From an uncultured Alphaproteobacteria bacterium (GTDB lineage: Bacteria; Pseudomonadota; Alphaproteobacteria; RF32; CAG-239), in NCBI GenBank assembly GCA_947588655.1, contig CANPYS010000004.1, forward strand, positions 3,947 to 67,946: a DNA stretch of 64,000 nucleotides, in the 5' to 3' direction. Shown here piece after piece: positions 1 through 64,000 of the stretch. Numbering within the stretch: position 1 is the stretch's first letter; the number at the start of each line of letters is the position of its first letter. A program made the translations under genes and the position numbers. The notes under the pieces are model-generated. The model saw only the letters and a list, made by a program, of their open reading frames with translations. It was not told where the DNA came from and searched no databases.

Positions 1-232
1 TCACAAAGCGTGCCAGATAAGGCATATCAACGTTTTTTTGAAACATATCATCTAAAACGGCGTATTTTTCTTGCAAGTTTTGGTTACCTAACGCCTCAAT
101 CAGGCGGTACCCCGTCTGGTTGATAAAATCTTTGGCCTTTGTTGCGGAAACAGGTGCGGCAACCGTGGCAAAGCTTAAAAAACAAGCCATGCAAATTGTT
201 GTTAAAAACGCTAAAAAACTCTTCAATTTCAT
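1..232 (-). CDS. mlaC: MlaC/Ttg2D-like ABC transporter substrate-binding protein, 5' part (runs off window start)
   Basis: Manual translation from ATG at 232: MKLKSFLAFLTTICMACFLSFATVAAPVSATKAKDFINQTGYRLIEALGNQNLQEKYAVLDDMFQKNVDMPYLARFV. Signal peptide followed by a helix pattern ending ...D-x-x-x-L-A-R-F-V, typical of the MlaC N-terminus. Confidence 0.6.
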   Translation of the reverse strand, partial: MKLKSFLAFLTTICMACFLSFATVAAPVSATKAKDFINQTGYRLIEALGNQNLQEKYAVLDDMFQKNVDMPYLARFV

Positions 233-290
233 TTCAAATGCCTTAATCTGTTATATTGTTTTGATATTTTAACACAAAACGGTTAATAAA
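193..290. repeat. 98-bp direct repeat, copy 1
   Basis: aaattgttgttaaaaacgct...aacacaaaacggttaataaa; 3 mismatches to the copy at 1932-2029 (aligned by eye). Confidence 0.95.
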
Positions 291-312
291 GTATGGAGAG
301 GATAATTCATTT

Positions 313-1933
313 ATGCCGCTTTTTGAAGACCACATTTTAACAAATATTTTTGACCGCCTGAAAACTTACGCCTGTTCGGATATTTTTTTGCCGATTTTTG
401 CGCTTATTTTGCTCACGCTTTATGTGTTGGCGAGGGTTCTGCGCCCTTATTTGACAACAAGTGAAAATATGCTTGAAAATACGCAAGAATCAGGCTCTTC
501 CTTACCCCCCCCAGCAAAAATCTTATTTACCAAGCTTATTTATTTTAGCCTTAACGCAACTTGTTTACATCTTTATTTTGTGGCAAACGAACATCGGTAC
601 TTTTTCAAACTTTGATACCATGTTTTTCTCGTTTGGCCAAGGCACATGGCAACAATACGGGTTTGAAAGACGCTTTAATCCGTTGGTGTTTTTAGATCTG
701 ACCTTTTTGTTTGGCATTACACATCATCCGGTTGTGCTTAACTTCTATATCTTATGTGTACATGCTTTGGAACTTTGGCTCTTATATAAGTTTTTTGACT
801 TCATTAAGCCGCAAAAACGTTTAATATTGCTTGGGCTTTTCTCGGTTTTACCCTCCACTTTATGGACACTTCCAATCAATTTTACCGAAAGGTGGATGCT
901 GATTGAAATTTTATTAAGCTTGCTTTGTTTTAAAAATTTTCTTAAAACGCACCGCTTTCAAAGTGTGTTGGGCTTTTTGTTTTGGGCGAATGTCGCTTGT
1001 TATGTGAAGGAAACATGCTTTTTGTTTTATGTGATGCTTTTTATTTGCCTGATATTATGGCGCATTTATCAAAACGATATTGTGCTGGCGTCTTTTTTGC
1101 ACCCCGTGCGAAGCATACAAAAAATGCCTTTGGAATTTTTGCTTGGGCTGTCTTTGTTATTTTGGTTTATACAATATATTTTCGTTTGTCTTGATTTTAC
1201 GACCAATTCGTATCTTTTAGATAGACAAGCGAATTTTTTGGAAATTATTTGTTTGTATAAATTTGAATTAACGCTGACGGTTATCAGCCTGTTTTGTGTT
1301 TTTTCCCAAAAAGAAGTTTCGCTTTTTAATAAATTAATTTTGATGGCTCATGTCTTAAGTGTATTCTTTATTTTATTTATCTTAAGGTTAATCAGCGTTG
1401 ATTATATGTACGGCATAACATATTATGTTTATGTCCCAATAGCGTTTATTTTGATGGGCTTAGGCTGTGTTAAGAAAAATTTTGTTTTTTATTTTTGGAT
1501 AAGTTTGAGTCTTTTTGCCGTCCTTTTAATCAATAAAGAAATTTTTAAACACCATCAGGGACAATTTAACCTTGAAATGTCTGAATTTGTAAAAAAATTG
1601 CATGATACAAATCTCATCGTAGATTCCTCAGCGTCGTATGTGTTAGGCGGCAGAAAATTTGAGCTTGCTTATGTCAAAGCTTTTTATCGTGCTTTTCAAA
1701 ATGATTTTTTAAAACAAAATGTTAAAATTAAATTTGAGCCGTCCGATGACTTTCTGTTCCCTGAGGAAGAAGATGACCTTATTTTGATTGATAAAGTAGA
1801 AAAAGGCGATTATGTCTTAATCAAGAAAAATGCGCAAGAAAAGGTTGTTTCGGATATAACGGTAAGTTATCCGCGGCAAAAAGTTTTTGAAAATAAATTT
1901 TACCTGATTTATCAGATAACAGGGGCTGAATAA
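313..1933 (+). CDS. Multi-pass membrane protein (GT-C-like), frameshifted at C8 tract; ~539 aa if rejoined
   Basis: ORFs 313..615 and 461..1933 overlap at C8 (505-512). C7 or C10 joins ...GSSLPP to QQKSYLPSLFILALTQ.... Many hydrophobic segments; lies next to GT-C-like and GtrB-like genes. Confidence 0.65.
505..512 (+). repeat. C8 homopolymer, out of frame
   Basis: cttaCCCCCCCCagc at the frame junction of two overlapping ORFs. Confidence 0.85.
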
Positions 1934-2029
1934 ATTGTTGTTAAAAACGCTAAAAAACTCTTCAATTTCATCTTAAATGCCTTAATCTGTTATATTGTTT
2001 TGATATTCTAACACAAAACGGTTAATAAA
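1932..2029. repeat. 98-bp direct repeat, copy 2
   Basis: Near-identical to 193-290; ends immediately before ATG 2030. Confidence 0.95.
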
Positions 2030-3784
2030 ATGCGTATTGCTGATGATTTTGCTCAAAAAATTTTAAAATTTTTCCAAACCAATATGTGTGTTTTGTTTGT
2101 GATGCTTATTCTTGGTATGACCTTAAGCATCTGTTGTTCGTTTGAAATGAATTGGGATTTTGCCAATTATCATTATTATAACGCCTTTGCTTTCATGCAT
2201 CATCGGCTCAATTTTGACATTGTGCCGGCATCGGTTAACACGTTTTTTAATCCACTGATTGAAATGCCTTTATATTTTGCCATAACGCATTTGAATGAGT
2301 TTCCTAAACTGATTTATGCCTTGCAGGGCGTGAGCTTTGGCTTGATGATGTTTGCTTTATATAAGATTTTTTCACTCTTTTTTACACCTGATAAGCTCAC
2401 AAATGTCTGTCTTATTTTGCTGGCAGTTATCGTATCAATTAGCGGCAAGGCCACGTTTATACAAATCGGGACTTCTACTAATGAAATAAGCATCGCCTTT
2501 TTGATCTTATCAGGGCTTTATATTTTATTAAAAATCATCAAATTTCCCAAACTTCAGGTTTGGTACAAATTTTTAATTGCTGGCCTTATGATGGGCGTGG
2601 CTTTGGGCTTAAAGCCCACTTGCATCACCTGGTGCATGGCAAGTGGCTTGATGTTGATGTTTTGTTTTAAATATCTGCAAAAGCCCGTGCGAAGCATTAT
2701 GCTTTTTGCTATGGGCGGTTTAATGGGATATTTAGTGGTTAACGGCTGGTGGATGCTTGTTCTTTGGCGCTTATATCAAAACCCGTTTTTTCCGTTTTTG
2801 AACGGTATTTTTAAATCAGAATATTTTGATGCCTTTAATTATCGTGACGCGCGCTTTTTGCCAACCAATTTTTTAACCGCGCTTATCTATCCGTTCCAAT
2901 TATACTTCAGTCATGAAAGCAGGGGTAATGATTATCGGCTCACAATATATTATATTTTGCTTTGGAGCTTTCCGCTTTATTTAATGGTAAAATCTCGCTT
3001 CAAATGGTGGCTTAAAAACCGTCCGATGGAAACGGCATTTTTTGTGTTTATGCTTTTGGGTTATATTCTGTGGCTTAATATATTCAGCATTTATCGTTAT
3101 TCGGTTGTCTATGAGTGTTTAGGCTCGGTTATGCTGTTGGCGGTTTTAAAGCATTTTCTGCCGCGTCGTCTTGTTTTTCGGGTTATTTACGCTTCATTTG
3201 TTATTGTTTTCTTATATGCTTTAATCGGTCAATCTTTCAAATTTCTTCAATCTTACAAAATTGACAGAGAAGAAAAATTTATATTTGTAGAGCCAATCCG
3301 CTTGCCAGAGAATACACTCGTTAAACTTTATAACTTCCCGACGGCGGCGGTTATTCCTGAGTTGTATAAAAATAATCCGACTTTGCGCGCGGCGGGCTAT
3401 TCGCAATGGAATATTAAATATATGAAAGGCTCCGATTTTGCAGAACGTGGAAAATTCAGAGGAATACGCGACCAAATTGAAAAGGAGTATAAAAACAAAA
3501 TTATTGTTTATTATAATTCTGATATATTTCCAACATCTTTGGAAGTGTATGATAAAAACTTAGACGCATGCTATAAAATGGCCGAGCATATATTTCAGAC
3601 TGAACATCGTGTCATTAATTGTTTAGATGACGGTAATTTTCATATCATTCGCGAAGCCCTGCGTGAAGAAATGAAAGATGATTATTATTGTCGGTTGCTC
3701 AAAAATAATATTTATCCGACGAGGTGGCATATTTGTGTGCCGAAAGAATTGAAAACTCAAATTTTAGGAGATACTGATGACTGA
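2030..3784 (+). CDS. Polytopic membrane protein, putative GT-C-fold glycosyltransferase
   Basis: 584 aa, many TM segments, N-terminal loop NWDFANYHYYNAFAF...NTFFNPL; overlaps the downstream GtrB-like gene. Confidence 0.6.
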   Translation: MRIADDFAQKILKFFQTNMCVLFVMLILGMTLSICCSFEMNWDFANYHYYNAFAFMHHRLNFDIVPASVNTFFNPLIEMPLYFAITHLNEFPKLIYALQGVSFGLMMFALYKIFSLFFTPDKLTNVCLILLAVIVSISGKATFIQIGTSTNEISIAFLILSGLYILLKIIKFPKLQVWYKFLIAGLMMGVALGLKPTCITWCMASGLMLMFCFKYLQKPVRSIMLFAMGGLMGYLVVNGWWMLVLWRLYQNPFFPFLNGIFKSEYFDAFNYRDARFLPTNFLTALIYPFQLYFSHESRGNDYRLTIYYILLWSFPLYLMVKSRFKWWLKNRPMETAFFVFMLLGYILWLNIFSIYRYSVVYECLGSVMLLAVLKHFLPRRLVFRVIYASFVIVFLYALIGQSFKFLQSYKIDREEKFIFVEPIRLPENTLVKLYNFPTAAVIPELYKNNPTLRAAGYSQWNIKYMKGSDFAERGKFRGIRDQIEKEYKNKIIVYYNSDIFPTSLEVYDKNLDACYKMAEHIFQTEHRVINCLDDGNFHIIREALREEMKDDYYCRLLKNNIYPTRWHICVPKELKTQILGDTDD

Positions 3785-4688
3785 TCAAGTTGCCGTTTTA
3801 ATTCCTTGTTTCAATGAAGAAAAAGCCATTGCCAAGGTAATTAAAGATTTTCAAAAATATCTGCCCAGAGCTAAGATTTATGTTTATGATAATAACTCCA
3901 CCGATAAAACGGTTGAAATTGCAAAAAAATGCGGCGCAATTGTTCGGTTTGAACCCATGCAAGGCAAGGGAAATGTGGTCAGACGCATGTTTGCCGATGT
4001 TGATGCCGATATTTACGTAATGTCAGACGGTGATGAAACGTATGACATTAAACGCACACCCGATTTAATCAAAACTTTGCAAGATGAAAATTTGGATATG
4101 GTTACCGGGGCACGAAAAGAAGTTGATTTAGCTTGTTATCGGTTAGGGCATCGCTCGGGGAATTTGGTTTTAACAAAACTTGTTGAATTGTTTTTTCATC
4201 ATCAGTTGATGGATATGCTTTCAGGCTTTCGGGTTTTTTCCAAACGCTTTGTTAAAACATTTCCGGCTTCTTCCTATGGTTTTGAAATTGAAACGGAACT
4301 CACAGTTTATGCACTTTCTTCGCGCTTACCTATAAAAGAGGTGGAAACAGATTATTTTGCGCGACCAGCTGGATCATATAGCAAACTTTCAACGTATCGT
4401 GACGGCATACGTATTTTGCGCACCATTGTCATGTTTGTGAAAGAAGAACGCCCGCTTTTATTTTTCAGCCTGTTTGCTTTGATGTTCTTCTTGCTGGGCA
4501 TTGTCTTTGGCTTTCCGGTTTTGCTTGAGTTTTTGAAAAGTGGCCTTGTGCCCAAATTGCCAACGGCTGTTTTGGTTATTGGGTTTGGCATTTGCGGATT
4601 TGTCTCTTTGGTTGTCGGGTTTATTTTAGATAGCATTGCCTCCGCCCGAAAAGAAAACCGTCGGCAGGCATATTTGAGGATAAAATAA
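3777..4688 (+). CDS. GT2 polyprenol-phosphate glycosyltransferase (GtrB/DPM1-like)
   Basis: VLIPCFNEE, YVYDNNSTD, QGKGNVVR, DGDETYD, DMLSGFR, FEIETE motifs; two C-terminal TM helices. Confidence 0.9.
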   Translation: MTDQVAVLIPCFNEEKAIAKVIKDFQKYLPRAKIYVYDNNSTDKTVEIAKKCGAIVRFEPMQGKGNVVRRMFADVDADIYVMSDGDETYDIKRTPDLIKTLQDENLDMVTGARKEVDLACYRLGHRSGNLVLTKLVELFFHHQLMDMLSGFRVFSKRFVKTFPASSYGFEIETELTVYALSSRLPIKEVETDYFARPAGSYSKLSTYRDGIRILRTIVMFVKEERPLLFFSLFALMFFLLGIVFGFPVLLEFLKSGLVPKLPTAVLVIGFGICGFVSLVVGFILDSIASARKENRRQAYLRIK

Positions 4689-4875
4689 TGGAATATCGCG
4701 GCGAAGATAACCTTCAAACAATGCTTTTGGCTCAAAATTATAATCGTTTTTTGCTCAATTTGGCTGTTCAAAATATAAAACAAACAAAAGCTCAAAATAT
4801 TGTTGACTTTGGGCAGGCAATGGCTTTTTTGCCACTTTAGTTTATAAACTTCAAATGATTGCGCAAAAACCTTAG
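4688..4875 (+). pseudogene. Truncated, frameshifted class I SAM methyltransferase remnant
   Basis: ATG overlaps the previous stop (TAATG). Reads MEYRGEDNLQTMLLAQNYNRFLL...IVDFG; adding one G at 4811-4813 gives motif-I-like DFGAGNGFFATL, then a stop at 4873-4875. Confidence 0.6.
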
Positions 4876-4881
4876 AAAAAA

Positions 4882-5547
4882 TTAATTAAGCAATTCCAAA
4901 GTTTTTTTCTGAAGTTCTTTAACGCGTTCATAGTTGGTTTTGCTTTTTGCCGCCGCATAAATTTCTAAAAGGCGCGCGCAAATGGAAAGTGTGTTTTGGC
5001 ATTTTTCCAAAATAGAGATGTTTTCCGCCGTGATAAAATCAAGCGCATATTCCAAATATTTTGCTTGCAAACGAATGTCATCAGTTGTGTCGGCAAGCTC
5101 CACAAAAGCTTGCCTTTTATACAGATTGTCTTGAGAAAGCGCTATTTGTTCCACTGTCTTGCGCCAACTTTTTTCATCTTGAAGTTCGCCATAAACATGC
5201 GCCAATTTTTCTAATGTGGCGCGTTTTTCTGCCTCTGAGCGACTAAATTCAAGAGCGTTTTCATAATATTGAACCGCATAAATATAATTATCTGCTTGCG
5301 GCGTATGCGTGTTGCGTTCAATGAACATATCGCCGATGTTGCTATATGTCCAAAATAAAATCTGGTTGCGCTTGACTGTTTCGTCCTTAATGCAAAGCTT
5401 TGAATCAGCGCAGTAACTAATGACCTCATTATAAGCTAAAAGCTTATCGTCAATATCGCGCAAATATTTAACCCTTTCCGAGGCCATACGATAAATTTTG
5501 AGCAAATCTGTATCAGAATGAAAAGGCTTTTCTTTTAAGTTTTTCAT
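4882..5547 (-). CDS. Hypothetical helical (TPR-like) protein
   Basis: ORF 4882..5592; likely start MKNLKEK at 5547, overlapping the upstream stop (ATGA). Contains AVQYYENALEF-type helices. Confidence 0.55.
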   Translation of the reverse strand: MKNLKEKPFHSDTDLLKIYRMASERVKYLRDIDDKLLAYNEVISYCADSKLCIKDETVKRNQILFWTYSNIGDMFIERNTHTPQADNYIYAVQYYENALEFSRSEAEKRATLEKLAHVYGELQDEKSWRKTVEQIALSQDNLYKRQAFVELADTTDDIRLQAKYLEYALDFITAENISILEKCQNTLSICARLLEIYAAAKSKTNYERVKELQKKTLELLN

Positions 5548-5843
5548 TGATAAAGCCTTTCTTCGGTTTGTTTGCCGCCGGCATGAAGGCAAAATTCTTC
5601 ACGATTCAAGGCATATTTTTGAAAAACGGCGCATTGCGCGCACAAACAGCCCCTGTCTATATGAATGCAGTTGCTTTTTTGAAAGGCGCAAAACATTTTT
5701 TCATAATGCGTCCGAACCGCTAAATCAGGTGTTTGCTGATTTTTATTCTGTAATGCATTTTTGATGCGACAAACCGGCGAATAAGACGGACAACGCAAGC
5801 ACAAACAAAGCGATATATTTTCTTGAGTTTTTTCAACGCGCAT
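5544..5843 (-). CDS. Small Cys-rich protein, DUF2769-like
   Basis: CLCLRCPSY...C...MFCAFQKSNCI...GCLCAQCAVF...FC pattern. Confidence 0.6.
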   Translation of the reverse strand: MRVEKTQENISLCLCLRCPSYSPVCRIKNALQNKNQQTPDLAVRTHYEKMFCAFQKSNCIHIDRGCLCAQCAVFQKYALNREEFCLHAGGKQTEERLYQ

Positions 5844-5904
5844 TTTTCCTCCTTTGCAGGAGAAAATAAGCGCCTTTTATATAAATACAAGCTTGATTAA
5901 AGTT

Positions 5905-6192
5905 TTAAATGTGCTCAAAAACACCGTCTTCAATCGGTGGCAAAAAACCACTGCTTGGACGAGGTAAAAAATCTATGGAATCAACACGTGCCGCCCAAGG
6001 GCCTTGATAGCAAGCGGCAATCATAGCTTCAACTTGAGGCTCTTCGCCTTTCATCAAAATTTCAACACTGCCGTCGGGCATATTTAAAACCCAACCGGAA
6101 ATGCCGCCAATTTCCAGAGCCTTGCGCTCCGCCCAACGCCGATACCCAATGCCTTGCACGCGCCCTTTAATTTTAAGACAAACTTCCCTCAT
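5905..6192 (-). CDS. acyP: Acylphosphatase
   Basis: GRVQGIGYR and GWVLNMPDGSVE signatures; start taken at MREV (6192). Confidence 0.9.
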   Translation of the reverse strand: MREVCLKIKGRVQGIGYRRWAERKALEIGGISGWVLNMPDGSVEILMKGEEPQVEAMIAACYQGPWAARVDSIDFLPRPSSGFLPPIEDGVFEHI

Positions 6193-6269
6193 AACTATAA
6201 GATATAAAAACTTTTCTTCAAATGCAAGGCAAACACTTTTTTGTTGCGACTTATGAAATTTTATCATTT

Positions 6270-6285
6270 TGTGATTTTTCTCACA
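6270..6285. promoter_or_regulatory. CRP/FNR-family-type palindrome TGTGA-N6-TCACA
   Basis: tgtga tttttc tcaca in the divergent acyP/oxidoreductase intergenic region. Confidence 0.4.
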
Positions 6286-6419
6286 TAAAAACAGAACTTA
6301 ACATATTGTTTTAACGACAAAAAATAGATTGTAACAATATGTAACAAGAATTTACAAGCATTTGAACTAAAAATGTGATATATATAGCCTAGTTTCTTAA
6401 CATTTTAAGAGGTTTTTTT

Positions 6420-7442
6420 ATGACAGATACCGTTAAAGTAGCAGTCATTGGTGCAGGAATGATGGGTAAAAACCATCTGAAAACTTATAAATCGTTGCCA
6501 GGCATTGAACTCGTCGGGGTGTACGATATTTTTCCTGAGGCGGCAAAAGCCGCGGCTGAAACATTTGGTATTAAGGCTTTTTCAAGCATGGAAGAAGTTG
6601 CCGCAAGCGTTGACGCTGTCAGCGTTGTAACAACTTCTGTCACGCATGCCGATGTTGGCGAATTTTTCTTAAAACACGGCATTCATTGCCTGATTGAAAA
6701 ACCTCTTGCCACCACGGAAGACGAATGTTATCGGTTAATTAACGCCGCCCAAAAGAATAATGTAACGCTTTTGGTCGGGCATATTGAGCGCTTTAATCCG
6801 GCGGTGGAACAAATGGCTAAAATTTTATCTGACACTTCCAAAATCCGCTCTTTAACCGCGCAACGTATGTCTGCCGCAAGCGGACGCATTACTGATGTTG
6901 ACGTGGCAATGGATTTGATGATTCACGATGTGGAAGTGATTCTTTCGCTTGTTAAATCGCCTGTTGTCAATGTGCAAGCATGCTCTGTCAAAACACCTGA
7001 TAAACCCGAGGGCAAAGACTACATTACCGCGATTTTGGAATTTGAAAACGGTGCAACCGCAAACTTAACGGCGAGTCGCATCACACAAGCACGCGTGCGC
7101 ACTTTAACAGTCACAACAGATACAAACTATATTGATATGGACTTTATCAATCAAAGCATTAACGTTCACGCGCAAGGGCGTATGCCTTATATCAATCAAG
7201 AAGATATTCCTGATTGGATGAATTATGGCTTGAAAGGCTCGGTGGAGCAACTCTTTATTCCGACCAATCAACCTTTGGCGGCTGAGCTTTCACATTTTGC
7301 CGATTGCGTGCGTGGCAAAGCCACACCCCGTATTAACGGTGAAAGTGCGCTCAATGCCTTAAGAGTTATTTGGGAGGTTGAACGTCGCCTGGGTTTTTTA
7401 GAACAAAATAACAGCTCTAATCTAAAATTAGCGGCTGAATAA
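6420..7442 (+). CDS. Gfo/Idh/MocA oxidoreductase (GnnA/WlbA-like UDP-sugar 3-dehydrogenase)
   Basis: VAVIGAGMMG, CLIEKPLA, VGHIERFNPA, DLMIHD motifs. Confidence 0.85.
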   Translation: MTDTVKVAVIGAGMMGKNHLKTYKSLPGIELVGVYDIFPEAAKAAAETFGIKAFSSMEEVAASVDAVSVVTTSVTHADVGEFFLKHGIHCLIEKPLATTEDECYRLINAAQKNNVTLLVGHIERFNPAVEQMAKILSDTSKIRSLTAQRMSAASGRITDVDVAMDLMIHDVEVILSLVKSPVVNVQACSVKTPDKPEGKDYITAILEFENGATANLTASRITQARVRTLTVTTDTNYIDMDFINQSINVHAQGRMPYINQEDIPDWMNYGLKGSVEQLFIPTNQPLAAELSHFADCVRGKATPRINGESALNALRVIWEVERRLGFLEQNNSSNLKLAAE

Positions 7443-7447
7443 AAATT

Positions 7448-7471
7448 AACCCCTCATGAGAGGGGTTTTTT
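7448..7471 (+). terminator. Intrinsic terminator
   Basis: aacccctc-atga-gaggggtt followed by tttt, just after the 7442 stop. Confidence 0.7.
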
Positions 7472-7532
7472 AATGCCTTAGAAACTTTTTGATGTTAAAC
7501 TGCGCCGTAAATGTATCAAAAGGAGCGGAACT

Positions 7533-8876
7533 TTGTTTCAAAATACAGTCATAACAACATATTTTAACAAAAAAATGGCAACAATGCTCGGGCTTGGATT
7601 TGCCAGTGGTTTTCCTTTTTTGTTGGTATTTAGCACATTAAGCTTATGGCTTAAAGAAGCCTCGTGGACTTATGCCGCTATTGGCGCGTTTTCATTGGTT
7701 AAACTTCCATATGCTCTCAAATGGCTCGTCTCGCCTTTTTTAGATAAAGTCAAATTTCCATTTTTATGGCGCATGGGACGAAGGCGCAGTTGGGGCTTGG
7801 CGTTGCAACTGCTTTTATTTGGGGGCATTTTAGCAATGTCTGCCGTTCATCCGGAACAAAATCACGCTTTGGTTTGGATATGCGCCGGCTTTATCTGTAC
7901 AGCATCGGCTTGTTTAGACATTGTTTTAGATGCCTACCGTGTTGAAAGCTTTGCTAATCGCCCTGAAGAGCAAGCTTCTGGCTCGGCAGTTTTTGTTTTG
8001 GGCTATCGTATCGGGCTTGTATTTTCAGGAGCAGGCGCGTTAACTTTAGCGACTTTTGTTTCTTGGCACACGGTTTATTTAATTATGGCTTTTGGCACGC
8101 TCATTGGTTTTATAACACTTTTATCAGCGGGCGAGCCAAACACGGCTTTTAAATACGCCAATTCAGAAAAAAAATCTTGCCAAGAGCGGTTAAAAGCCTT
8201 TTGGAAAGGTTCAATCATTGCCCCTTTTACCGATTTTGCCAAACATCGGCAATGGCCTGTCATTTTGGCACTGATTTTCATTTACCGCATGAGTGACGCT
8301 TATTTTGGACCAATGTCTTTTCCGTTTTACGATGATATGGGTTTTTCAAAATTTGAAATCGCTTACATTATCAAAATTTATGGCATGGCGGCAACCATTA
8401 TCGGCGGTCTTTTTGGTGGTCTTTTGCTCAAAAAAGTCGGCATTTTGAAAGGCCTGTATATTTGCGGCTTTACGCAAGGTTTAACAACACTAATGTTTTC
8501 ATGGCAAGCTTTATCTGGGCACAATTTATGGCTTTTGACGCTTGTGATTTCCTTGGAAAATTTTTCATCAGGCATGGCAACAACCGCGCTCGTGGCTTAT
8601 ATATCTTCACTTTGTAATGTGCTTTATACAGCAACGCAATATGCTTTATTATCCTCAATTATGAGTGTCGCGCGCGATGTTTTCGCCTCAACGAGCGGCA
8701 TTTTAGCGGAATATGTGAACTGGCCGATTTTCTTTGCTATTGCGGCGGCTTTCAGCATTCCCGGAATTATGATTGTTAAATGGCTGATGATAACCGAAAA
8801 TGAGCAAATTTTGGTTGAAAAACAAAATAAATCGCGCTATCATAAATCACACATGAAAGGCAAAACAAATGTCTGA
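7533..8876 (+). CDS. ampG: AmpG muropeptide MFS permease
   Basis: LGLGFASGFP, GRRRSW, DIVLDAYRVE, ATQYALLSS; AGGAG upstream of a TTG start. Confidence 0.9.
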   Translation: MFQNTVITTYFNKKMATMLGLGFASGFPFLLVFSTLSLWLKEASWTYAAIGAFSLVKLPYALKWLVSPFLDKVKFPFLWRMGRRRSWGLALQLLLFGGILAMSAVHPEQNHALVWICAGFICTASACLDIVLDAYRVESFANRPEEQASGSAVFVLGYRIGLVFSGAGALTLATFVSWHTVYLIMAFGTLIGFITLLSAGEPNTAFKYANSEKKSCQERLKAFWKGSIIAPFTDFAKHRQWPVILALIFIYRMSDAYFGPMSFPFYDDMGFSKFEIAYIIKIYGMAATIIGGLFGGLLLKKVGILKGLYICGFTQGLTTLMFSWQALSGHNLWLLTLVISLENFSSGMATTALVAYISSLCNVLYTATQYALLSSIMSVARDVFASTSGILAEYVNWPIFFAIAAAFSIPGIMIVKWLMITENEQILVEKQNKSRYHKSHMKGKTNV

Positions 8877-10020
8877 CTTTGACGAAAACAAACTTTTTAA
8901 AAAAAGTGTTCCGTGGCGCGCTGTTTCAGGTAAAGCGTCAGACGACGATGTTTTGGAATCCGAAAATTTAAGTGGCAAAATTTTATGCGGTGAAAATTAC
9001 GCTGGACAAGACTTATCAAAAGCCGATTTCACAGCGGCAAACTTGCGTGAGGCAAATTTTTCAAAGGCAAATTTAGAAGGCGCAAACTTTACAAGCGCTG
9101 ATTTATCGGGCGCTAATTTGCGCGAGGCAAACTTAAACGGTGCTGTTTTTTCAAATGCCGTTTTGCGCAATGCCGACTTTAGAGGCGCTAAGATGAAGGG
9201 CGTTATTTTGGAAGGCGCCGACATTCAAGACGCTATTTTGCTTGATATTGAAATGGACAGGATTGCTCTTGACGAGCTTCAAGCTTTGGTGGAATGGTTG
9301 GCGATTTTTTATCCGCACAAACTAAACTTAAAACGGCTTAATTTGGCATTGCTTGACCTTTCTAAAATTGACTTGCGCGCGCTAGACTTACGGGGTGTTG
9401 ATTTAACCGGCGTCAATTTTACAGGCGTAAACATTTGGGAGCTTGATTTAAGCGAAACAAACATCACACCCGAGCAAATTGCGCAAGCACTTGGACGTCC
9501 GGCAACACCAAAAGAGCTCAAACAAATTATGGCGCCCAAAAAACGGCGTAAAAGAAGTTATGGCATAGATTTCTCAAGCTTTTTTGATTCAAGAGGCACG
9601 TTTGGCGTATTAGATTTAACAAAACACCCTGGCATTACGGTTGCGGCGCTTTTGAAAATGGGGAAAAGGCTTTATAACTTCGTTATCACAAAACCTGAGC
9701 TTGAAGATCATGAAATTATGGCTCAATTCCGCCAATCGCTTAATTTAACAGATGAAGACGCCATAAAAAAACATAAGCAAGAAATTGCGCGTGTTGTTCA
9801 AGAACGGCAAGAAAAAGAACGTGAATCGCAAGATTTTAAAGAGAACAAAACTATTGATATTACAGATTATGAGGCTTTTGAACGCGCGCAAAAAGCTGAA
9901 AAAGAAAACAAAATTAAAGAATCGCGCGAGAAATATCGCGAAAATGATAAACGAGCCCAAGAAACCGCCCGCGAGATATATGCTTATGCCCGTTCACGTG
10001 GACAACGCGAACGTGGTTAA
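8869..10020 (+). CDS. Pentapeptide-repeat protein with charged C-terminal tail
   Basis: A(D/N)L/F-x-x repeats (ANLRE, ANFSK, ANLEG, ADLSG...). Confidence 0.85.
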   Translation: MSDFDENKLFKKSVPWRAVSGKASDDDVLESENLSGKILCGENYAGQDLSKADFTAANLREANFSKANLEGANFTSADLSGANLREANLNGAVFSNAVLRNADFRGAKMKGVILEGADIQDAILLDIEMDRIALDELQALVEWLAIFYPHKLNLKRLNLALLDLSKIDLRALDLRGVDLTGVNFTGVNIWELDLSETNITPEQIAQALGRPATPKELKQIMAPKKRRKRSYGIDFSSFFDSRGTFGVLDLTKHPGITVAALLKMGKRLYNFVITKPELEDHEIMAQFRQSLNLTDEDAIKKHKQEIARVVQERQEKERESQDFKENKTIDITDYEAFERAQKAEKENKIKESREKYRENDKRAQETAREIYAYARSRGQRERG

Positions 10021-10104
10021 AAAGTGCTAAAAATTCTTGTGATTTCTAAAAATTTTGCTAAAATCCGAACATATTTAAATTAAAAAACAGATTTTTGCTT
10101 AAAA

Positions 10105-11424
10105 ATGGAAGAAACGCTTTTTTCAAATCAGGTTAAAAGACCTCTTGCCGATAGACTCCGCCCGCAAAATTTGAACGAGGTTGTCGGGCAAGACCATTTG
10201 GTTGGGGCAAACGCGCCTTTAGGGCGTATGCTTGCGAGTGGCAAAATCTCGTCATTTATTTTATGGGGACCACCGGGGTGCGGTAAAACGACCATCGCGC
10301 GCCTGATGGCGGAGCATACCAACCTTTATTTTGAGCAGATTTCCGCGGTTTTTTCGGGCGTAGCGGATTTAAAACGCGTGTTTCAATATGCCCAAGAGCG
10401 CCGTGCAAATCAAGGCAAAGGCACGCTTTTGTTTGTGGATGAAATTCATCGGTTTAACAAGTCGCAACAGGACGGCTTTTTGCCTTATGTGGAAGACGGC
10501 ACGGTCATTTTGGTCGGTGCCACCACGGAAAACCCCTCTTTTGAGCTAAACGCCGCTTTGCTCTCGCGGTGTCAGGTTTTTGTTTTGAACCGCCTCACCA
10601 CAGATGATTTTGAAGTACTTTTAGAGCGCGCCGAAAAAGAAACAGGGCGCAAACTTCCCGTTGATGATGAAGCGCGCAGTTTCATGAAAGAAATTGCCGA
10701 TGGCGACGGACGTTACATCTTAAATTTAGCGGAAAGCGTATGGGCTTATGCCAAAGAGGGCGAAACTTTTAACAAAGACAACATTGTCAACATCATTCGT
10801 TCGCGCGCGCCGGTTTATGACAAGGGGCGTGACGGGCATTATAACCTGATTTCCGCCGTGCATAAATCGCTCCGCGGATCAGATGTTGATGCCGCGCTTT
10901 ATTGGGTGGCGCGTATGCTTTCATCGGGGGAGGATCCGCGTTATTTGTTGCGGCGGCTTATTCGTTTTTCTATAGAAGATGTTTCGCTTGCTGATCCGAA
11001 TGCGGTGGTGCAAGCCGTGCATTGCGCGGAAGTTTATGAACGCTTGGGCTCGCCCGAGGGCGATTTAGCGGTGATGCAACTTGCTGCCTATTTAGCCACA
11101 GCGCCAAAATCCGCCGCCGTTTATAAGGCGATGGATAAGGCCTTTGCACTTGCCAAAAAGACAGGCTCGCTCATGCCACCGAAGCACATTTTGAACGCGC
11201 CGACAAAACTCATGAAAAATTTGGGTTATAGCGACGGCTATATTTATGATCAAAATTTGGAAGACGGCTTTTCAGGCCAAAATTATTTTCCGGACGGCAT
11301 TCAGCGCCAAAAGCTTTATGAGCCTGTGGAGCGTGGTTTTGAACGCGAGATTAAAAAGCGGATAGAATATTTTGATAATTTGCGCCGCGAAAAAAATAAA
11401 AATAAGAAAAAAGAGGAAAAATAA
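10105..11424 (+). CDS. rarA: Replication-associated recombination protein A
   Basis: PLADRLRP, GPPGCGKTT, DEIHRFNKSQQD, ATTENPSF, SLRGSDVDAALYW. Confidence 0.95.
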   Translation: MEETLFSNQVKRPLADRLRPQNLNEVVGQDHLVGANAPLGRMLASGKISSFILWGPPGCGKTTIARLMAEHTNLYFEQISAVFSGVADLKRVFQYAQERRANQGKGTLLFVDEIHRFNKSQQDGFLPYVEDGTVILVGATTENPSFELNAALLSRCQVFVLNRLTTDDFEVLLERAEKETGRKLPVDDEARSFMKEIADGDGRYILNLAESVWAYAKEGETFNKDNIVNIIRSRAPVYDKGRDGHYNLISAVHKSLRGSDVDAALYWVARMLSSGEDPRYLLRRLIRFSIEDVSLADPNAVVQAVHCAEVYERLGSPEGDLAVMQLAAYLATAPKSAAVYKAMDKAFALAKKTGSLMPPKHILNAPTKLMKNLGYSDGYIYDQNLEDGFSGQNYFPDGIQRQKLYEPVERGFEREIKKRIEYFDNLRREKNKNKKKEEK

Positions 11425-12360
11425 ATGGCGGGCGTTACCACGGTTTTGATTAAAAAAGAAGATGACGGTATTCGCTTAAACCGCTGGTTTTTGCGTGAAT
11501 ATCCGGCGCTTTCTTTGGGGCGGCTTCAAAAACTTTTGCGCACCAAGCAAATCAAGGTTGACGGCAAACGAGCGGAAGCCAACACGCGCCTTACCGCAGG
11601 GCAGGAATTACGCCTACCGCCACTTGATCGGGAAAAGGCCGCGCCGAAAGAACGTTCACTTTCAAAGGAAGATTTTTCCTTTGCGCAAAGTTTGGTCATT
11701 TATAAAGACGCAAACATTTTGGTCTTAAACAAGCCCTCAGGTTTGGCGGTACAAGGCGGGAGTGGCATTTCACGCCACTTAGACGGCATGTTAGACGCGC
11801 TCATGTTTGAGCTTTCGGAACGTCCTCGTTTGGTTCATCGGATTGATAAAGACACAAGCGGCGTGTTGGTTTTGGCGCGCAACCGCAATTATGCCGAAAT
11901 TTTAACAAAGGCTTTCCGCGAGCATCAAATGGGCAAAAAATATGCGCTTTTGTGTTATCATTGCCCGCCCAAAACGCAAGATATTATTCGCGCCCCGTTA
12001 GAAAAAATGGGCGAAAGAATGCGTGTTTCCGAGCAAGGCAAAAAGGCCGAAACCGCTTATCGCGTCATTGATTCTTTAGGCGAAAAGTTTGCGCTTGTTG
12101 AGGCGGAGCCTTTAACAGGGCGGACGCATCAAATCAGGGCGCATTTTGAATATATTGGTTGTCCGCTTGTTGGCGATACAAAATATGATGGCAATGAGCA
12201 TTCCAAAGCCTCGGGTTTATCCCGTAAATTACATTTGCATGCCTTTGAAATAGATTTATCGGCCGTCAGTTCCAAAAAAACAGTTGTCAAAGCGCCTCTG
12301 CCTGACTATTTTATAGAAGATGCCACCGCGTTGGGGCTTAATATGAAGGAGTTTGCCTAA
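11425..12360 (+). CDS. RluA-family pseudouridine synthase with S4 domain (RluC-like)
   Basis: NKPSGLAVQGG, VHRIDKDTSG, TGRTHQIRAH, LHLHA. Confidence 0.9.
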   Translation: MAGVTTVLIKKEDDGIRLNRWFLREYPALSLGRLQKLLRTKQIKVDGKRAEANTRLTAGQELRLPPLDREKAAPKERSLSKEDFSFAQSLVIYKDANILVLNKPSGLAVQGGSGISRHLDGMLDALMFELSERPRLVHRIDKDTSGVLVLARNRNYAEILTKAFREHQMGKKYALLCYHCPPKTQDIIRAPLEKMGERMRVSEQGKKAETAYRVIDSLGEKFALVEAEPLTGRTHQIRAHFEYIGCPLVGDTKYDGNEHSKASGLSRKLHLHAFEIDLSAVSSKKTVVKAPLPDYFIEDATALGLNMKEFA

Positions 12361-14450
12361 TGATAAAATTTATAAAGTTTGTCTTTTGGACAATTTTTTT
12401 GATTGTGCTTGTTGCCGCAATCGGGATTTTTGTGTTTATCAAAACGTTTGATTTGAACAAGTATAAATCGTACGCCGAACGCGTGGTTTATGAGCAAACA
12501 GGGCGCAAACTTTCCTTAAACGGCGACGCATGGCTCAAAATATCGCTTATGCCAACAGCGGTTTTGAATGACGTGAGCTTGAGCAACCCTTCATGGACGC
12601 CAACGCCTGATATGGTCAAGGCAAAATCGGTTGAAGTTTCTCTTTCCGTTTTGCCTCTTTTAGATAAAGAAATTGTGATTGATACCGTCAAGCTTGTAGA
12701 ACCTGAGGTTTATTTGTATGTGAGCAAAACGGGGCAAAACAACTGGACATTTGAAAAACCAGGGGTCAAACTTGCGCAAGCAGAACCAGAAAGCGCAACC
12801 GATGCCGTGCCAGAGGTTTCCGCCCCGCTGAATTTGGTGGCTAAAGAGGTTGATATCACGGACGGTATTGTCATTTATCACGACTTAAAAAGTGGCGCAA
12901 AAACTGATGTTCGCGTTCAGTCTTTTGATTTAACGGCAGAAGATATGACCAGCGATGTTGATATTGTGACCGATTTGTTGTTTAACGGCGAAAAAATCGC
13001 GTTAAGCGCCACCACGGGTTCCATTCAGACACTTTTGCGCGATGAGCCTGATTTTCCGGTTCATGCCAAAGTCAAAGCTTATGGCGCGACGGCTGACGCA
13101 GATTTGAAGCTTTCCGGACTTTTAAGCGGTAACATTTCCTTTACAGGCGATGTCAATGCGCACAATCCGGCGGGTAATTTTGGCGCGCCTGATATGAATG
13201 TGCAAACGGCTTTAAGTGGCAATTTTACAAATATTGTGGCGCAAATTCAAAAATTAAATGTCAACGGCAATATAATCACAGGAACAGTTAAGGCTGATTT
13301 AAGCGGTGCAAAGCCTTATATAAACGCGGTTCTTAAAAGCCCCAAAATTGATGTGGCAAAGTTTTCCGCGCCGGTTAAAAAAGCAAGCATAAACCTTGTG
13401 TCCACCGCCGAGGCGGCAAGCTTTGTGCCAGCGACACCGCTTGACTTGAGCGCGCTCAACATTTTAAACGCTGATGCCAAAATAAACATCTCTCAACTTG
13501 TGGTGAATCAAGACTTAAGCTTAAACAATGTGGCTTTAACAGCCAAGTTAAACAAAGGTGTTTTAAGCTTGAATCCCTTAAGCCTTGAGCTTGGTGGCGG
13601 TCAAGTTACGGGCAATGCAAGCGTCAACAGTCAGCAAAAGATTTTCGTTGCCGACTTAACCGGCAAAAACATTGTTTTGCAAAAAATGTTGCCTTATTTA
13701 TCGCATCCCCAACCAGGAGCTTTTGGAATAACAGAGGGCGGCGTGACAGATTTGCGCTTAAAGCTTAATTCTCAAGGGAGCGATTTGCGCAAGATTGTTG
13801 AAAATTTGGACGGGCAAGTCATTTTGATTGTTGATCGCTCTCAAATCCAAACCGGCTCGCTGAAATATCTTCAAGGCTATTTGCTCACATCTATCTTAAA
13901 AACGCTTAATGTCCGAACAAAAGAGCCGCATATGACCTTAAAATGCGGCGTGGTGCGTGCGGATATTCAAAAGGGCTTGGTTAAATTTCCGAAAGGGATT
14001 GTTTTTCATGCCAAGAGCTTAACAGTTGTGAGCGACGGCACGCTTAATTTGAAAAACGACAATCTGAACCTAACCATCAAGCCCTTTAACGGCAAAATTA
14101 CAGATACAAACGTTGTGCAAGCCATTTCTTCGCTTTTGAAGGTTGAGGGGACAGTTCAAAATCCGCGCTTGACGTTGGATAATTCGGCTGTTATTAAAAA
14201 TGTGGTTGGGATTGCCGCGGCCGGTCCGGCGTTTTTGAGCTCAGAGCTTTTGTTTGATGCAGATGAATCGCCCTGCTACACAGCACTTAAAGGCACATCG
14301 TATGAAAAGATGTTTCCAGCGCCAAAAGGTGTTCAGGCAAAAGGGCAAAACGTTTATCAGGGCGCAACAGATGCAATTAGCGGCGGTGTGAATATGATAA
14401 CCGATACCGCCAAAGGCTTTTTTAACATGCTAACAGGAAAGAAAAAATAA
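12360..14450 (+). CDS. asmA: AsmA family protein
   Basis: N-terminal anchor plus FDLNKYK...QTGRKLSL...VLNDVSLSNP; beta-rich 696 aa. Confidence 0.8.
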   Translation: MIKFIKFVFWTIFLIVLVAAIGIFVFIKTFDLNKYKSYAERVVYEQTGRKLSLNGDAWLKISLMPTAVLNDVSLSNPSWTPTPDMVKAKSVEVSLSVLPLLDKEIVIDTVKLVEPEVYLYVSKTGQNNWTFEKPGVKLAQAEPESATDAVPEVSAPLNLVAKEVDITDGIVIYHDLKSGAKTDVRVQSFDLTAEDMTSDVDIVTDLLFNGEKIALSATTGSIQTLLRDEPDFPVHAKVKAYGATADADLKLSGLLSGNISFTGDVNAHNPAGNFGAPDMNVQTALSGNFTNIVAQIQKLNVNGNIITGTVKADLSGAKPYINAVLKSPKIDVAKFSAPVKKASINLVSTAEAASFVPATPLDLSALNILNADAKINISQLVVNQDLSLNNVALTAKLNKGVLSLNPLSLELGGGQVTGNASVNSQQKIFVADLTGKNIVLQKMLPYLSHPQPGAFGITEGGVTDLRLKLNSQGSDLRKIVENLDGQVILIVDRSQIQTGSLKYLQGYLLTSILKTLNVRTKEPHMTLKCGVVRADIQKGLVKFPKGIVFHAKSLTVVSDGTLNLKNDNLNLTIKPFNGKITDTNVVQAISSLLKVEGTVQNPRLTLDNSAVIKNVVGIAAAGPAFLSSELLFDADESPCYTALKGTSYEKMFPAPKGVQAKGQNVYQGATDAISGGVNMITDTAKGFFNMLTGKKK

Positions 14451-14954
14451 ATGCAACAAAACTGGGAAAAATTAGAAAAAGAAATTGCTTTACATCGGGC
14501 GGAATTAACTGAACGCTTAACAGACTTTGCAAGAACGGATGTTATGCTTTTTTTAAGCACCGATAAAAAGCTTTTAGAACAACAAAAAGAAAAATGGCTA
14601 CCGGTTGTTAATTGGGTTAATGCGACCGTGAATACTGATTTTAAGCCGACAACATCGCTTGATGTTCCGCAAGTCAGTAAAGATTTCTTAAAAGATTTTA
14701 AAAACTATATCAGTTCTTTTAGCGATAAAGAAATGACTGTATTTTATACAGCCGCTCTTGATATGCATTCTGTTTTGTTGGCTTTGGCGCTTGTTAAAGG
14801 TAAAATTGACGCCAAACAAGCGTTTGAACTTTCAGAAATGGAAGAGCTTTTTCAAGCCCGCAATTGGGGCAAAGAGCCGGTTGCCGAAGCCAGACGAAAA
14901 GCTATCCGCGATAAGTTGGTTGATGCGGAAGCTTATTTGAGGGAATGCGCCTAA
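14451..14954 (+). CDS. ATP12-family chaperone
   Basis: TDVMLF...QKEKWLPVVNW...LHSVLLALAL...AFELSEMEELFQARNWG. Confidence 0.75.
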   Translation: MQQNWEKLEKEIALHRAELTERLTDFARTDVMLFLSTDKKLLEQQKEKWLPVVNWVNATVNTDFKPTTSLDVPQVSKDFLKDFKNYISSFSDKEMTVFYTAALDMHSVLLALALVKGKIDAKQAFELSEMEELFQARNWGKEPVAEARRKAIRDKLVDAEAYLRECA

Positions 14955-14961
14955 ATAATAG

Positions 14962-14980
14962 AAAAGCTTGGAAGCTTTTT
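14962..14980. terminator. Short hairpin at convergent gene junction
   Basis: aaaagct-tgga-agcttttt; weak stem. Confidence 0.3.
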
Positions 14981-16151
14981 ACGGTTCACTTTGCCAATTT
15001 TGCGATTTTTCCACATCTGATAAAAGCGTTGTGGCGGGGTTTGTTGGGTGATATGTTTTGCCCTCCAAGACCAAGGTGTCGGTTGTATTTTGAGCTGTAA
15101 CATATATGTTAGCTCCACCCAACTTCTTAATCTCCAAATATGCCGGCGCGGCGGAAGTCCCCTTTAAAATGAAAGTTACTTTTTTACCATCCATATTCAC
15201 ACCACTTTTAGCATCCAACACAACTCTTGAACCTTCACCAACGGTCAACGTACTTTCTGCATTGTCCACATTACCATAGAAAACGGTGCTTGGTGTGCTG
15301 AAAGTTAACTCGGAATGTCGAAGCGTGAGATGTGAACGTTTCATCAGAACGCGAGTGGTTGTTATATTTAATCTTGAGTTCTCAACCAAAACGGTGGAAT
15401 CGCCTATCAAATCTTTTGAAGTAGATATTGTGACTTGAGCATCTTTAAACCGAAGATCGTGAGCATAATACGCCAATTGATAACCGTTAAGCGTAAATTG
15501 CATATTTCCAGATAAGGTCAAGACACCTTCCCCGCTAAAAATACCGGCATTATGACTGCCTAGTTGCTCAGTTATGGTCAAATTATTGACTTCTGCTTCA
15601 TTGCCGCTATTTGCATTAATTAGAGTTACAGACTCCATCCCTTCGCCTTTTGTAACAAGAGAAAGATTTTGAAGTTTCGTTTGCGAAGTCAGATAAAATT
15701 TTTTAGCTCCAGGAATAGTCAGCGTATGATTAGCACCGTCAATCGTTGTATGACCGTACACCCAAAAATTAGAAACATCTGTCATGGTGATATTGTTACG
15801 CATCGTGACAATTTTGCATTTGCCCGAGCTTGCAAGGTCACTAAGCTCCTCAGCATTGGTGGCAAAACAAGGCGATTGACAGGCTGTATAAGTGTTATCC
15901 GTTTTGCAATGCGCGATATCCGCGCACCAATCTGATTTATCTGATTGTGTAAAGCCTAACGCCTCACAACTGTACTGAACACACTTTTTATATGATTGGT
16001 CGTAAGGGCAAAAAATATAACCATTTTTATCACATTTTGGATTATCTTCTTTGGAATAATTTAACTCTGCACAAGTTGGTTGTTTGCTACAATCTAGCGC
16101 TACCGCCTGATTTGAAAATAAAATTGCTATGAAAAATAAAATATACTTCAT
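14979..16151 (-). CDS. Secreted hypothetical protein: Cys-rich N-domain plus beta-helix-like C-domain
   Basis: Start MKYILFFIAILFSNQAVA at 16151 with GGAGG RBS; about 10 Cys in the first ~115 aa, then T/V/L/G-rich beta repeats. Confidence 0.7.
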   Translation of the reverse strand: MKYILFFIAILFSNQAVALDCSKQPTCAELNYSKEDNPKCDKNGYIFCPYDQSYKKCVQYSCEALGFTQSDKSDWCADIAHCKTDNTYTACQSPCFATNAEELSDLASSGKCKIVTMRNNITMTDVSNFWVYGHTTIDGANHTLTIPGAKKFYLTSQTKLQNLSLVTKGEGMESVTLINANSGNEAEVNNLTITEQLGSHNAGIFSGEGVLTLSGNMQFTLNGYQLAYYAHDLRFKDAQVTISTSKDLIGDSTVLVENSRLNITTTRVLMKRSHLTLRHSELTFSTPSTVFYGNVDNAESTLTVGEGSRVVLDAKSGVNMDGKKVTFILKGTSAAPAYLEIKKLGGANIYVTAQNTTDTLVLEGKTYHPTNPATTLLSDVEKSQNWQSEP

Positions 16152-16185
16152 TTTTTCCTCCTTAATTATAAAGTCTCCCATCCGA

Positions 16186-16469
16186 ATCGTCACCCCGAAT
16201 CGCCCCAAAGCGTCATCCCGAGCCCCTCAAAAATCGTCATTCTGAGGCGGTTTACCGCCGAAGAATCCAGGATAACAAAAGCATCCGAATCGTCATCCCG
16301 AATCGCCCCCCAAACGTCATCCTGAACGCCCTAAACGTCATGCTGAACTTGTTTCAGCATCTCCTCCAAATTGTCATGCTGAACTTGTTTCAGCATCTCC
16401 TCCAAAAGTCATGCTGAACTTGTTTCAGCATCTCTTTTTATGAGCTCCCAAAACGAGTTTGGAATGACG
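16186..16469. repeat. Array of CGTC-type REP-like palindromes and truncated arms
   Basis: Three tandem GTCATGCTGAACTTGTTTCAGCATCTC (16337, 16373, 16408); degenerate right arm ...GAGTTTGGAATGACG ending at 16469; several truncated CGTCAT/CGTCAC starts; CGTCATTCTGAGGCGGTTTACCGCCGAAGAATCCAGG at 16235-16271. Confidence 0.8.
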
Positions 16470-16492
16470 TTTGAGAGAGATTTTTCCTCTCT

Positions 16493-16598
16493 CAAAAAAA
16501 CGTACGTTTAAATGTTCAAATTATCTAGCGAAAAAATATTTGGAAAAACAATGCATTATTTGCTTGACAAAATGCACATTTAAAGGTACGTTTTTTTG
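16493..16598. promoter_or_regulatory. Inverted-repeat-flanked promoter, candidate invertible element 1
   Basis: Arms 16493-16515 and 16576-16598 pair at 22/23; TTGACA (16564-16569) lies 17 bp from TACGTT (16587-16592). Confidence 0.55.
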
Positions 16599-16642
16599 CA
16601 CACATTTTATTGATAAATCGTTGATTTTGCTTATAACATTTG

Positions 16643-16739
16643 CGTCATTCTGAGGCGGTTTACCGCCGAAGAATCCAGGTGGAAAATAAAGCTATATTGT
16701 TGTCCTAGACTCTTCCACCCTTCGGGTGTCAGAGTGACG
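16643..16739. repeat. Complete CGTC-type REP/MITE-like element
   Basis: Left arm identical to 16235-16271; right arm CCTAGACTCTTCCACCCTTCGGGTGTCAGAGTGACG. Confidence 0.8.
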
Positions 16740-16825
16740 TTTTTGGAAAATTTTTCCTCTCTCGTTCTAGCCAAAGAAATGTGGAGAGTGGTACAGATAA
16801 AGTCGTTTTAAGGGCGCGCGAGGAT

Positions 16826-16851
16826 AAAAACAACCCCGACGGGTTGTTTTT
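16826..16851. terminator. Hairpin with A/T flanks, downstream of fabZ
   Basis: aaaaacaaccc-cgac-gggttgttttt. Confidence 0.5.
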
Positions 16852-16921
16852 ACCGCAAGCGGCGTAGCTTTGTTAAAACTGCTAGGGAGCGATAGCGACC
16901 GCGGCAGGTTTTATAAAGCAA

Positions 16922-16974
16922 GTGACCGAAGCGAGTTAGCGATTGCTCAAAGAGCAGAGCTTACGAGCAAGACA
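16922..16974 (-). repeat. Second palindromic repeat family (also at 63785 and 63938)
   Basis: Reverse complement reads TGTCTTGCTCGTAAGCT-hairpin-GCTAACTCGCTTCGGTCAC. Confidence 0.75.
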
Positions 16975-17051
16975 AAATTCTAGTGTACAAAAGAGGTACA
17001 TGAATTTCCCGAGACCCGAAAAAACGGCTTTAGATGTGCCGCTATACGCCT

Positions 17052-17492
17052 TTATTCTAATATCATGGCGGTGAATTCGGCTTCTGAAACTACAGCCCCC
17101 TCCACCATCGCCTGACCGCGGAAAACAAAAACATTGCGACGCGCGTGGATTTTTTCTACATGCATTTGGAGCTGATCGCCAGGCTTCACGGGCTTGCGGA
17201 ATTTAACGCCGTCTATAGACATAAAAAGAACATTGCGCTTTGTATCGGCATAATTTTCATCTTGCGAAACAACAATCGCGCCGGCTGTTTGTGCCATCGC
17301 CTCAATTTGCAAAACGCCGGGCATAACGGGATTGCCGGGAAAATGCCCTTGGAAAAATTCTTCATTCATGGTCACATTTTTAATGCCAACGCCTTTTTCG
17401 CCCGGAACTTCCACTTGCAGACGATCTACAAGCAAAAACGGATAGCGATGCGGGAGCATTTTCATAATTTCTTCAATACGATATTCTTTCAT
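17052..17492 (-). CDS. fabZ: 3-hydroxyacyl-ACP dehydratase
   Basis: LPHRYPFLLVDR, FFQGHFPGNPVMPGVLQIEAMAQ. Confidence 0.97.
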   Translation of the reverse strand: MKEYRIEEIMKMLPHRYPFLLVDRLQVEVPGEKGVGIKNVTMNEEFFQGHFPGNPVMPGVLQIEAMAQTAGAIVVSQDENYADTKRNVLFMSIDGVKFRKPVKPGDQLQMHVEKIHARRNVFVFRGQAMVEGAVVSEAEFTAMILE

Positions 17493-17500
17493 TTTTTCCT

Positions 17501-18514
17501 CTACTTTTTACTGTTTTTTTGTAAAAACGCCACTTGACGCATATAATCTTTGAACGGCACAGCCGGCGAACCCATCACCACGGTTTGCGGCTCAATATCG
17601 CGCATAATGCCCGATTGCGCCGCCACTTGCGCGCCACTACCGATATGAATATGGTCGGCAATGCCGGCTTGACCGCCTGTCACAACATAATCGCCAAACG
17701 TGCAACTGCCGGCAATACCGGTTTGCGAAACAATCACGCAACCACGCCCCATCTTATCGTTATGCGCAATTTGCACCAAATTATCAATGCGGCAACCATC
17801 GCCGATAATGGTGTTTCCAAGCGCGCCACGATCAATACAGGTATTAGCCCCAACTTCAACATCATTGCCCAAGAGCAAAAGTCCGACTTGCGGAATGCGC
17901 ACATGTTGCCCATTCACAAGCTGAAAGCCAAAGCCATCTGTACCCAAACGCGCGCCGCTAAAAATAAAGCAATTATCGCCCATTTTGGTATAGCTCACAT
18001 AAGCATTGACGCCGATTCGGCAGTTGTTGCCCAAGACACACCCGCGCCCGATATAACATCCGGCCTCTAAGCGGCAACCGTCACCAACAACGGCATTTTC
18101 TTCCACAACAACATTTTCGCCAACAAAGCATCCCTGCCCGATTTTGGCACTCGGATGAATTTTGGCGCTTGCCGCAACGCCCGCTTGAGGGGCATATTCG
18201 GCATAAAATGCCTGATTTAAGGTAAGAAACGCGGTTTTCGGGTCCGGATGAACCAAAACAACCACGCCCGCCGGCACAAAGTTTTTGAGTTCTTCGGTCG
18301 TCACACAGGCGCTTGCCTTCATTTCAGAGGCTTTTGCCTTGGCTTTTTTATCATAAAAGAAGCAAATTTCGCCCTCTACCGCTGTTTCCATAGGCGCGAT
18401 ATCGCGGATTTTAACCGTATTATCAGCATCAGGCGACATCACGGCGCCGGTCAGCTTGCAGATATAGTTTAAGCAGAACGGCCCCTTATTTTGATAAAAC
18501 GCTGTATCAACCAT
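17501..18514 (-). CDS. lpxD: UDP-3-O-acylglucosamine N-acyltransferase
   Basis: Hexapeptide repeats; [31 protein letters not shown]. Confidence 0.95.
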
Positions 18515-18525
18515 AAACGTCTCCT

Positions 18526-20787
18526 TTAGAGGCTTGTGCCAAAGTTCAAACGAAAGACTTCTTTTTGGTCGTAATCTTCTTTCATGACAGGGAAACCGAA
18601 GTCAATATCAATTTTGCCCATGGGCGAATACCACTCAAAGCCAAAACCGACCGAAGCGCGGGGCTTTGAGGAATATTCCACATAGCGCGAATCAATATTA
18701 TCCGGCTTACCGATAGCACCAATATCAATAAATGTACGACCACGAACGCCAACTTCTTCAAGCCCAATCGGGAATGAAAGTTCAGAACCACCGTAAAGAA
18801 CCCAGTTACCACCCAAAGAGTCGTCGGTATATTTATCACGAGCGCCAATACCACCAAACTCAAAGCCACGCAACGTGTTACCACCTAAATAATAACGCTG
18901 TGATAACCGCACATCTTCACCACCATAGCCCACAATGTAACCACCGTTGGCAAAGAACTTAAATGTCCAGTAGTCAGCTAACGTATAGAATTGGTATGCG
19001 CGCGCGTCAAATTTGAAATATTTTTCATCGCCACCCAAACCCGCGACATCATTGCCGAATGACAAATAATATCCTTCGCGGGGACGCATCATATTATCAC
19101 GCTTATCATAAACCAACGTCTGCCCAATAACCGAACCAACGCTTTTGCCCTCTTCATCTTTAATATAAATAGAGGCATCGTTAGAAACGTTTTTAACCTC
19201 GTCTTGACGAATGGTATAACGGAGCAATTGATAAAAATCATCCGTATAATTCCACCCTAAGCGCAAACGAGCACCAACGGAAGAGTTATCATACGAGCTT
19301 TCGTCCTGATAATCTTCATCACTATAAAACAAATCTGTACCAACGCTTAAACGCCTACCCAAGAAATAAGGCTCGGTAAAGCTCAAGCTATAATCGTTAG
19401 AACGCTGTGAAACACTAGCATCCAAACTTACCTGTTGACCTCTGCCTTGGAAGTTATTTTCCGTAATGCCGGCTTGCACCAAAGCACCGTTGACCGTTGA
19501 ATAACCAACACCTACATTAAAGTAACCCGTAGATTTTTCTTCCACATTCACATCAATATCGGCTTTATTAGCATCAACCGGCACAGTTTGAATATCAACT
19601 TTGCTGAAATAGTTCAGATTTTCAATATTGCGGCGAGAATCTTTAATTTTCGTCACATTAAAAGCATCGCCTTCATCAAGGCGGAACTCACGGCGAATCA
19701 CATCGTCATGCGTGCGGGTATTGCCATGAATATTAATGCGGTTGACAAAGGTACGAGGACCTTGCTTCACAACAAAGTCAACATCAATTTCTTTAGAAAC
19801 CGTATGACGTATTAATTGCGGCTCAACTTCAATAAACACAAAGCCTTTTTGCCCAAGTTCTTCTGTCATAGCTGAAACAGATTTTTCAATCAAATCAGCA
19901 TTGTACCATTCGCCCGCTTCAATTTCCACTTCTTCATACAAATCTTCAACCGGCACATCGGCAATTGGCGAATAAACATCAACGCTTCTGACCAAATAAC
20001 GCGGGCCTTCATCTAATGAAAACGTCAAAATGAACGACTTTTTATCCGGTGTTAGCTCAGCCACGGCTGAAACAACCCTAAAATCGGCATAACCATGTTG
20101 ACGATAAAACTGCGCAAGCAATTCCTTATCATAATTCATACGTTCGGCATCATACTTATCAGCGCTTGAGAAAATGCGATACCAACGGCTTTCTTTGCTC
20201 ATCAGTACATCTTTCAAATCAGACGCCGAGTAATGCGTATTGCCCAAAAAGTTAATACGGCTAATTTCAGCTTCCGTGCCTTCATCAATTTCAAAAATCA
20301 AATCCACACGATTTTGGTCGCGATCAATAATTTTGGGCTCCACTTTCACATCATAGCGACCAGCGCGCTTATATAAATTCAGGATTCGCTTAACATCTTG
20401 CTGAATTTTATTTTTGCTATACAAAGTGTTTGGCGCACTTTGAACTTCGCCTTCCAAGATTTTATCATCAAGCTTTTTGTTACCGTCAAAGGCGCGTTCG
20501 CCGATAATGGGATTTTCCATCACGCTCACTTTTAACACACCATTTGCGGCAGGTGTAATTTTAACATCTGAGAACAAGCCTGTTGCATACAAATTCTTAA
20601 AAGCCTGATCCAATTCGGATTGCGAAACCTGACTTTGTGGCGCAATGTCCAAATAAGAAATAACAGTTTCGCGTTCCACGCGTTGCAAGCCTTCAACTTC
20701 TATAGCGTTGACCCTATAATCAGCCGCCAAAGCATCAAAGCTTAAAAAGAAAAAGCTTAAAACTGCAATCAAACAAGTTTTTTTCAT
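18526..20787 (-). CDS. bamA: Outer membrane assembly factor BamA
   Basis: POTRA repeats ([33 protein letters not shown]), [11 protein letters not shown]-terminal FRLNFGTSL. Confidence 0.95.
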
Positions 20788-20803
20788 TTTACACCTCTAT
20801 GAG

Positions 20804-21931
20804 TTAGTTAAACCACCGATGCCCTAAATGGACAATATCGTTCCAAGTCGCCAAAATCATTAAAAGCACCAGCAAGAAAAAGCCAGCCTTAAAAAGATAT
20901 TCTTTAACTTTTTCACTTATTGGACGTCGTGTCATAATCTCTAACACAAAAATGACAACATGTCCACCGTCTAAAACAGGTATTGGGAAAAGATTAATCA
21001 GCCCCAAGTTGACCGAAAGAAGCGCCATAAACACCAAAAAGTCCAAAGCGCTTTGCGAACGGCTGATATCACCCGACATTTCGGCAATGCGAATAATACC
21101 GCCCACATCTTCTGTGCCGCGTTGACCACTTATCATCTGACCAACACCCCGAAGAGTGGCGACACTCATTTCCCAAACTTCTTCGCTAGCTAAAGCAAAC
21201 GCACTGAAAAAGCCCACTCTTTCGCCATGCGTTTCAATCGTTGTTTCCGATTTAATGCCAAGCATAAACTGTTTTTGAATCGTGCCGTCGCGTTGTTCCA
21301 TTTCAATTTCTGTTAATGGAAATTCAAATACAAGGTTTTCGCCCTCGCGCAAAATTTCTAGCTTTACTTCCCGATTCGCCGCTAGCGCCACCTCGCGCGT
21401 GATATCTGAAAAATCAGAAACGGCAACGCCATTAATACTTAAAATGCGATCGCCTTTAACAATGCCAGCGGCAGCCGCCGCACCCTCAGGCACAGCCTCG
21501 CCCACAATCGGCGGAAAGCTAAATTTGCCAAGCGTCATAAACAATGCGGCATAAATTAAAACAGCAAACAAATAGTTGAACCCTGGACCAGCCAACACAA
21601 TTGCAAGTTTTTTAAAAGGATTTTGAAAAGCAAACGCTCTTTTTTGTTGAGCCTTGCTCAGCTTACTTTTGCCAGATGTGGAAGATGACGCGTCATCATC
21701 GCCCAAAAACTGGCAATAACCGCCCAAAGGAACGGCGCAGATTTTCCAATAAGTCCCGTGCTTATCCATCCGTCCCCAAAGCTCCTTGCCAAAGCCGATG
21801 GAAAAAGCGCTAACCTCAACGCCCAAAAGTCGGGCAATAATAAAATGCCCGAACTCATGCACAAAAACCAAAACGCCTAAAAGGACAATAAAAGGGATAA
21901 CATAGTGCCAAATATTAACAACAATATCCAT
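20804..21931 (-). CDS. rseP: RIP metalloprotease RseP
   Basis: HEFGH, GGYCQF, PDZ segment, NLFPIPVLDGG. Confidence 0.95.
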   Translation of the reverse strand: MDIVVNIWHYVIPFIVLLGVLVFVHEFGHFIIARLLGVEVSAFSIGFGKELWGRMDKHGTYWKICAVPLGGYCQFLGDDDASSSTSGKSKLSKAQQKRAFAFQNPFKKLAIVLAGPGFNYLFAVLIYAALFMTLGKFSFPPIVGEAVPEGAAAAAGIVKGDRILSINGVAVSDFSDITREVALAANREVKLEILREGENLVFEFPLTEIEMEQRDGTIQKQFMLGIKSETTIETHGERVGFFSAFALASEEVWEMSVATLRGVGQMISGQRGTEDVGGIIRIAEMSGDISRSQSALDFLVFMALLSVNLGLINLFPIPVLDGGHVVIFVLEIMTRRPISEKVKEYLFKAGFFLLVLLMILATWNDIVHLGHRWFN

Positions 21932-21950
21932 TTGAAAAACCTTTTACACC

Positions 21951-22790
21951 CTATAAATACCAAATGCCATACTTAAAAAGCCAATAAACAAACGGTCCGG
22001 CAAAAATCAGCCCGTCAATGCGGTCAAACACGCCGCCGTGCCCCGGAATAATATGACTAGAATCTTTAAGCCCTAAACGGCGTTTAATTGCAGATTCTAC
22101 TAAATCGCCAATTTGAGAAATAAAGGCAATAATCACACCCAAAATAGCAAAGAAGCATTGAACTGAAAAATCTGTTTGCATAATGCCAATCCGCGAAAAC
22201 GCCCAAAAATAGGCAAAACTTGCCGCAGCCGCTAACAAAAGACCGCCAAACAAGCCTGACCATGTTTTGTTCGGGCTAATTTTAGGCGCAAGCTTAGGAC
22301 CTTTAACTGTTGTTCCAACGAACAAGCCGCCAATATCCATGGCCCAAACCATCACGAAAAACCATAATGTCATATAAAAGTTATAAGGCGGGTAAGAAAA
22401 GACATCGTGATAAAGCCACAAAAGCGAAGCAATTCCAACAGAAATATAAGGCACGCCAAGAGTTATTAAATAACGGTGTTCCTCGCCTTTCGCCTTAAAC
22501 CACACAAATGCTGACACAGCGACAAGAACGCTCAAATCTATCACAACATCAAAAACAAAAAGACAAACCGCCAACGCAAACAAATAAGCGCCCATATAAG
22601 TGCCAAAGTTGCGTCCCTGAACCATACTTGCCCATTCAAAGCATAGCAACGTACCTACAAAAAGAGCCAAGACATCTACAAACGGATACCCAAACCACAA
22701 AGCCCCAACGGCAACCGGCAACATCACAAGCGATGCGGCAACACGTTTGAGCCAACTGTTGTTTGTTTTTTTAACGCTAGACTTTGCCAT
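21951..22790 (-). CDS. cdsA: Phosphatidate cytidylyltransferase
   Basis: KLAPKISPNKTWSG, GDLVESAIKRRLGLKDSSHIIPGHGGVFDRIDG. Confidence 0.95.
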   Translation of the reverse strand: MAKSSVKKTNNSWLKRVAASLVMLPVAVGALWFGYPFVDVLALFVGTLLCFEWASMVQGRNFGTYMGAYLFALAVCLFVFDVVIDLSVLVAVSAFVWFKAKGEEHRYLITLGVPYISVGIASLLWLYHDVFSYPPYNFYMTLWFFVMVWAMDIGGLFVGTTVKGPKLAPKISPNKTWSGLFGGLLLAAAASFAYFWAFSRIGIMQTDFSVQCFFAILGVIIAFISQIGDLVESAIKRRLGLKDSSHIIPGHGGVFDRIDGLIFAGPFVYWLFKYGIWYL

Positions 22791-23487
22791 ATCTTCTCTC
22801 CCTTTGTTGAAATTGATTGATAATATCTTTAAGCTCTTCTTTTGTAAAATCAGGCCAGAGTGTTTTTGTAAAATAAAACTCCGTATAAGCCAATTGCCAC
22901 AACAAGAAATTACTTAAACGTTGTTCACCGCTGGTGCGAATGAGCAAATCAGGCTCAGGCACATCAGCGGTATAAAGCATATCAGAAAAAGTTTGTTCAT
23001 CAATATCTTTTGATAAGATATCGCCAGATTTTACTTTTTCCGCCAAAAGTCGGGCGGCTTGCACAATTTCTTGCCGCGCACCATAACTTAGAGCAACCAA
23101 AAGCGTTGCGCTTTTATTGTTTTTGGTTTCTTGTTCCAAACGCGTCATTTGCGCCTGAATGTCATCATCAAGCCTTTGACGCTCGCCAATAAAGCGGATT
23201 CGGACATCATTTTCAGCCAATTCCTTAAAATTGCGCCCAAGATATGTCCTTAAAAGGTTCATCAAGCCCTCAACTTCTTCCGAACTTCGTTTCCAATTTT
23301 CCGTTGAAAAAGCATAAATTGTCAAATATTGAACGCCCATTTCTTTAGCCGCTTTGGCAATTTCCAAAACAACTTCAGCCCCCTTCTGATGCCCTGCGTT
23401 GCGGGGCAAGCCTTTCTTTTGCGCCCAACGTCCGTTGCCGTCCATAATAAGAGCAATATGCCTTAACTGATTGTTCGTCGTCCCCAT
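22777..23487 (-). CDS. uppS: Undecaprenyl diphosphate synthase
   Basis: HIALIMDGNGRWA, YAFSTENWKR, DLLIRTSGEQRLSNFLLWQ; start taken at MGTT (23487). Confidence 0.95.
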   Translation of the reverse strand: MGTTNNQLRHIALIMDGNGRWAQKKGLPRNAGHQKGAEVVLEIAKAAKEMGVQYLTIYAFSTENWKRSSEEVEGLMNLLRTYLGRNFKELAENDVRIRFIGERQRLDDDIQAQMTRLEQETKNNKSATLLVALSYGARQEIVQAARLLAEKVKSGDILSKDIDEQTFSDMLYTADVPEPDLLIRTSGEQRLSNFLLWQLAYTEFYFTKTLWPDFTKEELKDIINQFQQRERRYGKV

Positions 23488-23491
23488 GCGT

Positions 23492-24055
23492 TTAGACCTG
23501 CATAATGTCTTTTTCTTTAGTGGCAAGCATCTCGTCAATTTTTTTCACAGCGTCATCGGTAATTTTTTGAATTTCATTTTCAAAACGCTTTTCCTCATCT
23601 TCTGAAATCAGATTGTCTTTTTTCAATTTTTTCACGCCGTCTAAAGCATCGCGGCGAATATTCCGCACAGCCACCTTGTTTTGCTCGGCATATTTACCGG
23701 CAATTTTTGAAAGTTCGGCGCGGCGCTCTTCGCTCAAAGGCGGTATCGGAATACGGATAAGCGTGCCGTCAGAAACAGGATTCAGCCCCAAGTCGCTTTC
23801 GCGCAGGGCTTTTTCAACATTTTTAGCCAAACTCTTATCCCAAACGCTCACAGAAAGCGTGCGCGGATCAGGCACACCGACTGTCCCGACTTGCGAAACA
23901 GGAACCATATTTCCATAAGCCTCCACCATAATCCCGTCCAAAAGGCTTGTGTGCGCGCGCCCGGCGCGAAGCCCGCCAAAATCAGCGCGAAGCGATTCTA
24001 AAGTTTTATCCATACGATTTTGGGCATCATTTTTTATTTCATTAAAATCAGACAT
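23492..24055 (-). CDS. frr: Ribosome recycling factor
   Basis: LRAGRAHTSLLD, IRIPIPPLSEERR, AVRNIRRDA. Confidence 0.97.
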   Translation of the reverse strand: MSDFNEIKNDAQNRMDKTLESLRADFGGLRAGRAHTSLLDGIMVEAYGNMVPVSQVGTVGVPDPRTLSVSVWDKSLAKNVEKALRESDLGLNPVSDGTLIRIPIPPLSEERRAELSKIAGKYAEQNKVAVRNIRRDALDGVKKLKKDNLISEDEEKRFENEIQKITDDAVKKIDEMLATKEKDIMQV

Positions 24056-24067
24056 GTTTTCCTCGTT

Positions 24068-24778
24068 TTATTTGATAATTGTAAAATTTCCTTTTCCTGC
24101 AACAGCGTCAACCAAGGCATTTTTGCCTTTTTGGGCAAAAACTACAATTGGTATCTGGCTTTCTTCTGCAAGTGTGACAGCCGTTAAATCCATGACCTGA
24201 AGCTTTTTATCCAAAACTTCTTTATAACTCACGCTTTGATAACGCTTAGCCTTAGGATTTTTCCTTGGGTCGGCATCATAAACGCCGTCGGCTTGCGTGG
24301 CTTTCAAAAGAGCGTCGCACTTCATTTCAGCCGCGCGCAAAGCCGCGCCGGTATCAGTTGTAAAATAAGGGTTGCCTGTACCGCCGGCAAAAATAATCAC
24401 GCGTCCTTTTTCCAAATGATGCAAAGCCTTACGATACATATAAGGCTCGCACACTTGAGGCACGTTTAAACCACTCATCACACGTACATCAAGCCCTATT
24501 TTTTCCATAGCGTTTTGCAAATAAAGCGCGTTCATAATTGTTGCCAACATGCCAACCTGATCGGCAACACTGCGATCAATACCTTCCGAAGCCTCTTTAG
24601 CGCCACGAAAAATATTGCCACCGCCAACCACAATACAAACTTGCGTTCCCATTTTTTGGACATCGGCAATTTGTTGCGCCAAAGCGCCAATAACTTCCGC
24701 GCTCATGCCAAAAGGCTTGTCGCCCATAAGCCCCTCGCCCGAAAGCTTAATTAAAACTCTTTTATATTTAGCGCGCAT
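24068..24778 (-). CDS. pyrH: UMP kinase
   Basis: YKRVLIKLSGEGL, VVGGGNIFRG, GTGNPYFTTD, DGVYDADP; start at 24778 after GAGG. Confidence 0.97.
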   Translation of the reverse strand: MRAKYKRVLIKLSGEGLMGDKPFGMSAEVIGALAQQIADVQKMGTQVCIVVGGGNIFRGAKEASEGIDRSVADQVGMLATIMNALYLQNAMEKIGLDVRVMSGLNVPQVCEPYMYRKALHHLEKGRVIIFAGGTGNPYFTTDTGAALRAAEMKCDALLKATQADGVYDADPRKNPKAKRYQSVSYKEVLDKKLQVMDLTAVTLAEESQIPIVVFAQKGKNALVDAVAGKGNFTIIK

Positions 24779-24877
24779 CAATACCTCGCTTTTTTCACAT
24801 AATACTCGTATATTAACGGAATATTCTTGTTTGTCACTATATTTTTGCATCAGGTTCACAAGTTTATGATAAAAAGA

Positions 24878-24906
24878 TTGAATTTAAAAAAGTTTGTCGT
24901 TATAGT
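24878..24906 (+). promoter_or_regulatory. Sigma70-type promoter for plsY-dprA-topA
   Basis: TTGAAT-17 bp-TATAGT. Confidence 0.55.
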
Positions 24907-24942
24907 AGCGGCAATTAAAACCCAAACGATGGAGTTTATAAA

Positions 24943-25587
24943 ATGTCTTTAGAGCTGATTTTTGCCGCATGCGCGTTAGGCGGTTATCTTTTAGGTTCAA
25001 TTCCTTTCGGGCTTGTCTTGACATGGCTTGCCGGTTATGGAGACATCCGAAAAATTGGCTCGGGCAACATTGGCGCGACCAATGTTTTGCGCACAGGCAA
25101 CAAAACTTTGGCTCTTTTAACAGTTTTGCTAGATGCCTTTAAGGCCGGCATTGCCGCATATATTGCGCTTAAAGTTCTTCCCTTTAATGAGTTTTATATT
25201 TTCGGGTTCAGCACCACGATAAACGTCTTCGGGGCTTTGTTAGCGGGCGCTTGCGGTGTGTTTGGGCATATGTTTCCCGTGTGGCTCAAGTTCAAAGGCG
25301 GCAAGGGCGTATCTTCTGCGTTTGGTTGGATTCTCGTGATGTCATATCCAATAGCTTTAACTGCTTTGGTTGTTTGGCTCGTGATGGCCTTTATTTTCCG
25401 TTATTCCTCTTTGGCGGCTTTAACCGCGGCCGTTTCTTTGCCCTTTGTGGCGTTTTTTGAACTGCCGCCTGTTTACACCGCTTTTTACTCAATGATGGCT
25501 CTTATTGTTATATTAAAACACCACGCCAACATCACACGTCTTTTCAAAGGAAAAGAGAGCAAAATCAGTTTTAAAAAGAAGAAGTAA
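24943..25587 (+). CDS. plsY: Glycerol-3-phosphate acyltransferase
   Basis: GYLLGSIPFG, DIRKIGSGNIGATNVLR, GHMFPVWLKFKGGKGV, KHHANITRL. Confidence 0.97.
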   Translation: MSLELIFAACALGGYLLGSIPFGLVLTWLAGYGDIRKIGSGNIGATNVLRTGNKTLALLTVLLDAFKAGIAAYIALKVLPFNEFYIFGFSTTINVFGALLAGACGVFGHMFPVWLKFKGGKGVSSAFGWILVMSYPIALTALVVWLVMAFIFRYSSLAALTAAVSLPFVAFFELPPVYTAFYSMMALIVILKHHANITRLFKGKESKISFKKKK

Positions 25588-25589
25588 CC

Positions 25590-26714
25590 GTGACCGAACA
25601 AGAACGCATAGATTGGATTCAGCTCATCAACACCGAAAACATCGGCGCGGTCTCTTTTGCGAATTATCTTAAGAAATACGGCTCAGCGGCTGCCGCACTT
25701 AAAACCTTGCCGCAAGAAAAATTATTTAGCCGCAGAGATGCCGAATATGAGCTTGAAAAAGCCCGTAAGCTTGGCATAACAGTTTTGTGCCAATGTGACG
25801 CGGCATACCCCAAAGCGCTTTTAAATCTGCACGATGCGCCGCCAGTGCTTTATGCCAAAGGTCGCTTAGATATTTTAAATGCGCCGAATATGGTTTCAAT
25901 TGTAGGGGCGCGGAATGCCTCTGTCAACGGGCGCAAAACGGCCTCGCGCATTGCGTTTGATTTAACGCAAAATGATATTGTTGTGGTTTCAGGCATGGCG
26001 CGTGGCATAGACACCGCAGCACATTTAGGCGCGATGTACGCCAAAAATCAACAAGGCCCGACCATTGCCGTTTTGGGTTGTGGCGTAGATGTGGTTTATC
26101 CCAAAGAAAACACCGCCGTTTATGAGCAAATTTGCGCACAAGGCGTTATCCTTTCAGAATTTTTAATTGGCACGGAACCGCAAAGCACCTATTTTCCGCG
26201 GCGCAACAGGCTTGTGGCGGGTTTAAGTGCCGGCACATTAGTGGTGGAGGCCTCTTTGAACTCGGGCTCGCTGATTACGGCAAGGCTTGCTTTGGAGCAA
26301 GGCAAAGAAGTTTTTGCCGTGCCGTGTTCGCCCACAGAAGGCCGCGGCGCTGGTTGCAATAATTTAATTCGTGAAGGCGCAAATTTAGCGGAAAGCGCGG
26401 AGGATATTTTAGAGGTTTTGCGCTTTCATCAAACTCGCGTCATAAAACCGCAGGCACAAAATTTATACACAAAGCCTCTTGACAAAGTTCAAAAATCTGC
26501 CGATATTCCTATGCAAAAATCAACACCCTCTTCAGAGCCGCTCATCAATTTGATAAGCCCCGAGGGCATTGAAACGGACGAGCTTATCCGCCAAAGCAAA
26601 CAATCGGCGCAAGAAGTGTTGATGAAATTAACCGAACTTGAATTAGACGGGCTGATTATGCGAAAAGGAAGCCTTATTTTGCCCGCCCTTAAACAGAACA
26701 GGAAAAGACAATGA
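25590..26714 (+). CDS. dprA: DNA-processing protein DprA
   Basis: IVGARNAS, VVSGMARGIDTAAH, FPRRNRLVAGLS, VVEASLNSGSLITA. Confidence 0.95.
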   Translation: MTEQERIDWIQLINTENIGAVSFANYLKKYGSAAAALKTLPQEKLFSRRDAEYELEKARKLGITVLCQCDAAYPKALLNLHDAPPVLYAKGRLDILNAPNMVSIVGARNASVNGRKTASRIAFDLTQNDIVVVSGMARGIDTAAHLGAMYAKNQQGPTIAVLGCGVDVVYPKENTAVYEQICAQGVILSEFLIGTEPQSTYFPRRNRLVAGLSAGTLVVEASLNSGSLITARLALEQGKEVFAVPCSPTEGRGAGCNNLIREGANLAESAEDILEVLRFHQTRVIKPQAQNLYTKPLDKVQKSADIPMQKSTPSSEPLINLISPEGIETDELIRQSKQSAQEVLMKLTELELDGLIMRKGSLILPALKQNRKRQ

Positions 26715-29167
26715 AATTAGTGATTGTGGAATCTCCGGCAAAAGCCAAAACCATTAACAAATATTTAGGTTCGGACTATAAAGTTCTGGCAAGTTTTGGT
26801 CATATTCGCGATTTACCAAGTAAAGACGGCTCGGTTAATCCGGATAAAGATTTTGAAATGTCTTGGGAATTAAGCGCGGGCGGCAAAAAGCGCTTAAATG
26901 ACATTATAACCGCGCTCAAAGATGCCGACACGCTTATCCTTGCCTCCGACCCGGATAGAGAAGGAGAGGCTATTGCATGGCATATTTTGGAAGAATTAAC
27001 CGCGCGCAAAAAAATTGCGGGTAAAAAAATTGAACGCGTGGTGTTTCATGAAATTACAAAATCCGCCGTCACGGAGGCAATTAAAAATCCGCGGCAAATT
27101 GATGATAATCTGGTTTCAGCTTATATGGCGCGGCGCGCGCTTGATTACTTGGTGGGTTTCACGCTTTCGCCCGTGTTGTGGCGCAAGTTGCCCGGTTCAA
27201 AATCTGCCGGACGCGTGCAGTCAGTCGCTTTAAGGCTGATTTGCGAGCGCGAAACGGAAATTGAGAAGTTCAAACCCGAAGAATATTGGACGGTTGACGC
27301 TGATTTATTAACCGATAAAAAAGCCCTGATTCCCACACATCTGATTAACTTAAACGGTAAAAAACTTGATAAGTTTGACATTAATAATGCTGAAAAAGCC
27401 GCCAATGCCAAAAACCTGATTGAGGCGGCTGATTTCAAGGTGGATAATGTGGAGCGAAAGCAACAAAACCGTTATCCGGCGCCACCGTTTACAACATCTA
27501 CCTTGCAACAGGAGGCCGCACGCAAACTTCGGTTTTCCGCTAAAAAGACCATGCAAGTGGCGCAAAAACTTTATGAAGACGGTTTTATTACCTATATGCG
27601 TACCGATGCCGTCAACCTGAGCAATGAGGCAATTGCCGCATGCCGCGCCGCTATTACGCAATATTTTGGCGAAAGCTATTTGCCCAAAGCTCCGAAAATT
27701 TATAAAACAAAGTCTAAAAATGCGCAAGAAGCGCACGAGGCAATCCGTCCGTCTGATGTGATGAACACGCCTAAAAAAATGCAGACAAAGCTTGAATCGG
27801 ACGCGCACAAACTTTATGAGCTGATTTGGAAACGCACGGTGGCTTGTCAGATGAATCCGGCTGTTATGGACCGTGTAACGATTGACGCGTTATCAACAGA
27901 TAAGCAAATTTTGCTTCGCGCCAACGGGCAAGTTGTGGCGTTTGACGGCTTTTTGAAGCTGTATCAGGAAAGTCATGATGATAATGAGGATGATGACGAA
28001 AACCGCATTTTGCCGAATGTGGAAATCGGGCAGGCTTTGGATAAGGGCGAAGTTAAGACCGAGCAACACTTCACAACGCCGCCGCCAAGGTTTACGGAAG
28101 CAAGCCTTGTGAAAAAACTGGAAGAATTGGGCATTGGGCGTCCGTCAACGTATGCCACAATTATCGCGGTTTTGCAGGAGCGCAAATATGTTCGGGTTGA
28201 AAAACTGCGCTTTATTCCGGAAGACCGCGGACGCATTGTCACGGTGTTTTTGGAAAACTGGTTCAAAAAATATGTGGAATATGACTTCACCGCGCAGTTG
28301 GAAGAATTTTTAGATGACGTTTCCGCCGGCGAAATGGATTGGAAAAAACTTTTAACAGGCTTTTGGGCAAAGTTTATTAAAACGGTGGACGCCGTTCAGC
28401 CTTTGCAGGTTAAGGACGTGATTGAAAAGATTGATGAAGTTTTGGCGCATCACTTGTTTCCACCGCGCGAAGACGGCTCTGATCCAAGGCTTTGTCCGCA
28501 ATGCCACAAGGGGCATTTAAGCGTGAAGTTGGGCAAATTTGGCGCGTTTTTGGGTTGCTCTGATTATCCGGATTGTAAGTACACCAAGCCCTTAACCGAT
28601 ATTAAGGAAGAAGAAGTCCAAAGCGAAAACACACCTAAAGCCGAACGTCCGGAAGATAAGCTTTTGGGCGAATACAAAACCTTGAAAGTGTGGCTTAAAA
28701 AAGGTCCTTACGGCTGGTATGTGCAATGGGGCGAAGATGCCACTGCCACCACCGAAAAGCCCAAACGCATGGGCTTACCGAGAGGTTTGAACCCTGAAGA
28801 CATCACGTTTGAGCAAGCTGTCACGCTTATCAGCCTGCCCAAAGATTTAGGCAATGGCATTGAAGTCAACATCGGCAAGTTTGGCCCTTACATCAAAAAA
28901 GGCACGGCGTCACGATCATTACGCGGCAATGATACGGTGTTTAACATTACCGCTGAACGCGCCGCCGAAATTTTGAAAGGCGCACCCGAAAAAGCCCCTG
29001 AAAAAGTTTTGGGCAAAAACGCCAAAGGCGAGGAAATTAAACTTTTGAGTGGCAAATATGGACCTTATTTAAAGTGCGGCAAAACAAACTTTGCTATCCC
29101 CAAAAATCTGCGCGATAAAGAAATGACCCTTGAATCCGCCCTTAAGATTGTGGAAAAGAAAGACTAA
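26711..29167 (+). CDS. topA: DNA topoisomerase I
   Basis: LVIVESPAKAKTI, DPDREGEAIAWH, SAGRVQS, ITYMRTD, AQEAHEAIRP, GIGRPSTYA, zinc ribbon. Confidence 0.98.
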   Translation: MKLVIVESPAKAKTINKYLGSDYKVLASFGHIRDLPSKDGSVNPDKDFEMSWELSAGGKKRLNDIITALKDADTLILASDPDREGEAIAWHILEELTARKKIAGKKIERVVFHEITKSAVTEAIKNPRQIDDNLVSAYMARRALDYLVGFTLSPVLWRKLPGSKSAGRVQSVALRLICERETEIEKFKPEEYWTVDADLLTDKKALIPTHLINLNGKKLDKFDINNAEKAANAKNLIEAADFKVDNVERKQQNRYPAPPFTTSTLQQEAARKLRFSAKKTMQVAQKLYEDGFITYMRTDAVNLSNEAIAACRAAITQYFGESYLPKAPKIYKTKSKNAQEAHEAIRPSDVMNTPKKMQTKLESDAHKLYELIWKRTVACQMNPAVMDRVTIDALSTDKQILLRANGQVVAFDGFLKLYQESHDDNEDDDENRILPNVEIGQALDKGEVKTEQHFTTPPPRFTEASLVKKLEELGIGRPSTYATIIAVLQERKYVRVEKLRFIPEDRGRIVTVFLENWFKKYVEYDFTAQLEEFLDDVSAGEMDWKKLLTGFWAKFIKTVDAVQPLQVKDVIEKIDEVLAHHLFPPREDGSDPRLCPQCHKGHLSVKLGKFGAFLGCSDYPDCKYTKPLTDIKEEEVQSENTPKAERPEDKLLGEYKTLKVWLKKGPYGWYVQWGEDATATTEKPKRMGLPRGLNPEDITFEQAVTLISLPKDLGNGIEVNIGKFGPYIKKGTASRSLRGNDTVFNITAERAAEILKGAPEKAPEKVLGKNAKGEEIKLLSGKYGPYLKCGKTNFAIPKNLRDKEMTLESALKIVEKKD

Positions 29168-30789
29168 TGAAAAGAACTTATATTTTATCCTTTTTATTAT
29201 GTATACTTTTGATGATAGCATCAAATGATATTTGGGCACCCAAGAAAGTAACATTGACCTTTCAGGCTAAAACAAATCAGGACTTTTCTTTACAAACATC
29301 TTTTAATGATTCCTGTTTCAAAAATGAAAGCAATACAACCCTTATCCCATTGGAGGGGGGGGGGAATGAAGTTAAAGTAAAGATTTATGCAAGCAAAATC
29401 AACAGATTGTGCTTAAAAATCATACATCCTATTGATGAAATAACACTTTCTAATTTCAAGCTATCTGGAAAGAAAAATTTAGTTTTTATTAGCTTTGATT
29501 CTTTTAATATTGAAGGCTCTGCAAAGGTACAGGACGACAACAATTTTATCACAATCGCGCCTTCGCCGACAGATGCTTTCATCACAATCAACAATATTTC
29601 TTTCAAAGGAAAACACTCTTTTAACATTCACTTTTTTTTAATTTTAGCTTTTATTTATTTTTTGATTTCATATAAAATTGTTCAATATCTATCGGTTTTT
29701 AAAATTAAAGATTCTTCTTCGCGCATAGACATTGTTTTTGTGGCTGTTTTTTATGTTTTAATTTTTCTGCCAATGAGCAACATCTCCACAGAAGCAAATT
29801 CAATACAAGAAAACAGAAACTTAGCTCAAAAGCCAAGTTTGACAGACCTTTATAAATCAGATAAATATGGCAAAAATTTTGAACTTTGGTTTAATGATCA
29901 TTTTTACTTACGGAAAGATTTTGTAAAATTATACGAATTTTTAAATGATCCGTTATTTTTAAAAGGCAATAAACGTGTTTTAATTGGCAAAGATAATTGG
30001 CTTTTTTATAAAGCTGATAAGAGCGAAAGAAATTTTGCAAATCTGGATTTATTTTCACAAGAAGAACTTAAAAATTTAGCGACTTATTTGAAAAATATTC
30101 AGCAATGGACAAAGAAAAACGGCAAAAGTTTTTATTATTTAATCTGTCCGGATAAAAACAAAATTTACGGCGAATTTTATCAATTTCACGAAAAAGTTTA
30201 TCCCGATTCTCAAAGTCGTGCGCAACAAGTGGTTAATTATTTAAGAGAAAATACAGACATTGAAGTGATTTACCCCTATGATGCATTGCATCAAGCCAAA
30301 TCGCAAGGCTTACTTTATTATAAAAATGATACGCATTGGAACCTTTTTGGCGCTTACATAGCCTATCAGGAGCTTATGAAAAGTATTAAGAAAAAACACA
30401 AGCTCAAAATTTTTAAATATAGCAAATTAGATGAAGAAAAACATCCTTTGGGTGACTTGTCCAAAATGTTTTCTACACCTAAAGAGGACAATGAAACGAC
30501 TTATCTTGTCCCTTCGGTTCAAGATTTATCAAAATGCACCGGCGAAGAGAAAGAAATAAATTGCATTAATCACTTAGGAAAGTTACGAGTCTTTATGCTA
30601 AGAGATTCTTTTACAGATTTTTTAAAACCTTATTTGAATAATACTTTCAAATTTGTTGATTACAACTGGCGCTACAATATTACGAGATCTGACTTAAAAA
30701 AGATAAAAAACAACGCCGATATCATTATTTTAGAACAAGTTGAACGCCTTGTTCCAACATTAACTACGCTTAAATTCCCGAAAGAATAG
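29167..30789 (+). CDS. AlgJ/AlgX-like (DHHW/SGNH) O-acetyltransferase partner, G10 in frame
   Basis: ENRNLAQKP, VLIGKDNWLFY, ICPDKNKIY, DTHWNLFGAY, RDSF; adjacent to an MBOAT gene. Confidence 0.8.
   Translation: MKRTYILSFLLCILLMIASNDIWAPKKVTLTFQAKTNQDFSLQTSFNDSCFKNESNTTLIPLEGGGNEVKVKIYASKINRLCLKIIHPIDEITLSNFKLSGKKNLVFISFDSFNIEGSAKVQDDNNFITIAPSPTDAFITINNISFKGKHSFNIHFFLILAFIYFLISYKIVQYLSVFKIKDSSSRIDIVFVAVFYVLIFLPMSNISTEANSIQENRNLAQKPSLTDLYKSDKYGKNFELWFNDHFYLRKDFVKLYEFLNDPLFLKGNKRVLIGKDNWLFYKADKSERNFANLDLFSQEELKNLATYLKNIQQWTKKNGKSFYYLICPDKNKIYGEFYQFHEKVYPDSQSRAQQVVNYLRENTDIEVIYPYDALHQAKSQGLLYYKNDTHWNLFGAYIAYQELMKSIKKKHKLKIFKYSKLDEEKHPLGDLSKMFSTPKEDNETTYLVPSVQDLSKCTGEEKEINCINHLGKLRVFMLRDSFTDFLKPYLNNTFKFVDYNWRYNITRSDLKKIKNNADIIILEQVERLVPTLTTLKFPKE
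29355..29364 (+). repeat. G10 tract, in frame (LEGGGNE)
   Basis: ttggaGGGGGGGGGGaat. Confidence 0.9.
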
Positions 30790-30792
30790 AAC

Positions 30793-32196
30793 ATGCTTTT
30801 TTCATCTACAACATTTATTTTCTTATTTTTGCCGATTGTCAGCGCGACTTATCTTTTAGCCCGCAAAGAAATCAGAAACAATCTCTTGCTTTTGGCGAGT
30901 TTATTTTTCTATGCTTGGGGAGAACCGCGATATTTGCTAATTATGTTACTTACCATTTTAATCAATTATGTCGGCGCAAATTACATCAGCCGAAGCAAAA
31001 ATGACCAGCATCGCAAAATTCTTTTAGTTTTATCCATTATAGCTGATTTAGGTTGTTTGTTTTACTTCAAATATTTTAACTTTTTTATTGAGAATTTGAA
31101 TAACATAACTCATTTAAATTTGCATTTTATAGATGTTGTGATGCCGATTGGCATTTCGTTTTACACCTTCCAAGCCATGTCGTACTTGATTGACGTTTAC
31201 AGATGTGATGTTAAAGCGCAAAAAAGCATTTACAATTTGGCGCTTTATATCACGCTTTTTCCACAGCTGATTGCCGGCCCGATTGTTAAATATCATGACG
31301 TTGAAGAACAAATATCAAACCGCGACAGCACTTTTGAAAAAGTTTCTTACGGTATTAAGCGGTTTATTATCGGGCTTTCCAAAAAGATGATTATCGCAAA
31401 TACTTTAGGCGTTGTTGCAGACCAGATTTTTTCTGCGCCCGCCCAATCTTTAGACACACCAACAGCTTGGCTCGGGGCAATAACATATAGTTTACAACTG
31501 TTTTATGATTTCAGCGGTTATTCTGATATGGCTATCGGTTTAGGCTCAATATTCGGTTTCAAATTTCTGGAAAACTTTAATTATCCGTATATATCTAAAT
31601 CTATAACCGAATTTTGGCGGCGTTGGCATATTTCACTTTCAACATGGTTCAAGGAATATCTTTATATACCTTTGGGTGGCAATCGCGTTTCCAAAAACCG
31701 AACCTATCTAAATTTGCTGATTGTCTTTTTAGCAACAGGTTTTTGGCATGGCGCCGCATGGAATTTTATTGTTTGGGGCTTATGGCACGGTTTTTTCATT
31801 GTTTTGGAAAAAATAACCGGTTGGCATAAAATGGAAACAAAAAACATTTTTCATCTTTGCCTTAAACACCTTTACGCCTCTTTCGTTTTTATCATTGGTT
31901 GGGTAATGTTCCGCGCTGAAAATATGACATATGCCTTTCATTACATTCAAAATATGTTTGGCTTAACAAAAATAGCAAAATTACAACACATAAACGGCTT
32001 AGATGTGCAATCAGGCGTGGTTTTAGTGGTTGCTCTTGTCTGCGCCACGCCGATTTTTCATAAAATGTTGGACATTCCTTACAAGCACAAAATTTTAAGA
32101 AGCCTTGTCAACATTTGGCTGATGTTTCTTTTTATTATCAGCCTCTCCATCATCGCCAACGCAACCTACAACCCATTTATTTACTTTAGGTTTTAA
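30793..32196 (+). CDS. MBOAT O-acyltransferase (AlgI/DltB-like)
   Basis: MLFSS..F, PIGISFYTFQ, FPQLIAGPIVKY, DFSGYSDMAIG, FWRRWHISLS, GFWHGAAWNF. Confidence 0.93.
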   Translation: MLFSSTTFIFLFLPIVSATYLLARKEIRNNLLLLASLFFYAWGEPRYLLIMLLTILINYVGANYISRSKNDQHRKILLVLSIIADLGCLFYFKYFNFFIENLNNITHLNLHFIDVVMPIGISFYTFQAMSYLIDVYRCDVKAQKSIYNLALYITLFPQLIAGPIVKYHDVEEQISNRDSTFEKVSYGIKRFIIGLSKKMIIANTLGVVADQIFSAPAQSLDTPTAWLGAITYSLQLFYDFSGYSDMAIGLGSIFGFKFLENFNYPYISKSITEFWRRWHISLSTWFKEYLYIPLGGNRVSKNRTYLNLLIVFLATGFWHGAAWNFIVWGLWHGFFIVLEKITGWHKMETKNIFHLCLKHLYASFVFIIGWVMFRAENMTYAFHYIQNMFGLTKIAKLQHINGLDVQSGVVLVVALVCATPIFHKMLDIPYKHKILRSLVNIWLMFLFIISLSIIANATYNPFIYFRF

Positions 32197-32197
32197 A

Positions 32198-33603
32198 TTA
32201 ATTTTTAAATCTAATTCTAATTCCTAAAAATTTAATTGTTGTTTTGGTCTTATCTTTTTGAAAATCAAAAAATTTTGCTAATTTTTGTTTTCTCTTAATA
32301 ATTTTAAATTTTTGAATATAAAACTCATTTATAAGTTTGGCCGCAGATAAAAAAGAATATCTATTCATCATATCTTTAGCATTAGAAAAAGCATTATTGC
32401 GAATATTTTGAATTTGATTCACACAATACGCCCGGACTTCCTCTTCTTCTGCAGGATCAAATATGATGCCATTAACTTTGTTTTTTATAATATTTTGCAT
32501 TGTTTCGTTATGAAGAGATGTTATAACAAAACAGCCACAAGCTATAGATAAAACGGCATCTTTTTCATGAGAACATATAACAACATCATACAGGTTTAAA
32601 TTTTGGCGTAACTCATCAACGGTATGAGAAAGTTCTTTTAATTCTTCAAATTTGCCTATTTTTAATTTCTCAACTCTTTGATGCATGTAATAAAATGAAC
32701 AGGGATCGTATAAATAATCTAAAAAAGGAATTTCTTTTTTGCTTAGATCATGGGTATAGCTCCCCCCCCCATTGAAGAATTGTTTATATAAAACAAATAT
32801 TTATCAGAAAGCTGATTAACAATATTTAAAGCAATATTATATTCTTCTTGATTATTGGAGATGAGATTCACTTGTTTTTTATAGTTTTGGTAGCAATCGG
32901 AAACAAAATCAACGTAATAATATTTTTTCATTGTGTCTAATAAAGTCATTTTAAACCGCGAAATACTGTTACATTCACCAGAATCGGGTTGAATAGATAC
33001 ACCGCCCATATCATAGGTTTTGTAGCCCAATTCCTTAAATTTTAAAAAATCTTTATAATGTAGTAACCGATTTAAACGACCAATCATATTTTTAACTTCA
33101 GGCTCTAGATGTCTAAAACTTGAAATAGAACACATCATGCGAACACTTTTATTATCCGGATTAATTTGATGAGCATGGTAAATTTTATAATTTGGATAAT
33201 CAGAAGAATAAATAGAAGAAAAAACTAAAATTTTATGCTTTTTCCATAAATTAACACCTTTTTCAACACCTCCGATAACACTTCGCATAATATCAGAATC
33301 CTTATCTTCGGCGAATTCTTTGAATTTCACTAAAAATTCTTCAATCAACTTTTGATCAGGGTTTTCAATAAACTCAATTATAGGATTATCCTTTTTTATA
33401 CATTGATTTATATGGTGCTTTGCTGAGCTTTGAAAGCCTTTAAATATAACATCTTCATCTTTATCTAGATTTAAAAAAACGGTATACTGTGGTTCACATC
33501 GTGAAATACCAACCGGACAAACTAAACGTGTGTATCTAATATTTAAAGGTGTTTTTTCATCAAATAATTCAAGTTTATTGTCATCTATAATCTGCATCTT
33601 CAA
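32198..33603 (-). CDS. FemAB-like GNAT fused to GT-like C-domain, frameshifted at G9; ~468 aa if rejoined
   Basis: G10 gives ...SSMGGGSYTHDLSKKEIPFLDYLYDPCSFYY-MHQRVEK, joining ORFs 32743..33603 and 32198..32686. GYKTYDMGG and RFK motifs. Confidence 0.7.
32762..32770 (-). repeat. G9 tract, out of frame (G10 restores)
   Basis: + strand tCCCCCCCCCatt. Confidence 0.9.
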
Positions 33604-33621
33604 ACCTCCTGTTTAGATTAA

Positions 33622-34047
33622 TTAGCCTATATAGGAAAGAATAACTTTTCTATCTCTAATTGGATCAAGTTCCACCAAATAAACCGATTGCCACTTTCCT
33701 AAAATGAGTTTTCCATTTTCTACAGGTATTACTTCTGATGTGGGCAAAAATAATTGTCTCAAATGAGCATGAGCATTTATTCGCTCATTTACAGGAACAT
33801 CTCTGATTTCAATTTTATCATGCATGTAATTTCCATTTTTTGGAATTAACGTATCAAGAAAATTATTTATATCAGCAAGAAGTAAAGTTTCTCCTTCTAT
33901 AATTTTTACGGCGCAAGTTGTATGCAAGGTAAAAACATTTACAAGACCAATACCTTTTTTATTTTTAATAAAATCTTCTATTAAATCATTTAATTTTGTA
34001 AATTGTTTTTCTGTTTTAATTATTATTTCTTTCATTTCATTATGCAT
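33622..34047 (-). CDS. YjbQ/UPF0047-family protein
   Basis: VFTLHTTCA, NAHAHLR, LGKWQSVYLVELD. Confidence 0.85.
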   Translation of the reverse strand: MHNEMKEIIIKTEKQFTKLNDLIEDFIKNKKGIGLVNVFTLHTTCAVKIIEGETLLLADINNFLDTLIPKNGNYMHDKIEIRDVPVNERINAHAHLRQLFLPTSEVIPVENGKLILGKWQSVYLVELDPIRDRKVILSYIG

Positions 34048-34657
34048 GGATATACTCCCTTATATTGTCAATATTTATATCTAGATTCGCACCTTTAGGA
34101 TATTCGTTTTCAATAGCCTTTTTCACAACAATTGCAAAATCGTCAACTTTCATAAGTGAATTTGGATTTTCATTTGGATACATAGATTTTCTCATTTTAG
34201 TTAAAGTTCTTCCTGGAGAGAGGCAAATTGCATCTACACCTTCTTCTGCCCAACATTTTGTTGCCATAATAACGGCAGCTTTTGTAGCACAATACGAGCT
34301 CCAATTTGCATGTATTTTAGTTCCTGCAGATGAACCAATATTTATAATTTTTGCTTTTGGATTAATTTTTAACAATGCACCTGTACAGGCAAATACTCCT
34401 GTTAAATTTACATCTATAATATTTTTATGTTTATTTATGTTATTATTTGCTATACCATCAATTAAGATTGCACCTGCATTATTGATTAATATGTCAGGCT
34501 TTTCTTTCATCATATACGACTTTACTTTATCAATATCAGTAACGTCTAACTCTTCTTTGCTTGGCAAAAGAACTTTGTACTGTAAATTTTTCTCTAATAT
34601 TCTAGCAATAGCTTTGGCTATATCTCCATTGCCACCAGTAATTAACACCTTTATCAT
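34040..34657 (-). CDS. Short-chain dehydrogenase/reductase
   Basis: ITGGNGDIA, LINNAG, YCATK. Confidence 0.9.
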   Translation of the reverse strand: MIKVLITGGNGDIAKAIARILEKNLQYKVLLPSKEELDVTDIDKVKSYMMKEKPDILINNAGAILIDGIANNNINKHKNIIDVNLTGVFACTGALLKINPKAKIINIGSSAGTKIHANWSSYCATKAAVIMATKCWAEEGVDAICLSPGRTLTKMRKSMYPNENPNSLMKVDDFAIVVKKAIENEYPKGANLDINIDNIREYIHA

Positions 34658-35274
34658 ATTATATTATCCTCTATCATTTTATAAATGTTTTCTATAACTG
34701 GTAAATCTTTTTTATAAGTCAATTTTACCAAGTTTTCTCCACCTAAAAAAAACTCAGGTTTAATCCCATAGGTTTCATACATTAATCGTGTTTCATCAGT
34801 CATATCCCAATCAATATTCTTATTATAAGCATCATAAAGTAGTTGAAAATCAAAACATTGTGGCGTTAGTAAATCGTAATATTCATTTCTGTTACAATAA
34901 GTACCATCACGTTTAATTATTGTATTTACAAGTGGCATAATATATGTAGATGACTTTTGGGTATTTTTAAGCAAAAATTCAATTTGTTCAGTACGAACTA
35001 GAGGTCTTGCCACCTCCAAAATAATTACTTTTTTATAATCTCTATTTTTTATTTTAAAATAGTTAAGTCCATTTATAACGGAATAAGAACGAGTTTTACC
35101 CCCTTCTACATCAACGCCAACGACTACAATGTTTTCTTTTGGCAAAATTTTTAAAGCTTTATCATAAACGTGCTCCCATAATGCTTTTCCCATAAATTTT
35201 ATGAATTGTTTTTTTTCTTGAAATCTAGTACCTTTACCCCCCCCCAAGATAACAGCTATATTATTTTCCATCAA
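34654..35274 (-). CDS. IspD/TarI-family cytidylyltransferase, G9 in frame
   Basis: ILGGGKGTRF, KQF, GGKTRSYSV, EVARPL, TPQCF, MTDET, KLTYKKDL. Confidence 0.85.
   Translation of the reverse strand: MMENNIAVILGGGKGTRFQEKKQFIKFMGKALWEHVYDKALKILPKENIVVVGVDVEGGKTRSYSVINGLNYFKIKNRDYKKVIILEVARPLVRTEQIEFLLKNTQKSSTYIMPLVNTIIKRDGTYCNRNEYYDLLTPQCFDFQLLYDAYNKNIDWDMTDETRLMYETYGIKPEFFLGGENLVKLTYKKDLPVIENIYKMIEDNII
35237..35245 (-). repeat. G9 tract, in frame (LGGGK)
   Basis: tttaCCCCCCCCCaag. Confidence 0.9.
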
Positions 35275-36681
35275 TCAACTCTCCATTCAAATATTTTATA
35301 ATTGTTTTTGATGCATGAGGATAATTATATTTGACAAAACTGTAGCGGAATTTGTCCCGTTTTTCTTTCAAGATATCATTACCCTTTAACACAACATTTT
35401 CTATGTAATTAATGATATCTTTTTCATTATAAGCCTTATAATAACAATCTAAACAACCCTTACCAAAAGTTCCAAAATACTCATTAATTACCTTTTTATC
35501 TCTTAGTGAATAACAAGCCGGATTTTCTGTATAAAGATACTCCGGTAAAAATGACCCACAGTCATGAATGATGCCGTCTGAATCCACAAAAGTTTGATAA
35601 TAGTTTGAACTTGTATCATAGACACAGTTTTCAAAAGAATCCATTTTCTGATAATATTCTTTTGTTTTTTCCTCACCCCAATATTTATCTTGAATAAGTG
35701 TATAATATAAAAGTGGATGTGGTCTAAATATAAAATCAATTTGAGGATATTTCTGAGGCAACGACAAATACAAATCGCTAAACTTTAAAAATTGCCCTTG
35801 CAAACCTATTCCATGGATTGAATGATGTGGAGCAATAATAACTTTTTTACGTTTGTGCTTTGTTTTAACTAAGCCCTCAAAAGCATCGGCCTTAGGATAA
35901 CCAGAAACAAAAGCATTTTTTCCATGAATAGGTTGTCTTTCTTTTAAATCTTCTAAATTTAATTCATTTTCCACAAAAGCAATCCAACACATATTATAAG
36001 TGTCTGAAAGGATGGACTTATCTTTTGCAGAAGAATAAGCATAACTAACATAACAAGCCAAGACGCCTTGACGAATTATATTATATATTTTGTAGGGTTT
36101 ATATTCTATATTTTCATCATTTGAGGGAACAAAAACGATGTCAAAACACTTGTTATAATCCGCAATTTTAATACCCCCCCCATAGTAATTTTTTCAAGTC
36201 CTTGATAAACTTTTATTTTATGCGCATATTTTTCCAAAACTGCTTGTAAGGTTTTATGATATAACTCAATTTCCTTTTCCGGAGTGTGTACCAAGCTTGG
36301 AACGACAACAACCGACACTTCAAAACTTGGATTCGCAATCATTTTTAACAATACCGCTTCAGCCGTCCAAGATTCCAAAGCGTGCATAATAAACCCAACT
36401 CTTATCTTTTGACCATTTTTAACTTTCGTTCTCAGTCTATTAAGAATTTTTGGATAAGTTTTTTGTATTTTTTCATAATCAGAAACACTAAAATACATCT
36501 TAAAATTGCCGGCAAAGAACAATTTCCATTTTAGTGGCATAATCAAGCTTAAAAGATACAAACACCTATCGCAAAGCTTTTCATAACCACAATATAATTT
36601 TTTGCGAGCCGTTTTTCTCCACGAACTTTTCGGAATAAAACAGCATAAAATTTTTATAATATATTTCATCACATTTACCAC
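35261..36681 (-). CDS. CDP-glycerol/alditol glycerophosphotransferase (TagF-like), frameshifted at G8; ~473 aa if rejoined
   Basis: G9 gives ...EKITMGGGIKIADYNKCFDIVFVP...RQGVLACYVSYAY, joining ORFs 36106..36681 and 35261..36061. SGYPKAD, IAPHHS, FRPHPLL, DCGSFLPEYL motifs. Confidence 0.8.
36174..36181 (-). repeat. G8 tract, out of frame (G9 restores)
   Basis: ataCCCCCCCCatag. Confidence 0.9.
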
Positions 36682-36689
36682 AGTTTCAG

Positions 36690-37541
36690 TTACTCAACAG
36701 GTCTTCTGCATATACAAATTTGAAAATGGCTTGCAAAAAACGGAAAAGCCTTTGCAAATCGCAGCAAATACCCCCCCCCGCGAGATTTAAAGAACTCAAT
36801 AGCTTTAGGTTCTTCCCAAATAAGTTTTCTTTTATTTTTACGGTTAAAAGCTTCTCTAAGGCCAAGTTCATCTTCTCCGGCGACATGAGACAAAACTTCA
36901 AACCCAGCTTTTTCCAATTCTTTTCTAAATTGTTTTGTTGACAAATGATATTCAAAAAAATCACCATCTAAAAACCTTGGCCAATATTTAAACTTCATAT
37001 GATTTTTTTCTTCATATTTTCTTTTTTCTTCTGCAACACCTTTATGAAAAATCTGCTGATAAAGTTTTTTGAATTTACGCGTTGTATTTAAGCATGGGAC
37101 AGAAATTAAAGCATATCCACCCGGACGAGTAGCATCAAACATAGCTTTAATTGGTTTATCTAAGCCATCAATAAAATGTTCTACAACACCTAAGCTTAAA
37201 ACAACATCATTATTTTTAAGCTCCGGAGGCAAATTTGTTATTGAACCATGCGTAAATGAATATTCTGGATATTTTTTATGAAGAACTTTAACTATATCGT
37301 TATTTATTTCTACGCCTTTAATACCATCAAAGCCTAACCTATTAAACAAAATGACAACGCAACCATTACCGCTACCGGCTTCTAATATTTTAGGTTGACG
37401 CCCCAACTCCAATTTTGCCCGATGGGCAAGTTTTATGCCCTCAATGGTTTCTTCCACCATCAACTTGCCATAAACGAATGTTGAAATTTCTTCTTCATTC
37501 CATTTAAAAACGTAACTTTCGCCTTCCATTTTTCCCTCCAT
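36690..37541 (-). CDS. Class I SAM-dependent methyltransferase, G9 in frame near 3' end
   Basis: ILEAGSGNG, DVVLSLGVVEHF, RPGGYALISVP. Confidence 0.88.
   Translation of the reverse strand: MEGKMEGESYVFKWNEEEISTFVYGKLMVEETIEGIKLAHRAKLELGRQPKILEAGSGNGCVVILFNRLGFDGIKGVEINNDIVKVLHKKYPEYSFTHGSITNLPPELKNNDVVLSLGVVEHFIDGLDKPIKAMFDATRPGGYALISVPCLNTTRKFKKLYQQIFHKGVAEEKRKYEEKNHMKFKYWPRFLDGDFFEYHLSTKQFRKELEKAGFEVLSHVAGEDELGLREAFNRKNKRKLIWEEPKAIEFFKSRGGGYLLRFAKAFPFFASHFQICICRRPVE
36771..36779 (-). repeat. G9 tract, in frame (RGGGY)
   Basis: aataCCCCCCCCCgcg. Confidence 0.9.
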
Positions 37542-37547
37542 AAATAA

Positions 37548-38261
37548 TCAAATTTTTTGAACAACGGCTGTAATTAAAATCGGATAACTTTCTACATCAT
37601 CGGCAAATTTCTCACACACATTTCTGTTGATATTGATTAATCTGCAGATAACAGAGCCAATCCCCCCCCCGTAGGTTTTTAAGGACAAGGTCTTGAATTT
37701 ATCTTTAAGCCGCTCAAAGCATTTTTTTAGTCCCGATTGGCTCAATGATAACATAAAGGGTCCATCTTTCATCTGAGGACCATATGAATCGGTTGAGACA
37801 AGCATCACCCCATCCGGCTTAAGCAATTTCTGCATATTTGATAAAACCAAAAGCGGATCAAGCGTATAAACCAAACATTGCGTAAAGATAATACAATCAA
37901 AGCTGGCCTTAGGGAAGGTGTTAATATCTTCAAAATCAAAGAAAAATTTAATATTATCCTCTGGCTTATAGTTGTGTTTAAACTTTAAACCAGCGCAATA
38001 TGTAACATTTTCTTGAGGGACATACTTTTCGGCATAATTTTCTGTGCCTCTAAATTCTAGAACCTGCCCCTTAATATATTTCCGATTATCTTCAATAAAT
38101 TTTTCAATATAAATTCTATCTGGCGATTCCTTAACCTTCAAAACCGGATTATACCTTTGGATTTTTTTAAATTCAGAGTACTGCTGATTTATATATTTCT
38201 CACACCAGTTAAGATTTTTATAAAATAGCCTTGCCTTGAGTTTTCTAATAAGCCTGACCAT
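37548..38261 (-). CDS. Class I SAM-dependent methyltransferase, G9 in frame
   Basis: GQVLEF, FDCIIFTQCL, LLKPDGVML. Confidence 0.75.
   Translation of the reverse strand: MVRLIRKLKARLFYKNLNWCEKYINQQYSEFKKIQRYNPVLKVKESPDRIYIEKFIEDNRKYIKGQVLEFRGTENYAEKYVPQENVTYCAGLKFKHNYKPEDNIKFFFDFEDINTFPKASFDCIIFTQCLVYTLDPLLVLSNMQKLLKPDGVMLVSTDSYGPQMKDGPFMLSLSQSGLKKCFERLKDKFKTLSLKTYGGGIGSVICRLININRNVCEKFADDVESYPILITAVVQKI
37662..37670 (-). repeat. G9 tract, in frame (YGGGI)
   Basis: aatCCCCCCCCCgta. Confidence 0.9.
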
Positions 38262-39951
38262 ACTTAAGCTCCTTATAAGTTAATAGAAAATTTCTTGCAG
38301 AATACATTTGGTAAACTTCTGCATATTTTGTTTGAACAAATCCCATCACTTGCATACTGCGATATTCATTTAAGGCCTTAGTCCACCGATCATAATCCCA
38401 ACCATCGCCAATTTGAGATTTATACATTTTCAAAACATCAATCTTCTCGTCTATGACATCTTCAATATCCAGCATACAATTTGGCGATTCCATTGGCGTC
38501 CAAACCTCGTACATCACAATTTTTGCATCTCGTTTAAGATGTTGTTTTTTAGCCATACGTACAAAAACATTGCTTGTAGCGTATTGATGCTCTGGATGAT
38601 GATCTCTAATGTATGGAACAAATATATAATCATACTCCTTAAGGTTGACGGCTTGCAAATAATCTTGCATATGTGAATCTATGCGCTTAAACATAGGCGG
38701 AATATCGTAACCTTCATAAATAAAATGCTTCCTAACGCCAAGCCTTTTCATCACTTTTTCAAACTCAGATATGCGTACATCGCTTCTTTCTTTGGCGGTA
38801 AGCTCACGCGTTGCAACACCTGCTGAATTGAGGCACAGAACGTCAAAATTATGTGCATTTTTCAACAAAAGCCCACCAAGGCCAATAATTTCATCATCTG
38901 GGTGCGGGCAAATGCAAAGACATCTGTCTTCTTTTTTTAAAGAAATATAAGAAAATTCTACAGGTTTATTCCTAATTTTTTTATAAACCATCAAGCCACA
39001 AATTTTATATTTTTTTACGACATAATCACAATATCTGATTCTCTTTCTTTTGTAGAAAAAATTTTTAACCGTTTTTATAAATTTGCGAGCTTTAGTTTTG
39101 GAAAGCCAACTTTTTGCCTTTTTTTCAAAAACAGTACCTTTTGTATAATTATAAAATATTTGCTTCACTTTCGGTAAGGCAATTTCTGAAGACGGCTTTG
39201 CACCGCCTGCCAATTGCCAAATAACAGGGTGTTCCAAGGCTTCAAGTATCATCTGATCTGGAAAAATACCTTTATACGTTTTCAAAAAGTTTTCTTTTGT
39301 TAATCGTTCACCAAAACCTGGATTAATTGAATATCTGGGCGGCAATTCTTTATATTTATTACCATCACAAACCAAATTCAAAACATCCATATCTTGCCAA
39401 TGAAGAATTTTCCCCTTTGCTTTGGCAAGGTTGCGAAATTGTTCAAATTTTTGCTCATCAATATACTTTTCAACATCTACCAACATTAAGCCTGCATAGG
39501 TATATTTATGATTTTTCTTTAATCCAAGTTTTGGAATAAATTCTCTTTCTTCATCACCCCAGCCACACGGAACCAGGCCTAAAGAATTTCCTTCTAAATC
39601 AGTATTATAAAGTTCTGAAAGCGATTCTCGAACAATAATGTCACAATCCGAAAATAAATATTTTCTAATTCCTTTTTTATGCATATAAAGAGGAATATTA
39701 AACCGGTAGTAAGTTATCCTTTCATAAGGAAAATCTATCAATTCACTATGTTTGTCAATTTTCACAAATTCAATATCAAAGCTGTATTTTTCTTTAAGTT
39801 TTAAAATTTCTTTTTTAGATTTATCGGACAAATCCGGACTAAACACAAAAAAACTTAACTTATCGTCCTTATTTTTCGTATCAAGGGTTGAGGCTATTGC
39901 AACATACAAATATATGGCATAATTTTCATCACCAACCAAGGCTATATTCAT
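38245..39951 (-). CDS. GT8 glycosyltransferase fused to PIG-L-family deacetylase
   Basis: N-terminal DENYAIYL...YYRF...DCDIIV...DMDVLN; C-terminal CPHPDDEIIGLGG...DHHPEH...YEVW. Confidence 0.85.
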   Translation of the reverse strand: MNIALVGDENYAIYLYVAIASTLDTKNKDDKLSFFVFSPDLSDKSKKEILKLKEKYSFDIEFVKIDKHSELIDFPYERITYYRFNIPLYMHKKGIRKYLFSDCDIIVRESLSELYNTDLEGNSLGLVPCGWGDEEREFIPKLGLKKNHKYTYAGLMLVDVEKYIDEQKFEQFRNLAKAKGKILHWQDMDVLNLVCDGNKYKELPPRYSINPGFGERLTKENFLKTYKGIFPDQMILEALEHPVIWQLAGGAKPSSEIALPKVKQIFYNYTKGTVFEKKAKSWLSKTKARKFIKTVKNFFYKRKRIRYCDYVVKKYKICGLMVYKKIRNKPVEFSYISLKKEDRCLCICPHPDDEIIGLGGLLLKNAHNFDVLCLNSAGVATRELTAKERSDVRISEFEKVMKRLGVRKHFIYEGYDIPPMFKRIDSHMQDYLQAVNLKEYDYIFVPYIRDHHPEHQYATSNVFVRMAKKQHLKRDAKIVMYEVWTPMESPNCMLDIEDVIDEKIDVLKMYKSQIGDGWDYDRWTKALNEYRSMQVMGFVQTKYAEVYQMYSARNFLLTYKELKYGQAY

Positions 39952-40077
39952 TTATAAGTCTCCTAAAGTTTGACTATTAGTTTTTCAAACAGAACCGAAA
40001 ATTATCAGCATATTTAGTCATCCCCAAAATGCCCTTTTATCCACAGAAACCAAAACTTTCCACGCATTTCCCGGTAC

Positions 40078-40188
40078 TTGCAAAAAAACGTACCTTTTTT
40101 TTCAATATTTTTTAAGTTTTCAACAGCTTGAATTCTCTTGAGTTTTTTTCTTGATTTATTATGAAAAAAAAGGTACGTTTTTTTGCAA
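40078..40188. promoter_or_regulatory. Inverted-repeat-flanked promoter, candidate invertible element 2
   Basis: 27-bp perfect IR (40078-40104 / 40162-40188) with 57-bp spacer; TTGATT (40151-40156) lies 17 bp from TACGTT (40174-40179); sits between divergent genes. Confidence 0.6.
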
Positions 40189-40207
40189 CATTGCAGGAGA
40201 AAACTGA

Positions 40208-42098
40208 ATGAATAATCTGAAACCAACCGACAAAATAAAACTTGTAATTTTTGATTTAGATGAAACATTTTGGAACGGTGTTTTAAGCTCTGAAGAAAGT
40301 ATTCAGCCAAAACCCTCTGCCATCAAGCTTGTTAAAACCTTGGTAGATAATGGCATTATGTGTTCAATTTCTTCAAAAAACGACTTTGAAACGGCTAAAA
40401 AGAAATTGATTGAACTCAAAGTTTGGGATAATTTTATCTTTCCTAGTATCAACTGGAACCCCAAAGGCGCACAAATTGCGAAGCTCATTAAAGATGCTCA
40501 TTTACGCGATGAAAATGTGCTTTTTATAGACGATAATCCTTCTAACTTGGCTGAAGCTCAATATTATTGCCCAAGTATTAAAATTGCTACGCCGGATATT
40601 TTTGAAAATATGCTTAAACTGCCTGCAATCCAAGGGGGGGGGGAAGAACGACAAAGATCATACACGCTTAAAGCAGTATAAAATTCTTGAAACAAAACAG
40701 GCAGAAGCCCAAAAATATAATGATAATACCGAATTTTTAAAAGCATCTCAAATCAAAGTAACTTTTTCTGATGTTTCAGATGATAAAATTGAACGAACGA
40801 TAGAACTCATTTTAAGAACAAATCAACTTAATTTTACCAAAAAAAGAATTGATAATACAAAGTTAAAATCTTTACTCAAAAATCAAAATTATGAAAATAA
40901 ATTGATAAACGTTAGCGATAAATATGGCGATTACGGTATTTGTGGCTATTATTGCCTGAATAAAAAAAACAAGACCTTAGAACATTTTATTTTTTCATGC
41001 CGCATTATGAACTTAAAGGTTGAGCAATTTATTTATGCCAAATTAAATTTTCCAAAAATAAAAATTGTTGAACCCGTATCAACCCAATTAAATAATTATG
41101 AACGACCTGATTTTATTAATAAAGATTACAACCTAAAAACAAAGAACAACAAAAAGATAAAAACAAAAGTTTTGCTCTTGGGAAACTGTGATATGCAGTC
41201 AATTTCACATTATGCGACAGGAACGGCAAATAATATAGAGGTAGATTTTTATGTTGATATTAATCCCGAAACACACATGCAAATCCGATATGACAGTGTA
41301 TGGAAAATGAAAAATGCGCTCTCTCTTTCTGATAAACAAAAAGATTCTCTTATAAAAACACACAAGTGGATTTGTGCAAAATCGTTTGAAAATAGGGCAT
41401 TTAAAGACAATTATGATATATTAGCCTTTTCAGTTTTAAATGACTATATGGTGCCAACATATCAGGATAAGCTATCACATATTATACTGACACCAACGAC
41501 GAGCTATAAATATAATATATTTACGGCACCTGTAGATATCATTTTAAAATTATTCAAAGAAAATAATATTATTAATTTTTCTAAATCTGATGTCCTAAAG
41601 ATGCAAAGAAATTTAATAAATGAGCGGTTTATGACAGAAAAAGAGTTTGAAAAAAACTTAAATTGGTTAGTTGAGCATGTTCATAAGCCCATCATATTTC
41701 TTAATGGACCGGAAGTTTTAAGACCAAATGATGATGTTGCATGCTATAAAAGATTTGTAAAATATAACAAAATCTTAGATAAATTTGTTAACACGCATGA
41801 AAATTGCTTTCTTGTTGATGTTAGAAAATATGTTAAAGAGCCTTCAGATACAACCGATGTCGTGACGCACTACCACAGAGAAACATACATCAAACTAGCT
41901 GAAGATTTGCTCACAATTATAAATAACAATCACAATAAGGTAAAATACTTACTTAAAATTAAGTTAATGAAACTTAAATTAGCTGGGTATATCAAGAATA
42001 TTTCCAAATTACGCAAAAAAATATGCCAGTTCAGATTTGGACATAAAGAAAAATACCTGATTTTATTCGGTAAAACAATATTTAAAGCAGATAAATAA
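40208..42098 (+). CDS. FkbH-like HAD-IIIC protein with GNAT domain, frameshifted at G10; ~629 aa if rejoined
   Basis: FDLDETFWNG, SISSKND, INWNPK, FIDDNP, RTNQLNF, DKYGDYG, SCRIM. G9 gives PAIQGGGKNDKDHTRLKQYK. Confidence 0.88.
40634..40643 (+). repeat. G10 tract, out of frame (G9 restores)
   Basis: caaGGGGGGGGGGaag. Confidence 0.9.
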
Positions 42099-42109
42099 GT
42101 AAAAAATAT

Positions 42110-43375
42110 TTATTTTAAAATACTTTTTAAACTTTGCGCTGTTTTTTTAAAAGTATATTTTTTAAGAATATCACGATTATTTCTTGCAGTCTGTGCTTGA
42201 AGTTCCCGCCATATAATTGATGCCAGTTCTTTAACAGAACAATCCGTAGGAACTGAAACCCCTGCTTTTTTATAATAAGGCTCAAATAAATTTTCTGCCG
42301 CAATAAAATTCTTATTTAAGGTTACAAGTTCTGAAATACATCCTGAACCTTCTCCTATTGAAAATTTACGAAGTTGTACAGATAAATCCATTGAATACAT
42401 GTATGATAACAACTTATCATAACTAGCATTTTCTATGATACGCACATTTGTTAAGTCAAACTTAGACACATAATCTTTTACAGAAAGCCCTACTAACCAT
42501 AATACAACCTTATTTCCTTGTAAATTTAAAAGATTCACTGCATTTATAATTTTATCCGTTTGTTTCATATCTGAAGCAATGCCAAAAGATCCCACATTAT
42601 AAGCCTTATTTTCAAAAATAATTTTCTGTGGCAAAGGAGAAATTTCATCAAAGCCCATTGGTAAAAGAGAAACTTTAACTTCTTTTTCAAAGCAGGATCC
42701 TTTTAAATCCTTTAACAATAAGTCTCTTCCTGTTTTTCTATATACAATAAAGTGCTTAATACCAGTTAAACCAACCAAAACACGTATACCACAAATATAT
42801 TCTTTCTGCAAAGTTCCTAAAAAATCTGAATATAAATCATTTTCTTGAATATCATGTTTTTCAGGATAATATTTTTGAATCATATCAATGAAATTAATAT
42901 GATTTTTTTGACACCACGACACAAGCAAGCCACATATTTGTGTTTCACATAAAGAAATATACCTTTGCGGCAACCCTTTTGTTTTAATACCATATTCTAA
43001 ATAAGGGACATGAAAACCAGAATTACCTAAATTTAAAATGCTATATTTGTAATTTCTTTTCATTTTTTCAAAAAAGAATAACGGTACAATATGATTGTTA
43101 TATTTTATATCAACACATTCTAAAGTTTTAATATAATTGTCTTGCGTATAAATTTCAGAAACAAAATCAAGCTCTTCAAGCAAAGATGAATATGTTTTAA
43201 TGGCATATAATCCTGTACCTGTCGGAGCTGGTGGTAAAGGTGTAAAAAAGCCTATTTTATACTCAATGTTCTGAAAAAATATATTATTTCTTTTAAGAAA
43301 TTTACAAAGCTTTAATTTATTTTTAAATACAATTAAACTTTTAATAACTTTTTTTGCATCTTTTTTTAAGCCCAT
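42110..43375 (-). CDS. GT-B (GT4-like) glycosyltransferase
   Basis: FFTPLPPAPTGTGLY, LNLGNSGFH, GSFGI...KQ, VQLR...GEGSG. Confidence 0.7.
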   Translation of the reverse strand: MGLKKDAKKVIKSLIVFKNKLKLCKFLKRNNIFFQNIEYKIGFFTPLPPAPTGTGLYAIKTYSSLLEELDFVSEIYTQDNYIKTLECVDIKYNNHIVPLFFFEKMKRNYKYSILNLGNSGFHVPYLEYGIKTKGLPQRYISLCETQICGLLVSWCQKNHINFIDMIQKYYPEKHDIQENDLYSDFLGTLQKEYICGIRVLVGLTGIKHFIVYRKTGRDLLLKDLKGSCFEKEVKVSLLPMGFDEISPLPQKIIFENKAYNVGSFGIASDMKQTDKIINAVNLLNLQGNKVVLWLVGLSVKDYVSKFDLTNVRIIENASYDKLLSYMYSMDLSVQLRKFSIGEGSGCISELVTLNKNFIAAENLFEPYYKKAGVSVPTDCSVKELASIIWRELQAQTARNNRDILKKYTFKKTAQSLKSILK

Positions 43376-43436
43376 AACAACATCTCCTGTTGTTTGGTTG
43401 CTGAAAAAATGCTCCCAAAAACAATATGCAAAAACA

Positions 43437-43465
43437 CCCTAAAATTTATTTTATAAATTTTAGGG
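43437..43465. terminator. 13-bp-stem AT-rich hairpin (terminator or operator)
   Basis: ccctaaaatttat-ttt-ataaattttaggg in an intergenic gap. Confidence 0.4.
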
Positions 43466-43517
43466 CTTAAATTAAGATGATAACAGAGATGACAAGCTTT
43501 ACCTGCCGCGGAAAATA

Positions 43518-44783
43518 CTAATAGGGGGGGGTAATCAGTTGATCATTATGAACATATTGTTCAAAAACCTTCATATAAGCATCAGCTGTTTCTCTTGTAT
43601 CATGAACCTTTCCAAATGCCTCTAAAGAAACTTTGGCATTATTTTCTGCCAATTTCGGATCATCTAACAAACGAAGCATAGCCGCGGCGATATCTTCAGA
43701 ATTTTTAGGATTACAAAACTCTGTCTTTACGCCCAAAGTTTCAACCTGCTCTCTATATGATGGAATATCAGAGATCACAGTTGGCACACCAAGTGACCAA
43801 GCATCCAAACCCGAGCCACAACCCGCTTCACACAACGAAACATTGAGCACTATTTTAGCTTTGAGCAATAAAACATTCAGTTCATCATCAGAAACAAGGC
43901 CCAAACTTTTTATATCATAATCTTCACCTTCCCCAACATGATCAGCATAAAAAGGAGTATTCATTTGTACGCAAATTCCTTCTGTTCCATAACCGACAAT
44001 AATCATCTTTAGTGTAGGATATTTTTGTTTAACCAAATAATATGCCGTTAAAGCTTCCTCCATATTTTTATGGTGCATATTATTTGTTGCTAATAAAACA
44101 TAATCGTAAAAAATGCCATATTTTTTCAAAACATCATTACATTTTATTTCATCTAATTGACCCATATTACTTTCTGTAATTACCTGAATTTTATGAATTT
44201 TTCCTGCATAACCCGGATAAGTTTTTCTCAATTCCTCCGCAATATAATTTGATGTCACACACGGGACATATCCATAATCCAAAAATTCAGCAATATCTTT
44301 CTTAGTCTTTTCAAAAAAATCACGATTATAATTATTTCCACAATGCAAACCGAAAAAGTGTGTAAAAATGAAATCATGTGGTATAAAAAAACACTTAGTA
44401 CCAAAATTAAATGCTTTTGACCCGAAGCACCATGCATCAAAAACAGCATCATTTGATGAAATTTTTTTAATTAATTTTTTAGAAATAAAATATCCATTAA
44501 TTCTTCTAATCCAGTACATAAAACTATCAATAAGCCCGATATTTGTAATTCTTTTCTTTTTAGGCTTAAATAAACCTTCACAATCAACCAACTGTAAACC
44601 CATAGAAGAAAATCTAGCTAATGTATCACGGGGCAATGTCCCACTTGACTTATAAAAAACCTTAATTTCCGTTTTGGGATAATATTTCTTTATTGAGCCG
44701 AAAACACTACCAACCCATCGCCAAGAACCAACGGAACCATTACAATGAAGCACTGCAATTTTCATCAATTTTACTCCATACAA
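43518..44783 (-). CDS. GT4 glycosyltransferase
   Basis: HDFIF, ATNNMHHKN, SLCEAGCGSGLDAWSLGVPTVISDIP. Confidence 0.8.
   Translation of the reverse strand: MYGVKLMKIAVLHCNGSVGSWRWVGSVFGSIKKYYPKTEIKVFYKSSGTLPRDTLARFSSMGLQLVDCEGLFKPKKKRITNIGLIDSFMYWIRRINGYFISKKLIKKISSNDAVFDAWCFGSKAFNFGTKCFFIPHDFIFTHFFGLHCGNNYNRDFFEKTKKDIAEFLDYGYVPCVTSNYIAEELRKTYPGYAGKIHKIQVITESNMGQLDEIKCNDVLKKYGIFYDYVLLATNNMHHKNMEEALTAYYLVKQKYPTLKMIIVGYGTEGICVQMNTPFYADHVGEGEDYDIKSLGLVSDDELNVLLLKAKIVLNVSLCEAGCGSGLDAWSLGVPTVISDIPSYREQVETLGVKTEFCNPKNSEDIAAAMLRLLDDPKLAENNAKVSLEAFGKVHDTRETADAYMKVFEQYVHNDQLITPPY
43524..43531 (-). repeat. C8 (sense) tract in last codons of GT4
   Basis: + strand ataGGGGGGGGtaat; encodes TPP just before the stop. 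Confidence 0.8.
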
Positions 44784-44855
44784 AAAGCATTATTAGCAAT
44801 AATGTATTGGATTGCAATCAATTTGTACACAAATTTTTAACCAATATTCACACGC

Positions 44856-45477
44856 TTATTTGATTTTACGCACGGGGACGCCCACATAAACGCCTGACTC
44901 TTCCACATTGTTAATAACAACCCCTCCTGAGCCAATGGTAACATTTGCACAAATACTAACGCTATCTTTAATTGTTACACCTGCACCAACAAACGCATCA
45001 TGACCAATCATTGTTCTTCCGCATACTGTAGAATTAGGAGCAAGATGACAAAACTCCCCTATTTTAACCTCATGTTCAACAACAGCGTTTGTATTAATAA
45101 TACTGCCCTTCCCCACATGGACAAAGGGTCCAATGTAAGCTCCATCACCAATAAAGCAACCACTTTCTATTACAGCATTTTTAAATACATTGGCTCTAGC
45201 AGATATAACAGAAACAAGTTTTTTCTTAGAAGAAATCTGACGCCTTTTAGCATTATCACCAATCGCCACAAATATATTTTGAGCATCTTGAGGAAGTGTT
45301 CTAACGACCGGAAAATTAAAAATTCGCTCATTATCTTGAGCATTTTCATCTACAAATATAATTTTTGCATCAGGAAAGTTTTGCAACACAACAGAAGCGA
45401 CACTTCGGGCATGGCCTCCACAACCAATAATAATTAATTTACCCCCCCCCGAAATTAAAATTTATTTTGTTTTCCAT
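44856..45477 (-). CDS. NeuD/PglD-family acetyltransferase, frameshifted at G9; ~206 aa if rejoined
   Basis: AGGAG RBS; ATG at 45477 reads MENKINFNFGGG-stop. G8 gives FGGGKLIIIGCGGHARSV..., continuing into hexapeptide repeats (INTNAVVEHEV). Confidence 0.88.
45442..45450 (-). repeat. G9 tract, out of frame (G8/G11 restores)
   Basis: tttaCCCCCCCCCgaa. Confidence 0.9.
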
Positions 45478-45527
45478 CAAAAACTCCTAAAATCAAGACA
45501 TTAAAACATTTTTAAGCAACCATAATG

Positions 45528-45556
45528 AATTTACAATTCAACTAGAATAAAGTCAA
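45528..45556 (-). promoter_or_regulatory. Possible internal sigma70 promoter
   Basis: Minus strand TTGACT-17 bp-TAAATT upstream of ATG 45477. Confidence 0.4.
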
Positions 45557-45567
45557 TCTTTTTTAAC

Positions 45568-46746
45568 TCAAAATGCCCTTATAATTCTTGACAATTCTCT
45601 CAGAAGGTCATGGCCGTCCCAAACAATATCAATATTCATCGCCTGTCCAACCGGAACAATCCGATCAATACCGCGGACATGGCAAGCCATAAACTTTGAG
45701 CGCAATGCCTGAGCATCAACGCCAAAATATGTTAATGTCTGATATTTTTCCGTCATCACATCAACAAGTTCTGAAATATCTTTAAGGGCATATTCATAGA
45801 AAAAGCCACCCTTACCCCGATGAAAAACAATTTCAGGATTAAGGCTTTTCAACTCTGCCCGATACAACAAATTATCATACCGTGCAATTTGTAAAATATT
45901 TTCATTTGAAATACTTTCTTCGCACAATAAAGTATATTTATCAACAGCAACGGCGTCTTGCAGAGAATATTTTTGCATTGCCACGTCATAAACCGCATGC
46001 CAGAAAATTTCTCTTGCTTTTGGGTTATCATTTTCCCATAAAATCAGCTGTGGCGAAGAGCAAGCATTTTGATCCATCAAATATGTATCATTATAAAAGT
46101 TTTCAGCCAATTTTTTGAGCTCTGTCGCTGAGGCGGCAAGAACAGACTTAGCAGAAATCAGCGCCAACGAATATCTATCCGCAAAGCTAACATCCACGCA
46201 ATGCGGCAATGCCGGCATAGCCTTAACCAGCGCAATCGTTTCATCGCCGCCCCAAATCATACGGACATCGGCCTTTTTAGAAAACGCTGCCGTTATCTCA
46301 TTATCGCGCGGATAACGCACAAATGCCGTTCGTTTCCCAATTTCCGGATATTTTGCAACAACTTTTTTGAATACTTCGCAAAAAGTATCAATTTGCGGGA
46401 AGAGCTTACTCGGAAGCCGAACAATATTAGCATTGCCGGCAAGCAATGAAAACAGATAAGAAAACGCAAAATTAATCGGGATATTTGACGGAGCAATATG
46501 AAAGCACAACCCACGTCCGATACGTTCATTTATATCTGAATAAAGGTTTTTCATCTTTTGCAAATTCGCCTTTCTGCTCCAAAATGCCAAAGCCGACAAA
46601 TCAGACATTGTGCGGAGCATGGGGGGGGGTAATTGAAGCAAAGCAGAAGACAATTCGGACACAAAAGCACAAACATTTTCATCAAATGGTTGCATGGGCG
46701 AAGAGTCAATGTTTTCAGAGCCAAAAATAAAATTAACGTTTTTCAT
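45568..46746 (-). CDS. LuxC-like acyl-CoA reductase, C9 in frame
   Basis: GRGLCFHIAPSNIPINF, LLAGNANIVRLPS, WGGDET, DQNACSSPQ; start MKNVN overlaps the luxE-like stop. Confidence 0.88.
   Translation of the reverse strand: MKNVNFIFGSENIDSSPMQPFDENVCAFVSELSSALLQLPPPMLRTMSDLSALAFWSRKANLQKMKNLYSDINERIGRGLCFHIAPSNIPINFAFSYLFSLLAGNANIVRLPSKLFPQIDTFCEVFKKVVAKYPEIGKRTAFVRYPRDNEITAAFSKKADVRMIWGGDETIALVKAMPALPHCVDVSFADRYSLALISAKSVLAASATELKKLAENFYNDTYLMDQNACSSPQLILWENDNPKAREIFWHAVYDVAMQKYSLQDAVAVDKYTLLCEESISNENILQIARYDNLLYRAELKSLNPEIVFHRGKGGFFYEYALKDISELVDVMTEKYQTLTYFGVDAQALRSKFMACHVRGIDRIVPVGQAMNIDIVWDGHDLLRELSRIIRAF
46621..46629 (-). repeat. C9 (sense) tract, in frame (LPPPM)
   Basis: + strand catGGGGGGGGGtaa. 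Confidence 0.9.
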
Positions 46747-47809
46747 AGGTATCACTACACCCCCTGATTTCTGCATTTTTAATCCGTCCAAAAATCTTAA
46801 AATACTTTCCTTTTCTGCCGCAAGGACAATCATCAACACCCAACACAGCACCTTCATCTTCGGTTAAAATAAGATGCCCTGGGTAACTTGTCGGCAAAAC
46901 GGAAGCCACCTCAATAAGCCCCCTTTCGCCAATCGCCGCCTCAGAAAAATCTTTGGAACGACGGATAATGACATCGGAATAATTAGAGCAATGCATATGC
47001 CCGTGCTCACATTCCACAAAAACCGAGCCAAGTTGTTCAACCATGCCGTAATAGTTATAAACTTTCACATTGCCCAAAACACCTTGCACTCGTCGATTAA
47101 ACTCTAAAGCGTCAACAGCCTGATCTTTTAATTTTTTCCAGCCACCAATATGAAACAACACAGCGTTTTGAGCATTAAATTTAAGGCCTTTTTCTTCCAA
47201 AACACGCACAATAAACTGCCAAATCATATATGTGTAGCCAAACATTAAAACCGGCTCATTGTGGTATTTTTCAAAAAATTGCACCACTTTATCAACATCA
47301 ATATTCATCTCATTATCAAGCGCATAAGTACTGTCACGCCCGAAAATAGAAAATCCGATAATCCCCGCGCCCCTTGCCGAGTACATTGTGCGATCTTTTT
47401 TAATGAGTTCTGTATCAAGCAAAAGTAACGGCAGACGCTGTTTCCCGATAAAAGAGGAAACAATTTCATTTAAGGTTTTCGTCTGATTTTTCACATTATT
47501 TGCATCTAAAAAAATCTTGGAAACCGCCTGTCCTGATGTACCTGAAGACGTCAGCGTTTTAACAATTTTTTCCTTTTCCACCGAGCGAAGTTCATAATTT
47601 TTAAACAATCTGGCGGGAATAAACGGCAAATCAGAAACAGATTTAATTTTTGAGGGTTGAAAACAAAGTTTATCTAAAATTTTTTTATATTCCGGACATT
47701 TTTCATAATGATAACAAGTTAAATCAAGCAGATTATCTTTAAGCGCTTTTTCTTTTGCCTGACAATCTAAGCTATACGGATTTAAATTAAAAAATTCTTC
47801 AAGTGTCAT
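46733..47809 (-). CDS. LuxE-like acyl-protein synthetase
   Basis: LTSSGTSG, GGWK, YYGMVE, YPGHLILTEDEG, CPCGRKG...GRIKNAEIRGCS. Confidence 0.9.
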   Translation of the reverse strand: MTLEEFFNLNPYSLDCQAKEKALKDNLLDLTCYHYEKCPEYKKILDKLCFQPSKIKSVSDLPFIPARLFKNYELRSVEKEKIVKTLTSSGTSGQAVSKIFLDANNVKNQTKTLNEIVSSFIGKQRLPLLLLDTELIKKDRTMYSARGAGIIGFSIFGRDSTYALDNEMNIDVDKVVQFFEKYHNEPVLMFGYTYMIWQFIVRVLEEKGLKFNAQNAVLFHIGGWKKLKDQAVDALEFNRRVQGVLGNVKVYNYYGMVEQLGSVFVECEHGHMHCSNYSDVIIRRSKDFSEAAIGERGLIEVASVLPTSYPGHLILTEDEGAVLGVDDCPCGRKGKYFKIFGRIKNAEIRGCSDTYEKR

Positions 47810-47885
47810 AAGTTACCTCTTTTAAAAAGATGTCTTTAATTCCTAGAACAAAAGCTTATAGGCAATATTTAAAATTTCATCAAAA

Positions 47886-49292
47886 CTAAGCATACATTTT
47901 TTCCAATTCCTGATAAAGCGTTTTACCGGCGCTATTTTTCGGCAACGCATCAACACCAATCACGGCAAACGCCGTTTGGTTCAACCCTGTTTTTTCGGCC
48001 AAAAAATTTCGGATTTCGGCACATTTTTCTTTTTCGGTAATATAAACATGCATTTCATCATCATGACCAGCGCAAGCACATTCCATATCGTTATAGCGCG
48101 ATTTGATCAGCCTTTCCGTTTCATCCAGCCCAACACGATTCCCAAAAATTTTCAAAAACCGTTTCTTGCGTCCGACAATCGTATAAAAGCCATCGGCATC
48201 AAACTTTGCCATATCGCCTGTCAGTAAGCGACCGTTATTTTCATCGCCTTTAGCCAAATCTTCCCCGCAAAGTGCATAGCCCATGGTCACATTTTCGCCT
48301 TCATAAACCAATTCGCCAACCGTTTCCGGCGTATGAATTTCTTGACCGTTTTCATCAACGAGCATAAATTTGCCACCCGGAATGGCTTTGCCCATACAGC
48401 CCCATTTTTCAAGCGAAATTTCAGGCGGGAGATAACCCATACGCGCCGTTGCTTCCGCCGAACCATACATCACCACAAACGCTTTTCCTTGTTCTTTGGC
48501 ATACTCGGCAAATTTCTTGTGCAATTCGGGCAAGAGTTTTCCGCCCGCCTGCGTCAGCGTATGCAAATACGGCAAATTGCGCCTAAAAAACATTAGCTTA
48601 TTAAGCATTTCATAAGTATAAGGCACACCGCTGAAAGAGGTGGCTTCATATTTGTTCATAAAATTCCAAAAATCGCGTTGCATAATGGTTTTATCAGTTA
48701 AAAGCAACGTTGCGCCAACCGCCAAATGCGTATTGATAACCGACAACCCAAACGTGTAATTCATCGGCAACACAGTAATGGGACGTTCTGCCGAGTTTAA
48801 GTGCAAATAGCTCACAATCGCCTCTAGATTGCTCTCAATATTGCGGTAACTTTGGCGCACAAACTTCGGACTTCCCGTAGAGCCCGAAGTCGTTAGCAAA
48901 AGAGCCAAATCAGGATGAAGCGGATAAACTCTTTCATTGGCCGTTTTCAAAAGATGATACCCCCAACTTGAAAAAACAACCTCCCCTTTCGCTTTTTTAG
49001 CTAAATCCGCCGGAAGCCAAAGGTAATCAGGCTGATACTGCTCCAAAAACCTTTTGAGCAAGGTTTCATCAATATGCGCATCAAGCATCAACGGTACAAT
49101 TTTGTTTTGCAAAAATGTGGTATAACCGACAAGCGAACCTAACGTATTCCGACACAAGCAAAACACCAAACAACGATGCGGAATATGTTTGGCAAGCTCT
49201 TGTGTATAGGCTAGAAGTTCGGCATAAGTCGTTTGTTGACCGTTGTCATCAATGACGGCCAAGTGATAAGGATATTTCTCAAAATTCCACAT
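47886..49292 (-). CDS. AMP-binding adenylation / acyl-ACP ligase
   Basis: LLTTSGSTGSPK, YGSAEA, TGDMAKFDADG...GRKKR. Confidence 0.9.
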   Translation of the reverse strand: MWNFEKYPYHLAVIDDNGQQTTYAELLAYTQELAKHIPHRCLVFCLCRNTLGSLVGYTTFLQNKIVPLMLDAHIDETLLKRFLEQYQPDYLWLPADLAKKAKGEVVFSSWGYHLLKTANERVYPLHPDLALLLTTSGSTGSPKFVRQSYRNIESNLEAIVSYLHLNSAERPITVLPMNYTFGLSVINTHLAVGATLLLTDKTIMQRDFWNFMNKYEATSFSGVPYTYEMLNKLMFFRRNLPYLHTLTQAGGKLLPELHKKFAEYAKEQGKAFVVMYGSAEATARMGYLPPEISLEKWGCMGKAIPGGKFMLVDENGQEIHTPETVGELVYEGENVTMGYALCGEDLAKGDENNGRLLTGDMAKFDADGFYTIVGRKKRFLKIFGNRVGLDETERLIKSRYNDMECACAGHDDEMHVYITEKEKCAEIRNFLAEKTGLNQTAFAVIGVDALPKNSAGKTLYQELEKMYA

Positions 49293-49515
49293 TATATTTC
49301 TTCAGAATTTCCTTACCTTTTTCAAAGCTTGACAAGTCCACAATATCATCAGGTTCCATCATAATGTCAAAAGCTTCTTCTAATTGTGCAATCAAACCCA
49401 TATGACCAACGGAATCCCACGCCGGAATAGCTTGAAATTCAAGTGTTTTAGCCTTATCTGTATCAATTTCAAAAGCCTGCACAAAAGCGTTTATATATTT
49501 TTCTTCATTTGTCAT
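49279..49515 (-). CDS. Acyl carrier protein
   Basis: WDSVGHMGL phosphopantetheine motif; acidic, 78 aa. Confidence 0.9.
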   Translation of the reverse strand: MTNEEKYINAFVQAFEIDTDKAKTLEFQAIPAWDSVGHMGLIAQLEEAFDIMMEPDDIVDLSSFEKGKEILKKYNVEF

Positions 49516-49534
49516 TTATTTTCTCCATATTCAC

Positions 49535-50275
49535 TCAGTTACGGCCGCCATCAACACGAATAACCTGACCTGTAACATATTCAGATTCGTCTGAAGCCAA
49601 AAATAATGCAACTTTTGCCACATCTTCAGGCATGCCCAACCTTTTCAAACACACCTTAGATTTTTCAGCACAGAGCACTTCAGGCTTCATATTCCTGATT
49701 AACGACGTTTCCGTGACTCCTGGAGCAATACAATTTGCCCTTATACCAAACGATCCCAACTCTTTAGCCAAAGACTTTGTTACCGTTATCAAAGCCGCTT
49801 TTGTCGCGCCGTAAACAGACTGCCCTTCCATGCCTTCCAAGGCACTGATAGAAGATATGTTTATAATACTGCCTTCTTTTTGGCGTACCATCAGTTTACT
49901 AACCAACTGCATAAGATAAAACGGTGCCAAAAAATTGATGTTAAACATTTTTTGAACATCGTCCATCAAAGTCATTTGTACCAAAGATTCCTTAAATATA
50001 CCAGCATTATTTACTAAAATGTGAATAATTTTTTGAGTTTTTATTAATGCTTGAAATTCAAGTTTGATATTCTCATAATTTGCCATATCAAAATAAGCCG
50101 GACGGATATCAACACCATATTTTTCGGCAGTTTCTTTCAAAAACGCAACAAATTCAGGCGTTTCTTTGCGTGCATGTGCAATGATATTTGCCCCATTTTT
50201 AGCAAATTCTTCCACAATCGCCTTCCCGATTCCCCGATTCGTTCCAGTGATAAATGCAGTCTTCCCTTTAAGCAT
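49535..50275 (-). CDS. SDR, FabG-like (paralog 1)
   Basis: TGTNRGIG, NNAG, YGATK, IRVDGG. Confidence 0.92.
   Translation of the reverse strand: MLKGKTAFITGTNRGIGKAIVEEFAKNGANIIAHARKETPEFVAFLKETAEKYGVDIRPAYFDMANYENIKLEFQALIKTQKIIHILVNNAGIFKESLVQMTLMDDVQKMFNINFLAPFYLMQLVSKLMVRQKEGSIINISSISALEGMEGQSVYGATKAALITVTKSLAKELGSFGIRANCIAPGVTETSLIRNMKPEVLCAEKSKVCLKRLGMPEDVAKVALFLASDESEYVTGQVIRVDGGRN
50085..50275. repeat. 191-bp identical direct repeat, copy 1
   Basis: Base-for-base match to 52783-52973 (5' end of both SDR paralogs). Confidence 0.95.
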
Positions 50276-50332
50276 GGAGAACCTCCCGACGAACTGAACT
50301 TATTTTATGAAATTTCGGGTTGTTTAAAACAC

Positions 50333-50368
50333 AGAAGAATCCGCTTTGAGCAAAAAGCGGATTCTTCT
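50333..50368 (-). terminator. 15-bp-stem hairpin between transketolase and SDR genes
   Basis: agaagaatccgcttt-gagcaa-aaagcggattcttct. Confidence 0.6.
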
Positions 50369-50388
50369 CTTGCTTTAATCTTATAAGG

Positions 50389-51399
50389 TTAGCTTTCTCT
50401 ACCCCCCCCCCGCAGGTTTTTATAGGCTTCTATAATCTTTGCCACTATCTGCGGGGCTGTTAAACCACACTGAGAAAGCATATAGGCATAATCGCCTGCT
50501 TTTTCAAAAACATCCGGAATTCCAATAATTAATTGGGGTGGCATGTTTTCAAAACAGCTTTTATATTCTGCAACCGCACTTCCCAAGCCACCTAAGGCAA
50601 AGTGTTCTTCAATTGTTACAATCAGCCGATGTTTTGCAAACAAGGCTTGAAGCAGTTTTGTATCAAGAGGTTTAATGGTGTGCATATCAACAATTGTTGT
50701 TGAAATATTTTCTTTTGCCAACGCTCTAGACGCCCGCAAAGCTTCTGAAACCATAGAGCCGGTAGCTACAATGGCGACATCTGTCCCCTCTCTTAAAACA
50801 ATACCTTTTCCAATCTGAAAATCATAATCTTCTTTATAAACAGGTGTTGCCCCGTTTGTCCCGCTTAAGCGAATGTAGCACGGACCCTTCATAGAAGCGG
50901 CGACACAAATAGTTTTATATGTTTCAACACCGTCAGCTGGTGATAAAACCGTCATATTCGGAATAACACGAGTAATAGCCAAATCTTCAAGGCCATAATG
51001 CGTATTTCCGACGACACCTCCGGCTAAACCACTCATGAGGCCGACAACTTTTACATTCAAATTCATATATCCGAGTTGGGTTCGTAGCATTTCAAACGGG
51101 CGCATTGTCGCAAAAGGCGCGAATGTTGTTGCAAAGACAGTTTTTCCTGTTGAAGCCAAGCCAGCAGAAATTCCAATCATATTTTGTTCGGCAATTCCCA
51201 CATTAACAAATTTTTCCGGTGCTTTTTCGGCAAATTCCTTTAAGCGGGCAGAGCCCATAACATCAGCAACGACAACTCTTAAATCGGGCATATTCTGCTC
51301 TATATCTGTTAGTGCCAAACCAAAAACACCCCTGGATGAAATACGGGAAAAATGCTGAACTGTTTGCATATCATACATCATAGTTTTACTCCAACTCAC
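50389..51399 (-). CDS. Transketolase-like C-terminal (pyrimidine-binding) subunit, G10 at 3' end
   Basis: NVGIAEQNM, THYGLEDLA, VDMHTIKPLD, EEH...GGLG. Confidence 0.92.
   Translation of the reverse strand: MSWSKTMMYDMQTVQHFSRISSRGVFGLALTDIEQNMPDLRVVVADVMGSARLKEFAEKAPEKFVNVGIAEQNMIGISAGLASTGKTVFATTFAPFATMRPFEMLRTQLGYMNLNVKVVGLMSGLAGGVVGNTHYGLEDLAITRVIPNMTVLSPADGVETYKTICVAASMKGPCYIRLSGTNGATPVYKEDYDFQIGKGIVLREGTDVAIVATGSMVSEALRASRALAKENISTTIVDMHTIKPLDTKLLQALFAKHRLIVTIEEHFALGGLGSAVAEYKSCFENMPPQLIIGIPDVFEKAGDYAYMLSQCGLTAPQIVAKIIEAYKNLRGGGRES
50402..50411 (-). repeat. G10 tract four codons before stop
   Basis: aCCCCCCCCCCgcag. Confidence 0.9.
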
Positions 51400-52174
51400 T
51401 CATTGCTAAAGCATATTGTTCATCATTTAAAACATGATGATGCCACTCAGGATTTCCTTCCATAAAAGAAACACCTTTACCCTTAACGGTATGAGCAATA
51501 ATGGCTAATGGTTTATTCCTTTCCCGAGATAAAGCGGTTTCAATATCTTCAAAATTATGCCCATCAATCTCAACAACCTCCCAATGAAAGGCTTTAAGTT
51601 TCTGAGCCCAATCATCAACCGGCATAATATCTTGTGACAAGCCATCTAATTGCATTTGATTATCATCAACAATCAAGCACACAGAACAAATATTTTTATG
51701 TCCGGCAAACATAGCCGCTTCCCAAAAAGAGCCCTCGTTAAGTTCGCCATTGCCAGCCATAACATAAATATTGCTTTGTTTATAGCCTAACGCTTGCCCT
51801 AAAGCAAAAGAAAGTCCAAGTCCCAAACTGCCACTAGATAAATCTATGCCGAATTCCGTTTTTTTAACACAATGAGAAGGAAAATCAGATCCGTTTGCAT
51901 TAAAGGAAAGCAATTGTTCATGCGTTATAAAGCCGTATTCATAAAGTGTTGCATACAGAGCTTGAGCGCAATGTCCCTTGCTTAAAATGAATCTGTCTCT
52001 CACCATTTGAGTAACATTTTCAGGGTTAAGATGTATAACTTTCCCAAACAAAACAGCCATCAGATCCGCCATGGAAAGCGAGCCACCGAAATGCCCACCT
52101 TTTACACCACAGGCATGTCCGGCTTCTATAATACTTTTCCGAATGTTTTGTGCTTTTTGTTCAATATTCATCAT
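51386..52174 (-). CDS. Transketolase-like N-terminal (TPP-binding) subunit
   Basis: GHFGGSLS, RDRFILSKGH, SSGSLGLG, GNGELNEG..WEA, HTVKGKG; start taken at MMNIEQ. Confidence 0.92.
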   Translation of the reverse strand: MMNIEQKAQNIRKSIIEAGHACGVKGGHFGGSLSMADLMAVLFGKVIHLNPENVTQMVRDRFILSKGHCAQALYATLYEYGFITHEQLLSFNANGSDFPSHCVKKTEFGIDLSSGSLGLGLSFALGQALGYKQSNIYVMAGNGELNEGSFWEAAMFAGHKNICSVCLIVDDNQMQLDGLSQDIMPVDDWAQKLKAFHWEVVEIDGHNFEDIETALSRERNKPLAIIAHTVKGKGVSFMEGNPEWHHHVLNDEQYALAMSELE

Positions 52175-52235
52175 GATCTCCATTAGTGCATAAAAAGCAG
52201 GTGTTCCTTCTTCTATTATGAAACCCGCTCGTATC

Positions 52236-52973
52236 TTACCCCCCCCCATCAACACGGATAGGTTGTCCATTAATAAAGGACGATTCGTCTGAAGCCAAAA
52301 ACACCGCAACTTTAGCAATCTCTTGAGGATATGCTTTACGCTTCATCGCTGATGTTTCAATCATTTTATTTCCGTTTTCAGGTTTCATTTGGGCGCCCAT
52401 ATCCGTATCCGTTAACCCCGGACAAATGGCATTAACCCTCACGCCGTTTGTGCCGCATTCTGCAGCCAAAGTTTGCGTAAACGCAATTAAGGCCGCTTTT
52501 GAAACGCCATAAGCACAATTTCCTTCCAACATATCTATTCCCGAGATAGAAGACATGTTTATAATGCTACCGCCACCACAGCGAATAATCCAACGTAAAA
52601 GCTGTTGGGTCAATTCCAAATGTGCGAAAAAGTTTATTTCAAAAACTTCCCTGATTTTTTGTATAGAGGTCATTTGAAAATAACCACCATGAGCAATGCC
52701 GGCATTATTAACCAAAATATGCACAGGAATTTTTGAGGCAATTAGCGCCCGAATGTTTTGCTTCATGGCATCATAATCGGTTATATCAAAATAAGCCGGA
52801 CGGATATCAACACCATATTTTTCGGCAGTTTCTTTCAAAAACGCAACAAATTCAGGCGTTTCTTTGCGTGCATGTGCAATGATATTTGCCCCATTTTTAG
52901 CAAATTCTTCCACAATCGCCTTCCCGATTCCCCGATTCGTTCCAGTGATAAATGCAGTCTTCCCTTTAAGCAT
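52236..52973 (-). CDS. SDR, FabG-like (paralog 2), G9 immediately before stop
   Basis: First 63 aa identical to paralog 1; YGVSK; ends RVDGGG-stop. Confidence 0.92.
   Translation of the reverse strand: MLKGKTAFITGTNRGIGKAIVEEFAKNGANIIAHARKETPEFVAFLKETAEKYGVDIRPAYFDITDYDAMKQNIRALIASKIPVHILVNNAGIAHGGYFQMTSIQKIREVFEINFFAHLELTQQLLRWIIRCGGGSIINMSSISGIDMLEGNCAYGVSKAALIAFTQTLAAECGTNGVRVNAICPGLTDTDMGAQMKPENGNKMIETSAMKRKAYPQEIAKVAVFLASDESSFINGQPIRVDGGG
52239..52247 (-). repeat. G9 tract at stop codon; G8/G11 fuses SDR to transketolase
   Basis: ttaCCCCCCCCCatc. Confidence 0.9.
52783..52973. repeat. 191-bp identical direct repeat, copy 2
   Basis: See 50085-50275. Confidence 0.95.
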
Positions 52974-54123
52974 TATTACCTGCCTTGAAATAATTAATCC
53001 AATAGTCTATTTTTTCTTGCCGTGACATTTTACCCTTAGGTGTTTTATATGTCTTAATCGGAAAAGCTTTTGTATCATGTAAATCTACCAATACCCCCCC
53101 CCATGAAAAACCAACGCCAAACGCAATTAAACAAGCCAGTTTTAAAGGTTGTTGGCACAATTTGTTCAAAATATCCAAACTTACCGTTGCCGAACCACAG
53201 TTGCCATAATGAGAAAAAACCTCTGTTGAATAAGCCGTTTTAGGAATTTTGACATATCTTGCAATAGAATCTACAATTTGTTTATTTGCTTGATGAAACG
53301 CAAAATAATCTACATCTTCCAATTTTACATGCGCCATATCCAAAACCGACAGAATAACTTGAGGGGTAATTTCTGTTGCAAATTTAAATACTTCAAGCCC
53401 TTTCATTAAATCATCATACAAATGCCAAACATTACCGGCACTATCTAAAACTTCAAGATCTGCAATATCTGCGCGAATAGGCAACGCTGAACCACCTGCC
53501 GGCGCAATAAGTTGATCCCAGCCTTTACCGCGGGAACCAGTACAAAAATACGACAAACATTCTTCATCGGTCTTTTCTATTAATGTTGCTGTTGCAGCAT
53601 CACCAAACAACATATTAGAATTGCGATTTCGCCGGTCAGAATGCGTGCTGGCAAGGTCGCTTGTCAGCAATAAAACCCTTTTGGCACAACCACTTGCAAT
53701 CATAGAAAAAGCATTCTGCAAACCATACACATGAGCAGAGCAAGCCAAACCAGACATATCAAAACAAGTGCAGTCTTCTTTCAAATTTAAGCGACCATGC
53801 AAAACACACGAGGTGGCCGGCCAAAAATAATCATGCGAGGTTGAGGCTACAATCAAACTGTCTATGGTATCTTTATCAATATCCAAATTGTAAATCAAAT
53901 CACGCGCAGCCGCTTCACACAAATCGGCGCAAGTTGTTTTATCATCAACAGTGTGGCGTTTTCCAAGCCCCAAAATCTTTTTATTACGCTCCAAAAGCTT
54001 AATATCATTGTTAAAAAATTCAATTTCATCATCAATATTAATAAAGCTTTCAGGCACAACACCGGCTATACCCTTAATTTTGATATGTTCAAAAACTGTT
54101 TTCACCTTATTTTCCTTTAACAA
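52966..54123 (-). CDS. FabH/KAS III-like ketoacyl-ACP synthase (paralog 1), G9 in frame
   Basis: GLACSA, FGDAATA, FHQANK, YGNCGSA, FGVGFSWGG. Confidence 0.9.
   Translation of the reverse strand: MLKENKVKTVFEHIKIKGIAGVVPESFINIDDEIEFFNNDIKLLERNKKILGLGKRHTVDDKTTCADLCEAAARDLIYNLDIDKDTIDSLIVASTSHDYFWPATSCVLHGRLNLKEDCTCFDMSGLACSAHVYGLQNAFSMIASGCAKRVLLLTSDLASTHSDRRNRNSNMLFGDAATATLIEKTDEECLSYFCTGSRGKGWDQLIAPAGGSALPIRADIADLEVLDSAGNVWHLYDDLMKGLEVFKFATEITPQVILSVLDMAHVKLEDVDYFAFHQANKQIVDSIARYVKIPKTAYSTEVFSHYGNCGSATVSLDILNKLCQQPLKLACLIAFGVGFSWGGVLVDLHDTKAFPIKTYKTPKGKMSRQEKIDYWINYFKAGNNA
53094..53102 (-). repeat. G9 tract, in frame (SWGGV)
   Basis: ataCCCCCCCCCatg. Confidence 0.9.
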
Positions 54124-54857
54124 TTTGTATAATTAACGACATAATTTTGCCCAGTAATCCATTGGGCTTCATCTGATAATAAGAAAGAAACAACATTAGC
54201 CACATCTTGCGGCTTTCCAAGGCCTAAGGGATATTTATATTTGATTAAGTCCATGATTTCAGGAATATTTTGCGTCATGGGTGTATCAATATCACCTGGC
54301 GATACTGTATTAAACCGGATTTCTTCAGCAGCATATTCTTTGGCAATAGCCTGCATTGAAGCAACCAATGCCGCCTTAGATCCACCGTAAGAAATTAAGC
54401 CTTTCGCCGCATTTTGGTAGGCTATGGAAGAAACAGAAACAAAACTTGAACCTTTGCCGGCATGAACGCCTTTCTGTACAAAGCCTTTAGCCATCATCAA
54501 CGGAACAAAGAAATTAATGTCAAAAATCTTTTTTGTTTCTGAAAAATTTACAGCACGCAAAGGCAAAGTTTCGGTTATGCCCGCACTGCAAACAACCCCG
54601 AACAACGCTCCATATTTTTGACTTAACTGTTCCATATACTTCGGTAAAGATGCCATATCTTCTGTTAAATCCTTTTGCTCAAAAAACAATCGCTCAGGCG
54701 CTTCTAACTTTTTGATAAGCGCATCAAAAGCCTCTTTATTCCTACCAATACCAACAACTACCCCCCCCCGAGCATTTATATCTATAGCAACAGCTTCACC
54801 TATGCCGGAAGTTGCACCCGTTACAACAAAAACCTGATTTGAATTAAACTGAACCAT
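54117..54857 (-). CDS. SDR oxidoreductase, G9 in frame
   Basis: VTGATSGIG, YGGSK, FNTVSPG; start taken at MVQF (54857). Confidence 0.88.
   Translation of the reverse strand: MVQFNSNQVFVVTGATSGIGEAVAIDINARGGVVVGIGRNKEAFDALIKKLEAPERLFFEQKDLTEDMASLPKYMEQLSQKYGALFGVVCSAGITETLPLRAVNFSETKKIFDINFFVPLMMAKGFVQKGVHAGKGSSFVSVSSIAYQNAAKGLISYGGSKAALVASMQAIAKEYAAEEIRFNTVSPGDIDTPMTQNIPEIMDLIKYKYPLGLGKPQDVANVVSFLLSDEAQWITGQNYVVNYTNC
54761..54769 (-). repeat. G9 tract, in frame (ARGGV)
   Basis: actaCCCCCCCCCgag. Confidence 0.9.
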
Positions 54858-54874
54858 TTTTATTCCCCTCTCTT

Positions 54875-55606
54875 TTAGAACGCACCGCAATCTATAATAT
54901 AATTTTGCTTTGTTATCCATTTTGCTTTGTCAGAAAGCAAAAAGACAACCATATTTGCAACATCATCAACATGCCCAATCCCGAAAGGATATTTCCCTTC
55001 GGCATATTGTTTTTCAAGCTCGCCTGCCATGGCCGTTTCAATTAAGCTTGGCGAAACACAATTTACGCGCAACCCCGTAGAAGACAATTCATCTGCAACA
55101 GCATGCATGGAATTAATAAGCGCGGCTTTTGTTCCCGCATAGCATGACTGCCCAGGAGTAGGATGGACACCTGCAATAGAAGCAATACATACAACAGAAG
55201 CATTTGGTTGATGGTTTCTTTTATCTGCAAGACCTTTGAGCATAAATATCGGCGCAAAATAATTAATGTTAAACATTGCTTGATAGGCCTCATAATTTGC
55301 AAGACGCAAGGGCTCTAAGACACCTGCTCCCGCACAAAAAGCCATGCCCTGAAATTTACCGTATTTCTCTCTTAAGGCCTTAACATAAGCCGGTAACTCT
55401 TCAATATCCTCCGTTAAATCTTTATGTTCAATATAAATATTTTCAGGAATTTCTGCTTTTTCTCTCAACTCATGAAGTTTATTTTCACGACGCGCAACCG
55501 CCACCACACTCGCCCCAAGTTTATTCAGAAGCAAGGCAACCGCTTCGCCTATACCTGAGCTTGCGCCTGTCACGATAAATATTTGAGATTTATCAAATTG
55601 TATCAT
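54875..55606 (-). CDS. SDR oxidoreductase
   Basis: VTGASSGIG, YAGTK, RVNCVSPS. Confidence 0.9.
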   Translation of the reverse strand: MIQFDKSQIFIVTGASSGIGEAVALLLNKLGASVVAVARRENKLHELREKAEIPENIYIEHKDLTEDIEELPAYVKALREKYGKFQGMAFCAGAGVLEPLRLANYEAYQAMFNINYFAPIFMLKGLADKRNHQPNASVVCIASIAGVHPTPGQSCYAGTKAALINSMHAVADELSSTGLRVNCVSPSLIETAMAGELEKQYAEGKYPFGIGHVDDVANMVVFLLSDKAKWITKQNYIIDCGAF

Positions 55607-56027
55607 TTTCTTTTTTTAACTCCACCAATTCAATGATCATAGAATTGCGGAAGGCAAGATAACACCAATTTACAATATCGCAGTTTTTATCATCTAAGTG
55701 AGTCATCGGCACAAGGTACATACCTTTGTTTTCAGCAATCAAACGCTCGGCATCATTTACGATATCATCACTGACATAAGCAAAATGATAAATTTTACGT
55801 CGGGCTTGAAGGTGCGCCGTTATAGGCCCATCTGCTGACAAATTAGCGACTAATTCTAAATCAGGACTTACCCCCCCCCGCGTATTTTTCAAAAAGCACA
55901 CACGTATGCCCGTTTGAGGTTCTTCGCGAATGCCTCCTAAAGGACTATAACCAAAGCAAGAAAAGAATTGGACATCTTTTTCAATGCTTTTGGATGCAAT
56001 GCCAATATGATGTAACCCTTTAAGCAT
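55593..56027 (-). CDS. VOC-family protein (methylmalonyl-CoA epimerase-like), G9 in frame
   Basis: LHHIGIA, LELV, IYHFAY, IIELVE; start taken at MLKGLHH. Confidence 0.8.
   Translation of the reverse strand: MLKGLHHIGIASKSIEKDVQFFSCFGYSPLGGIREEPQTGIRVCFLKNTRGGVSPDLELVANLSADGPITAHLQARRKIYHFAYVSDDIVNDAERLIAENKGMYLVPMTHLDDKNCDIVNWCYLAFRNSMIIELVELKKENDTI
55871..55879 (-). repeat. G9 tract, in frame (TRGGV)
   Basis: cttaCCCCCCCCCgcg. Confidence 0.9.
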
Positions 56028-56028
56028 C

Positions 56029-56247
56029 TTATAAACCCGCTTTCTTGGCAATATCACCAATGGTCTTCATGTCTTTATAGTCTTTCATGGTTGTTTTTAC
56101 ACCAAATTCTTTATCCAAAAACGCCATTGTCGCCATAATAGATAATGAATCCCATTCGGCCAAATCTGCCAAAACAGTATCAAAGCTGATTTCTTCTTCT
56201 GTTTGCAAAACTTCAACCATTTCAGTTAAAAATTCATCTTTAGTCAT
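56029..56247 (-). CDS. Acyl carrier protein
   Basis: EWDSLSIM motif; acidic, 72 aa. Confidence 0.9.
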   Translation of the reverse strand: MTKDEFLTEMVEVLQTEEEISFDTVLADLAEWDSLSIMATMAFLDKEFGVKTTMKDYKDMKTIGDIAKKAGL

Positions 56248-57378
56248 TTTTCTTCTCCTTTAAAAGATTTAATCCAATTGTTAATTTGTTCTTCTCTTGT
56301 TGGGCGATTCGCAGGAGGTACATAAGTTGATATACCTCCATTATATAAACCTCGCAGATTTATTGCTCCCCCCCCCCCAAGATAATCCTACACCAAACCC
56401 ACATAGAATGGTATTTCCCCAAGTTTTACCCTGAGGTTGATCACATAAAAGCGTAGCTAGCGAATTTGTTGAATTATTAGCATATTTCGTAAAAACATCT
56501 GTCGGCGCTTTTTGCACAGAAACACCTGCACTGCTAACAATATTCTCTACAATTTGCTTATTTGCCTGATGTATGGCATATAAATCAACATCGGCATCTG
56601 TCCATCCGGCAAGAGCCAACGTCTGCTTTATTGTTTGCGGGGCGACATCCATCGTGAATCTAAAAACATCTTCTCCCTTTATAATTCTATCTGATGCAGC
56701 ACGCCAAGAAAATGGGCCATCTTGAAGTATCAGATTCAAAATATCCACATCTAACGGCAAACGCGCACCGCCAAAAGGACAAATAATTTTATCAAACCCA
56801 CTCCCGTCTGTTCCTACCACAAAAAAAGATTTATACACATCTGATGAATATTCTAAAATTGTGGCGGAAGCAGCATCGCCAAAAACACGGGCATCTTTTG
56901 CTTGCGCCGAGCCTGTTCTGGAGGGAATATCCCCTGCCAAAAGGAGGCACTTTTTTCCAAGCCCAACCTCTAATAATGCATGCGCCACTAAAAGCGCTTG
57001 CATATAACCTGAACAGCCAGAATTTATATCAAGCGCAAAACACTCTTTTTTTAACCCCAACATACCATGAGCAACACTAGCATTATTAGGCTCCTTATAA
57101 TCAGGCTTTTGACTTACAAAAACAAGTAAATCAATTTCTTCGGTGCTGATACCCATTTCATGCATAAGCTTCTTGGCAGCATCTGTAGCCATATCCGTTA
57201 CAGTTGTTAAATCGTCCGCAATATAGCGACGCCCATAACCAACCATCTTTTTAGCACGAGCTAACTTTTTAGGGTTATTATCAAAAAATTCAAGCTCATC
57301 TTCCACATTTATCATATGTTGCGGTATAACTGTCTTTATACCACTAACCTTAACATGATTAAAAGATGTCGTTGTCAT
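56244..57378 (-). CDS. FabH/KAS III-like synthase (paralog 2), frameshifted at G11; ~377 aa if rejoined
   Basis: NSGCSG, FGDAASA, IHQANK, GFGVGLSW. G10 adds GGGAINLRG...REEQINNWIKSFKGEEK-stop, which parallels the paralog 1 tail and overlaps the ACP start (ATGA). Confidence 0.88.
56368..56378 (-). repeat. G11 tract, out of frame (G10 restores)
   Basis: gctCCCCCCCCCCCaag. Confidence 0.9.
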
Positions 57379-57452
57379 TTTTTCTCCTGTAAATTCAATT
57401 TTAACAACACTTAAACGCTTCTCCTATGACCGAATTAAGTAGTATTATTTTT

Positions 57453-58085
57453 TCAAACTTTCCGAGCAGGATTTCCTATCATATAGCAATTATTTTTACA
57501 ACCTTTGTAAACAGCCGATAGGGGTGCAATCTTATTATTATCACCAATGGCACTATGTGGCAAAAGAACTGAAGATGTCCCAATAGAATTCATATTTCCT
57601 ATTTTAACGCCCCCTAACATATGTGAGTTTGGTCCGAAAAAATTAAAATCACCAACTTCAACATCATGACCTAGTCCAACATGACCATTAAACAAATTGG
57701 CACAACCGATTTTAACTTCTGATGAAACAACACAATTTATAGTAAAAATGTTTGCTTCGCCAATTTCACTGTGCGGAAATATAATAACAGAAGGATCTAT
57801 GACTGTAAAAAACTTAATACCCTTAGATTTCAAATATTTATAAATTCTCTCTCTAATTTCTGGATAGCCAGAGCCTATAACAGCATAATCATTTTCCTTA
57901 AACTGAAAATCAGCAACATCACAAATCCATTGGGACGAAAAATCTTTCAAATCCGCCTTATAGCCACCTTCTCCTAGGAAACCCGCAAAATGTATATCTT
58001 TATCATATTCAGCCATACGCTGAATATAAGAATAACATTCCCGAGCAAATCCATTTCCGCCAACAATATAAATATTTTTCATCAT
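57453..58085 (-). CDS. NeuD/PglD/PerB-like hexapeptide acyltransferase
   Basis: IYIVGGNGFARE, FFTVIDPS, GHDVEVGDF, GNPARKV; start taken at 58085, next to the restored per stop. Confidence 0.88.
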   Translation of the reverse strand: MMKNIYIVGGNGFARECYSYIQRMAEYDKDIHFAGFLGEGGYKADLKDFSSQWICDVADFQFKENDYAVIGSGYPEIRERIYKYLKSKGIKFFTVIDPSVIIFPHSEIGEANIFTINCVVSSEVKIGCANLFNGHVGLGHDVEVGDFNFFGPNSHMLGGVKIGNMNSIGTSSVLLPHSAIGDNNKIAPLSAVYKGCKNNCYMIGNPARKV

Positions 58086-58086
58086 A

Positions 58087-59191
58087 TTACCCTTTTGTTC
58101 CATAATATTGTTTAATTGCAGCACAAATATTTTGAACATCATTATGAGTTAATGCAGGGTAAGATGGAAAATTAATTCCTCTAGAGGCTAAGTTTTCTGC
58201 AACTGGTAAACACTCAAACCGTTTGTTATACACCGGCATTTGGTGTATACATGGAAATGTTGGTCGGGTTTCTATACCCCCCCCCCATTGATTTCAAAGA
58301 TTCTCTTAGGGCTGTTCTATCTTCCTTAGATTCCGCCAGTGCGGATACCATCCAAAATGTGTGAAAAACATCACCAACAGGTTTATGAAAAACAAGAGGC
58401 GTATGCGCTAATTCCTCCATATACCATAGAGCAACCTGACGCTTGGCCGCAATAAACTTTTCAATCTGTTCAAACTGCGCCAGACCAATTGCCCCTTGAA
58501 TGTTTGTCATACGATAATTATACGCCGAAACATCATGCCAATATTCACGCCACGCAACAACACCCTGCCCGTGCAAATGAACAACGCGCTCAAATAATTC
58601 GTCATTGTTACAAACAACCATACCACCTTCACCGGTTGTAATCGTTTTATTTCCAAAAAACGAAAAACAAGCAATATCCCCAAAACTGCCAACTTTTTGA
58701 CCCTTATATTCAGAACCAATTGCTTCTGCACAATCTTCTATCAAAAACAAATTATATTTTTTAGCTAATGCGCACAAAGTATCCATCTCAGCCGGATGGC
58801 CATATAAATGTACGACCATTATAGCCTTGGTTTTAGGAGTAATTTTACGTTCAATATCACTCGGATCCATTTGCCAGCTATCGGGTAAACTATCACAAAA
58901 AACAACTTTACAACCAAGCTGTGCAAACGGATTCGCTGAAGCTATATAAGTAAACGTTGGACAAATAACCTCATCACCTTCACCCAAGCCAAGAGCTGAA
59001 GCCGCCAAATGAATTGCAACCGTACCATTACAGACACCTTTACCATGTTTAACACCTATAAAATTGGTAAAAGCTTTTTCAAAATCAGTCACAAAATGCC
59101 CTTTGCACGAAATCCAACCCGTATCAAGACACTCATCAACATACTTCTTTTCATTTCCAGTTAAACTTGGTTGGTAAACAGGATATTTCAT
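58087..59191 (-). CDS. per: GDP-perosamine synthase (DegT/DnrJ aminotransferase), frameshifted at G10; ~367 aa if rejoined
   Basis: CNGTVAIHLA, EDCAEA, SFFGNKTITTGEGG, YNYRMTNIQGAIG. G9 restores GIETRPTFPCIHQMPVY...LASRGINFPSYP. Confidence 0.88.
58277..58286 (-). repeat. G10 tract, out of frame (G9 restores)
   Basis: ctataCCCCCCCCCCattg. Confidence 0.9.
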
Positions 59192-59210
59192 TTTATCTCC
59201 TTTTTTAATC

Positions 59211-60242
59211 TTATAAAGTTCCTTTATGGGCTCTTTCAATATCAGCTTCAACCATCATTCGAGCCAACCCGGCAAAATCAACTTTCCGCCGCCAACCTAA
59301 AACTTTTTCGGCTTTAGCCGGATTACCAAGCAAAACCTCCACTTCAGCAGGGCGATAAAATTCTGGATTAACCTTAACGATCGTTTTTTCTGTTTTTTTA
59401 TCAATACCGATTTCATGAATGCCTTCACCCTGCCATTCAATTTCAAAGCCAGCTGTTTTGCCTGCTTCTTCAACAAATTCTCTGATAGAGTGTGTTTCAT
59501 TGGTTGCCAAAACATAGGTATCTGATTTTTCCTGTTGCAACATTTGCCACATACCTTCCACATAATCTCCAGCAAAGCCCCAATCACGTTTAGCATTTAA
59601 ATTACCAAGTTCCAAAACTTTATCTGTAAGACCAGTAACCATTTCGGCAAAATGAGCCGTAATTTTACGAGTCACAAATTCTTTGCCTCTCATAGGACTT
59701 TCGTGATTAAATAAAATTCCGGAGCTAACATGCAAGCCAAAACTTTCACGATAATTTGTAACCAACCAATGTGCCATTAACTTTGCGCATCCATAGGGAG
59801 ATCTCGGATAAAAAGGTGTCGTTTCAGACTGAACAGGTTCCTGAATCTTACCAAACATTTCGGATGTTGACGCCTGATAAAAATGTGTATGCGGTGAAAA
59901 TTCCCTAATAGCTTCCAAAATATATAAAACACCCATACCGTCAGCTTGAGCTGTATAAATAGGTTCGCTCCAAGAAGCCGCTACGAAACTTTGCGCTGCT
60001 AAATTATAGAACTCATCAGGTTGATATTTTTTTATTAAACGACAAATATTAGAAAACTCCAAAAGATCAAAATCTTTCATTTCAATTTTATCTAGTATAC
60101 CGTGCTCTTTCAATTTTGAAAAAGTATCTGTGGCACCCCGACGATACAAACCAACCACATGATATCCTTTAGAAAGTAAAAACTTTGCCAAATATCCACC
60201 ATCTTGCCCTGTTATACCAGTAATCATTGCTGTTTTAGTCAT
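59211..60242 (-). CDS. gmd: GDP-mannose 4,6-dehydratase
   Basis: ITGITGQDGGYLA, YNLAAQSFV, YQASTSEMFG, FYPRSPYGCAK, FNHESPMRG, GNLNAKRDWG. Confidence 0.97.
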   Translation of the reverse strand: MTKTAMITGITGQDGGYLAKFLLSKGYHVVGLYRRGATDTFSKLKEHGILDKIEMKDFDLLEFSNICRLIKKYQPDEFYNLAAQSFVAASWSEPIYTAQADGMGVLYILEAIREFSPHTHFYQASTSEMFGKIQEPVQSETTPFYPRSPYGCAKLMAHWLVTNYRESFGLHVSSGILFNHESPMRGKEFVTRKITAHFAEMVTGLTDKVLELGNLNAKRDWGFAGDYVEGMWQMLQQEKSDTYVLATNETHSIREFVEEAGKTAGFEIEWQGEGIHEIGIDKKTEKTIVKVNPEFYRPAEVEVLLGNPAKAEKVLGWRRKVDFAGLARMMVEADIERAHKGTL

Positions 60243-61483
60243 TTCATCATCTCCTTTATTATTAGATTAGCAGTTTTTTGCCAAGAAAATTGCTTCGCTC
60301 TTTCCATGCCCTTGGCCGCATTGGCATCGCGTAAATCTTTATTAAAATAATATTCTTCATAAGCTTTAATGTGTTGCTCATCTGAATCCCAATCTATCAT
60401 AATGCCCGCATTTCCAACAACTTCGGGCAAAGATGAATTATTTGAAGTAATAACGGGACATCCGCACTGCATAGCCTCTAATGGCGGCAAACCAAACCCC
60501 TCGTACTGCGAAGTATAAACAAACCATTCGGCACCACTATAAAGAGTAGCCAAATCAGCATCATCAACATAGCCAACTTTTTTAATCAATCCGTCAGGAA
60601 TATATTTTATTTCCCCCTCTAGTTTGGTTAAAAATGTATTCCAGTGCCCCCCCCCAAGGACAAAAATCAAATCTGTTATTTTATTTTTTTCAATAAATTG
60701 AACAAAAGTTTTAACAGCACGTATCAAATTTTTACGTGGCTCAAGCGTACAAAGACTGAAAACATATTTTTTATCTGTTGGTATATTATATTTTTCACAT
60801 ACAGCCATTAATCTTTGCTTATCTGTTTCATGGTAAAAACTTTCAGAAGCCGCAAGAGGTGTTACCTTAATTTGCTTATCCGTTAGCACCGGAAAATATC
60901 TCAAAAAATCAGCTTTTGTATTTTCCGAAATTGAAAAATAATAATCATCCTTATTAAAAGAACTCACTATATCGTTAAATGCACGAAGAATGCTTGAATC
61001 AAAATAAGTAGGATAAAGATATGGAGTCGCGTCATATAAAAACAAAAATTTCTTTTTTACCTTAAAGCTTTTAGGTGAAAAAAACGACGATAAATACAAA
61101 TCAAAGACTTTGTCTAAATCATAACTTTTTCTAAATGAATTAAGTTTCTTTAAAATACCTAAATAGATGACTGACAAAAACTTTTTTAAATATTGTTTTC
61201 TTTCTTTAAAAAACTTTATTTTTTCATAAATATCACCTATCTTACATTCTCTAGGAGTTAGTGGAGGATAAAAGATAACATCCTGCCCTAATTCCTTTTT
61301 TAAAAATTCTTTTAAATATTTTTTCTTTCTCAAAGGAGGTGACGATAAATAAACCTGCAAATGATTATCTTTAATTAATTCCTTTAATATATTTAAAGAT
61401 ACACAGAAAATACCAGAAGTGTTTCCTTTAGAAATACCCAGACATAAAACATCTGTATCAAAAAGGAGTGTTTTTTTATTCAT
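60239..61483 (-). CDS. GT4 glycosyltransferase (mannosyl/perosaminyl-transferase-like), G9 in frame
   Basis: [46 protein letters not shown]. Confidence 0.9.
60647..60655 (-). repeat. G9 tract, in frame (LGGGH)
   Basis: agtgCCCCCCCCCaag. Confidence 0.9.
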
Positions 61484-62655
61484 CGCAACAACTCCAAAGA
61501 TTGGATAAAGTTTTCTAAGGAAAACTTTTGTCTGACAAACAACTGAGCTTTTTGCCCAATTTCTTCTCGTAATTTTTTATTTTTATAAAGTTTAAGCAAA
61601 TAATCAGAAGCTTGTTTAAGATTCGGTTCTGCCCATTTTTGAACAGATTGATAAACTTTAAAATCCAATTCCTTTGGCTTTACCAACCGATAGTTTAGAG
61701 GAAAAGCAACATTGTCAAGCACAAAATCAGTATTCCCGCCATAATTTGTGGCAATGACAGGTTTCCCCATACTCATTGCTTCAAGCATTCCTAGTCCTAA
61801 GCCTTCACCACGATGTAATGACATATACACATCACACATATTTATAAGATTTAGCATTGAAACTCTGGATAAATTTTCATTTTCCAAAACAACTTTATCC
61901 TTTAATCCTAAGTAACTTATAAGATCCAAAAAACGTTTAGCATGAGGTGATTCGGCAGAGCCCTGAGTTTTAATAATCAATTTTGCATTCTTTTTATCAG
62001 AAAGAGTATCTTTAAAAACTTTTAAAATCGCTTCAGGATTTTTACGAAAGTAAGAGGACATATACGAAAAATTAAAAAATACAACAAAATCTTTTGTACT
62101 TATACCATATTTAGCACGGGTTTGATCAGACGTTTCATCGGGCAAAGTGTCAAAATCAAAAGGGTACGACATATGAACCAAACGTACGTTATGGGGAATA
62201 ACTTTTTTAAAATAATTATAATTAAAACTTGAAAACACAACCACATTCTTTAAATCTTCAAACAAATAAGGTCTACCCTCAAGCATTCCGCTTTCAAATT
62301 CCCAGAAAAGCACAGCCGTTTCATCATAAGCATCATGTTTAGTGTACGGTGATGTTGTAAACGTAATTTTTGACTTAAAATGTGGATACAGTGAAGAAAC
62401 ATTTAAATCTGAAACATCATAATGAACACCTGATTTATCTAGTGCATGAGCAAAATCCTTACTTACTTGCGATTCTCCGCTTTCAGTCCAAAAACTCACA
62501 AGACTAAAACCATCTGATTGCAAATGTGGTTTTTCAGGTAAATTTTTATAAAACTTTTGAGATTTTTTATAACTTGAACGCAACAAACGTATTTTAAAGC
62601 CAAAAACGGTTAAAATCTTTTCTTTATAATTTTTTTGAATAGAAAACAACGGCAT
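61480..62655 (-). CDS. GT4 glycosyltransferase
   Basis: RKNPEA, SLHRGEGLGLGMLEAMSMGKPVIATNYGGN. Confidence 0.88.
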   Translation of the reverse strand: MPLFSIQKNYKEKILTVFGFKIRLLRSSYKKSQKFYKNLPEKPHLQSDGFSLVSFWTESGESQVSKDFAHALDKSGVHYDVSDLNVSSLYPHFKSKITFTTSPYTKHDAYDETAVLFWEFESGMLEGRPYLFEDLKNVVVFSSFNYNYFKKVIPHNVRLVHMSYPFDFDTLPDETSDQTRAKYGISTKDFVVFFNFSYMSSYFRKNPEAILKVFKDTLSDKKNAKLIIKTQGSAESPHAKRFLDLISYLGLKDKVVLENENLSRVSMLNLINMCDVYMSLHRGEGLGLGMLEAMSMGKPVIATNYGGNTDFVLDNVAFPLNYRLVKPKELDFKVYQSVQKWAEPNLKQASDYLLKLYKNKKLREEIGQKAQLFVRQKFSLENFIQSLELLR

Positions 62656-63089
62656 TACTTATTATTCCAATTCTTTAAAATCCAAGAAGAACTATTTGCC
62701 TTATTTTCACCACCAACGCCAAACTCTAGGCTAACATTGCATTCTTTAGCGACTTTTGTCTCGGGAATATTATCCTTTGTTCTATCGCCACCGTTCGCAA
62801 AAACCAACTCTGCATCAGGATACTTTTCTCTTGCCTTTTTAATACCATCACTTGCTGAATTATCACTATCATCAAACCCAAAAGCATCAATAACACCCTT
62901 TAAATTTTCACAAATAGTTAAGCGTGTATTAAAATTCATAAAATTTTTGCCCTTTTTACGACACAACCATTCATCAGAATTAACAAGCACAATCACGCCA
63001 TCGCTACGTTGTCTAGAGGCCTTAATCATTTCAATATGCCCCTCATGAATAGGATCAAAACCACCGGAAACAATATAATATTTAGACAT
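62655..63089 (-). CDS. HxGH-type cytidylyl/nucleotidyltransferase (TagD/RfaE-domain-like)
   Basis: VSGGFDPIHEGH, VNSDEWL, FANGGDR, KANSSSWIL. Confidence 0.88.
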   Translation of the reverse strand: MSKYYIVSGGFDPIHEGHIEMIKASRQRSDGVIVLVNSDEWLCRKKGKNFMNFNTRLTICENLKGVIDAFGFDDSDNSASDGIKKAREKYPDAELVFANGGDRTKDNIPETKVAKECNVSLEFGVGGENKANSSSWILKNWNNK

Positions 63090-63152
63090 TTAATATTCCT
63101 TGTTTTATATAAAGCGCGTAAAATAGGCTTTTAGTTTTTATTTTTAAAAAGA

Positions 63153-63181
63153 TTTATAACCTAAAAAGAAATAGATTTCAA
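63153..63181 (-). promoter_or_regulatory. Possible sigma70 promoter at head of minus-strand polysaccharide operon
   Basis: Minus strand TTGAAA-17 bp-TATAAA, about 65 bp upstream of ATG 63089. Confidence 0.4.
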
Positions 63182-63295
63182 CAAAAAAATCTTTTTATAC
63201 AAGATATAATAAATAAAACCTAAAATTTCCTCATCAATCGTAACGTTATCTTAAACTTTGTATGTAAAGATATCATAAACCAAGGGAGAGGGCTA

Positions 63296-63766
63296 ATGCA
63301 AAAACTAAAGAATCTTTTGATTTTAGGTGGTATTTTTCAAGTTATCTCATTTATATTAAGCATTTCCGACAATGAGATTTGTTTGTTTATTTGGGGATTA
63401 TTTTTTCTGGCATTTATCATCAGCGCAATCGTATTTTTGTTCCTGAAAAATGTTTTATGGACGCAAAAAATAATTAAAAAGCACAATGTTTTAACGCCCT
63501 TTTTGTACGCCATTGGTTGGATTCCTTATATTTCCCTACCCTACTTCATCGTCGGCATGGTTATGGGTTATAACGGTGCCATGGCGGCTTACAATGGTGT
63601 AGAATATGCGCCTGCAAATCCAGAGCTTTTAGGATTGTTTTTAACAGCTTATTACATTGCTTTAGGGGCAGGACTGATACTCAGCCTGCTTTTGGCGACA
63701 GTATATGTTTTGCGAAATTTTTATATGTCGCACAAATCTTCCACCAAAAAAGCCAACTCTCAATAA
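63296..63766 (+). CDS. Hypothetical membrane protein
   Basis: 156 aa, about 4 hydrophobic segments, GGAG RBS. Confidence 0.65.
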   Translation: MQKLKNLLILGGIFQVISFILSISDNEICLFIWGLFFLAFIISAIVFLFLKNVLWTQKIIKKHNVLTPFLYAIGWIPYISLPYFIVGMVMGYNGAMAAYNGVEYAPANPELLGLFLTAYYIALGAGLILSLLLATVYVLRNFYMSHKSSTKKANSQ

Positions 63767-63784
63767 AAATAGTTTAACATAAGG

Positions 63785-64000
63785 CGCCTTGCCCTTAAGC
63801 TTTGCGTTAATCGCAAAGCTAACTCGCTTCGGTCACCGCTCTGTAACGCTTGCATCGGCGCCTGCCGGTACCTCGCAAGCTAACACTCGCGTAATTCACC
63901 AGTTAAAAAGGCGCCGTTAAGGCGCCTTTTTAAAGGGTGTCTTGCTCCTAAGCTTTGCGTTAATCGCAAAGCTAACTCACTTCGGTCACCGCTCTGTAAC
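63785..64000. repeat. Two copies of the palindromic repeat family seen at 16922
   Basis: 52-bp taagctttgcgttaatcgcaaagctaactc(g/a)cttcggtcaccgctctgtaac at 63796-63847 and 63949-64000, one mismatch, 153 bp apart. Confidence 0.9.
63905..63931. terminator. Bidirectional-type terminator hairpin
   Basis: aaaaaggcgcc-gttaa-ggcgccttttt. Confidence 0.65.

Follow-up and report, generated by a model that had tools for sequence, protein, structure and literature searches.

Whether a promoter whose -10 box lies inside one arm of an inverted repeat can be turned round, so that it serves the opposite neighbour, is the question raised by a 106-bp element (element 1, positions 16493-16598) in the 64-kb stretch of DNA analysed here, hereafter the window. 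A repeat search of the 64 kb returned element 1 as the longest local inverted repeat, and together with a second element (element 2, 40078-40188) it makes up the only strong local inverted repeats of the window. A previous reading made from the sequence alone (the sequence-only reading) had described element 1 as a candidate invertible promoter. The paired-arm and -35 anatomy behind this description recurs in other loci and in another organism, but no inversion was seen. The anatomy of inverted repeat and promoter is real and far beyond chance, and we are dealing with a recurrent, non-random family of regulatory elements, for which inversion is plausible but unproven.

In element 1, the two arms pair at 22 of 23 positions around a 60-bp spacer, and a TTGACA hexamer lies exactly 17 bp before a TACGTT within the right arm (Table 1), all of which agrees with what had been claimed. 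The geometry of the proposed flip also proved correct. As read from the sequence, an inversion from GTAC to GTAC would bring the -35 to the place of the mirror hexamer, again at 17 bp from a TACGTT, and would rebuild the promoter toward the gene starting at 16151. The symmetry extends further, to 43-nt arms with 81% complementarity and 20 nt between them. The element is flanked by TCTCTC and CACACA and sits in a repeat-rich intergenic region of 900 bp, with the end of the minus-strand bamA-lpxD-fabZ operon upstream and a 390-aa gene on the same strand downstream (start at 16151). This gene is the presumed target of element 1 when flipped. The AlphaFold2 model of its product (pLDDT 80) found its best PDB matches in the binding regions of the Lactobacillus reuteri SRRP adhesins (5nxk and 5ny0), followed by pectate lyases, and the protein belongs to a lineage-restricted family of ~45 members.

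Table 1. Positions of the promoter elements and of the neighbouring genes in the window
Feature	Position	Strand	Description
Element 1 left arm	16493-16515		CAAAAAAACGTACGTTTAAATGT; GTAC centre 16502-16505
Element 1 spacer	16516-16575		60 bp, partly self-complementary
Element 1 right arm	16576-16598		ACATTTAAAGGTACGTTTTTTTG; GTAC centre 16586-16589, 84 bp from left centre
Element 1 -35 hexamer TTGACA	16564-16569	+	Points away from the 390-aa gene
Element 1 -10-like TACGTT	16587-16592	+	Central TA of GTAC, then bases 1-4 of the outer half-site
Element 1 mirror hexamer TAGATA	16522-16527	-	4/6 to TTGACA; 17 bp from minus-strand TACGTT 16504-16499
Element 2 left arm	40078-40104		TTGCAAAAAAACGTACCTTTTTTTTCA; 27/27 inverted repeat; GTAC centre 40090-40093
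Element 2 right arm	40162-40188		GTAC centre 40173-40176, 83 bp from left centre
Element 2 -35 hexamer TTGATT	40151-40156	+	17 bp before TACGTT
Element 2 -10-like TACGTT	40174-40179	+	Inside right arm; 29 bp before ATG 40208
HAD-family (FkbH-like) gene	40208-42098	+	Faced at present by the element 2 promoter
GT8 + PIG-L glycosyltransferase/deacetylase gene	38245-39951	-	Opens a minus-strand glycan operon of roughly 8 kb
390-aa secreted adhesin-like protein	14979-16151	-	Signal peptide, Cys-rich N-terminal domain, beta-solenoid body

Element 2, which is flanked by GGTAC and CATTG, lies between two divergent genes, and the three together belong to a low-GC glycan-biosynthesis island that extends from ~29 kb to 64 kb. 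An AGGAG ribosome-binding site is present between its -10 and the ATG at 40208. At a G10 tract (40634-40643), the HAD/FkbH-like gene that follows breaks into two frames, which G9 in place of G10 would fuse into a product of about 630 aa. On the other side, the GT8 operon would be the alternative target of element 2 if flipped, and a promoter scan of the GT8/HAD intergenic region found no other sigma70-like promoter. About 19 G/C homopolymer tracts were counted in the glycan island of the window.

The two elements are related by their ends. The 13-mer CAAAAAAACGTAC has four exact occurrences, all of them at outer arm ends of elements 1 and 2, so that the shared ends reported by the sequence-only reading are real; its lengths of 106 and 105 bp also stand, and the two spacers share little beyond the -35 region. 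When the promoter was written as TTGAYN-N17-TACSTT, elements 1 and 2 were the only matches in the window (0.09 expected). A simple promoter scanner reported neither of them, because TACGTT agrees with TATAAT at just 3 of 6 positions.

Four further members of the family were found (L005, L055, L060 and L061). A search for paired arms was run on GTDB genomes, among which the window's own species is absent, using the pattern AAAAAACGTAC-N60-90-GTACGTTTTTT with no promoter specified. Among the nine loci obtained, L005 alone was a clear relative. This locus, from an Alphaproteobacteria MAG (CALXPZ01), has the same outer half-sites, including CAAAAAAACGT, which element 2 also shares with the left arm of element 1, and its promoter, TTGATT-17-TACGTT, is followed after 36 bp by the start codon of an autotransporter gene (1072 aa). 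The other three were reached by contig look-ups through paralogues of the 390-aa gene, each being located upstream of such a paralogue. L060 and L061 are paralogous copies with spacers almost identical to that of element 1, and the element-1-type copies share a homologous upstream region of ~400 bp in addition to the paralogous gene. L055, situated between rbfA and mutS, precedes a paralogue of 74% identity; it has an unrelated spacer and diverged arms, now CAATTTWAAGGTACCTTWAAATTG, with TTGACA-17-TACCTT kept. In a related strain (L010, L012), fabZ is followed by a different member of the protein family, and no element is present there. Two GTDB matches in Prevotella (L001, L007) were discarded as arrays of a different repeat. 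A match in Bacteroidales (L006) has palindromic A6CGTACGT6 arms 94 bp apart and no interpretable context. The same pattern gave 36 loci in a JGI metagenome scan, all hairpin terminators or unrelated repeats and none with TTGA-17-TACGTT, and a scan of viral contigs with the arm pattern gave one irrelevant match and nothing related.

Comparison of the family defined the arm as a site. Each arm is a dyad-symmetric near-palindrome of 24-27 bp centred on GTAC, with up to 14 of 14 dyad matches in the right arm of L055. From 16 independent half-sites we obtained the consensus (G/C)-M-A-W-W-W-A-A-A-S-G-T, read toward the centre. GTAC is invariant throughout and is the only such tetramer, the adjacent position being freely C or G. 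This short arm core is common across loci, and the inverted repeat extends beyond it in an element-specific manner, to 22/23 in element 1 and to 27/27 in element 2; whatever is asymmetric in one site is mirrored in its partner site. The centres lie 84 bp apart in element 1, L060 and L061, 83 bp in element 2, 85 bp in L055 and 73 bp in L005, which at 10.5 bp per turn corresponds to 8.0, 7.9, 8.1 and 6.95 turns, respectively. By our own arithmetic, four independent distances would all fall within 1 bp of a whole turn with a chance of roughly 0.007. A CtrA box (TTAA-N7-TTAA) was considered by eye and rejected, the spacing being wrong (N8) and the match not general across arms.

The promoter is built into this site. 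In all six elements, a consensus match to the -35 lies beside one arm, 17 bp from the -10 and in a fixed register, and the -10 consists of the central TA followed by the first four bases of the outer half-site (CGTT or CCTT). With this composition, a central crossover would carry along the -35 and the promoter spacer, and both ends would retain a -10. The gene is faced by the promoter in element 2 and L005, in a compact order of promoter, ribosome-binding site and ATG, which makes it credible that the promoter works. The TTGACA promoter of element 1, L060, L061 and L055, of consensus quality, points away from the adhesin-like gene, and at a distance of roughly 50 nt it runs, in L055, into the strong bidirectional terminator AAAAAACGTCCGAAGAAATCGGACGTTTTTTTT. 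The flanks on the 'away' side show no relationship between L055 and the element-1 type, so that no conserved 'away' product is apparent. As for the mirror hexamer that faces the gene, element 1 and L060 have TAGATA, L055 has a poor one and L061 has TTGATG, which gives L061 -35 hexamers in both directions.

The reading that we prefer, with slightly less than even confidence, places elements 1 and 2 in a family of 'split-promoter' invertons that are very compact and have their invertase encoded elsewhere. A global invertase, acting from another place in the genome in the manner of Mpi, would bind both sites as dimers, synapse them across a loop of ~84 bp and cut at the central TA, so that the segment between the centres inverts. 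This segment would carry the sole good -35 hexamer and the 17-bp promoter spacer; the -10s would stay fixed at both ends, and the lone mobile -35 would complete a promoter at either end. The sequenced state of element 1, with its promoter firing away from the adhesin-like 390-aa gene, would then be OFF, and in element 2 the promoter would fire into the HAD/FkbH-like gene, with the divergent GT8 glycan operon behind it. In its full form the proposal is more doubtful, though still a real possibility: an undescribed class of ultra-compact invertons (~84 bp between crossovers) in uncultured Alphaproteobacteria, in which a trans-acting Hin/Mpi-like invertase shuttles one -35 between two fixed outward-facing -10s, on top of the ~19 poly-G/C slipped-strand tracts of the region, and element 2 toggles the divergent glycan operons.

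Several observations argue for inversion. The features expected of an inverton were found, namely short flanking inverted repeats and a directional promoter element inside the segment, the -35 being one-sided in the six elements. A strong promoter aimed at nothing resembles an inverton in its OFF state and is hard to explain as a static promoter. The GT8 operon, which has no other recognisable promoter, also counts for this reading, as do the nature of the targets, which are classic phase-variable classes (a beta-solenoid adhesin-like protein, an autotransporter and glycan-modifying operons), and a genome that is otherwise rich in contingency tracts. Finally, a shared core within element-specific perfect repeats that mirror their own asymmetries favours an inverton, as does the resemblance of the site layout to a real Mu gix site (see later in the text). 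On the other side, the assemblies and paralogues compared showed a single orientation, and neither the window ORFs scanned nor the fetched flanks contained a recombinase gene (see below). With a centre distance of 73-85 bp the segment is, to our knowledge, shorter than in any inverton characterised so far, and the loop would have to be very tight. Being palindromic, the central TA cannot alone dictate inversion. The two-way -35 hexamers of L061 and the partly palindromic spacers would defeat a switch, and the lack of element 1 in the related strain (L012) also counts against this reading. Near-perfect palindromes in helical phase are equally a signature of looping operators.

Assemblies were examined for the opposite orientation. 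Element 2 was identical and in the same orientation in four of four assemblies (the window and L014-L016; further ENA assemblies ERZ27249206, ERZ27249211 and ERZ27249221), and the L055-type element had a single orientation in five of five (L055-L059; ENA accessions include ERZ27249106, ERZ27249588, ERZ27249325 and ERZ27249596). The three element-1-type paralogues also agreed with each other. These data amount to nine consensus assemblies and three paralogues with a consensus coverage of 3-7x, at which a minority orientation would be missed; they indicate that the two orientations are not balanced, yet they do not imply fixation. Contig look-ups through flanking proteins gave no opposite orientation either. 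Several of these contigs were uninformative because they stop within the multi-copy upstream module or close to it; in L064, the contig begins 14 nt into the arm next to the gene. As for the enzyme, a Pfam scan of 50 ORFs of the window found no Resolvase or Phage_integrase domain, in accordance with the previous statement that the window encodes no recombinase. Eight further genes at 20.8-29.2 kb, annotated on an overlapping contig, have ordinary housekeeping Pfam domains, and the fetched flanks likewise contained no recombinase gene.

Among known inversion systems, the site itself can be compared with those of Hin and Gin. The Mu gix site is TTATCCAAAACC-TC-GGTTTACAGGAA, a 26-bp site inside a 34-bp perfect repeat. 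The 16 half-sites show the same organization, a dyad site of ~26 bp with two 12-bp half-sites and a 2-bp core, and in both cases an A-tract is followed by two G/C pairs beside the core, the left arm of element 2 reading TGCAAAAAAACG-TA-CCTTTTTTTTCA. The perfect repeat also runs past the site in both, over 34 bp in Mu and 27 bp in element 2. However, the outer recognition block is GCA instead of the TTATC of gix, and the core is a palindromic TA in all sites, whereas gix has the asymmetric TC. Moreover, the segment of ~84 bp is 10 to 40 times shorter than the 1-4 kb of these systems, no invertase gene with an enhancer is adjacent, and Hin and Gin switch whole promoter or coding segments rather than a lone -35.

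In its mode of action, the element would be closer to Mpi/fin. The serine recombinase Mpi acts on 13 invertible regions, and polysaccharide promoters account for seven of them (PMC4747536). As in that system, the promoters described here are dispersed beside genes for surface polysaccharides and surface proteins, a short shared core is placed inside longer locus-specific inverted repeats, and the sites have no recombinase beside them, so that the enzyme would act in trans. The motif ARACGTWCGT, which we take to be the Mpi core in Bacteroides fragilis, occurs exactly in the left arm of element 1 (AAACGTACGT), and the other three arms of the window are one base off (AAACGTACCT); it was not found in the literature searched, the primary paper being outside that search. 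The host, however, appears to be an uncultured alphaproteobacterium and not a member of the Bacteroidales, given the Alphaproteobacteria label of the relative L005 and, in the window, the bamA-lpxD-fabZ cluster and an ATP12-like protein (see below), and the promoter is of the sigma70-like type TTGACA-17-TAnnnT, in contrast to the TAnnTTTG (at -7) of Bacteroides. Mpi segments are roughly 170-230 bp long and carry the whole promoter, whereas here the centres are 73-85 bp apart and the -10 lies within the repeat. No Mpi homologue was identified for these elements. On this comparison, the element probably works most like Mpi/fin, yet it cannot be filed in that family, because host and promoter type differ and only one of four arms fits the core as we take it to be.

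Should the elements invert, they would rank with the smallest known switches based on DNA inversion. Their design would be unusual, since the recombination site would also serve as the -10 box and the -35 would be the only moving part, and they would be informative on the tightness of the DNA loops that serine invertases can form. Global promoter inversion of the Mpi kind would then extend from Bacteroidales to an uncultured alphaproteobacterial lineage, in which adhesins and surface glycans would appear to be under two stacked mechanisms of phase variation, poly-G slippage and the flipping of promoters.

The strongest alternative, although we hold it to be rather unlikely, is a pair of static operators, a possibility already named in the sequence-only reading and still alive, since the arms are near-palindromic, their centres are in helical phase and L061 has its hexamers both ways. 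A dimeric transcription factor encoded elsewhere would loop the 73-85 bp between the sites and occlude the -10, and nothing would invert; the element would be a fixed, partly bidirectional promoter under loop-mediated repression. This would account for arms that are near-perfect palindromes (every base of the dyad in the L055 right arm), for the four distances close to whole helical turns, for a site that covers the -10, and for partly symmetric spacers with a mirror -35-like hexamer, which in L061 is a good one. The single orientation in every assembly and paralogue and the lack of a recombinase in the window ORFs scanned point the same way. Similar pairs of palindromes, whole turns apart and with one of them on the core promoter, are known from lac O1-O3, gal OE-OI, NagC and AraR. 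What this model does not explain is a promoter of consensus quality directed away from any gene in the four adhesin-family loci, in L055 into a terminator, with a weak gene-facing hexamer in this family and no conservation of the 'away' flanks from L055 to element 1. Within a regulon, operators normally lack the element-specific extension of identity that links partner sites here, as in the perfect repeat of element 2. The pattern of conservation, with GTAC at the centre as the most conserved part, an outer block and an A/T tract between them, is that of a serine-recombinase site and not of a typical helix-turn-helix operator. In addition, no regulator gene adjoins any copy and no cognate regulator is known.

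An epigenetic switch of the pap, agn43 or gtr type appears improbable. It would have a regulator and a GTAC-specific methyltransferase compete at both sites, with methylated-unbound and unmethylated-bound states inherited, and expression would be turned ON and OFF without DNA rearrangement. The invariant GTAC with its free C/G neighbour is what such a target would look like, and two methylation-type palindromes within putative protein-binding sites, ~8 turns apart around a promoter, recall pap, where two GATC sites lie in the Lrp-binding region. Adhesin-like and glycan-modifying targets are also classes under Dam-dependent switches. Tetranucleotide counts clearly point to strong methylation and restriction pressure on the organism, TCGA occurring 4 times against 91 expected, with observed/expected ratios of 0.31 for GGCC and 0.36 for GATC. 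However, GTAC is not depleted (1.2) and thus gives no sign of a GTAC restriction-modification system. In contrast to the Dam switches, the target would be GTAC instead of GATC and the sites are full palindromes of 24-26 bp; neither a GTAC methyltransferase nor a regulator was identified, and the strong promoters averted from genes are left unexplained, as in the static model. If the sites are static operators or methylation sites, paired copies of CAWWWWAAASGTACSTTTWWWWTG would represent a new regulon motif for the surface structures of these bacteria, a useful but ordinary result.

We give almost no credence to a reading of the arms as MITE ends, or of the whole element as a hairpin in RNA or DNA, for instance a bidirectional terminator. 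In its favour, long hairpins with a T-run behind them were obtained on folding elements 1 and 2 (-33 and -37 kcal/mol, z = -7.5 and -8.5, respectively), copies of the element-1 type are present at several loci and the related strain is without element 1. MITE ends with target-site duplications, the other alternative named earlier, were ruled out by the absence of such duplications at element 1 or 2 and by the interiors of element 2, L005 and L055, which are unrelated to that of element 1, only the arms and the -35 register being common. The element-1-type copies do not travel alone but with the ~400 bp upstream and the paralogous gene. As for a hairpin, L005 and L055 fold no better than shuffled sequence (z = -2.5 and -0.6), a terminator would have no role between the divergent genes at element 2, and Rfam, at gathering and relaxed thresholds, gave only sub-threshold generic hairpin families (miRNA precursors and one sRNA).

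Some minor observations concern the window at large. A tRNA scan found none, and the window encodes an ATP12-like protein that falls just below the Pfam threshold (26.1 versus 27 bits). The IHF consensus WATCAANNNNTTR, which we did not count as evidence because it is absent at element 2 and L005, has one match beside element 1 (16614-16626, minus strand) that is also found in its paralogues.

The locus following fabZ behaves like a replaceable cassette. The contig of a closely related strain (L012) shares 99% identity with the window through fabZ, and a comparison of its positions 660-1525 with window positions 16090-17060 shows that it carries, at the same position 3' of fabZ, a different member of the 400-aa adhesin-like family, whose upstream region also differs from that of the window. 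The GTAC element is absent at this position in L012. A conserved module (GCGTATAGCGGCACATCTAAAGCCGTTTTTTCGGGTCTCG..AAATTCATGTACCTnTTTTGTACACTAGAATTTTG ... CCCTTAAAACGACTTTATCTGYACCACTCTCC) is found 3' of the upstream neighbour, either fabZ or rbfA, and 5' of the family members, including at L055, the element upstream of a paralogue between rbfA and mutS. Within it, an imperfect palindrome holds two further GTACs, 11 bp apart. The module may provide an additional binding site, or it may mark the edge of a cassette at which family members are swapped.

The intergenic flanks of element 1, the candidate inverton next to the family gene (16209-16492 and 16599-17051), are a patchwork of small repeats, and gene callers read through these repeats in some relatives, for example at the P0007 N-terminus.

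A GTDB genome scan for the paired arm pattern recovered a Bacteroidales locus, L006. Its arms are palindromic (GTCAAAAAAAACGTACGTTTTTT and its inverse), both match AAACGTACGT, and their centres are 94 bp apart, corresponding to 9 helical turns. This arm pair may be a Bacteroidales counterpart of the GTAC-centred site type of the window. Across the whole window, GTAC is not avoided (observed/expected 1.2). Strong avoidance is seen for the palindromic tetramers TCGA (4 occurrences for 91 expected), GGCC (observed/expected 0.31) and GATC (0.36), which suggests restriction-modification pressure on these three sites.

Positions of repeats, tracts and conserved modules (window coordinates unless another sequence is named)
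Feature	Coordinates	Strand or location
Conserved module, window copy	17045-16975 and 16818-16787	-
Conserved module, L055 copy	about 4530-4640	
Conserved module, L012 copy	about 680-950 and 1060-1115	
Three tandem 36-nt units, each forming a hairpin (ATGCTGAACTTGTTTCAGCAT)	16330-16436	
Two identical 37-nt hairpin units	starts 16235, 16643	
GTCATCCCGAATCG-type units		intergenic repeats around element 1
GTGACCGAAGCGAGTTAGC unit	further copies at 63783, 63936 (region 63783-64000)	besides the copy in the intergenic region around element 1
L006 paired arms	1006-1117	Bacteroidales MAG JAZRZP010000039
G/C homopolymer tracts (examples among 19)	29355-29364, 40634-40643, 50402-50411, 56368-56378, 58277-58286	
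203-nt direct repeat (98% identity)	50073-50275 and 52771-52973	
98-nt direct repeat (97% identity)	193-290 and 1932-2029	

The 64-kb window also contains 19 homopolymers of G or C, each 8-11 nt long (span 505-60655), nearly all of them within genes of the low-GC glycan island or at the ends of these genes. These tracts look like slipped-strand contingency loci in an apparent alphaproteobacterium, and resemble those of Campylobacter and Haemophilus. The G10 tract at 40634-40643 is located where the HAD (FkbH-like) ORF (40208-40681) overlaps the next ORF (40584-42098) out of frame; a G9 tract would fuse the two into a single frame. Its length is also 10 in three other assemblies.

Two long direct repeats are present elsewhere. 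The copies of the 203-nt repeat lie inside two paralogous short-chain dehydrogenase genes (49535-50275 and 52236-52973) that belong to a fatty-acyl/LuxC-LuxE-like cluster. Those of the 98-nt repeat are located directly 5' of two consecutive genes (461-1933 and 2030-3784), neither of which has a Pfam match, and this placement suggests a duplicated promoter or leader.

What the first reader, a model, noticed from the sequence alone, without database searches (positions are those of the whole stretch)
29355..60655. Combinatorial poly-G contingency system across one polysaccharide locus (18 tracts)
Seen: G/C runs of 8-11 nt at 29355, 32762, 35237, 36174, 36771, 37662, 40634, 43524, 45442, 46621, 50402, 52239, 53094, 54761, 55871, 56368, 58277 and 60647. 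All are inside coding sequence, 16 of 18 are G on the sense strand, and they occur in AT-rich DNA, whereas I saw none in the GC-richer 0.6-29.3 kb. Every split gene in the locus breaks exactly at a tract (six: 32762, 36174, 40634, 45442, 56368, 58277). Repair needs +1 in two cases and -1 in four, and long A/T runs do not break housekeeping genes. Established: this is the slipped-strand phase-variation mechanism of Campylobacter, Helicobacter and Neisseria surface loci. Inference: about 15 independent switches could give thousands of glycan states. Core steps (per, TagF-like) and an acyl pathway are switchable as well as side decorations. I am not aware of this being described in this kind of Alphaproteobacterium.
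Basis: partly seen in the sequence, partly recalled or inferred. Interest (0 to 1): 0.9.

Follow-up and report, generated by a model that had tools for sequence, protein, structure and literature searches.

The report
Poly-G switches across a gut bacterium's glycan locus
An uncultured gut alphaproteobacterium has 18 hypermutable G/C runs, one per gene, in half the genes of one surface-sugar locus, and their lengths differ between otherwise identical strains in different samples; this is Campylobacter-style phase variation, at unusual density, in a non-pathogen lineage where I found no report of it.

Summary
There are 18 G/C runs of 8-11 nt at the stated coordinates, plus a 19th at 505. All are in coding sequence, 16 of 18 read G on the sense strand, and each lies in a different gene. 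In the locus, G/C runs fall off geometrically from 1 to 5 nt, none are 6-7 nt, then 18 are 8-11 nt. About 2.2 Mb of related or homologous DNA holds only eight such runs.

All six split genes are restored by a 1-nt change in the tract. Full-length family models, full-length homologues or natural ON alleles confirm each.

New evidence comes from independent low-coverage metagenome assemblies of the same strain (99.1-100% identical). Eight of the 16 tracts observable there differ in length. Nine of ten real indels fall in tracts of 9 or more; none fall in 180 A/T-run observations. At least 24 of 48 contig ends lie at tracts.

At two sites the tract is an insertion absent from homologues.

This is slipped-strand contingency variation of a polysaccharide locus. 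The mechanism is known; the lineage is new and the density is extreme. Caveats:
- Within-sample switching was not shown, because no reads were available.
- Four 3'-terminal tracts may not act as switches.
- "Thousands of glycan states" overstates the case.

The parts
29167..63089 (.). Surface-polysaccharide biosynthesis and modification locus, about 34 genes, 29-41% GC, downstream of topA. Encodes AlgX-like and MBOAT O-acyltransferases, CDP-ribitol-type IspD plus SDR, a TagF-like protein, 2 methyltransferases, GT8/PIG-L, FkbH-like, 3 GT4/GT1, NeuD/PglB-type acetyltransferase, LuxC/LuxE/AMP-ligase/ACP, 4 SDRs, split transketolase, 2 FabH-like KAS III, glyoxalase-like, sugar aminotransferase, Gmd and a cytidylyltransferase.
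   Evidence: Pfam and NCBIfam scans; composition
29355..29364 (+). G10 tract at aa 62 of 540 of the AlgX-like SGNH O-acyltransferase partner (29167-30789). ON in the window. VARIABLE: G11 (OFF) in other ENA assemblies, G9 (OFF) in the related species L003.
   Evidence: P0123 ends '...LEGGGE*' and P0124 starts in the shifted frame, exactly as predicted for G11. Two contigs (L101, L102) end inside the tract.
32762..32770 (-). C9 (sense G) tract splitting a 468-aa gene of unknown function (32198-33603). OFF in the window, needs +1. VARIABLE: C10 = ON (466-aa gene call) in L102, ERZ27249206.
35237..35245 (-). C9 tract at aa 9 of 206 of the IspD-like cytidylyltransferase (34654-35274), inside the 'LGGGKGTRF' motif. 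ON. VARIABLE: C10 = OFF (179-aa call) in L102.
36174..36181 (-). C8 tract splitting a 473-aa TagF-like gene (35261-36681). OFF, needs +1. C8 in all 3 other samples seen. The tract is a 4-residue insertion absent from 11 homologues.
36771..36779 (-). C9 tract at aa 254 of 283 of a methyltransferase (36690-37541). All three frames give 282-284 aa with different 26-aa tails, so the effect is uncertain. Invariant in 3 samples.
37662..37670 (-). C9 tract at aa 197 of 237 of a methyltransferase (37548-38261). Longest frame (ON) in the window. VARIABLE: C10 (216-aa call) in L095, ERZ27249221.
40634..40643 (+). G10 tract splitting a 629-aa FkbH-domain/HAD-IIIC protein (40208-42098). OFF, needs -1. VARIABLE: G9 = ON (629-aa call) in L094 (ERZ27059539) and L096 (ERZ27249325).
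   Evidence: The FkbH model TIGR01686 matches residues 10-279, across the tract at aa 142.
43524..43531 (-). G8 (sense C) tract 3 codons before the stop of a GT4/GT1 glycosyltransferase (43518-44783). Probably not a functional switch. Invariant in 5 samples.
45442..45450 (-). C9 tract at aa 10 of a 207-aa NeuD/PglB/VioB-family sugar N-acetyltransferase (44856-45480). OFF, needs -1. VARIABLE: C8 = ON in L098 (ERZ27249106), C7 = OFF in L094.
   Evidence: TIGR03570 matches 1-202 of 202 only in the repaired protein.
46621..46629 (-). G9 (sense C, Pro-Pro-Pro) tract at aa 76 of 429 of the LuxC-like acyl-CoA reductase (45568-46857). ON. Same length in the one other sample seen; contig L093 ends inside it.
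50402..50411 (-). C10 tract at aa 329 of 336 of the transketolase C-terminal subunit (50389-51399). Changes only the tail, so the effect is uncertain. Not observed intact elsewhere; contig L188 ends in it.
52239..52247 (-). C9 tract encoding the last three Gly of SDR 52236-52973 ('RVDGGG*'), overlapping the 5' end of the transketolase N-subunit ORF. C8 would fuse the two. Effect uncertain. The tract-free paralogue reads GGC GGC at this site.
53094..53102 (-). C9 tract at aa 340 of 385 of FabH-like KAS III no. 1 (52966-54123), in the 'SWGG' motif. ON. Same length in 1 other sample; contig L087 ends 6 nt from it.
54761..54769 (-). C9 tract at aa 50 of 267 of an SDR (54117-54920). ON. Same length in 2 samples.
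55871..55879 (-). C9 tract at aa 60 of 155 of a glyoxalase/dioxygenase-fold protein (55593-56060). ON. Same length in 2 samples; three contigs end in it.
56368..56378 (-). C11 tract at aa 333 of 377 of FabH-like KAS III no. 2 (56244-57378). OFF (345 aa), needs -1. VARIABLE: C10 = ON in L189 (ERZ27249206); C11 in L190.
   Evidence: PRK12880 matches 3-349 of 353 across the tract in the repaired protein.
58277..58286 (-). C10 tract at aa 321 of 387 of the DegT-family sugar aminotransferase (58090-59251) next to Gmd. OFF, needs -1. VARIABLE: C9 = ON in L084 (ERZ27249317). The tract adds 2 Gly relative to an 80%-identical relative.
60647..60655 (-). C9 tract at aa 276 of 414 of a GT4/GT1 glycosyltransferase (60239-61483). 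ON. Same length in 1 other sample; contig L086 ends at it.
505..512 (+). It reads 490 aa as it stands and 539 aa with C7. There is a weak, sub-threshold PMT_2/GT-C hit. A GT2 glycosyltransferase gene lies about 1.8 kb downstream (3777-4688).

Best explanation
The 18 G/C homopolymers are hypermutable simple-sequence repeats, that is, contingency loci. During replication the run gains or loses a base by slipped-strand mispairing. That shifts the reading frame of the gene carrying it between a full-length (ON) and a truncated (OFF) product. There is one tract per gene in about half the genes of a surface-polysaccharide locus: sugar aminotransferase, N-acetyl and O-acyl transferases, methyltransferases, glycosyltransferases, polyol-phosphate enzymes and a fatty-acid-like side-chain pathway. 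A population of this uncultured gut alphaproteobacterium therefore carries a mixture of glycan genotypes ('phasotypes'). Selection by phage, host immunity or competitors can then pick among them. SHOWN: the tracts exist and are strongly over-represented; they are built from otherwise rare GGG codons and, at two sites, are insertions absent from homologues; single-base changes restore full-length family-matching proteins; lengths differ between independent assemblies of the same strain while all other DNA is essentially identical. INFERRED: the switching rate, reversibility within one population, the change in surface glycan, and the selective agent.
For: (1) Over-representation and a bimodal run-length distribution. 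(2) One tract per gene: 18 tracts in 18 of about 34 genes, P = 0.0015 under length-weighted random placement. (3) Frame logic: all six split genes are repaired by +/-1. The repaired proteins match full-length FkbH, NeuD/PglB/VioB, KAS III and aminotransferase models across the tract, and the sixth matches full-length homologues. (4) Cross-sample polymorphism in 99.1-100% identical backgrounds at 29355, 32762, 35237, 37662, 40634, 45442, 56368 and 58277. L102 has 0 mismatches over 7421 nt, and its only two gaps are in two tracts. (5) Specificity: over the first 105.9 kb of aligned contig DNA, 8 of 9 real indels are in G/C tracts of 9 or more. A/T runs of 7 or more give 0 of 180 observations and G/C runs of 5-7 give 0 of 58; Fisher P = 9e-7. 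One sample (ERZ27249211) agrees with the window at all 9 tracts seen, so the assemblies are not simply noisy. (6) 24 of 48 contig ends lie within 20 nt of a tract, and 5 of 8 further ends do so too. (7) Selection for the tract itself: GGG is 14% of Gly codons outside tracts but 43 of 47 inside. A paralogue reads GGC GGC where the tract-bearing copy reads GGG GGG GGG. The tracts in the TagF-like and aminotransferase genes are insertions relative to homologues. (8) The tract position is conserved in the AlgX-like gene of a species about 90% identical at the DNA level, with a different length. Two further relatives carry C9 tracts in an MBOAT and a FabZ-like gene. (9) Same architecture as C. jejuni CPS/LOS polyG genes (PMC8437040).
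Against: No read-level data, so within-sample length heterogeneity and reversibility are not shown. The comparison contigs are 2-6x short-read consensus sequences in which long G/C homopolymers are error-prone. The A/T control runs are shorter (7-8 nt) than most tracts (9-11 nt). The two 8-nt tracts never varied. Half the observable tracts did not vary in the few samples seen. Four tracts lie at the extreme 3' end and may have no functional effect. No phenotype is known, and the export or polymerisation genes that would define the glycan class are not in the window.
Confidence: 0.85

Rival explanations
1. Sequencing or assembly artefact. The tracts are real, but their true lengths are fixed and in frame. 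The frameshifts and between-assembly differences are homopolymer miscalls in low-coverage consensus sequences.
For: Comparison contigs have only 1.7-6x coverage. Contigs often end at tracts, which poor read quality after G-runs could also cause. Only tracts of 9 or more varied.
Against: About 20% of tract observations differ, against 0 of 180 for A/T runs of 7 or more and 0 of 30 for A/T runs of 8 or more. One sample agrees with the window at all 9 tracts seen. Six of the seven changes at OFF tracts go to the ON length, against the one in two expected from random +/-1 errors. Three diverged strains (99.1-99.4%) carry ON alleles. A different species has the same tract at a different length. The artefact idea also cannot explain why the tracts exist, one per gene, built from rare codons and insertions.
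Confidence: 0.07
2. Locus decay. The polysaccharide locus is degenerating, and the frameshifts are ordinary irreversible pseudogenising mutations that happen to hit homopolymers.
For: Six of about 34 genes are disrupted in the window. The 36174 gene is OFF in all four genomes seen.
Against: ON alleles of 5 of the 6 disrupted genes occur in near-identical genomes. No frameshift in the window's locus lies outside a tract. The only non-tract indel found among the contigs is at 31449 in L101. Decay would erode the tracts, not maintain 18 runs of 8-11 nt with no runs of 6-7. The tract position is conserved across species.
Confidence: 0.05
3. The runs act mainly at the RNA or protein level, through transcriptional slippage, programmed ribosomal frameshifting or flexible poly-Gly linkers. 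DNA length variation is then incidental.
For: Most tracts encode Gly2-3 in loops or Gly-rich motifs. Several 3'-terminal tracts give alternative tails of similar length.
Against: The runs are built from the rare GGG codon although synonymous Gly codons would give the same protein. DNA-level length polymorphism is directly observed. I know of no precedent (own knowledge) for efficient slippage on G9-11 rescuing both +1 and -1 frames.
Confidence: 0.03

Closest known systems
Campylobacter jejuni polyG/C phase-variable genes of the capsule (CPS), LOS and flagellar-glycosylation loci
   Same: G/C homopolymers of about 8-11 nt inside coding sequence in an AT-rich genome, clustered in surface-glycan loci. 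They sit in methyltransferases, glycosyltransferases and sugar-modifying enzymes, give ON/OFF by frameshift, and produce combinatorial 'phasotypes' (PMC8437040).
   Different: Different class (Alphaproteobacteria, not Campylobacterota) and an uncultured gut commensal lineage. The density is much higher: 18 tracts in 34 kb and in half of the genes, against 6 in the NCTC11168 CPS cluster and 29 in that whole genome (PMC8437040). Many tracts lie in the 3' part of genes. A G(n)TA flank is shared by 13 of 19 tracts. Rates and phenotype are unknown.
Bartonella mononucleotide-SSR contingency loci (badE adhesin and others)
   Same: Mononucleotide repeats of 9 or more in coding sequence of an alphaproteobacterium, with ON/OFF frameshifts and conservation between related species (PMC11466379).
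   Different: In Bartonella, A-runs predominate, the repeats concentrate at 5' ends and are spread over the genome, and the demonstrated target is an adhesin. Here the runs are almost only G, clustered in one polysaccharide locus, in a distant order.
Helicobacter pylori, Neisseria and Haemophilus phase-variable LPS/LOS glycosyltransferases (poly-C/G tracts, tetranucleotide repeats)
   Same: Slipped-strand switching of glycan-modifying enzymes that generates antigenic mosaics (own knowledge; review PMC11868660).
   Different: Those have a few scattered genes per genome and are pathogens or obligate mucosal commensals with cultured isolates. Here a whole biosynthetic pathway, including precursor and acyl-chain steps, is switchable.
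Bacteroides invertible-promoter control of capsular polysaccharide loci
   Same: A gut commensal diversifying its surface polysaccharides stochastically (PMC11868660).
   Different: A different mechanism: site-specific inversion of promoters switches whole loci, instead of per-gene frameshifts at repeats.

Membership tests
SSR (homopolymeric G/C) contingency loci / phase-variable genes | Mononucleotide G/C repeat of at least 7-8 nt within a coding sequence or promoter | tested here: met
   18 tracts of 8-11 nt, all in ORFs
SSR (homopolymeric G/C) contingency loci / phase-variable genes | Repeats over-represented relative to composition and to related genomes | tested here: met
   Bimodal run-length distribution. 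Markov nulls give 0.25-1.76 against 18 observed. 3 tracts in 1.49 Mb of relatives, 5 in 741 kb of homologous loci, 0 in 51 kb of syntenic cassettes
SSR (homopolymeric G/C) contingency loci / phase-variable genes | A change in repeat number switches between a full-length and a truncated product | tested here: met
   Clear for about 14 tracts. Repaired proteins match full-length models or homologues. Unclear for 4 tracts at the 3' end
SSR (homopolymeric G/C) contingency loci / phase-variable genes | Repeat-length polymorphism between closely related genomes with otherwise identical flanks | tested here: met
   8 of 16 observable tracts vary among assemblies 99.1-100% identical. Indels are essentially confined to tracts
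SSR (homopolymeric G/C) contingency loci / phase-variable genes | Length heterogeneity within one population, and reversible switching at a high rate | not testable with these tools
   No reads are available. The only indirect sign is that at least 24 of 48 contig ends lie at tracts
SSR (homopolymeric G/C) contingency loci / phase-variable genes | Switching changes a surface or other selectable phenotype | not testable with these tools
   The organism is uncultured. Gene functions point to a surface glycan
Campylobacter/Helicobacter-type genomes with high polyG instability | Absent or reduced MutS/MutL mismatch repair | not tested
   Only 64 kb of the genome is in hand. No MMR gene is in the window, which says nothing about the rest
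GDP-perosamine-type (Gmd + Per) amino-sugar polysaccharide pathway | GDP-mannose 4,6-dehydratase next to a DegT-family aminotransferase and an N-acyl/acetyltransferase | tested here: inconclusive
   Gmd matches PF16363 at 5.6e-126, with DegT adjacent. The aminotransferase's best NCBIfam hits (LegC and PseC families) are below their cut-offs, and there is no Per-specific model hit
TagF / CDP-glycerol glycerophosphotransferase family (PF04464) | Match to the Glyphos_transf profile | tested here: inconclusive
   The repaired 36174 protein has no Pfam hit even at E<=1 and no PDB sequence hit. Several homologues at 35-70% identity carry PF04464, and one is named as a family member

The most novel reading that the evidence does not exclude
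Poly-G contingency switching may be a lineage-wide strategy of the uncultured RF32/Rhodospirillales-like gut Alphaproteobacteria of mammals and birds, not a one-off. The shared G(n)TA flank and the insertion-type origin of the tracts would then reflect a specific process that generates or stabilises tracts, for example an unusual repair or replication background such as loss of MutS/MutL. That would make these commensals the densest known multi-locus phase-variable genomes outside pathogens.
Probability: 0.2. Interest if true: 0.75.

Novelty: new member of a known kind. Interest (0 to 1): 0.55.

Why it matters
A 2025 review of phase variation names, as a major open question, whether genomes with many phase-variable loci are truly restricted to pathogens or whether that is a database bias (PMC11868660). 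Here an uncultured, apparently commensal gut alphaproteobacterium, known only from metagenomes, has more polyG switches in one locus than C. jejuni has in its capsule and LOS clusters together (PMC8437040). The switching is visible directly in public metagenome assemblies. That suggests three things:
- Contingency loci are under-counted in uncultured microbiota.
- Surface-glycan diversification by repeats operates in the gut alongside the Bacteroides invertase systems.
- Such tracts systematically fragment short-read MAGs at exactly these loci (at least 24 of 48 contig ends), so standard MAG catalogues will tend to miss or mis-annotate them as pseudogenes.

It also offers a natural system for following phasotype dynamics in vivo from read data alone.

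Tried and rejected
- tRNA and Rfam scans of the window found nothing.
- The first Markov-null script timed out. In the rerun, the order-5 model gave a mean of 10 tracts, but that model learns the GGGGG-to-G transition from the tracts themselves, so I discarded it as a null.
- Pfam at E<=1, NCBIfam and PDB sequence searches gave no family for the 468-aa (32762) and 421-aa (42110-43375) proteins, and no direct TagF hit for the 36174 protein.
- An exact-protein look-up of the transketolase C subunit found no other contig, so tracts 50402 and 52239 could not be compared between samples.
- The single metagenome scan with the repaired aminotransferase returned one close relative (L107) and otherwise only distant environmental homologues. 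These served as a control set but not for tracing the tracts through the lineage.
- L003 first looked like the same species (99% TopA), but it is only about 90% identical at the DNA level, and 79% further left.
- The 414 vs 418 aa difference in GT1 cluster members is not related to a tract.
- No tandem repeat was found at the window's right end.
- The chicken-gut paper could not be used to source the RF32 placement, because the relevant text lies beyond the part held. The 'RF32' label is therefore my own knowledge; NCBI places the named relative Ca. Scatocola in Rhodospirillales.
- I considered explaining the G(n)TA flank as selection for an immediate stop codon. I rejected that as a full explanation, because 4 of 13 are TAT and 3 cases are on the antisense strand.

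Full report
OBSERVATION. A census of homopolymers finds G/C runs of 8 or more at exactly the 18 coordinates given. Their lengths are 8 (two tracts), 9 (eleven), 10 (four) and 11 (one). There is a 19th at 505-512 and none between 513 and 29354. The tract-rich part has 29-41% GC and the housekeeping flank 41-47%. Within the locus, G/C run counts fall geometrically (7517, 1709, 270, 57 and 6 for lengths 1-5). There are no runs of 6 or 7, and then 18 runs of 8-11. Markov order-1 and order-3 simulations, trained on the locus with its tracts included, give means of 0.25 and 1.76. A/T runs show no such second mode. Every tract lies in an ORF. Sixteen of 18 read G on the sense strand. The 18 tracts occupy 18 different genes out of about 34, with P = 0.0015 under length-weighted random placement.

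ORGANISM AND CONTEXT. TopA (26711-29167) retrieves 80 loci from uncultured gut and rumen Alphaproteobacteria MAGs of rabbit, deer, cattle, human, mouse and chicken, including Ca. Scatocola. NCBI places Ca. Scatocola in Rhodospirillales; the GTDB name 'RF32' is my own knowledge. The left 29 kb is housekeeping: pyrH, frr, uppS, cdsA, rseP, bamA, lpxD, fabZ, plsY, dprA and topA. So this is a diderm with LPS machinery.

The locus from 29.2 to 63.1 kb encodes the following:
- AlgX-like and MBOAT O-acylation proteins;
- an IspD-like cytidylyltransferase plus SDR (CDP-ribitol type);
- two methyltransferases;
- GT8/PIG-L and three GT4/GT1 enzymes;
- an FkbH-domain protein;
- a NeuD/PglB/VioB acetyltransferase;
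- LuxC, LuxE, an AMP-ligase and ACPs;
- four SDRs and a split transketolase;
- two FabH-type KAS III enzymes;
- a glyoxalase-fold protein;
- a DegT aminotransferase next to Gmd;
- a glycerol-phosphate-type cytidylyltransferase.

This looks like a surface-polysaccharide locus (O-antigen or capsule type) with an acylated amino-sugar and polyol-phosphate decorations. No export or polymerase genes lie in the window, so the glycan class is open.

FRAME LOGIC. Changing each tract by +/-1 shows six genes that are out of frame in the window. They are 32762 and 36174 (+1 needed) and 40634, 45442, 56368 and 58277 (-1 needed). The repaired products match full-length models straight across the tract: FkbH TIGR01686, residues 10-279; NeuD/PglB/VioB TIGR03570, 1-202 of 202; KAS III PRK12880, 3-349 of 353; and aminotransferase PseC model, 13-378 of 380. 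The repaired 36174 protein aligns over up to 99% of its length with single 430-470-aa homologues, some carrying PF04464 (TagF family). Eight tracts are in the longest (ON) frame. Four (36771, 43524, 50402, 52239) lie at 90-99% of the gene and alter only a short tail, so they may not be switches.

VARIATION BETWEEN SAMPLES (the key new evidence). Exact-protein look-ups of tract-free neighbours retrieved 31 short contigs, at 1.7-6x coverage. They come from about nine ENA assemblies and four Logan runs and are 97.7-100% identical to the window. Tract lengths read from them:
- 32762: C9 in the window and 3 samples; C10 (ON) in ERZ27249206.
- 35237: C9 (ON); C10 (OFF) in ERZ27249206.
- 37662: C9; C10 in ERZ27249221.
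- 40634: G10 (OFF) in the window and 4 samples; G9 (ON) in ERZ27059539 and ERZ27249325.
- 45442: C9 (OFF); C7 (OFF) in ERZ27059539; C8 (ON) in ERZ27249106.
- 56368: C11 (OFF); C10 (ON) in ERZ27249206.
- 58277: C10 (OFF); C9 (ON) in ERZ27249317.

For 29355, cluster members of the AlgX-like protein include a 52-aa fragment ending '...LEGGGE*' and a 494-aa form that starts in the shifted frame. Both are exactly what G11 predicts. The related species L003 has G9 at the same site, which is also OFF. So 8 of 16 observable tracts vary, and ON alleles exist for 5 of the 6 genes that are OFF here.

CONTROLS.
- Over the first 105.9 kb of aligned contig DNA there are 13 gaps. Eight are in G/C tracts of 9 or more, four are paired alignment artefacts in two diverged strains, and one is elsewhere (31449).
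- No variation was seen in 180 observations of A/T runs of 7 or more, 30 of A/T runs of 8 or more, or 58 of G/C runs of 5-7. Fisher P = 9e-7 against A/T runs of 7 or more.
- L102 has no mismatch in 7421 nt, but two gaps, both in tracts.
- One sample agrees with the window at all 9 tracts seen.
- 24 of 48 contig ends lie within 20 nt of a tract, and 5 of 8 further ends do so too. This fits length mixtures that break assembly graphs, although read-quality loss after G-runs could contribute.

THE TRACTS LOOK SELECTED FOR.
- GGG makes up 14% of Gly codons outside tracts and 43 of 47 inside.
- Two SDR paralogues share a near-identical C-terminus. The tract-free one reads GAT GGC GGC CGT; the other reads GAT GGG GGG GGG TAA.
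- An 80%-identical aminotransferase from another metagenome reads '...QAGIETRP' where the window reads '...SMGGGIETRP'.
- In the TagF-like protein the tract lies in a 4-residue insertion absent from all 11 aligned homologues.
- Syntenic cassettes with the same genes in other AT-rich organisms (51 kb, 25-32% GC) have no G/C run of 7 or more.
- 741 kb of homologous aminotransferase loci has five runs, all exactly 8 nt and mostly in GC-rich DNA.
- 1.49 Mb around topA in relatives has three tracts, all in the same kinds of gene: AlgX-like, MBOAT and FabZ-like.

INTERPRETATION. The best explanation, with confidence 0.85, is classical slipped-strand contingency variation, as in the C. jejuni CPS/LOS polyG genes. 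NCTC11168 has 29 tracts per genome, 6 in the CPS cluster and 2 in LOS (PMC8437040). It is applied here at exceptional density to one polysaccharide locus of an uncultured gut alphaproteobacterium. Mononucleotide-SSR contingency loci are known in one alphaproteobacterial genus, Bartonella (PMC11466379). There they are mainly A-runs at 5' ends and the demonstrated target is an adhesin. My searches found no report for this lineage. The rivals are homopolymer miscalls, locus decay, and RNA- or protein-level roles. They are disfavoured for the reasons given above but cannot be fully excluded without reads.

Many switched genes probably act in shared pathways, so the number of distinct phenotypes should be far smaller.

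UNEXPLAINED. With each tract oriented so the run reads G, 13 of 19 are followed by TA (TAA seven times, TAT four, TAG two). The background after G3-5 runs is 7% (P = 2.5e-11). This holds regardless of codon phase and for the three antisense-G tracts. An immediate out-of-frame stop explains only part of it.

VERDICT. The mechanism is known; the lineage is new and the density extreme. This is a new member of a known kind, of moderate to good interest.

Noticed in passing
window, all 19 tracts (for example 35237, 52239, 55871, 46621): With each tract oriented so the run reads G, 13 of 19 are followed directly by TA (TAA x7, TAT x4, TAG x2). The background after G3-5 runs is 7% (P about 2.5e-11). 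This is independent of codon phase and also true for antisense-G tracts. Cause unknown.
   Followed up: partly
It lies in the 5' end of a multi-pass membrane protein with a weak PMT_2/GT-C hit (E = 0.018, below threshold). A GT2 glycosyltransferase gene lies about 1.8 kb downstream (3777-4688). With C7 the ORF extends from 490 to 539 aa. This suggests a second phase-variable glycan gene elsewhere in the genome.
   Followed up: partly
window 50073-50275 and 52771-52973: Two SDR paralogues share a 203-nt 5' segment at 98% identity, 100% over 191 nt. This points to a recent duplication or gene conversion inside the locus. One short-read contig (L088) ends in the repeat.
   Followed up: partly
window 31449 (MBOAT gene 30793-32196); L101: The only indel between the contigs and the window that is not in a tract. 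It is a 1-nt deletion in L101 (ERZ27249211) that splits the MBOAT gene into 222- and 219-aa calls, and it is not in a homopolymer. Either a real inactivating mutation or an assembly error.
   Followed up: no
L079:1883-1891; L026:21046-21054; L003:12638-12646: The only three G/C runs of 8 or more in 1.49 Mb of related MAG DNA all sit in polysaccharide or acyl-modification genes. One is an MBOAT gene split by C9, one a FabZ-like hotdog protein (C9, in frame), and one the AlgX-like gene (G9, out of frame). This hints that the habit is wider in the lineage.
   Followed up: partly
L192:4327-12238; L196:1516-14125: Other AT-rich organisms of unknown identity (25-32% GC) carry a syntenic cassette without any G/C tract. 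It comprises an aminotransferase, a PglD-like protein, a 419-424-aa unknown, GT8/PIG-L, the TagF-like protein, a cytidylyltransferase and a roughly 500-aa unknown. The cassette appears to be horizontally shared.
   Followed up: partly
window 29355-60655; contigs L083-L106 and L187-L191: Short-read metagenome contigs of this strain break at the tracts: 24 of 48 ends lie within 20 nt of a tract, and 5 of 8 further ends do so too. MAG catalogues built from such data will tend to fragment or lose this kind of locus.
   Followed up: yes

Follow-up and report, generated by a model that had tools for sequence, protein, structure and literature searches.

A paired-palindrome promoter cassette at a divergent junction of an alphaproteobacterial polysaccharide locus, a candidate minimal inverton

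In a polysaccharide locus of an uncultured gut alphaproteobacterium, a long and perfect inverted repeat separates two divergent transcription units, which raises the question of whether the DNA between its arms is an invertible promoter that can serve either side. The window, by which we mean the whole 64-kb stretch of DNA that was analysed, carries the housekeeping genes pyrH-frr-uppS-cdsA-rseP-bamA-lpxD-fabZ and topA, followed by the large polysaccharide locus. The PyrH protein of the organism finds its best matches, at 66–73% identity, in rumen and other uncultured alphaproteobacterial MAGs. An earlier note, made from the letters of this DNA, had proposed a perfect 27-bp repeat with a 57-bp spacer at a divergent junction, and the sequence agrees on both counts. 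The two arms (40078–40104 and 40162–40188, with no strand assigned) are complementary at 27/27 nt and enclose a 57-nt spacer (40105–40161), so that the whole unit, here called element 2, measures 111 bp (40078–40188). Of the two flanking genes, the minus-strand one starts at 39951 and the plus-strand one at 40208.

The 27-mer of the arm, TTGCAAAAAAACGTACCTTTTTTTTCA, is present at these two places in the window and nowhere else in it, against 0 occurrences expected from 100 shuffles. No perfect short-range inverted repeat in the AT-rich 16 kb from 30001 to 46000 is longer, and when this region was resampled 60 times under a first-order Markov model, the longest one reached 10–15 nt at most. A perfect repeat of 27 nt is far beyond chance. 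Each arm is also a quasi-palindrome centred on GTAC, and it contains a 26-bp site with a 12-2-12 layout around a central TA. In the left arm this site is TGCAAAAAAACG-TA-CCTTTTTTTTCA (40079–40104, central TA at 40091–40092; 25.9 bits in the PWM scan described below) and in the right arm it is TGAAAAAAAAGG-TA-CGTTTTTTTGCA (40162–40187, central TA at 40174–40175). The earlier note had seen the GTAC-centred symmetry and had likened the arms to recombinase crossover sites; the sequence confirms the former, and the 26-bp layout with its TA centre bears out the latter.

The spacer and the right arm together make up a candidate promoter. A −35-like hexamer, TTGATT (40151–40156, plus strand), is preceded by C and separated by 17 nt (40157–40173) from a −10-like hexamer, TACGTT (40174–40179, plus strand), which lies within the right arm. 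Transcription is predicted to start at about 40186–40188, upstream of AGGAG (40195–40199) and of the ATG at 40208, so the coordinates proposed for a TTGATT-N17-TACGTT promoter directed at the FkbH-like gene hold. In the left arm, a mirror TACGTT (40087–40092, minus strand) faces the minus-strand block, with TTAAAA (plus-strand positions 40110–40115) as the hexamer 17 nt further upstream. This −35 had been called poor. Its position stands but the verdict needs qualifying, because the left side is poor only through the missing G of TTAAAA, and by hexamer count the match to TTGACA is 4/6. Element 2 therefore has a single −35 box inside the spacer, near its right end, with the minus-strand TTAAAA near its left end, and a −10 hexamer in each arm. 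When the spacer was flipped in silico, TTGATT came to lie exactly 17 nt from the left-arm TACGTT; the spacing is kept because the outer half-sites that give CGTT are identical in both arms. TACGTT agrees with the −10 consensus at 3/6 positions, and a generic sigma-70 scan did not call TTGATT-N17-TACGTT, which matches at 7/12 consensus positions. Two other promoter readings were rejected: a sigma-54 promoter (GG-N11-GC) has its spacing off by one and is not conserved in a related element (L133, below), and inward-facing TTGCAA-N17-TTCAAT promoters are not conserved in the other elements.

Either strand across the repeat folds into a 27-bp stem (−44 and −41 kcal/mol, z-scores of about −8), as would be expected if the element acted as an RNA hairpin, for instance a processing site or an attenuator, in a transcript crossing both arms. 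We regard this as very improbable. Any repeat of this kind would fold trivially, RNA from the conserved promoter would begin at the outer edge of the arm and lack the stem, and the divergent junction offers no upstream gene on the same strand for readthrough. Rfam returned only chance miRNA-hairpin matches, far below threshold.

On the right of element 2 lies an FkbH-domain/HAD-IIIC gene (40208–42098, plus strand), present as two ORFs that are split by a G10 tract at 40634–40643. The tract puts the gene out of frame in this assembly, and with one G removed it encodes a protein of 629 aa, whose score against TIGR01686 is 166 bits (cutoff 146.65). On the left, 126 bp from the arm, the minus-strand block begins with a gene for a GT8 and PIG-L deacetylase-domain protein (38245–39951, minus strand), whose homologues are found within operons, without a comparable junction. 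The rest of the block comprises two methyltransferases, an IspD-like cytidylyltransferase, an SDR, a UPF0047 protein and several unknowns. Its extent, 39951 to 32198, is as the earlier note gave it, but its eight genes become about ten ORFs. The stretch 29167–32196 encodes an AlgX-like SGNH protein paired with an MBOAT protein (polysaccharide O-acetylation), and a G10 tract (29355–29364) lies near the 5′ end of the first of these two genes. Elsewhere in the polysaccharide locus, an unusual block at 45568–57378 encodes a LuxC/LuxE-like acyl-protein synthetase and reductase, an AMP-binding enzyme, two KAS III-like enzymes, four SDRs, a split transketolase and a glyoxalase-fold protein, a content that suggests an acylated or otherwise unusual sugar modification.

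The proposal that element 2 is layered on poly-G switches is upheld by the G10 tract of the FkbH-domain gene, and such tracts are common in its surroundings. There are 19 poly-G/C tracts of at least 8 nt in the window (8–11 nt), against about 0.5 8-mer matches expected by chance. Eighteen fall within 29355–60655 and one at 505–512; nearly all are inside genes of the polysaccharide locus, mostly as G-runs on the coding strand. One poly-C tract (37661–37670) varies between the samples that were compared for the orientation of element 2 (below), with C9 in the window and C10 in L002, and these assemblies can therefore reveal a phase change when the majority state shifts. With 19 tracts, one of them variable between samples, this organism clearly invests in phase variation; as a set of contingency loci in an alphaproteobacterium, the tracts recall those of Campylobacter.

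Element 2 is not alone. The core of its sites, CAAAAAAACGTAC, is found at four places in the window that make up two inverted pairs; the first pair belongs to element 2 and the second to element 1 (16491–16600), where the sites at 16491–16516 and 16575–16600 have their centres 84 bp apart. Elements 1 and 2 also have the outer half-site TGCAAAAAAACG-TA in common. Pattern scans and look-ups anchored on proteins added further copies from related gut Alphaproteobacteria: in a related MAG (L133), upstream of a PMP-repeat autotransporter gene; in L157, upstream of a gene for a signal-peptide protein; and in L267–L271, with the core GGTACC, where rbfA lies on one side and a paralogue (74% identity) of the secreted protein encoded beside element 1 on the other. 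One locus, L208, has a solitary site. Across the family, the sites are 26 bp long and follow the 12-2-12 design, with the half-site nGCAWWWWAASG and a central TA, and the outer half of each site contributes the −10 hexamer (TA+CGTT). Site centres lie 83 bp apart in element 2, 84 bp in element 1, 85 bp in L267–L271, 73 bp in L133 and 129 bp in L157. Given the solitary site of L208 and the 129-bp spacing of L157, the geometry of the element is not universal.

The family was delimited by several scans. A PWM built from 18 half-sites and applied at a threshold of 14 bits to about 430 kb, made up of the window and of loci chosen independently of the pattern, gave sites of at least 14 bits only within these elements. 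In the same sequence, 26-bp sites always formed inverted pairs where both ends were assembled; the sole unpaired match (L272) is cut by the contig end and starts inside an arm like that of element 1. A two-arm pattern scan of representative genomes gave no match with 13+13 nt, and with 10+10 nt it returned L133 as a true relative, one look-alike (L135/L138) and otherwise unrelated sequences. The two-arm scan of JGI metagenomes produced 21 matches, mostly long terminator-like hairpins or otherwise unrelated, and 0 relatives. A scan with a single arm gave at least 116 matches, mostly chance ones in AT-rich Bacteroidota; only three had a partner arm, all of them short hairpins, and the alphaproteobacterial L157 and L208 were the informative cases. 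The look-alike belongs to a Bacteroidales MAG and consists of paired palindromes, AAAAACGTACGTTTTT, at 1007–1116 of L135 and 2073–2183 of L138, with centres 94–95 bp apart and spacers that are near reverse complements of one another. The L138 copy lies between convergent genes, one of which encodes a T9SS adhesin, and may be a different kind of element. L135 and L138 could be related to the alphaproteobacterial elements or independent of them.

The genes next to the elements all concern surface structures, namely the polysaccharide locus for element 2, the PMP-repeat autotransporter for L133 and signal-peptide proteins for element 1, L267 and L157. Within an element, the arms match at 27/27 nt in element 2, at 81% over 43 nt in element 1, at 87% over 31 nt in L267 and at 92% over 24 nt in L157. 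They are alike beyond the shared core inside one element and unlike between elements; the comparison of elements 1 and 2 thus bears out the remark of the earlier note that arms are symmetric within a locus but different from one element to the other. The interiors are unrelated apart from the −35/−10 geometry. This geometry, CTTGAYW-N17-TAC(G/C)TT, is present on exactly one arm in elements 2 and 1, L133 and L267 (4/4 aligned). As the chance of TTGA at that exact position is about 0.006 per arm, its occurrence in all four is more than chance and shows the promoter to be real despite the weak −10. This supports a real promoter set within a recombination-like architecture. Judged by these comparisons, element 2 is one copy of a small, compact family of promoter cassettes in gut Alphaproteobacteria, and such paired-palindrome promoter cassettes are a previously undescribed family.

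The direction of the promoter differs between copies. It is directed at a surface gene in element 2 (leader of about 20 nt) and in L133 (about 28 nt), and away from the adjacent secreted-protein gene in element 1 and L267. In element 1, TTGACA (16564–16569), N17 and TACGTT (16587–16592) point away from the gene at 14979–16151 (minus strand) and into non-coding DNA that has no plausible ORF. In L267, the promoter runs directly into the bidirectional terminator hairpin of rbfA. A good promoter that faces away in this manner, in L267 into a terminator, while its mirror site faces a secreted-protein gene, looks like the OFF state of an inverton. The gene beside element 1 encodes a protein of 390 aa that carries a signal peptide and matches no Pfam or NCBIfam entry; it belongs to a family of ~400-aa proteins with 45 metagenome homologues, and some shorter homologues with partial coverage carry PF07603. 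Element 1 is surrounded by dense REP-like palindromes at 16220–16480 and 16640–16770, among whose units are GTCATGCTGAACTTGTTTCAGCATGAC and CATTCTGAGGCGGTTTACCGCCGAAGAATC, and short-read contigs of other samples (L257–L266, L273) all stop in or near them. Contigs reached through the neighbouring proteins of element 1 break in these repeats before the element.

We consider it quite possible, at slightly less than an even chance, that element 2 is a tiny invertible promoter flipped by a recombinase whose gene lies elsewhere. In favour of this count the perfect repeat, the pairing of the sites, the promoter on one arm and its varying direction, the likeness of the arms within each element, the similarity of the site layout to hix, gix and cix, the surface role of the neighbouring genes and the organism's use of contingency loci. 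The chief competitor is a fixed promoter with two operator palindromes bound by a dimeric regulator and no inversion, which we think somewhat unlikely. In such an arrangement, a regulator on the site over the −10 would repress the CTTGAYW-N17-TACGTT promoter, and the second site, about 8 helical turns upstream, would stabilise a loop or control the opposite, divergent promoter. Every site is indeed a palindrome of the dimer type, the right sites of L267 and L157 are perfect 26-bp palindromes, and the centre spacings of 83, 84, 85 and 73 bp correspond to about 8 and 7 turns of 10.5 bp, although the 129 bp of L157 is out of helical phase. Both arms of element 2 face genes, as they would in co-regulated divergent operons; however, the distal site of L133, element 1 and L267 is turned towards the 3′ end of an unrelated gene, and the only good promoter of element 1 and L267 leads away from the sole adjacent gene start. 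The lone site of L208, the single orientation in all assemblies and the lack of a recombinase gene nearby are each in keeping with operators, but no regulator gene was seen adjoining any element. The arms of a pair are, moreover, identical beyond the core that a protein would contact, which is not normal for operators.

The elements might, alternatively, be static relics, that is, repeats of the REP/MITE type or corrected quasi-palindromes in which the outward promoter is incidental and the symmetry stems from their origin. The genome is full of REP-like palindromes next to element 1, and element 1 is itself nearly palindromic over its whole length, as its 43-nt arms at 81% reflect. In strains with identical fabZ (L112, L113), the intergenic region is different and element 1 is absent. 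Template switching can turn quasi-palindromes perfect, which also counts for this explanation. We nevertheless find it improbable, as no target-site duplication is present at the flanks of element 1 or element 2, and plasmid and phage collections gave no match to the element. The interiors resemble each other only in the −35/−10 geometry, in contrast to MITE copies, and with only two elements in 64 kb the elements do not qualify as MITE or REP repeats. Sites, spacing and promoter are kept across a pair of 74%-identical paralogues at different chromosomal loci, which argues for selection and against a relic.

A switch could also operate without inversion, and here the composition of element 2 is relevant. 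An A8 homopolymer (40164–40171, plus strand) lies within the 17-nt promoter spacer, and its slippage could alter the −35/−10 spacing in an organism that uses homopolymer slippage widely; slippage of the A7/T8 runs in the arms could do the same, and methylation of the two GTAC/CGTACG palindromes might set a heritable on/off state. Homopolymers in promoter spacers are known from Mycoplasma hyorhinis vlp (poly-A) and Neisseria porA (poly-G), and element 2 resembles these systems both in its A8 tract between −35 and −10 and in belonging to an organism rich in slippage tracts. It differs from them in that the promoter spacers of its sister elements (element 1, L133 and L267) are free of long homopolymers and in that no length variation was seen, the A8 tract and the other A and T runs having the same length in all assemblies. 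For methylation, the two identical palindromic tetranucleotides about 84 bp apart in a divergent region recall the GATC pair of pap, where methylation of two GATC sites sets a heritable on/off state, but we know of no GTAC-specific methyltransferase here. Slippage or methylation at element 2 is, in our view, distinctly improbable as the basis of a switch.

Returning to inversion, the proposed switch would act as follows. A recombinase from elsewhere in the genome would cross over at the central TA (or GTAC) and flip the intervening segment. The CTTGATT −35 would thereby move from the right-hand −10, where it would serve the FkbH-domain gene with its leader of about 20 nt, to the left-hand −10, where it would serve the GT8/methyltransferase/cytidylyltransferase block with a leader of about 128 nt; the weak TTAAAA box would move the opposite way. 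An inverted element 2 would join CCCGGTAC plus the arm to TAATAAATCAAG. In the assembled state, the promoter faces the FkbH-domain gene, itself independently off via its G10 tract. The central TA is palindromic and therefore gives no directionality. What the sequence itself establishes is the repeat, the layout of its sites, the promoter conserved on one arm and the existence of a family; that recombination takes place at all, by whichever enzyme, and that the minus-strand block depends on element 2 for its transcription is our inference. The 'either/or' control of the FkbH-domain gene and the minus-strand block, as the earlier note had it, is a conjecture. As pure speculation, one enzyme acting between elements 1 and 2 could invert 23.6 kb, including fabZ to topA.

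Orientation was compared between assemblies. Element 2 was inverted in 0/4 other contigs, from at least three other samples, and the L267 element in 0/5 contigs, counts that come from consensus assemblies at 3–7x coverage, which show the majority state only. All four contigs with element 2 (three ENA assemblies and one Logan assembly, the latter perhaps from the same run as one of the ENA assemblies) assemble straight through the element, in the same orientation and at 100% identity. No recombinase domain was found in the ORFs scanned or read in the 64-kb window, nor was one found beside L133, L157 or L267. Recombinases encoded at a distance from their sites are known. The 83–85 bp between site centres (a 57-nt spacer in element 2) is less than in any characterised inverton known to us. 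As a tentative generalisation, which we regard as possible rather than probable, gut Alphaproteobacteria may carry 'minimal invertons' of ~84 bp in which the sites give both −10s, only the −35 moves and a distant recombinase acts, all on top of poly-G loci.

If element 2 and its relatives do invert, they would lower the known size limit of site-specific inversion, and they would do so by a sparing design in which the −35 box alone changes sides. Promoter inversion by a distant recombinase, best known from Bacteroides, would then extend to an uncultured gut alphaproteobacterial lineage, and promoter inversion would be combined with Campylobacter-like poly-G switching in one polysaccharide locus. 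If there is no flipping, the elements still amount to a conserved module of promoter and palindromes, by which a surface-structure regulon can be recognised in these little-known gut bacteria.

Element 2 has two general features of an inverton. Inverted repeats flank a short intergenic segment, and the direction of the promoter would depend on the orientation of that segment, as the in-silico flip and the shared geometry of four elements predict. Among the invertases, Hin acts on a segment of ~1 kb and depends on a 65-bp Fis enhancer that lies ~100 bp from a hix site (PMC3798978), and the hix, gix and cix sites have been tabulated as being of the type TTCnnnnAAACC-AA-GGTTTnnnnGAA, with AA or GA at the centre (PMC3241671). 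Element 2 is like this Din family (Hin/hix, Gin/gix, Cin/cix) in its 26-bp 12-2-12 sites, with an A/T tract and then C/G beside the central dinucleotide, and in having two inverted sites that bracket a promoter, which in the Din systems controls surface antigens. Its outer half-site TGCAAAAAAACG agrees with the Din half-site TTCnnnnAAACC at 6/8 specified positions; the inner halves fit less well. It differs in its palindromic TA centre in place of AA or GA, in a 57-bp spacer that cannot hold a Hin-type 65-bp Fis enhancer, in the absence of an adjoining invertase gene and in a −10 that lies inside the site itself. The Din-type combination of an enhancer within a segment of at least 1 kb and an adjacent invertase is thus absent from element 2.

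DNA-looping operators offer a comparison for a fixed promoter; lac O1–O3 are ~92 bp apart and gal OE–OI ~113 bp apart. Like these, element 2 combines a palindromic site over the core promoter with a second one at a distance of about 8 helical turns. Unlike element 2, however, the lac and gal operators are ~16–21 bp long and not perfect copies over 27 bp, a regulator gene is usually nearby, and the promoter always faces its gene.

The systems with distant recombinases are those of Bacteroides and Mycoplasma. In Bacteroides fragilis, many promoters of polysaccharide and surface loci are under the control of a single recombinase that flips them and whose gene lies elsewhere (PMC4747536). The elements described here resemble this Mpi system in that their repeats are perfect within a locus (element 2) and have a short core in common between loci. 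The Mpi repeats are reported to share the core ARACGTWCGT (Coyne 2003, Patrick 2003). The left arm of element 1, AAACGTACGT, matches this reported core exactly and element 2 does so with one mismatch; a search of the literature, for the core as a string as well as for the Mpi consensus, turned up nothing usable. The invertible segments of Mpi in Bacteroides are ~170–200 bp long, contain a whole TAnnTTTG promoter and have UpxY/UpxZ downstream. Element 2 departs from the Mpi type in size, promoter type and downstream genes, being an 83-bp unit in an alphaproteobacterium with a sigma-70-type promoter of which only the −35 is inside. The mpl invertible promoters of Mycoplasma penetrans, in turn, are ~135 bp long, have 12-bp repeats and are flipped by tyrosine recombinases. 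They are ~50% longer than element 2 and hold the whole promoter between the repeats, but the likeness is close in other respects: tiny promoter-only invertons in many copies, placed before surface protein genes and served by a recombinase encoded elsewhere.

Follow-up and report, generated by a model that had tools for sequence, protein, structure and literature searches.

A perosamine glycan cluster with two carrier-protein acyl modules, a divergent split transketolase and numerous G/C tracts in an uncultured gut alphaproteobacterium

Nineteen co-oriented genes on the minus strand form a surface-glycan cluster of ~15 kb (Table 1), as seen by Pfam on the open reading frames of the window, that is, the whole 64-kb stretch of DNA analysed here. 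The cluster is a portion of a cell-surface glycan locus, and its host is an uncultured gut alphaproteobacterium. The transcription order is Gmd, Per, acyltransferase (AT1), FabH, ACP, VOC, SDR, SDR, FabH, SDR, split transketolase (TK), SDR, an ACP-like protein, an adenylating ligase, LuxE, LuxC and a second acyltransferase (AT2). An initial annotation had described this gene run, which is real: its domains agree by Pfam and all lie on the minus strand, except that the second acyltransferase falls below position 45568, where the run had been taken to begin. Pfam, NCBIfam and PDB matches likewise bear out that GDP-perosamine genes are combined here with two acyl modules built on carrier proteins and with N-acyltransferases of the NeuD/PglD/VioB family. 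We refer to AT1, FabH1, ACP1, the VOC protein, SDR1, SDR2 and FabH2 as module A, and to SDR3, TK-N, TK-C, SDR4, ACP2, the ligase, LuxE and LuxC as module B.

Table 1. Genes of the cluster, in transcription order, followed by the G/C tracts in or beside it (window coordinates; tract letters refer to the coding strand).
Feature	Position	Strand	Match or reading-frame state
GT4 glycosyltransferase	60239..61483	-	Pfam Glycos_transf_1; directly upstream of gmd
Gmd, GDP-mannose 4,6-dehydratase, 343 aa	59211..60242	-	Pfam GDP_Man_Dehyd, E 5.6e-126
Per, GDP-perosamine synthase	58087..59191 (Pfam ORF 58226-59251)	-	Pfam DegT
AT1, left-handed beta-helix N-acyltransferase, NeuD/PglB/VioB family	57453..58085 (Pfam ORF 57453-58142)	-	Pfam Hexapep
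FabH1 (KAS III)	56244..57378 (Pfam ORF 56341-57378)	-	Pfam ACP_syn_III + ACP_syn_III_C
ACP1, 72 aa, DSL serine motif	56029..56247	-	Pfam PP-binding, E 2.2e-6
VOC/glyoxalase-fold protein	55593..56027 (Pfam ORF 55593-56060)	-	Pfam Glyoxalase_4, E 1.9e-12
SDR1, FabG-like ketoreductase	54875..55606	-	Pfam adh_short_C2, E 6.6e-41
SDR2, FabG-like ketoreductase	54117..54857 (Pfam ORF 54117-54920)	-	Pfam adh_short_C2, E 9.8e-42
FabH2 (KAS III)	52966..54123	-	Pfam; best PDB matches 4EFI/3GWA
SDR3	52236..52973	-	Pfam
TK-N, transketolase N-terminal (TPP-binding) subunit	51386..52183 (Pfam ORF 51386-52318)	-	Pfam Transketolase_N
TK-C, Pyr + C subunit	50389..51399	-	Pfam Transket_pyr + Transketolase_C
SDR4, FabG-like	49535..50275	-	Pfam
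ACP2, probable carrier protein, 78 aa, WDSV serine motif	49279..49515	-	weak PP-binding, E 0.007
Adenylate-forming ligase	47886..49292	-	Pfam AMP-binding, E 8.7e-39
LuxE-family acyl-protein synthetase	46733..47809	-	Pfam LuxE, E 1.5e-55
LuxC-family acyl reductase, NACSSP cysteine motif	45568..46746 (Pfam ORF 45568-46857)	-	Pfam LuxC, E 5.7e-27
AT2, PerB-like N-acyltransferase	44856..45477 (Pfam ORF 44856-45389)	-	Pfam Hexapep + PglD_N
G9, GT4 glycosyltransferase	60647-60655		in frame
G10, per	58277-58286		frameshifted here; G9 restores
G11, FabH1	56368-56378		truncates C-terminus here; G10 restores
G9, VOC	55871-55879		in frame
G9, SDR2, near N-terminus	54761-54769		in frame; lengths other than 9 or 12 truncate SDR2
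G9, FabH2	53094-53102		in frame; encodes C-terminal 'WGG'
G9, SDR3	52239-52247		encodes terminal 'DGGG'; SDR3 and TK-N would be fused at G8 or G11
G10, TK-C, last codons	50402-50411		all length variants leave core intact
C9, LuxC	46621-46629		in frame
G9, AT2, 5' end	45442-45450		N-terminus out of frame; G8 or G11 restores 'MENKINFNFGGGKLIIIGCGGHARS...'

That GDP-perosamine is made by Gmd and Per is well supported by the sequence matches. The exact Gmd protein is carried by four metagenome contigs. In the unrepaired Per ORF the DegT profile match ends at position 300 of 360 (Pfam). When repaired with G9, the protein is full length at 367 aa and regains '...GGGIETRPTF...' (frame analysis), and it matches the C. 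crescentus perosamine synthetase 3BN1/3DR4 with 340 bits (E 1.8e-100).

On the NCBIfam model TIGR03570, AT1 scores 124 bits, below the cut-off of 160.8, and AT2 scores 157 bits. The best PDB match of AT1 is VioB 7TXP (58 bits), and its homologues occur within related FabH/TK clusters (contigs L066, L175-L178). For repaired AT2 the best match is the perosamine N-acetyltransferase PerB, 4EA7 (85 bits). The beta-helix acyltransferases would place the acyl group(s) on N4 of perosamine, while AT2, judged by its sequence, may simply N-acetylate.

In module A, the LACS (Cys), FHQAN (His) and YGN (Asn) motifs of FabH2 line up with conserved residues, and the G10 variant of FabH1 gives a 377-aa protein with a C-terminal tail homologous to that of FabH2 (frame analysis). 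ACP1 is 76-80% identical in the related contigs L066, L174 and L175. The VOC protein, 61% conserved in L174, weakly resembles methylmalonyl-CoA epimerase (NCBIfam metmalonyl_epim, 34 bits, under the cut-off), and its PDB matches are weak throughout. Module A would be a small line like a type-II fatty acid synthase. The acyl chain built on ACP1 would be short, 3-hydroxylated or 3,5-dihydroxylated, and possibly methyl-branched. We infer this product type from the wfpC-G genes of F. psychrophilum for N-3,5-dihydroxyhexanoyl; there the group itself is proven by NMR, and two KAS, an ACP, a KR and a PglD-like acyltransferase have been proposed as its makers (PMC6519341).

Judged by sequence comparison, module B is a conserved unit and a widespread cassette. 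Of 79 loci from many phyla, about 50 hold SDR, TK-N, TK-C, SDR, ACP, ligase, LuxE and LuxC together, and they are often accompanied by a beta-helix acyltransferase and a DegT aminotransferase, as in Dickeya oryzae (L028). This co-occurrence in related loci places the transketolase in the ligase/LuxE/LuxC cassette and not in the FabH set. ACP2, whose gene overlaps the ligase start, is 50-80% conserved beside the ligase in >50 related loci. For the ligase every NCBIfam model stays under its cut-off; it is the putative counterpart of V. cholerae WbeL/RfbL. LuxE has at least 7984 homologue clusters at E<=1e-10 among 8000 scored candidates, with no informative name among the matches listed. The view that the lux-like genes are not a bioluminescence operon holds, as no luciferase domain was found in the scanned window ORFs (most of those >=120 aa, plus the cluster ORFs) and the NCBIfam equivalog scores are far below their cut-offs (LuxC 45 bits versus 750, LuxE 76 bits versus 550). 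We also observed a direct repeat (D1): over its first 203 nt, SDR4 matches the beginning of SDR3 at 98% identity.

The cluster had been called unusually large. The same FabH-ACP-SDR-FabH-SDR-TK-ACP-ligase-LuxE-LuxC arrangement, however, recurs in other contigs from gut and rumen. Contig L191 shares 96-97% identity with the window and has the same LuxC tract length. In the homologous clusters L005 and L006, tandem SDR-SDR-TK units suggest, from the gene sequences, iterated extension.

For module B the following chemistry can be proposed. A di-acid would first be attached to ACP2 by the ligase; its free carboxyl would then be activated by LuxE and reduced to the aldehyde by LuxC. The specialised transketolase would extend this tethered, LuxC-made aldehyde by a C2 ketol, a step that we infer for the cassette transketolases in general, and the SDRs would then reduce the ketol product to a polyol acyl chain. 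The reading that we consider probable is that the locus makes perosamine with one or two hydroxylated acyl decorations via modules A and B, phase-variable through the tracts.

A less likely but serious possibility is a single convergent line, in which the polyol acyl chain on ACP2 primes FabH2 and FabH1 for two extensions with malonyl-ACP1, SDR1 and SDR2 reduce each beta-keto group, and AT1 moves one long polyhydroxy chain to perosamine, AT2 being a plain PerB-type N-acetyltransferase that provides a phase-variable alternative decoration. The modules are indeed contiguous and kept in near-identical order in distant relatives (44-80% identity), and such clusters usually have one beta-helix acyltransferase, of the AT1 type and sometimes located between SDR1 and FabH2 (L066, L174-L178); L192 is without a recognised one. 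That most related clusters have a single acyltransferase for both modules is easier to reconcile with one merged pathway than with two separate ones. AT2, moreover, has the acetyl-CoA-dependent PerB as its best structural relative, and in L191 hfq, not AT2, follows LuxC. On the other hand, most module B loci (about 40) have no FabH at all, and F. psychrophilum has the FabH/ACP/KR/acyltransferase module alone, so that each module can stand by itself elsewhere. The window has a separate acyltransferase next to each of them, and the merged line needs acyl-ACP primers for these FabH enzymes, a putative use.

Among known structures, both transketolase subunits are closest to the split-gene transketolase of Carboxydothermus hydrogenoformans (TK-N against 6YAK, 201 bits; TK-C against 6YAJ, 249 bits), with which the two-chain architecture and the TPP-activating Glu and His residues are shared. 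The TPP motif, in contrast, reads GNG for GDG; this change, kept in the closest relatives, could impair cofactor binding, though it is conserved in the subclade. The window enzyme also reads 'MSGLAGGVVGNTHY' in place of 'THAGLTVGEDGASHQ', and is therefore without the phosphate-binding His and the specificity Asp. The substrate pocket is divergent, 'lMSGLAGGVVGNTHY' of TK-C replacing the canonical 'tHaGxxvGEDGasHQ', a change shared by all cassette-linked homologues. The His and Asp of 'H..G...GEDG.SHQ' are replaced in every cassette TK, while the housekeeping split TKs in the same search retain both. In the E. coli enzyme, acceptor specificity is controlled by D469, S385 and R520 (PMC5073344). 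Our literature search found no paper tying a transketolase to LuxC/LuxE glycan genes and no known chemistry for TK-containing cassettes; the transketolase of the cassette is of a previously unstudied kind.

Some natural-product pathways have TPP-dependent TK-like enzymes of two subunits that charge an ACP with a C2 unit, as does the QncN/QncL system in quinocarcin and naphthyridinomycin biosynthesis. It is unlikely that the pair here supplies a C2 (glycolyl) unit to the carrier protein in this way, or that it is a metabolic transketolase making a sugar precursor of the glycan. An ACP gene does stand no more than two genes away from those for the TK, and in several relatives it comes immediately after them, but no lipoyl, E2 or acyltransferase domain, one of which the QncN/L mechanism needs, was found in the cluster (Pfam). 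The replaced sugar-phosphate pocket residues argue against a pentose-phosphate role, and the tight linkage of the TK genes to LuxE/LuxC in about 50 loci speaks against both variants.

The proposed phase variation rests on the G/C tracts. All seven tracts of the initial annotation exist, but the total in or beside the cluster is ten (9-11 nt, in 15.5 kb), those in per (58277), AT2 (45442) and the glycosyltransferase (60647) having been missed. They are poly-C on the plus strand and poly-G in the coding strand; only the tract at 46621 has its C run in the coding strand. The glycan locus of about 31 kb contains 18 tracts, and the 64-kb window has 16 distinct tracts of >=9 G/C and 19 of >=8, where about 0 are expected, all but one being inside this locus. 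Runs of >=9 G/C gave 22 matches against 0.15 expected, and 22 was reached in 0 of 100 shuffles. Three genes, per, FabH1 and AT2, are each out of frame (frame analysis), and the sequence as written would therefore not make the product. The ORFs are restored in two metagenome contigs, L002 with G9 instead of G10 in per (99.4% identical to the window there) and L168 with G10 instead of G11 in fabH1 (99.9% identical), while L001 (G10, per) and L169 (G11, fabH1) independently reproduce the window lengths; these differences stem from short-read assemblies of low coverage (2-5x), and some of them may be sequencing errors.

The suggestion that the tracts vary chain length and reduction state agrees with their location in FabH and SDR genes and with the two length differences between near-identical contigs. 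It does not extend to the TK-C and SDR3 tracts, which are unlikely on/off switches because they lie at the extreme C-termini and alter only the tails. The other tracts would turn single pathway steps into phase-variable contingency genes, with per, FabH1 and AT2 off here, and a population could therefore vary perosamine production and acyl-group assembly. That the tracts are instead marks of a decaying, pseudogenised locus or homopolymer sequencing errors is very improbable: three genes are out of frame, the coverage of the supporting contigs is low and many short-read contigs break at tracts, but the excess over chance is concentrated in the glycan locus, most tracts are in frame and some encode Gly where homologues have Gly (FabH 'WGG', SDR 'DGG'), independent contigs repeat the window lengths or carry exactly the ORF-restoring one, other disabling mutations are absent, and homologous clusters (L005, L006, L191) also bear G9-10 tracts.

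A close parallel to the perosamine-with-acyl reading is the wbe/rfb K-L-M-N-O set of V. cholerae O1, which puts 3-deoxy-L-glycero-tetronyl on perosamine and in which the ligase gene wbeL has a phase-variable A8 tract selected by phage (PMC3441752). Both systems are located beside gmd and per, and by gene content both have an ACP, a ~470-aa adenylating ligase, LuxE/LuxC-type activation and reduction, and a hexapeptide acyltransferase. Here, however, a split transketolase and two SDRs replace the Fe-alcohol dehydrogenase WbeM, LuxE and LuxC are separate genes, and the tracts are poly-G and spread over almost every gene. Another acylated glycan sugar, N-3-hydroxybutanoyl viosamine, is specified by vioR/vioS/vioB of Pseudomonas syringae. 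Module A resembles wfpC-wfpG of F. psychrophilum, which act on Qui2NAc4N, in having two different KAS, a dedicated ACP, a FabG-type reductase and a PglD/VioB-family acyltransferase within a glycan locus (PMC6519341); it differs in its two reductases and extra VOC-fold protein, in the acceptor (GDP-perosamine rather than a UDP-diamino sugar) and in being joined to the TK/Lux cassette. The flagellin glycosylation islands of Aeromonas group II and Enterobacteriaceae also have ACP, ligase, LuxE and LuxC as a core in a glycan setting. Those uncharacterised sets, which include FabG as well, have been taken for 'fatty acid' genes (PMC7874193, PMC4875605); a transketolase is named in neither paper, and no flagellar or pse genes were seen in the 64-kb window. 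Finally, the tracts are like the contingency loci of Campylobacter capsule, LOS and flagellin-glycan genes, with intragenic 8-11 nt G/C runs and on/off frameshifts (for a review, PMC8355987), and with run lengths differing between closely related genomes, while the host here is an alphaproteobacterium and the tract density is very high.

The genes of the cluster, all on the minus strand and closely packed with only short gaps or overlaps between them, are listed in the table together with three poly-G tracts. The Pfam assignments, taken in transcription order, reproduce the gene list of the initial annotation. The co-oriented run that it had placed at 45568-59191 has the proposed gene order, except that the second hexapeptide acyltransferase (AT2) lies just outside this interval. 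Below, module A denotes the genes from the first acyltransferase (AT1) to FabH2, and module B those from SDR3 to LuxC, with TK-N and TK-C the N- and C-terminal transketolase (TK) subunits. The 78-aa ORF is treated as a carrier protein (ACP2) because of its serine motif, its overlap with the start of the ligase gene and its conservation (50-80%) at that position in relatives. None of the cluster proteins reaches the curated cut-off of an NCBIfam model, so no equivalog name can be assigned to them.

Genes of the cluster in transcription order and three poly-G tracts belonging to it (window positions)
Feature	Position	Strand	Basis or location
Two GT4 glycosyltransferases	61480-62655, 60239-61483	-	Pfam
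Gmd	59211-60242	-	Pfam, E 5.6e-126
DegT-family aminotransferase (per)	58226-59251	-	Pfam
AT1, hexapeptide acyltransferase	57453-58142	-	Pfam
FabH1	56341-57378	-	Pfam
ACP1	56029-56247	-	Pfam
VOC/glyoxalase-fold protein	55593-56060	-	Pfam
SDR1	54875-55606	-	Pfam
SDR2	54117-54920	-	Pfam
FabH2	52966-54123	-	Pfam
SDR3	52236-52973	-	Pfam
TK-N (Transketolase_N)	51386-52318	-	Pfam
TK-C (Transket_pyr + Transketolase_C)	50389-51399	-	Pfam
SDR4	49535-50275	-	Pfam
ACP2, 78-aa ORF	49279-49515	-	PP-binding weak, E 0.007; WDSV serine motif
AMP-binding ligase	47886-49292	-	Pfam
LuxE	46733-47809	-	Pfam
LuxC	45568-46857	-	Pfam
AT2, hexapeptide acyltransferase	44856-45389	-	Pfam
Tract G10	58277		in per
Tract G9	45442		5' end of AT2
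Tract G9	60647		in GT4 gene upstream of gmd

When the window proteins are mapped onto the 79 loci recovered with TK-C, the set SDR, TK-N, TK-C, SDR, ACP, ligase, LuxE and LuxC is found together in about 50 of them, and in many cases a DegT aminotransferase and a beta-helix acyltransferase are close by. Among the hosts are Lachnospiraceae, Burkholderia/Paraburkholderia, Dickeya, Kosakonia, Pelagibacteraceae, Pseudoalteromonas and Gastranaerophilales. By this co-occurrence, the transketolase is part of the ligase/Lux cassette rather than of the FabH set. Uncharacterised sets with the ACP, ligase, LuxE and LuxC core have also been described from flagellin glycosylation islands of Aeromonas and enterobacteria (PMC7874193, PMC4875605). 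Our literature search found no paper joining a transketolase to LuxC/LuxE-type glycan genes, glycosylation islands or O-antigen clusters, nor anything relevant on rfbN/rfbL, and none of the top 120 LuxE homologues has an informative name. The tetronate-type ligase/LuxE/LuxC logic has an unstudied relative of wide occurrence, into which a specialised transketolase has been recruited, so that polyhydroxy-acyl decorations of glycans may form an entire class that goes unrecognised.

The cluster had been regarded as unusual, which it is not as an arrangement. The order FabH1-ACP1-(VOC)-SDR-(AT1)-FabH2-SDR-TK-N-TK-C-ACP2-ligase-(GNAT)-LuxE-LuxC is found again, at 44-80% identity, in an alphaproteobacterial MAG from the rumen (L066), in the metagenome contigs L172, L174-L178 and L185, and in the related locus L192, and the cluster is of a recurrent type rather than singular. 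Modules A and B may instead form one convergent line, a less likely rival reading that is compatible with the single AT1-type acyltransferase carried by most of these relatives. In a relative that is 96-97% identical (L191, Logan ERR14656723), a 630-bp GNAT gene (224 aa, positions 2267-2896) with a G9 tract of its own stands between ligase and LuxE, where the window has only 50 nt (47838-47887), and the cassette is followed by hfq/hflX instead of AT2. This indicates that the cassette is mobile and its accessory genes variable. Other relatives also have a gene between ligase and LuxE, namely L192 and, judged by gaps at this place, L066 and L171-L177.

Two rabbit-gut contigs binned as Gastranaerophilales, L005 (CANPZN010000032.1) and L006 (CANQNW010000017.1), contain two or three tandem SDR-SDR-TK-N-TK-C units, and their G9-G10 tracts occupy comparable places in the genes, at the SDR C-terminus, in TK-C and at the LuxC N-terminus. 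This means either that the contigs are wrongly binned or that the tract-bearing cassette has spread across phyla.

We now consider the transketolase itself. Both subunits are closest to the split transketolase of C. hydrogenoformans (6YAK/6YAJ), the Pfam domains Transketolase_N, Transket_pyr and Transketolase_C are all present, and the GIAEQN, GH.GG and HH motifs are conserved, so that the TPP-binding fold, the cofactor-activating Glu and the catalytic His residues of a transketolase are in place. In the sugar-phosphate pocket, the canonical motif tHaGltvGEDGasHQ reads lMSGLAGGVVGNTHY in the window TK-C, with Met for His and Val for Asp. We take the replaced residues to be the phosphate-binding His (human H416 / E. 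coli H461) and Asp (D424 / D469). They are absent from every cassette-linked homologue, while the housekeeping split transketolases from the same search (Thermosyntropha, Syntrophomonas, Methanomassiliicoccales) retain the canonical motif, and a housekeeping role is rejected on this ground. The TPP motif GDG is GNG in both the window transketolase and its nearest relatives; since they share it, this is a conserved change rather than random damage. Judged by these motifs, the cassette transketolases are a distinct subfamily. Two further candidates were discarded: C2 loading of the QncN/QncL type, since none of the Pfam matches in the cluster is to a lipoyl or a 2-oxoacid dehydrogenase acyltransferase domain, and a bacterial lux operon, since no luciferase domain was found in the window ORFs scanned. 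The initial annotation had likewise argued against bioluminescence, and its view is borne out also by the NCBIfam equivalog scores, which are far below the cut-offs (44.7 bits against 750 for LuxC, 75.6 against 550 for LuxE).

In E. coli transketolase, mutations of D469, S385 and R520 shift the acceptor specificity from phosphorylated sugars to non-phosphorylated and non-polar aldehydes (PMC5073344). From this and the divergence of the pocket we infer that the natural acceptor is an ACP2-tethered aldehyde. In the mechanism that we propose, LuxE and LuxC would produce this aldehyde, the transketolase would add a C2 ketol to it, and the SDRs would reduce the ketol formed; the tandem units of L005 and L006 would fit an iterated cycle of extension and reduction. 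It is a tentative and rather doubtful proposition that the cassette transketolases are a new functional class of carrier-protein-dependent "ketol synthases", adding two hydroxylated carbons per round before SDR reduction, with iteration in the tandem-unit loci and each step phase-variable in this organism. If true, sugar-like polyol acyl chains would be built by TPP chemistry and not by Claisen condensation, and the independently phase-variable steps would provide this organism with a combinatorial library of surface epitopes. The divergent pocket is a natural counterpart of the laboratory-evolved D469 variants and as such of interest for biocatalysis.

On amino sugars, N-acyl groups act as dominant epitopes and as determinants of phage receptors, the tetronate of V. 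cholerae O1 being the standard example. As to the sugar in the present case, Gmd adjoins a DegT aminotransferase closest to proven perosamine synthases. When its frame is repaired, Per matches the Caulobacter crescentus GDP-perosamine synthase (3BN1/3DR4) with 340 bits (E 1.8e-100), compared to 251 bits for the next solved aminotransferase, which is of the next family. With gmd immediately upstream, GDP-perosamine is a well-supported predicted product of the two enzymes. The repaired AT2 is closest to the perosamine N-acetyltransferase PerB (85 bits), and the more divergent AT1 to VioB (58 bits); both belong to the NeuD/PglB/VioB family, with scores slightly short of the NCBIfam cut-off.

We next turn to the poly-G tracts. 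The seven that had been annotated all exist, as C runs of 9-11 nt on the plus strand and thus G in the coding strand, with the exception of the tract at 46621, which has the opposite polarity. The count was too low, as the three tracts in the table also belong to the cluster. The window contains 19 G/C runs of at least 8 nt, 18 of them within the glycan locus (29.3-60.7 kb), and G nine-mers have 22 matches compared to 0.15 expected. As in contingency loci, homopolymers of at least 8 nt are found inside or at the 5' ends of ORFs, far above chance. A poly-G sequencing artefact is rejected, since the tracts are internal, 9-11 nt long and mostly in frame, some encoding Gly as in the homologues.

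According to the frame analysis, the tracts of LuxC (C9), SDR2, VOC, FabH2 and GT4 (all G9) act as clear on/off switches that are on in the window. Three genes are off. The per frame is not intact, G10 causing truncation after residue 322, while G9 gives the full-length protein, with the end '...GGGIETRPTFPCIHQMPVY...'. In FabH1, G11 swaps out the last ~40 residues, and G10 gives a tail homologous to that of FabH2. In AT2, G9 leaves the rest of the gene in a different frame from the ATG and first nine codons, whereas G8 or G11 gives 'MENKINFNFGGGKLIIIGCGGHARS...'. The tracts of TK-C (G10) and SDR3 (G9) are in the last codons and affect only the tail, although SDR3 with G8 would be fused to TK-N.

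The tract lengths were compared with short-read contigs from other samples that are 99.4-100% identical to the window (coverage 2-5x). The window lengths recur in some of these (per G10 in L001, fabH1 G11 in L169), and the "on" lengths are found in others (per G9 in L002, fabH1 G10 in L168), the contigs with differing lengths being 99.4% (per) and 99.9% (fabH1) identical to the window. Five other tracts spanned by a second contig have unchanged lengths at this coverage, and several contigs end at tracts. The pattern is that expected of contingency loci, but at a coverage of 2-5x it is suggestive and no proof. The idea that the tracts vary the acyl product holds in part: phase variation of the cluster is likely, and the per and fabH1 lengths do differ, but the TK-C and SDR3 tracts alter tails only. 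A possible second route of variation is a 203-nt direct repeat (50073-50275 / 52771-52973, 98% identical) at the 5' ends of SDR4 and SDR3, by which their first ~63 residues are identical. If the copies recombined, 2,698 bp would be lost, with them the greater part of SDR3 and the two transketolase genes, and a hybrid SDR would remain.

Genes outside the cluster are also split by tracts and look phase-off. At 32198-33603, C9 at 32762 stands between a 286-aa ORF and the C-terminal fragment of a GT1, and a run of 10 would join the two into 471 codons; at 35261-36681, C8 at 36174 splits a 477-codon ORF; and at 40208-42098, G10 at 40634 splits an FkbH-domain protein of 629 codons. This protein, of the glyceryl-loading type, belongs to a stretch (33622-42098) that also encodes two methyltransferases, an IspD-like cytidylyltransferase, an SDR and a GT8 fused to a PIG-L deacetylase, several of these genes having poly-G tracts; it may constitute a third decoration pathway. 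Directly after topA (29167-32196) are the genes of an AlgX/DHHW SGNH-type protein, whose G10 tract at 29355 is in frame, and of an MBOAT protein, a pair for the O-acylation of polysaccharide that borders the glycan locus. At 461-4688, beside a GT2, there are two multi-pass membrane proteins lacking a Pfam match (490 aa, 9 hydrophobic segments, C8 tract at 505; 584 aa, 8 segments), which are possible glycan polymerases, ligases or enzymes similar to ArnT. Neither Wzx/Wzy nor an ABC exporter was recognised in the window.

The housekeeping neighbours (pyrH, frr, uppS, cdsA, rseP, bamA, lpxD, fabZ, plsY, dprA, topA) indicate a diderm host. TopA is 99% identical to that of the rabbit-gut MAG Lapin-021 bin60, labelled uncultured Alphaproteobacteria, and 75-85% identical to those of many alphaproteobacterial MAGs from gut and rumen. 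Since a genome scan with TK-C gave no match above 61% identity, Lapin-021 bin60, the species representative, either lacks the cluster or has it unassembled. When metagenomes were scanned once with the ligase, no strain was nearly identical (best 65%, or 82% over a partial match), but the recurring combination of both modules came to light. Exact copies of the proteins looked up (Gmd, TopA, ligase, ACP1) occur only on short ENA/Logan metagenome contigs, and TK-C, read from its GTG start, has no exact match, probably owing to the start codon chosen. Short-read contigs of the same organism (L001-L004, L165-L170) repeatedly end at or beside poly-G tracts. Loci rich in poly-G are probably lost systematically from MAGs, and the dense tracts would explain both their fragmentation in short-read assemblies and their absence from MAGs. 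Of the ten papers listed for phase variation in RF32, none contains the term RF32. Campylobacter-style poly-G contingency tracts are present at very high density in an uncultured gut alphaproteobacterium, which extends this strategy to a commensal lineage known from metagenomes only.

Finally, we compare the two modules with known systems. The two ACP-based modules annotated next to the perosamine genes do exist, and there are credible precedents for them, although the chemistry is one that we infer. Module A consists of two KAS III enzymes, a dedicated ACP, two FabG-like reductases (SDR1, SDR2) and a PglD-family acyltransferase (AT1) in one glycan operon; the Cys, His and Asn motifs of FabH2 align with conserved residues, and the VOC protein weakly resembles methylmalonyl-CoA epimerase. 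The parts list is that proposed for the N-3,5-dihydroxyhexanoyl group, proven by NMR, of the F. psychrophilum O-polysaccharide, namely wfpC/E (KAS), wfpD (ACP), wfpF (reductase) and wfpG (acyltransferase) (PMC6519341). On this analogy, a short 3-hydroxy or 3,5-dihydroxy acyl-ACP is the expected product of module A.

For module B, domains and gene order agree with WbeK-O of V. cholerae O1, with ACP, ligase, LuxE/LuxC and a hexapeptide acyltransferase near per. The core of ACP, ligase, LuxE and LuxC represents the logic attributed to WbeK/L/N. A counterpart of the iron-containing alcohol dehydrogenase WbeM is missing, Pfam finding no Fe-ADH domain in any cluster ORF; where V. cholerae has this dehydrogenase, the window has the transketolase and two SDRs. 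The V. cholerae tetronate ligase gene wbeL contains a phase-variable A8 tract that is selected by phage ICP1 (PMC3441752), and this is a direct precedent, in an analogous pathway, for the tracts in the window cluster.
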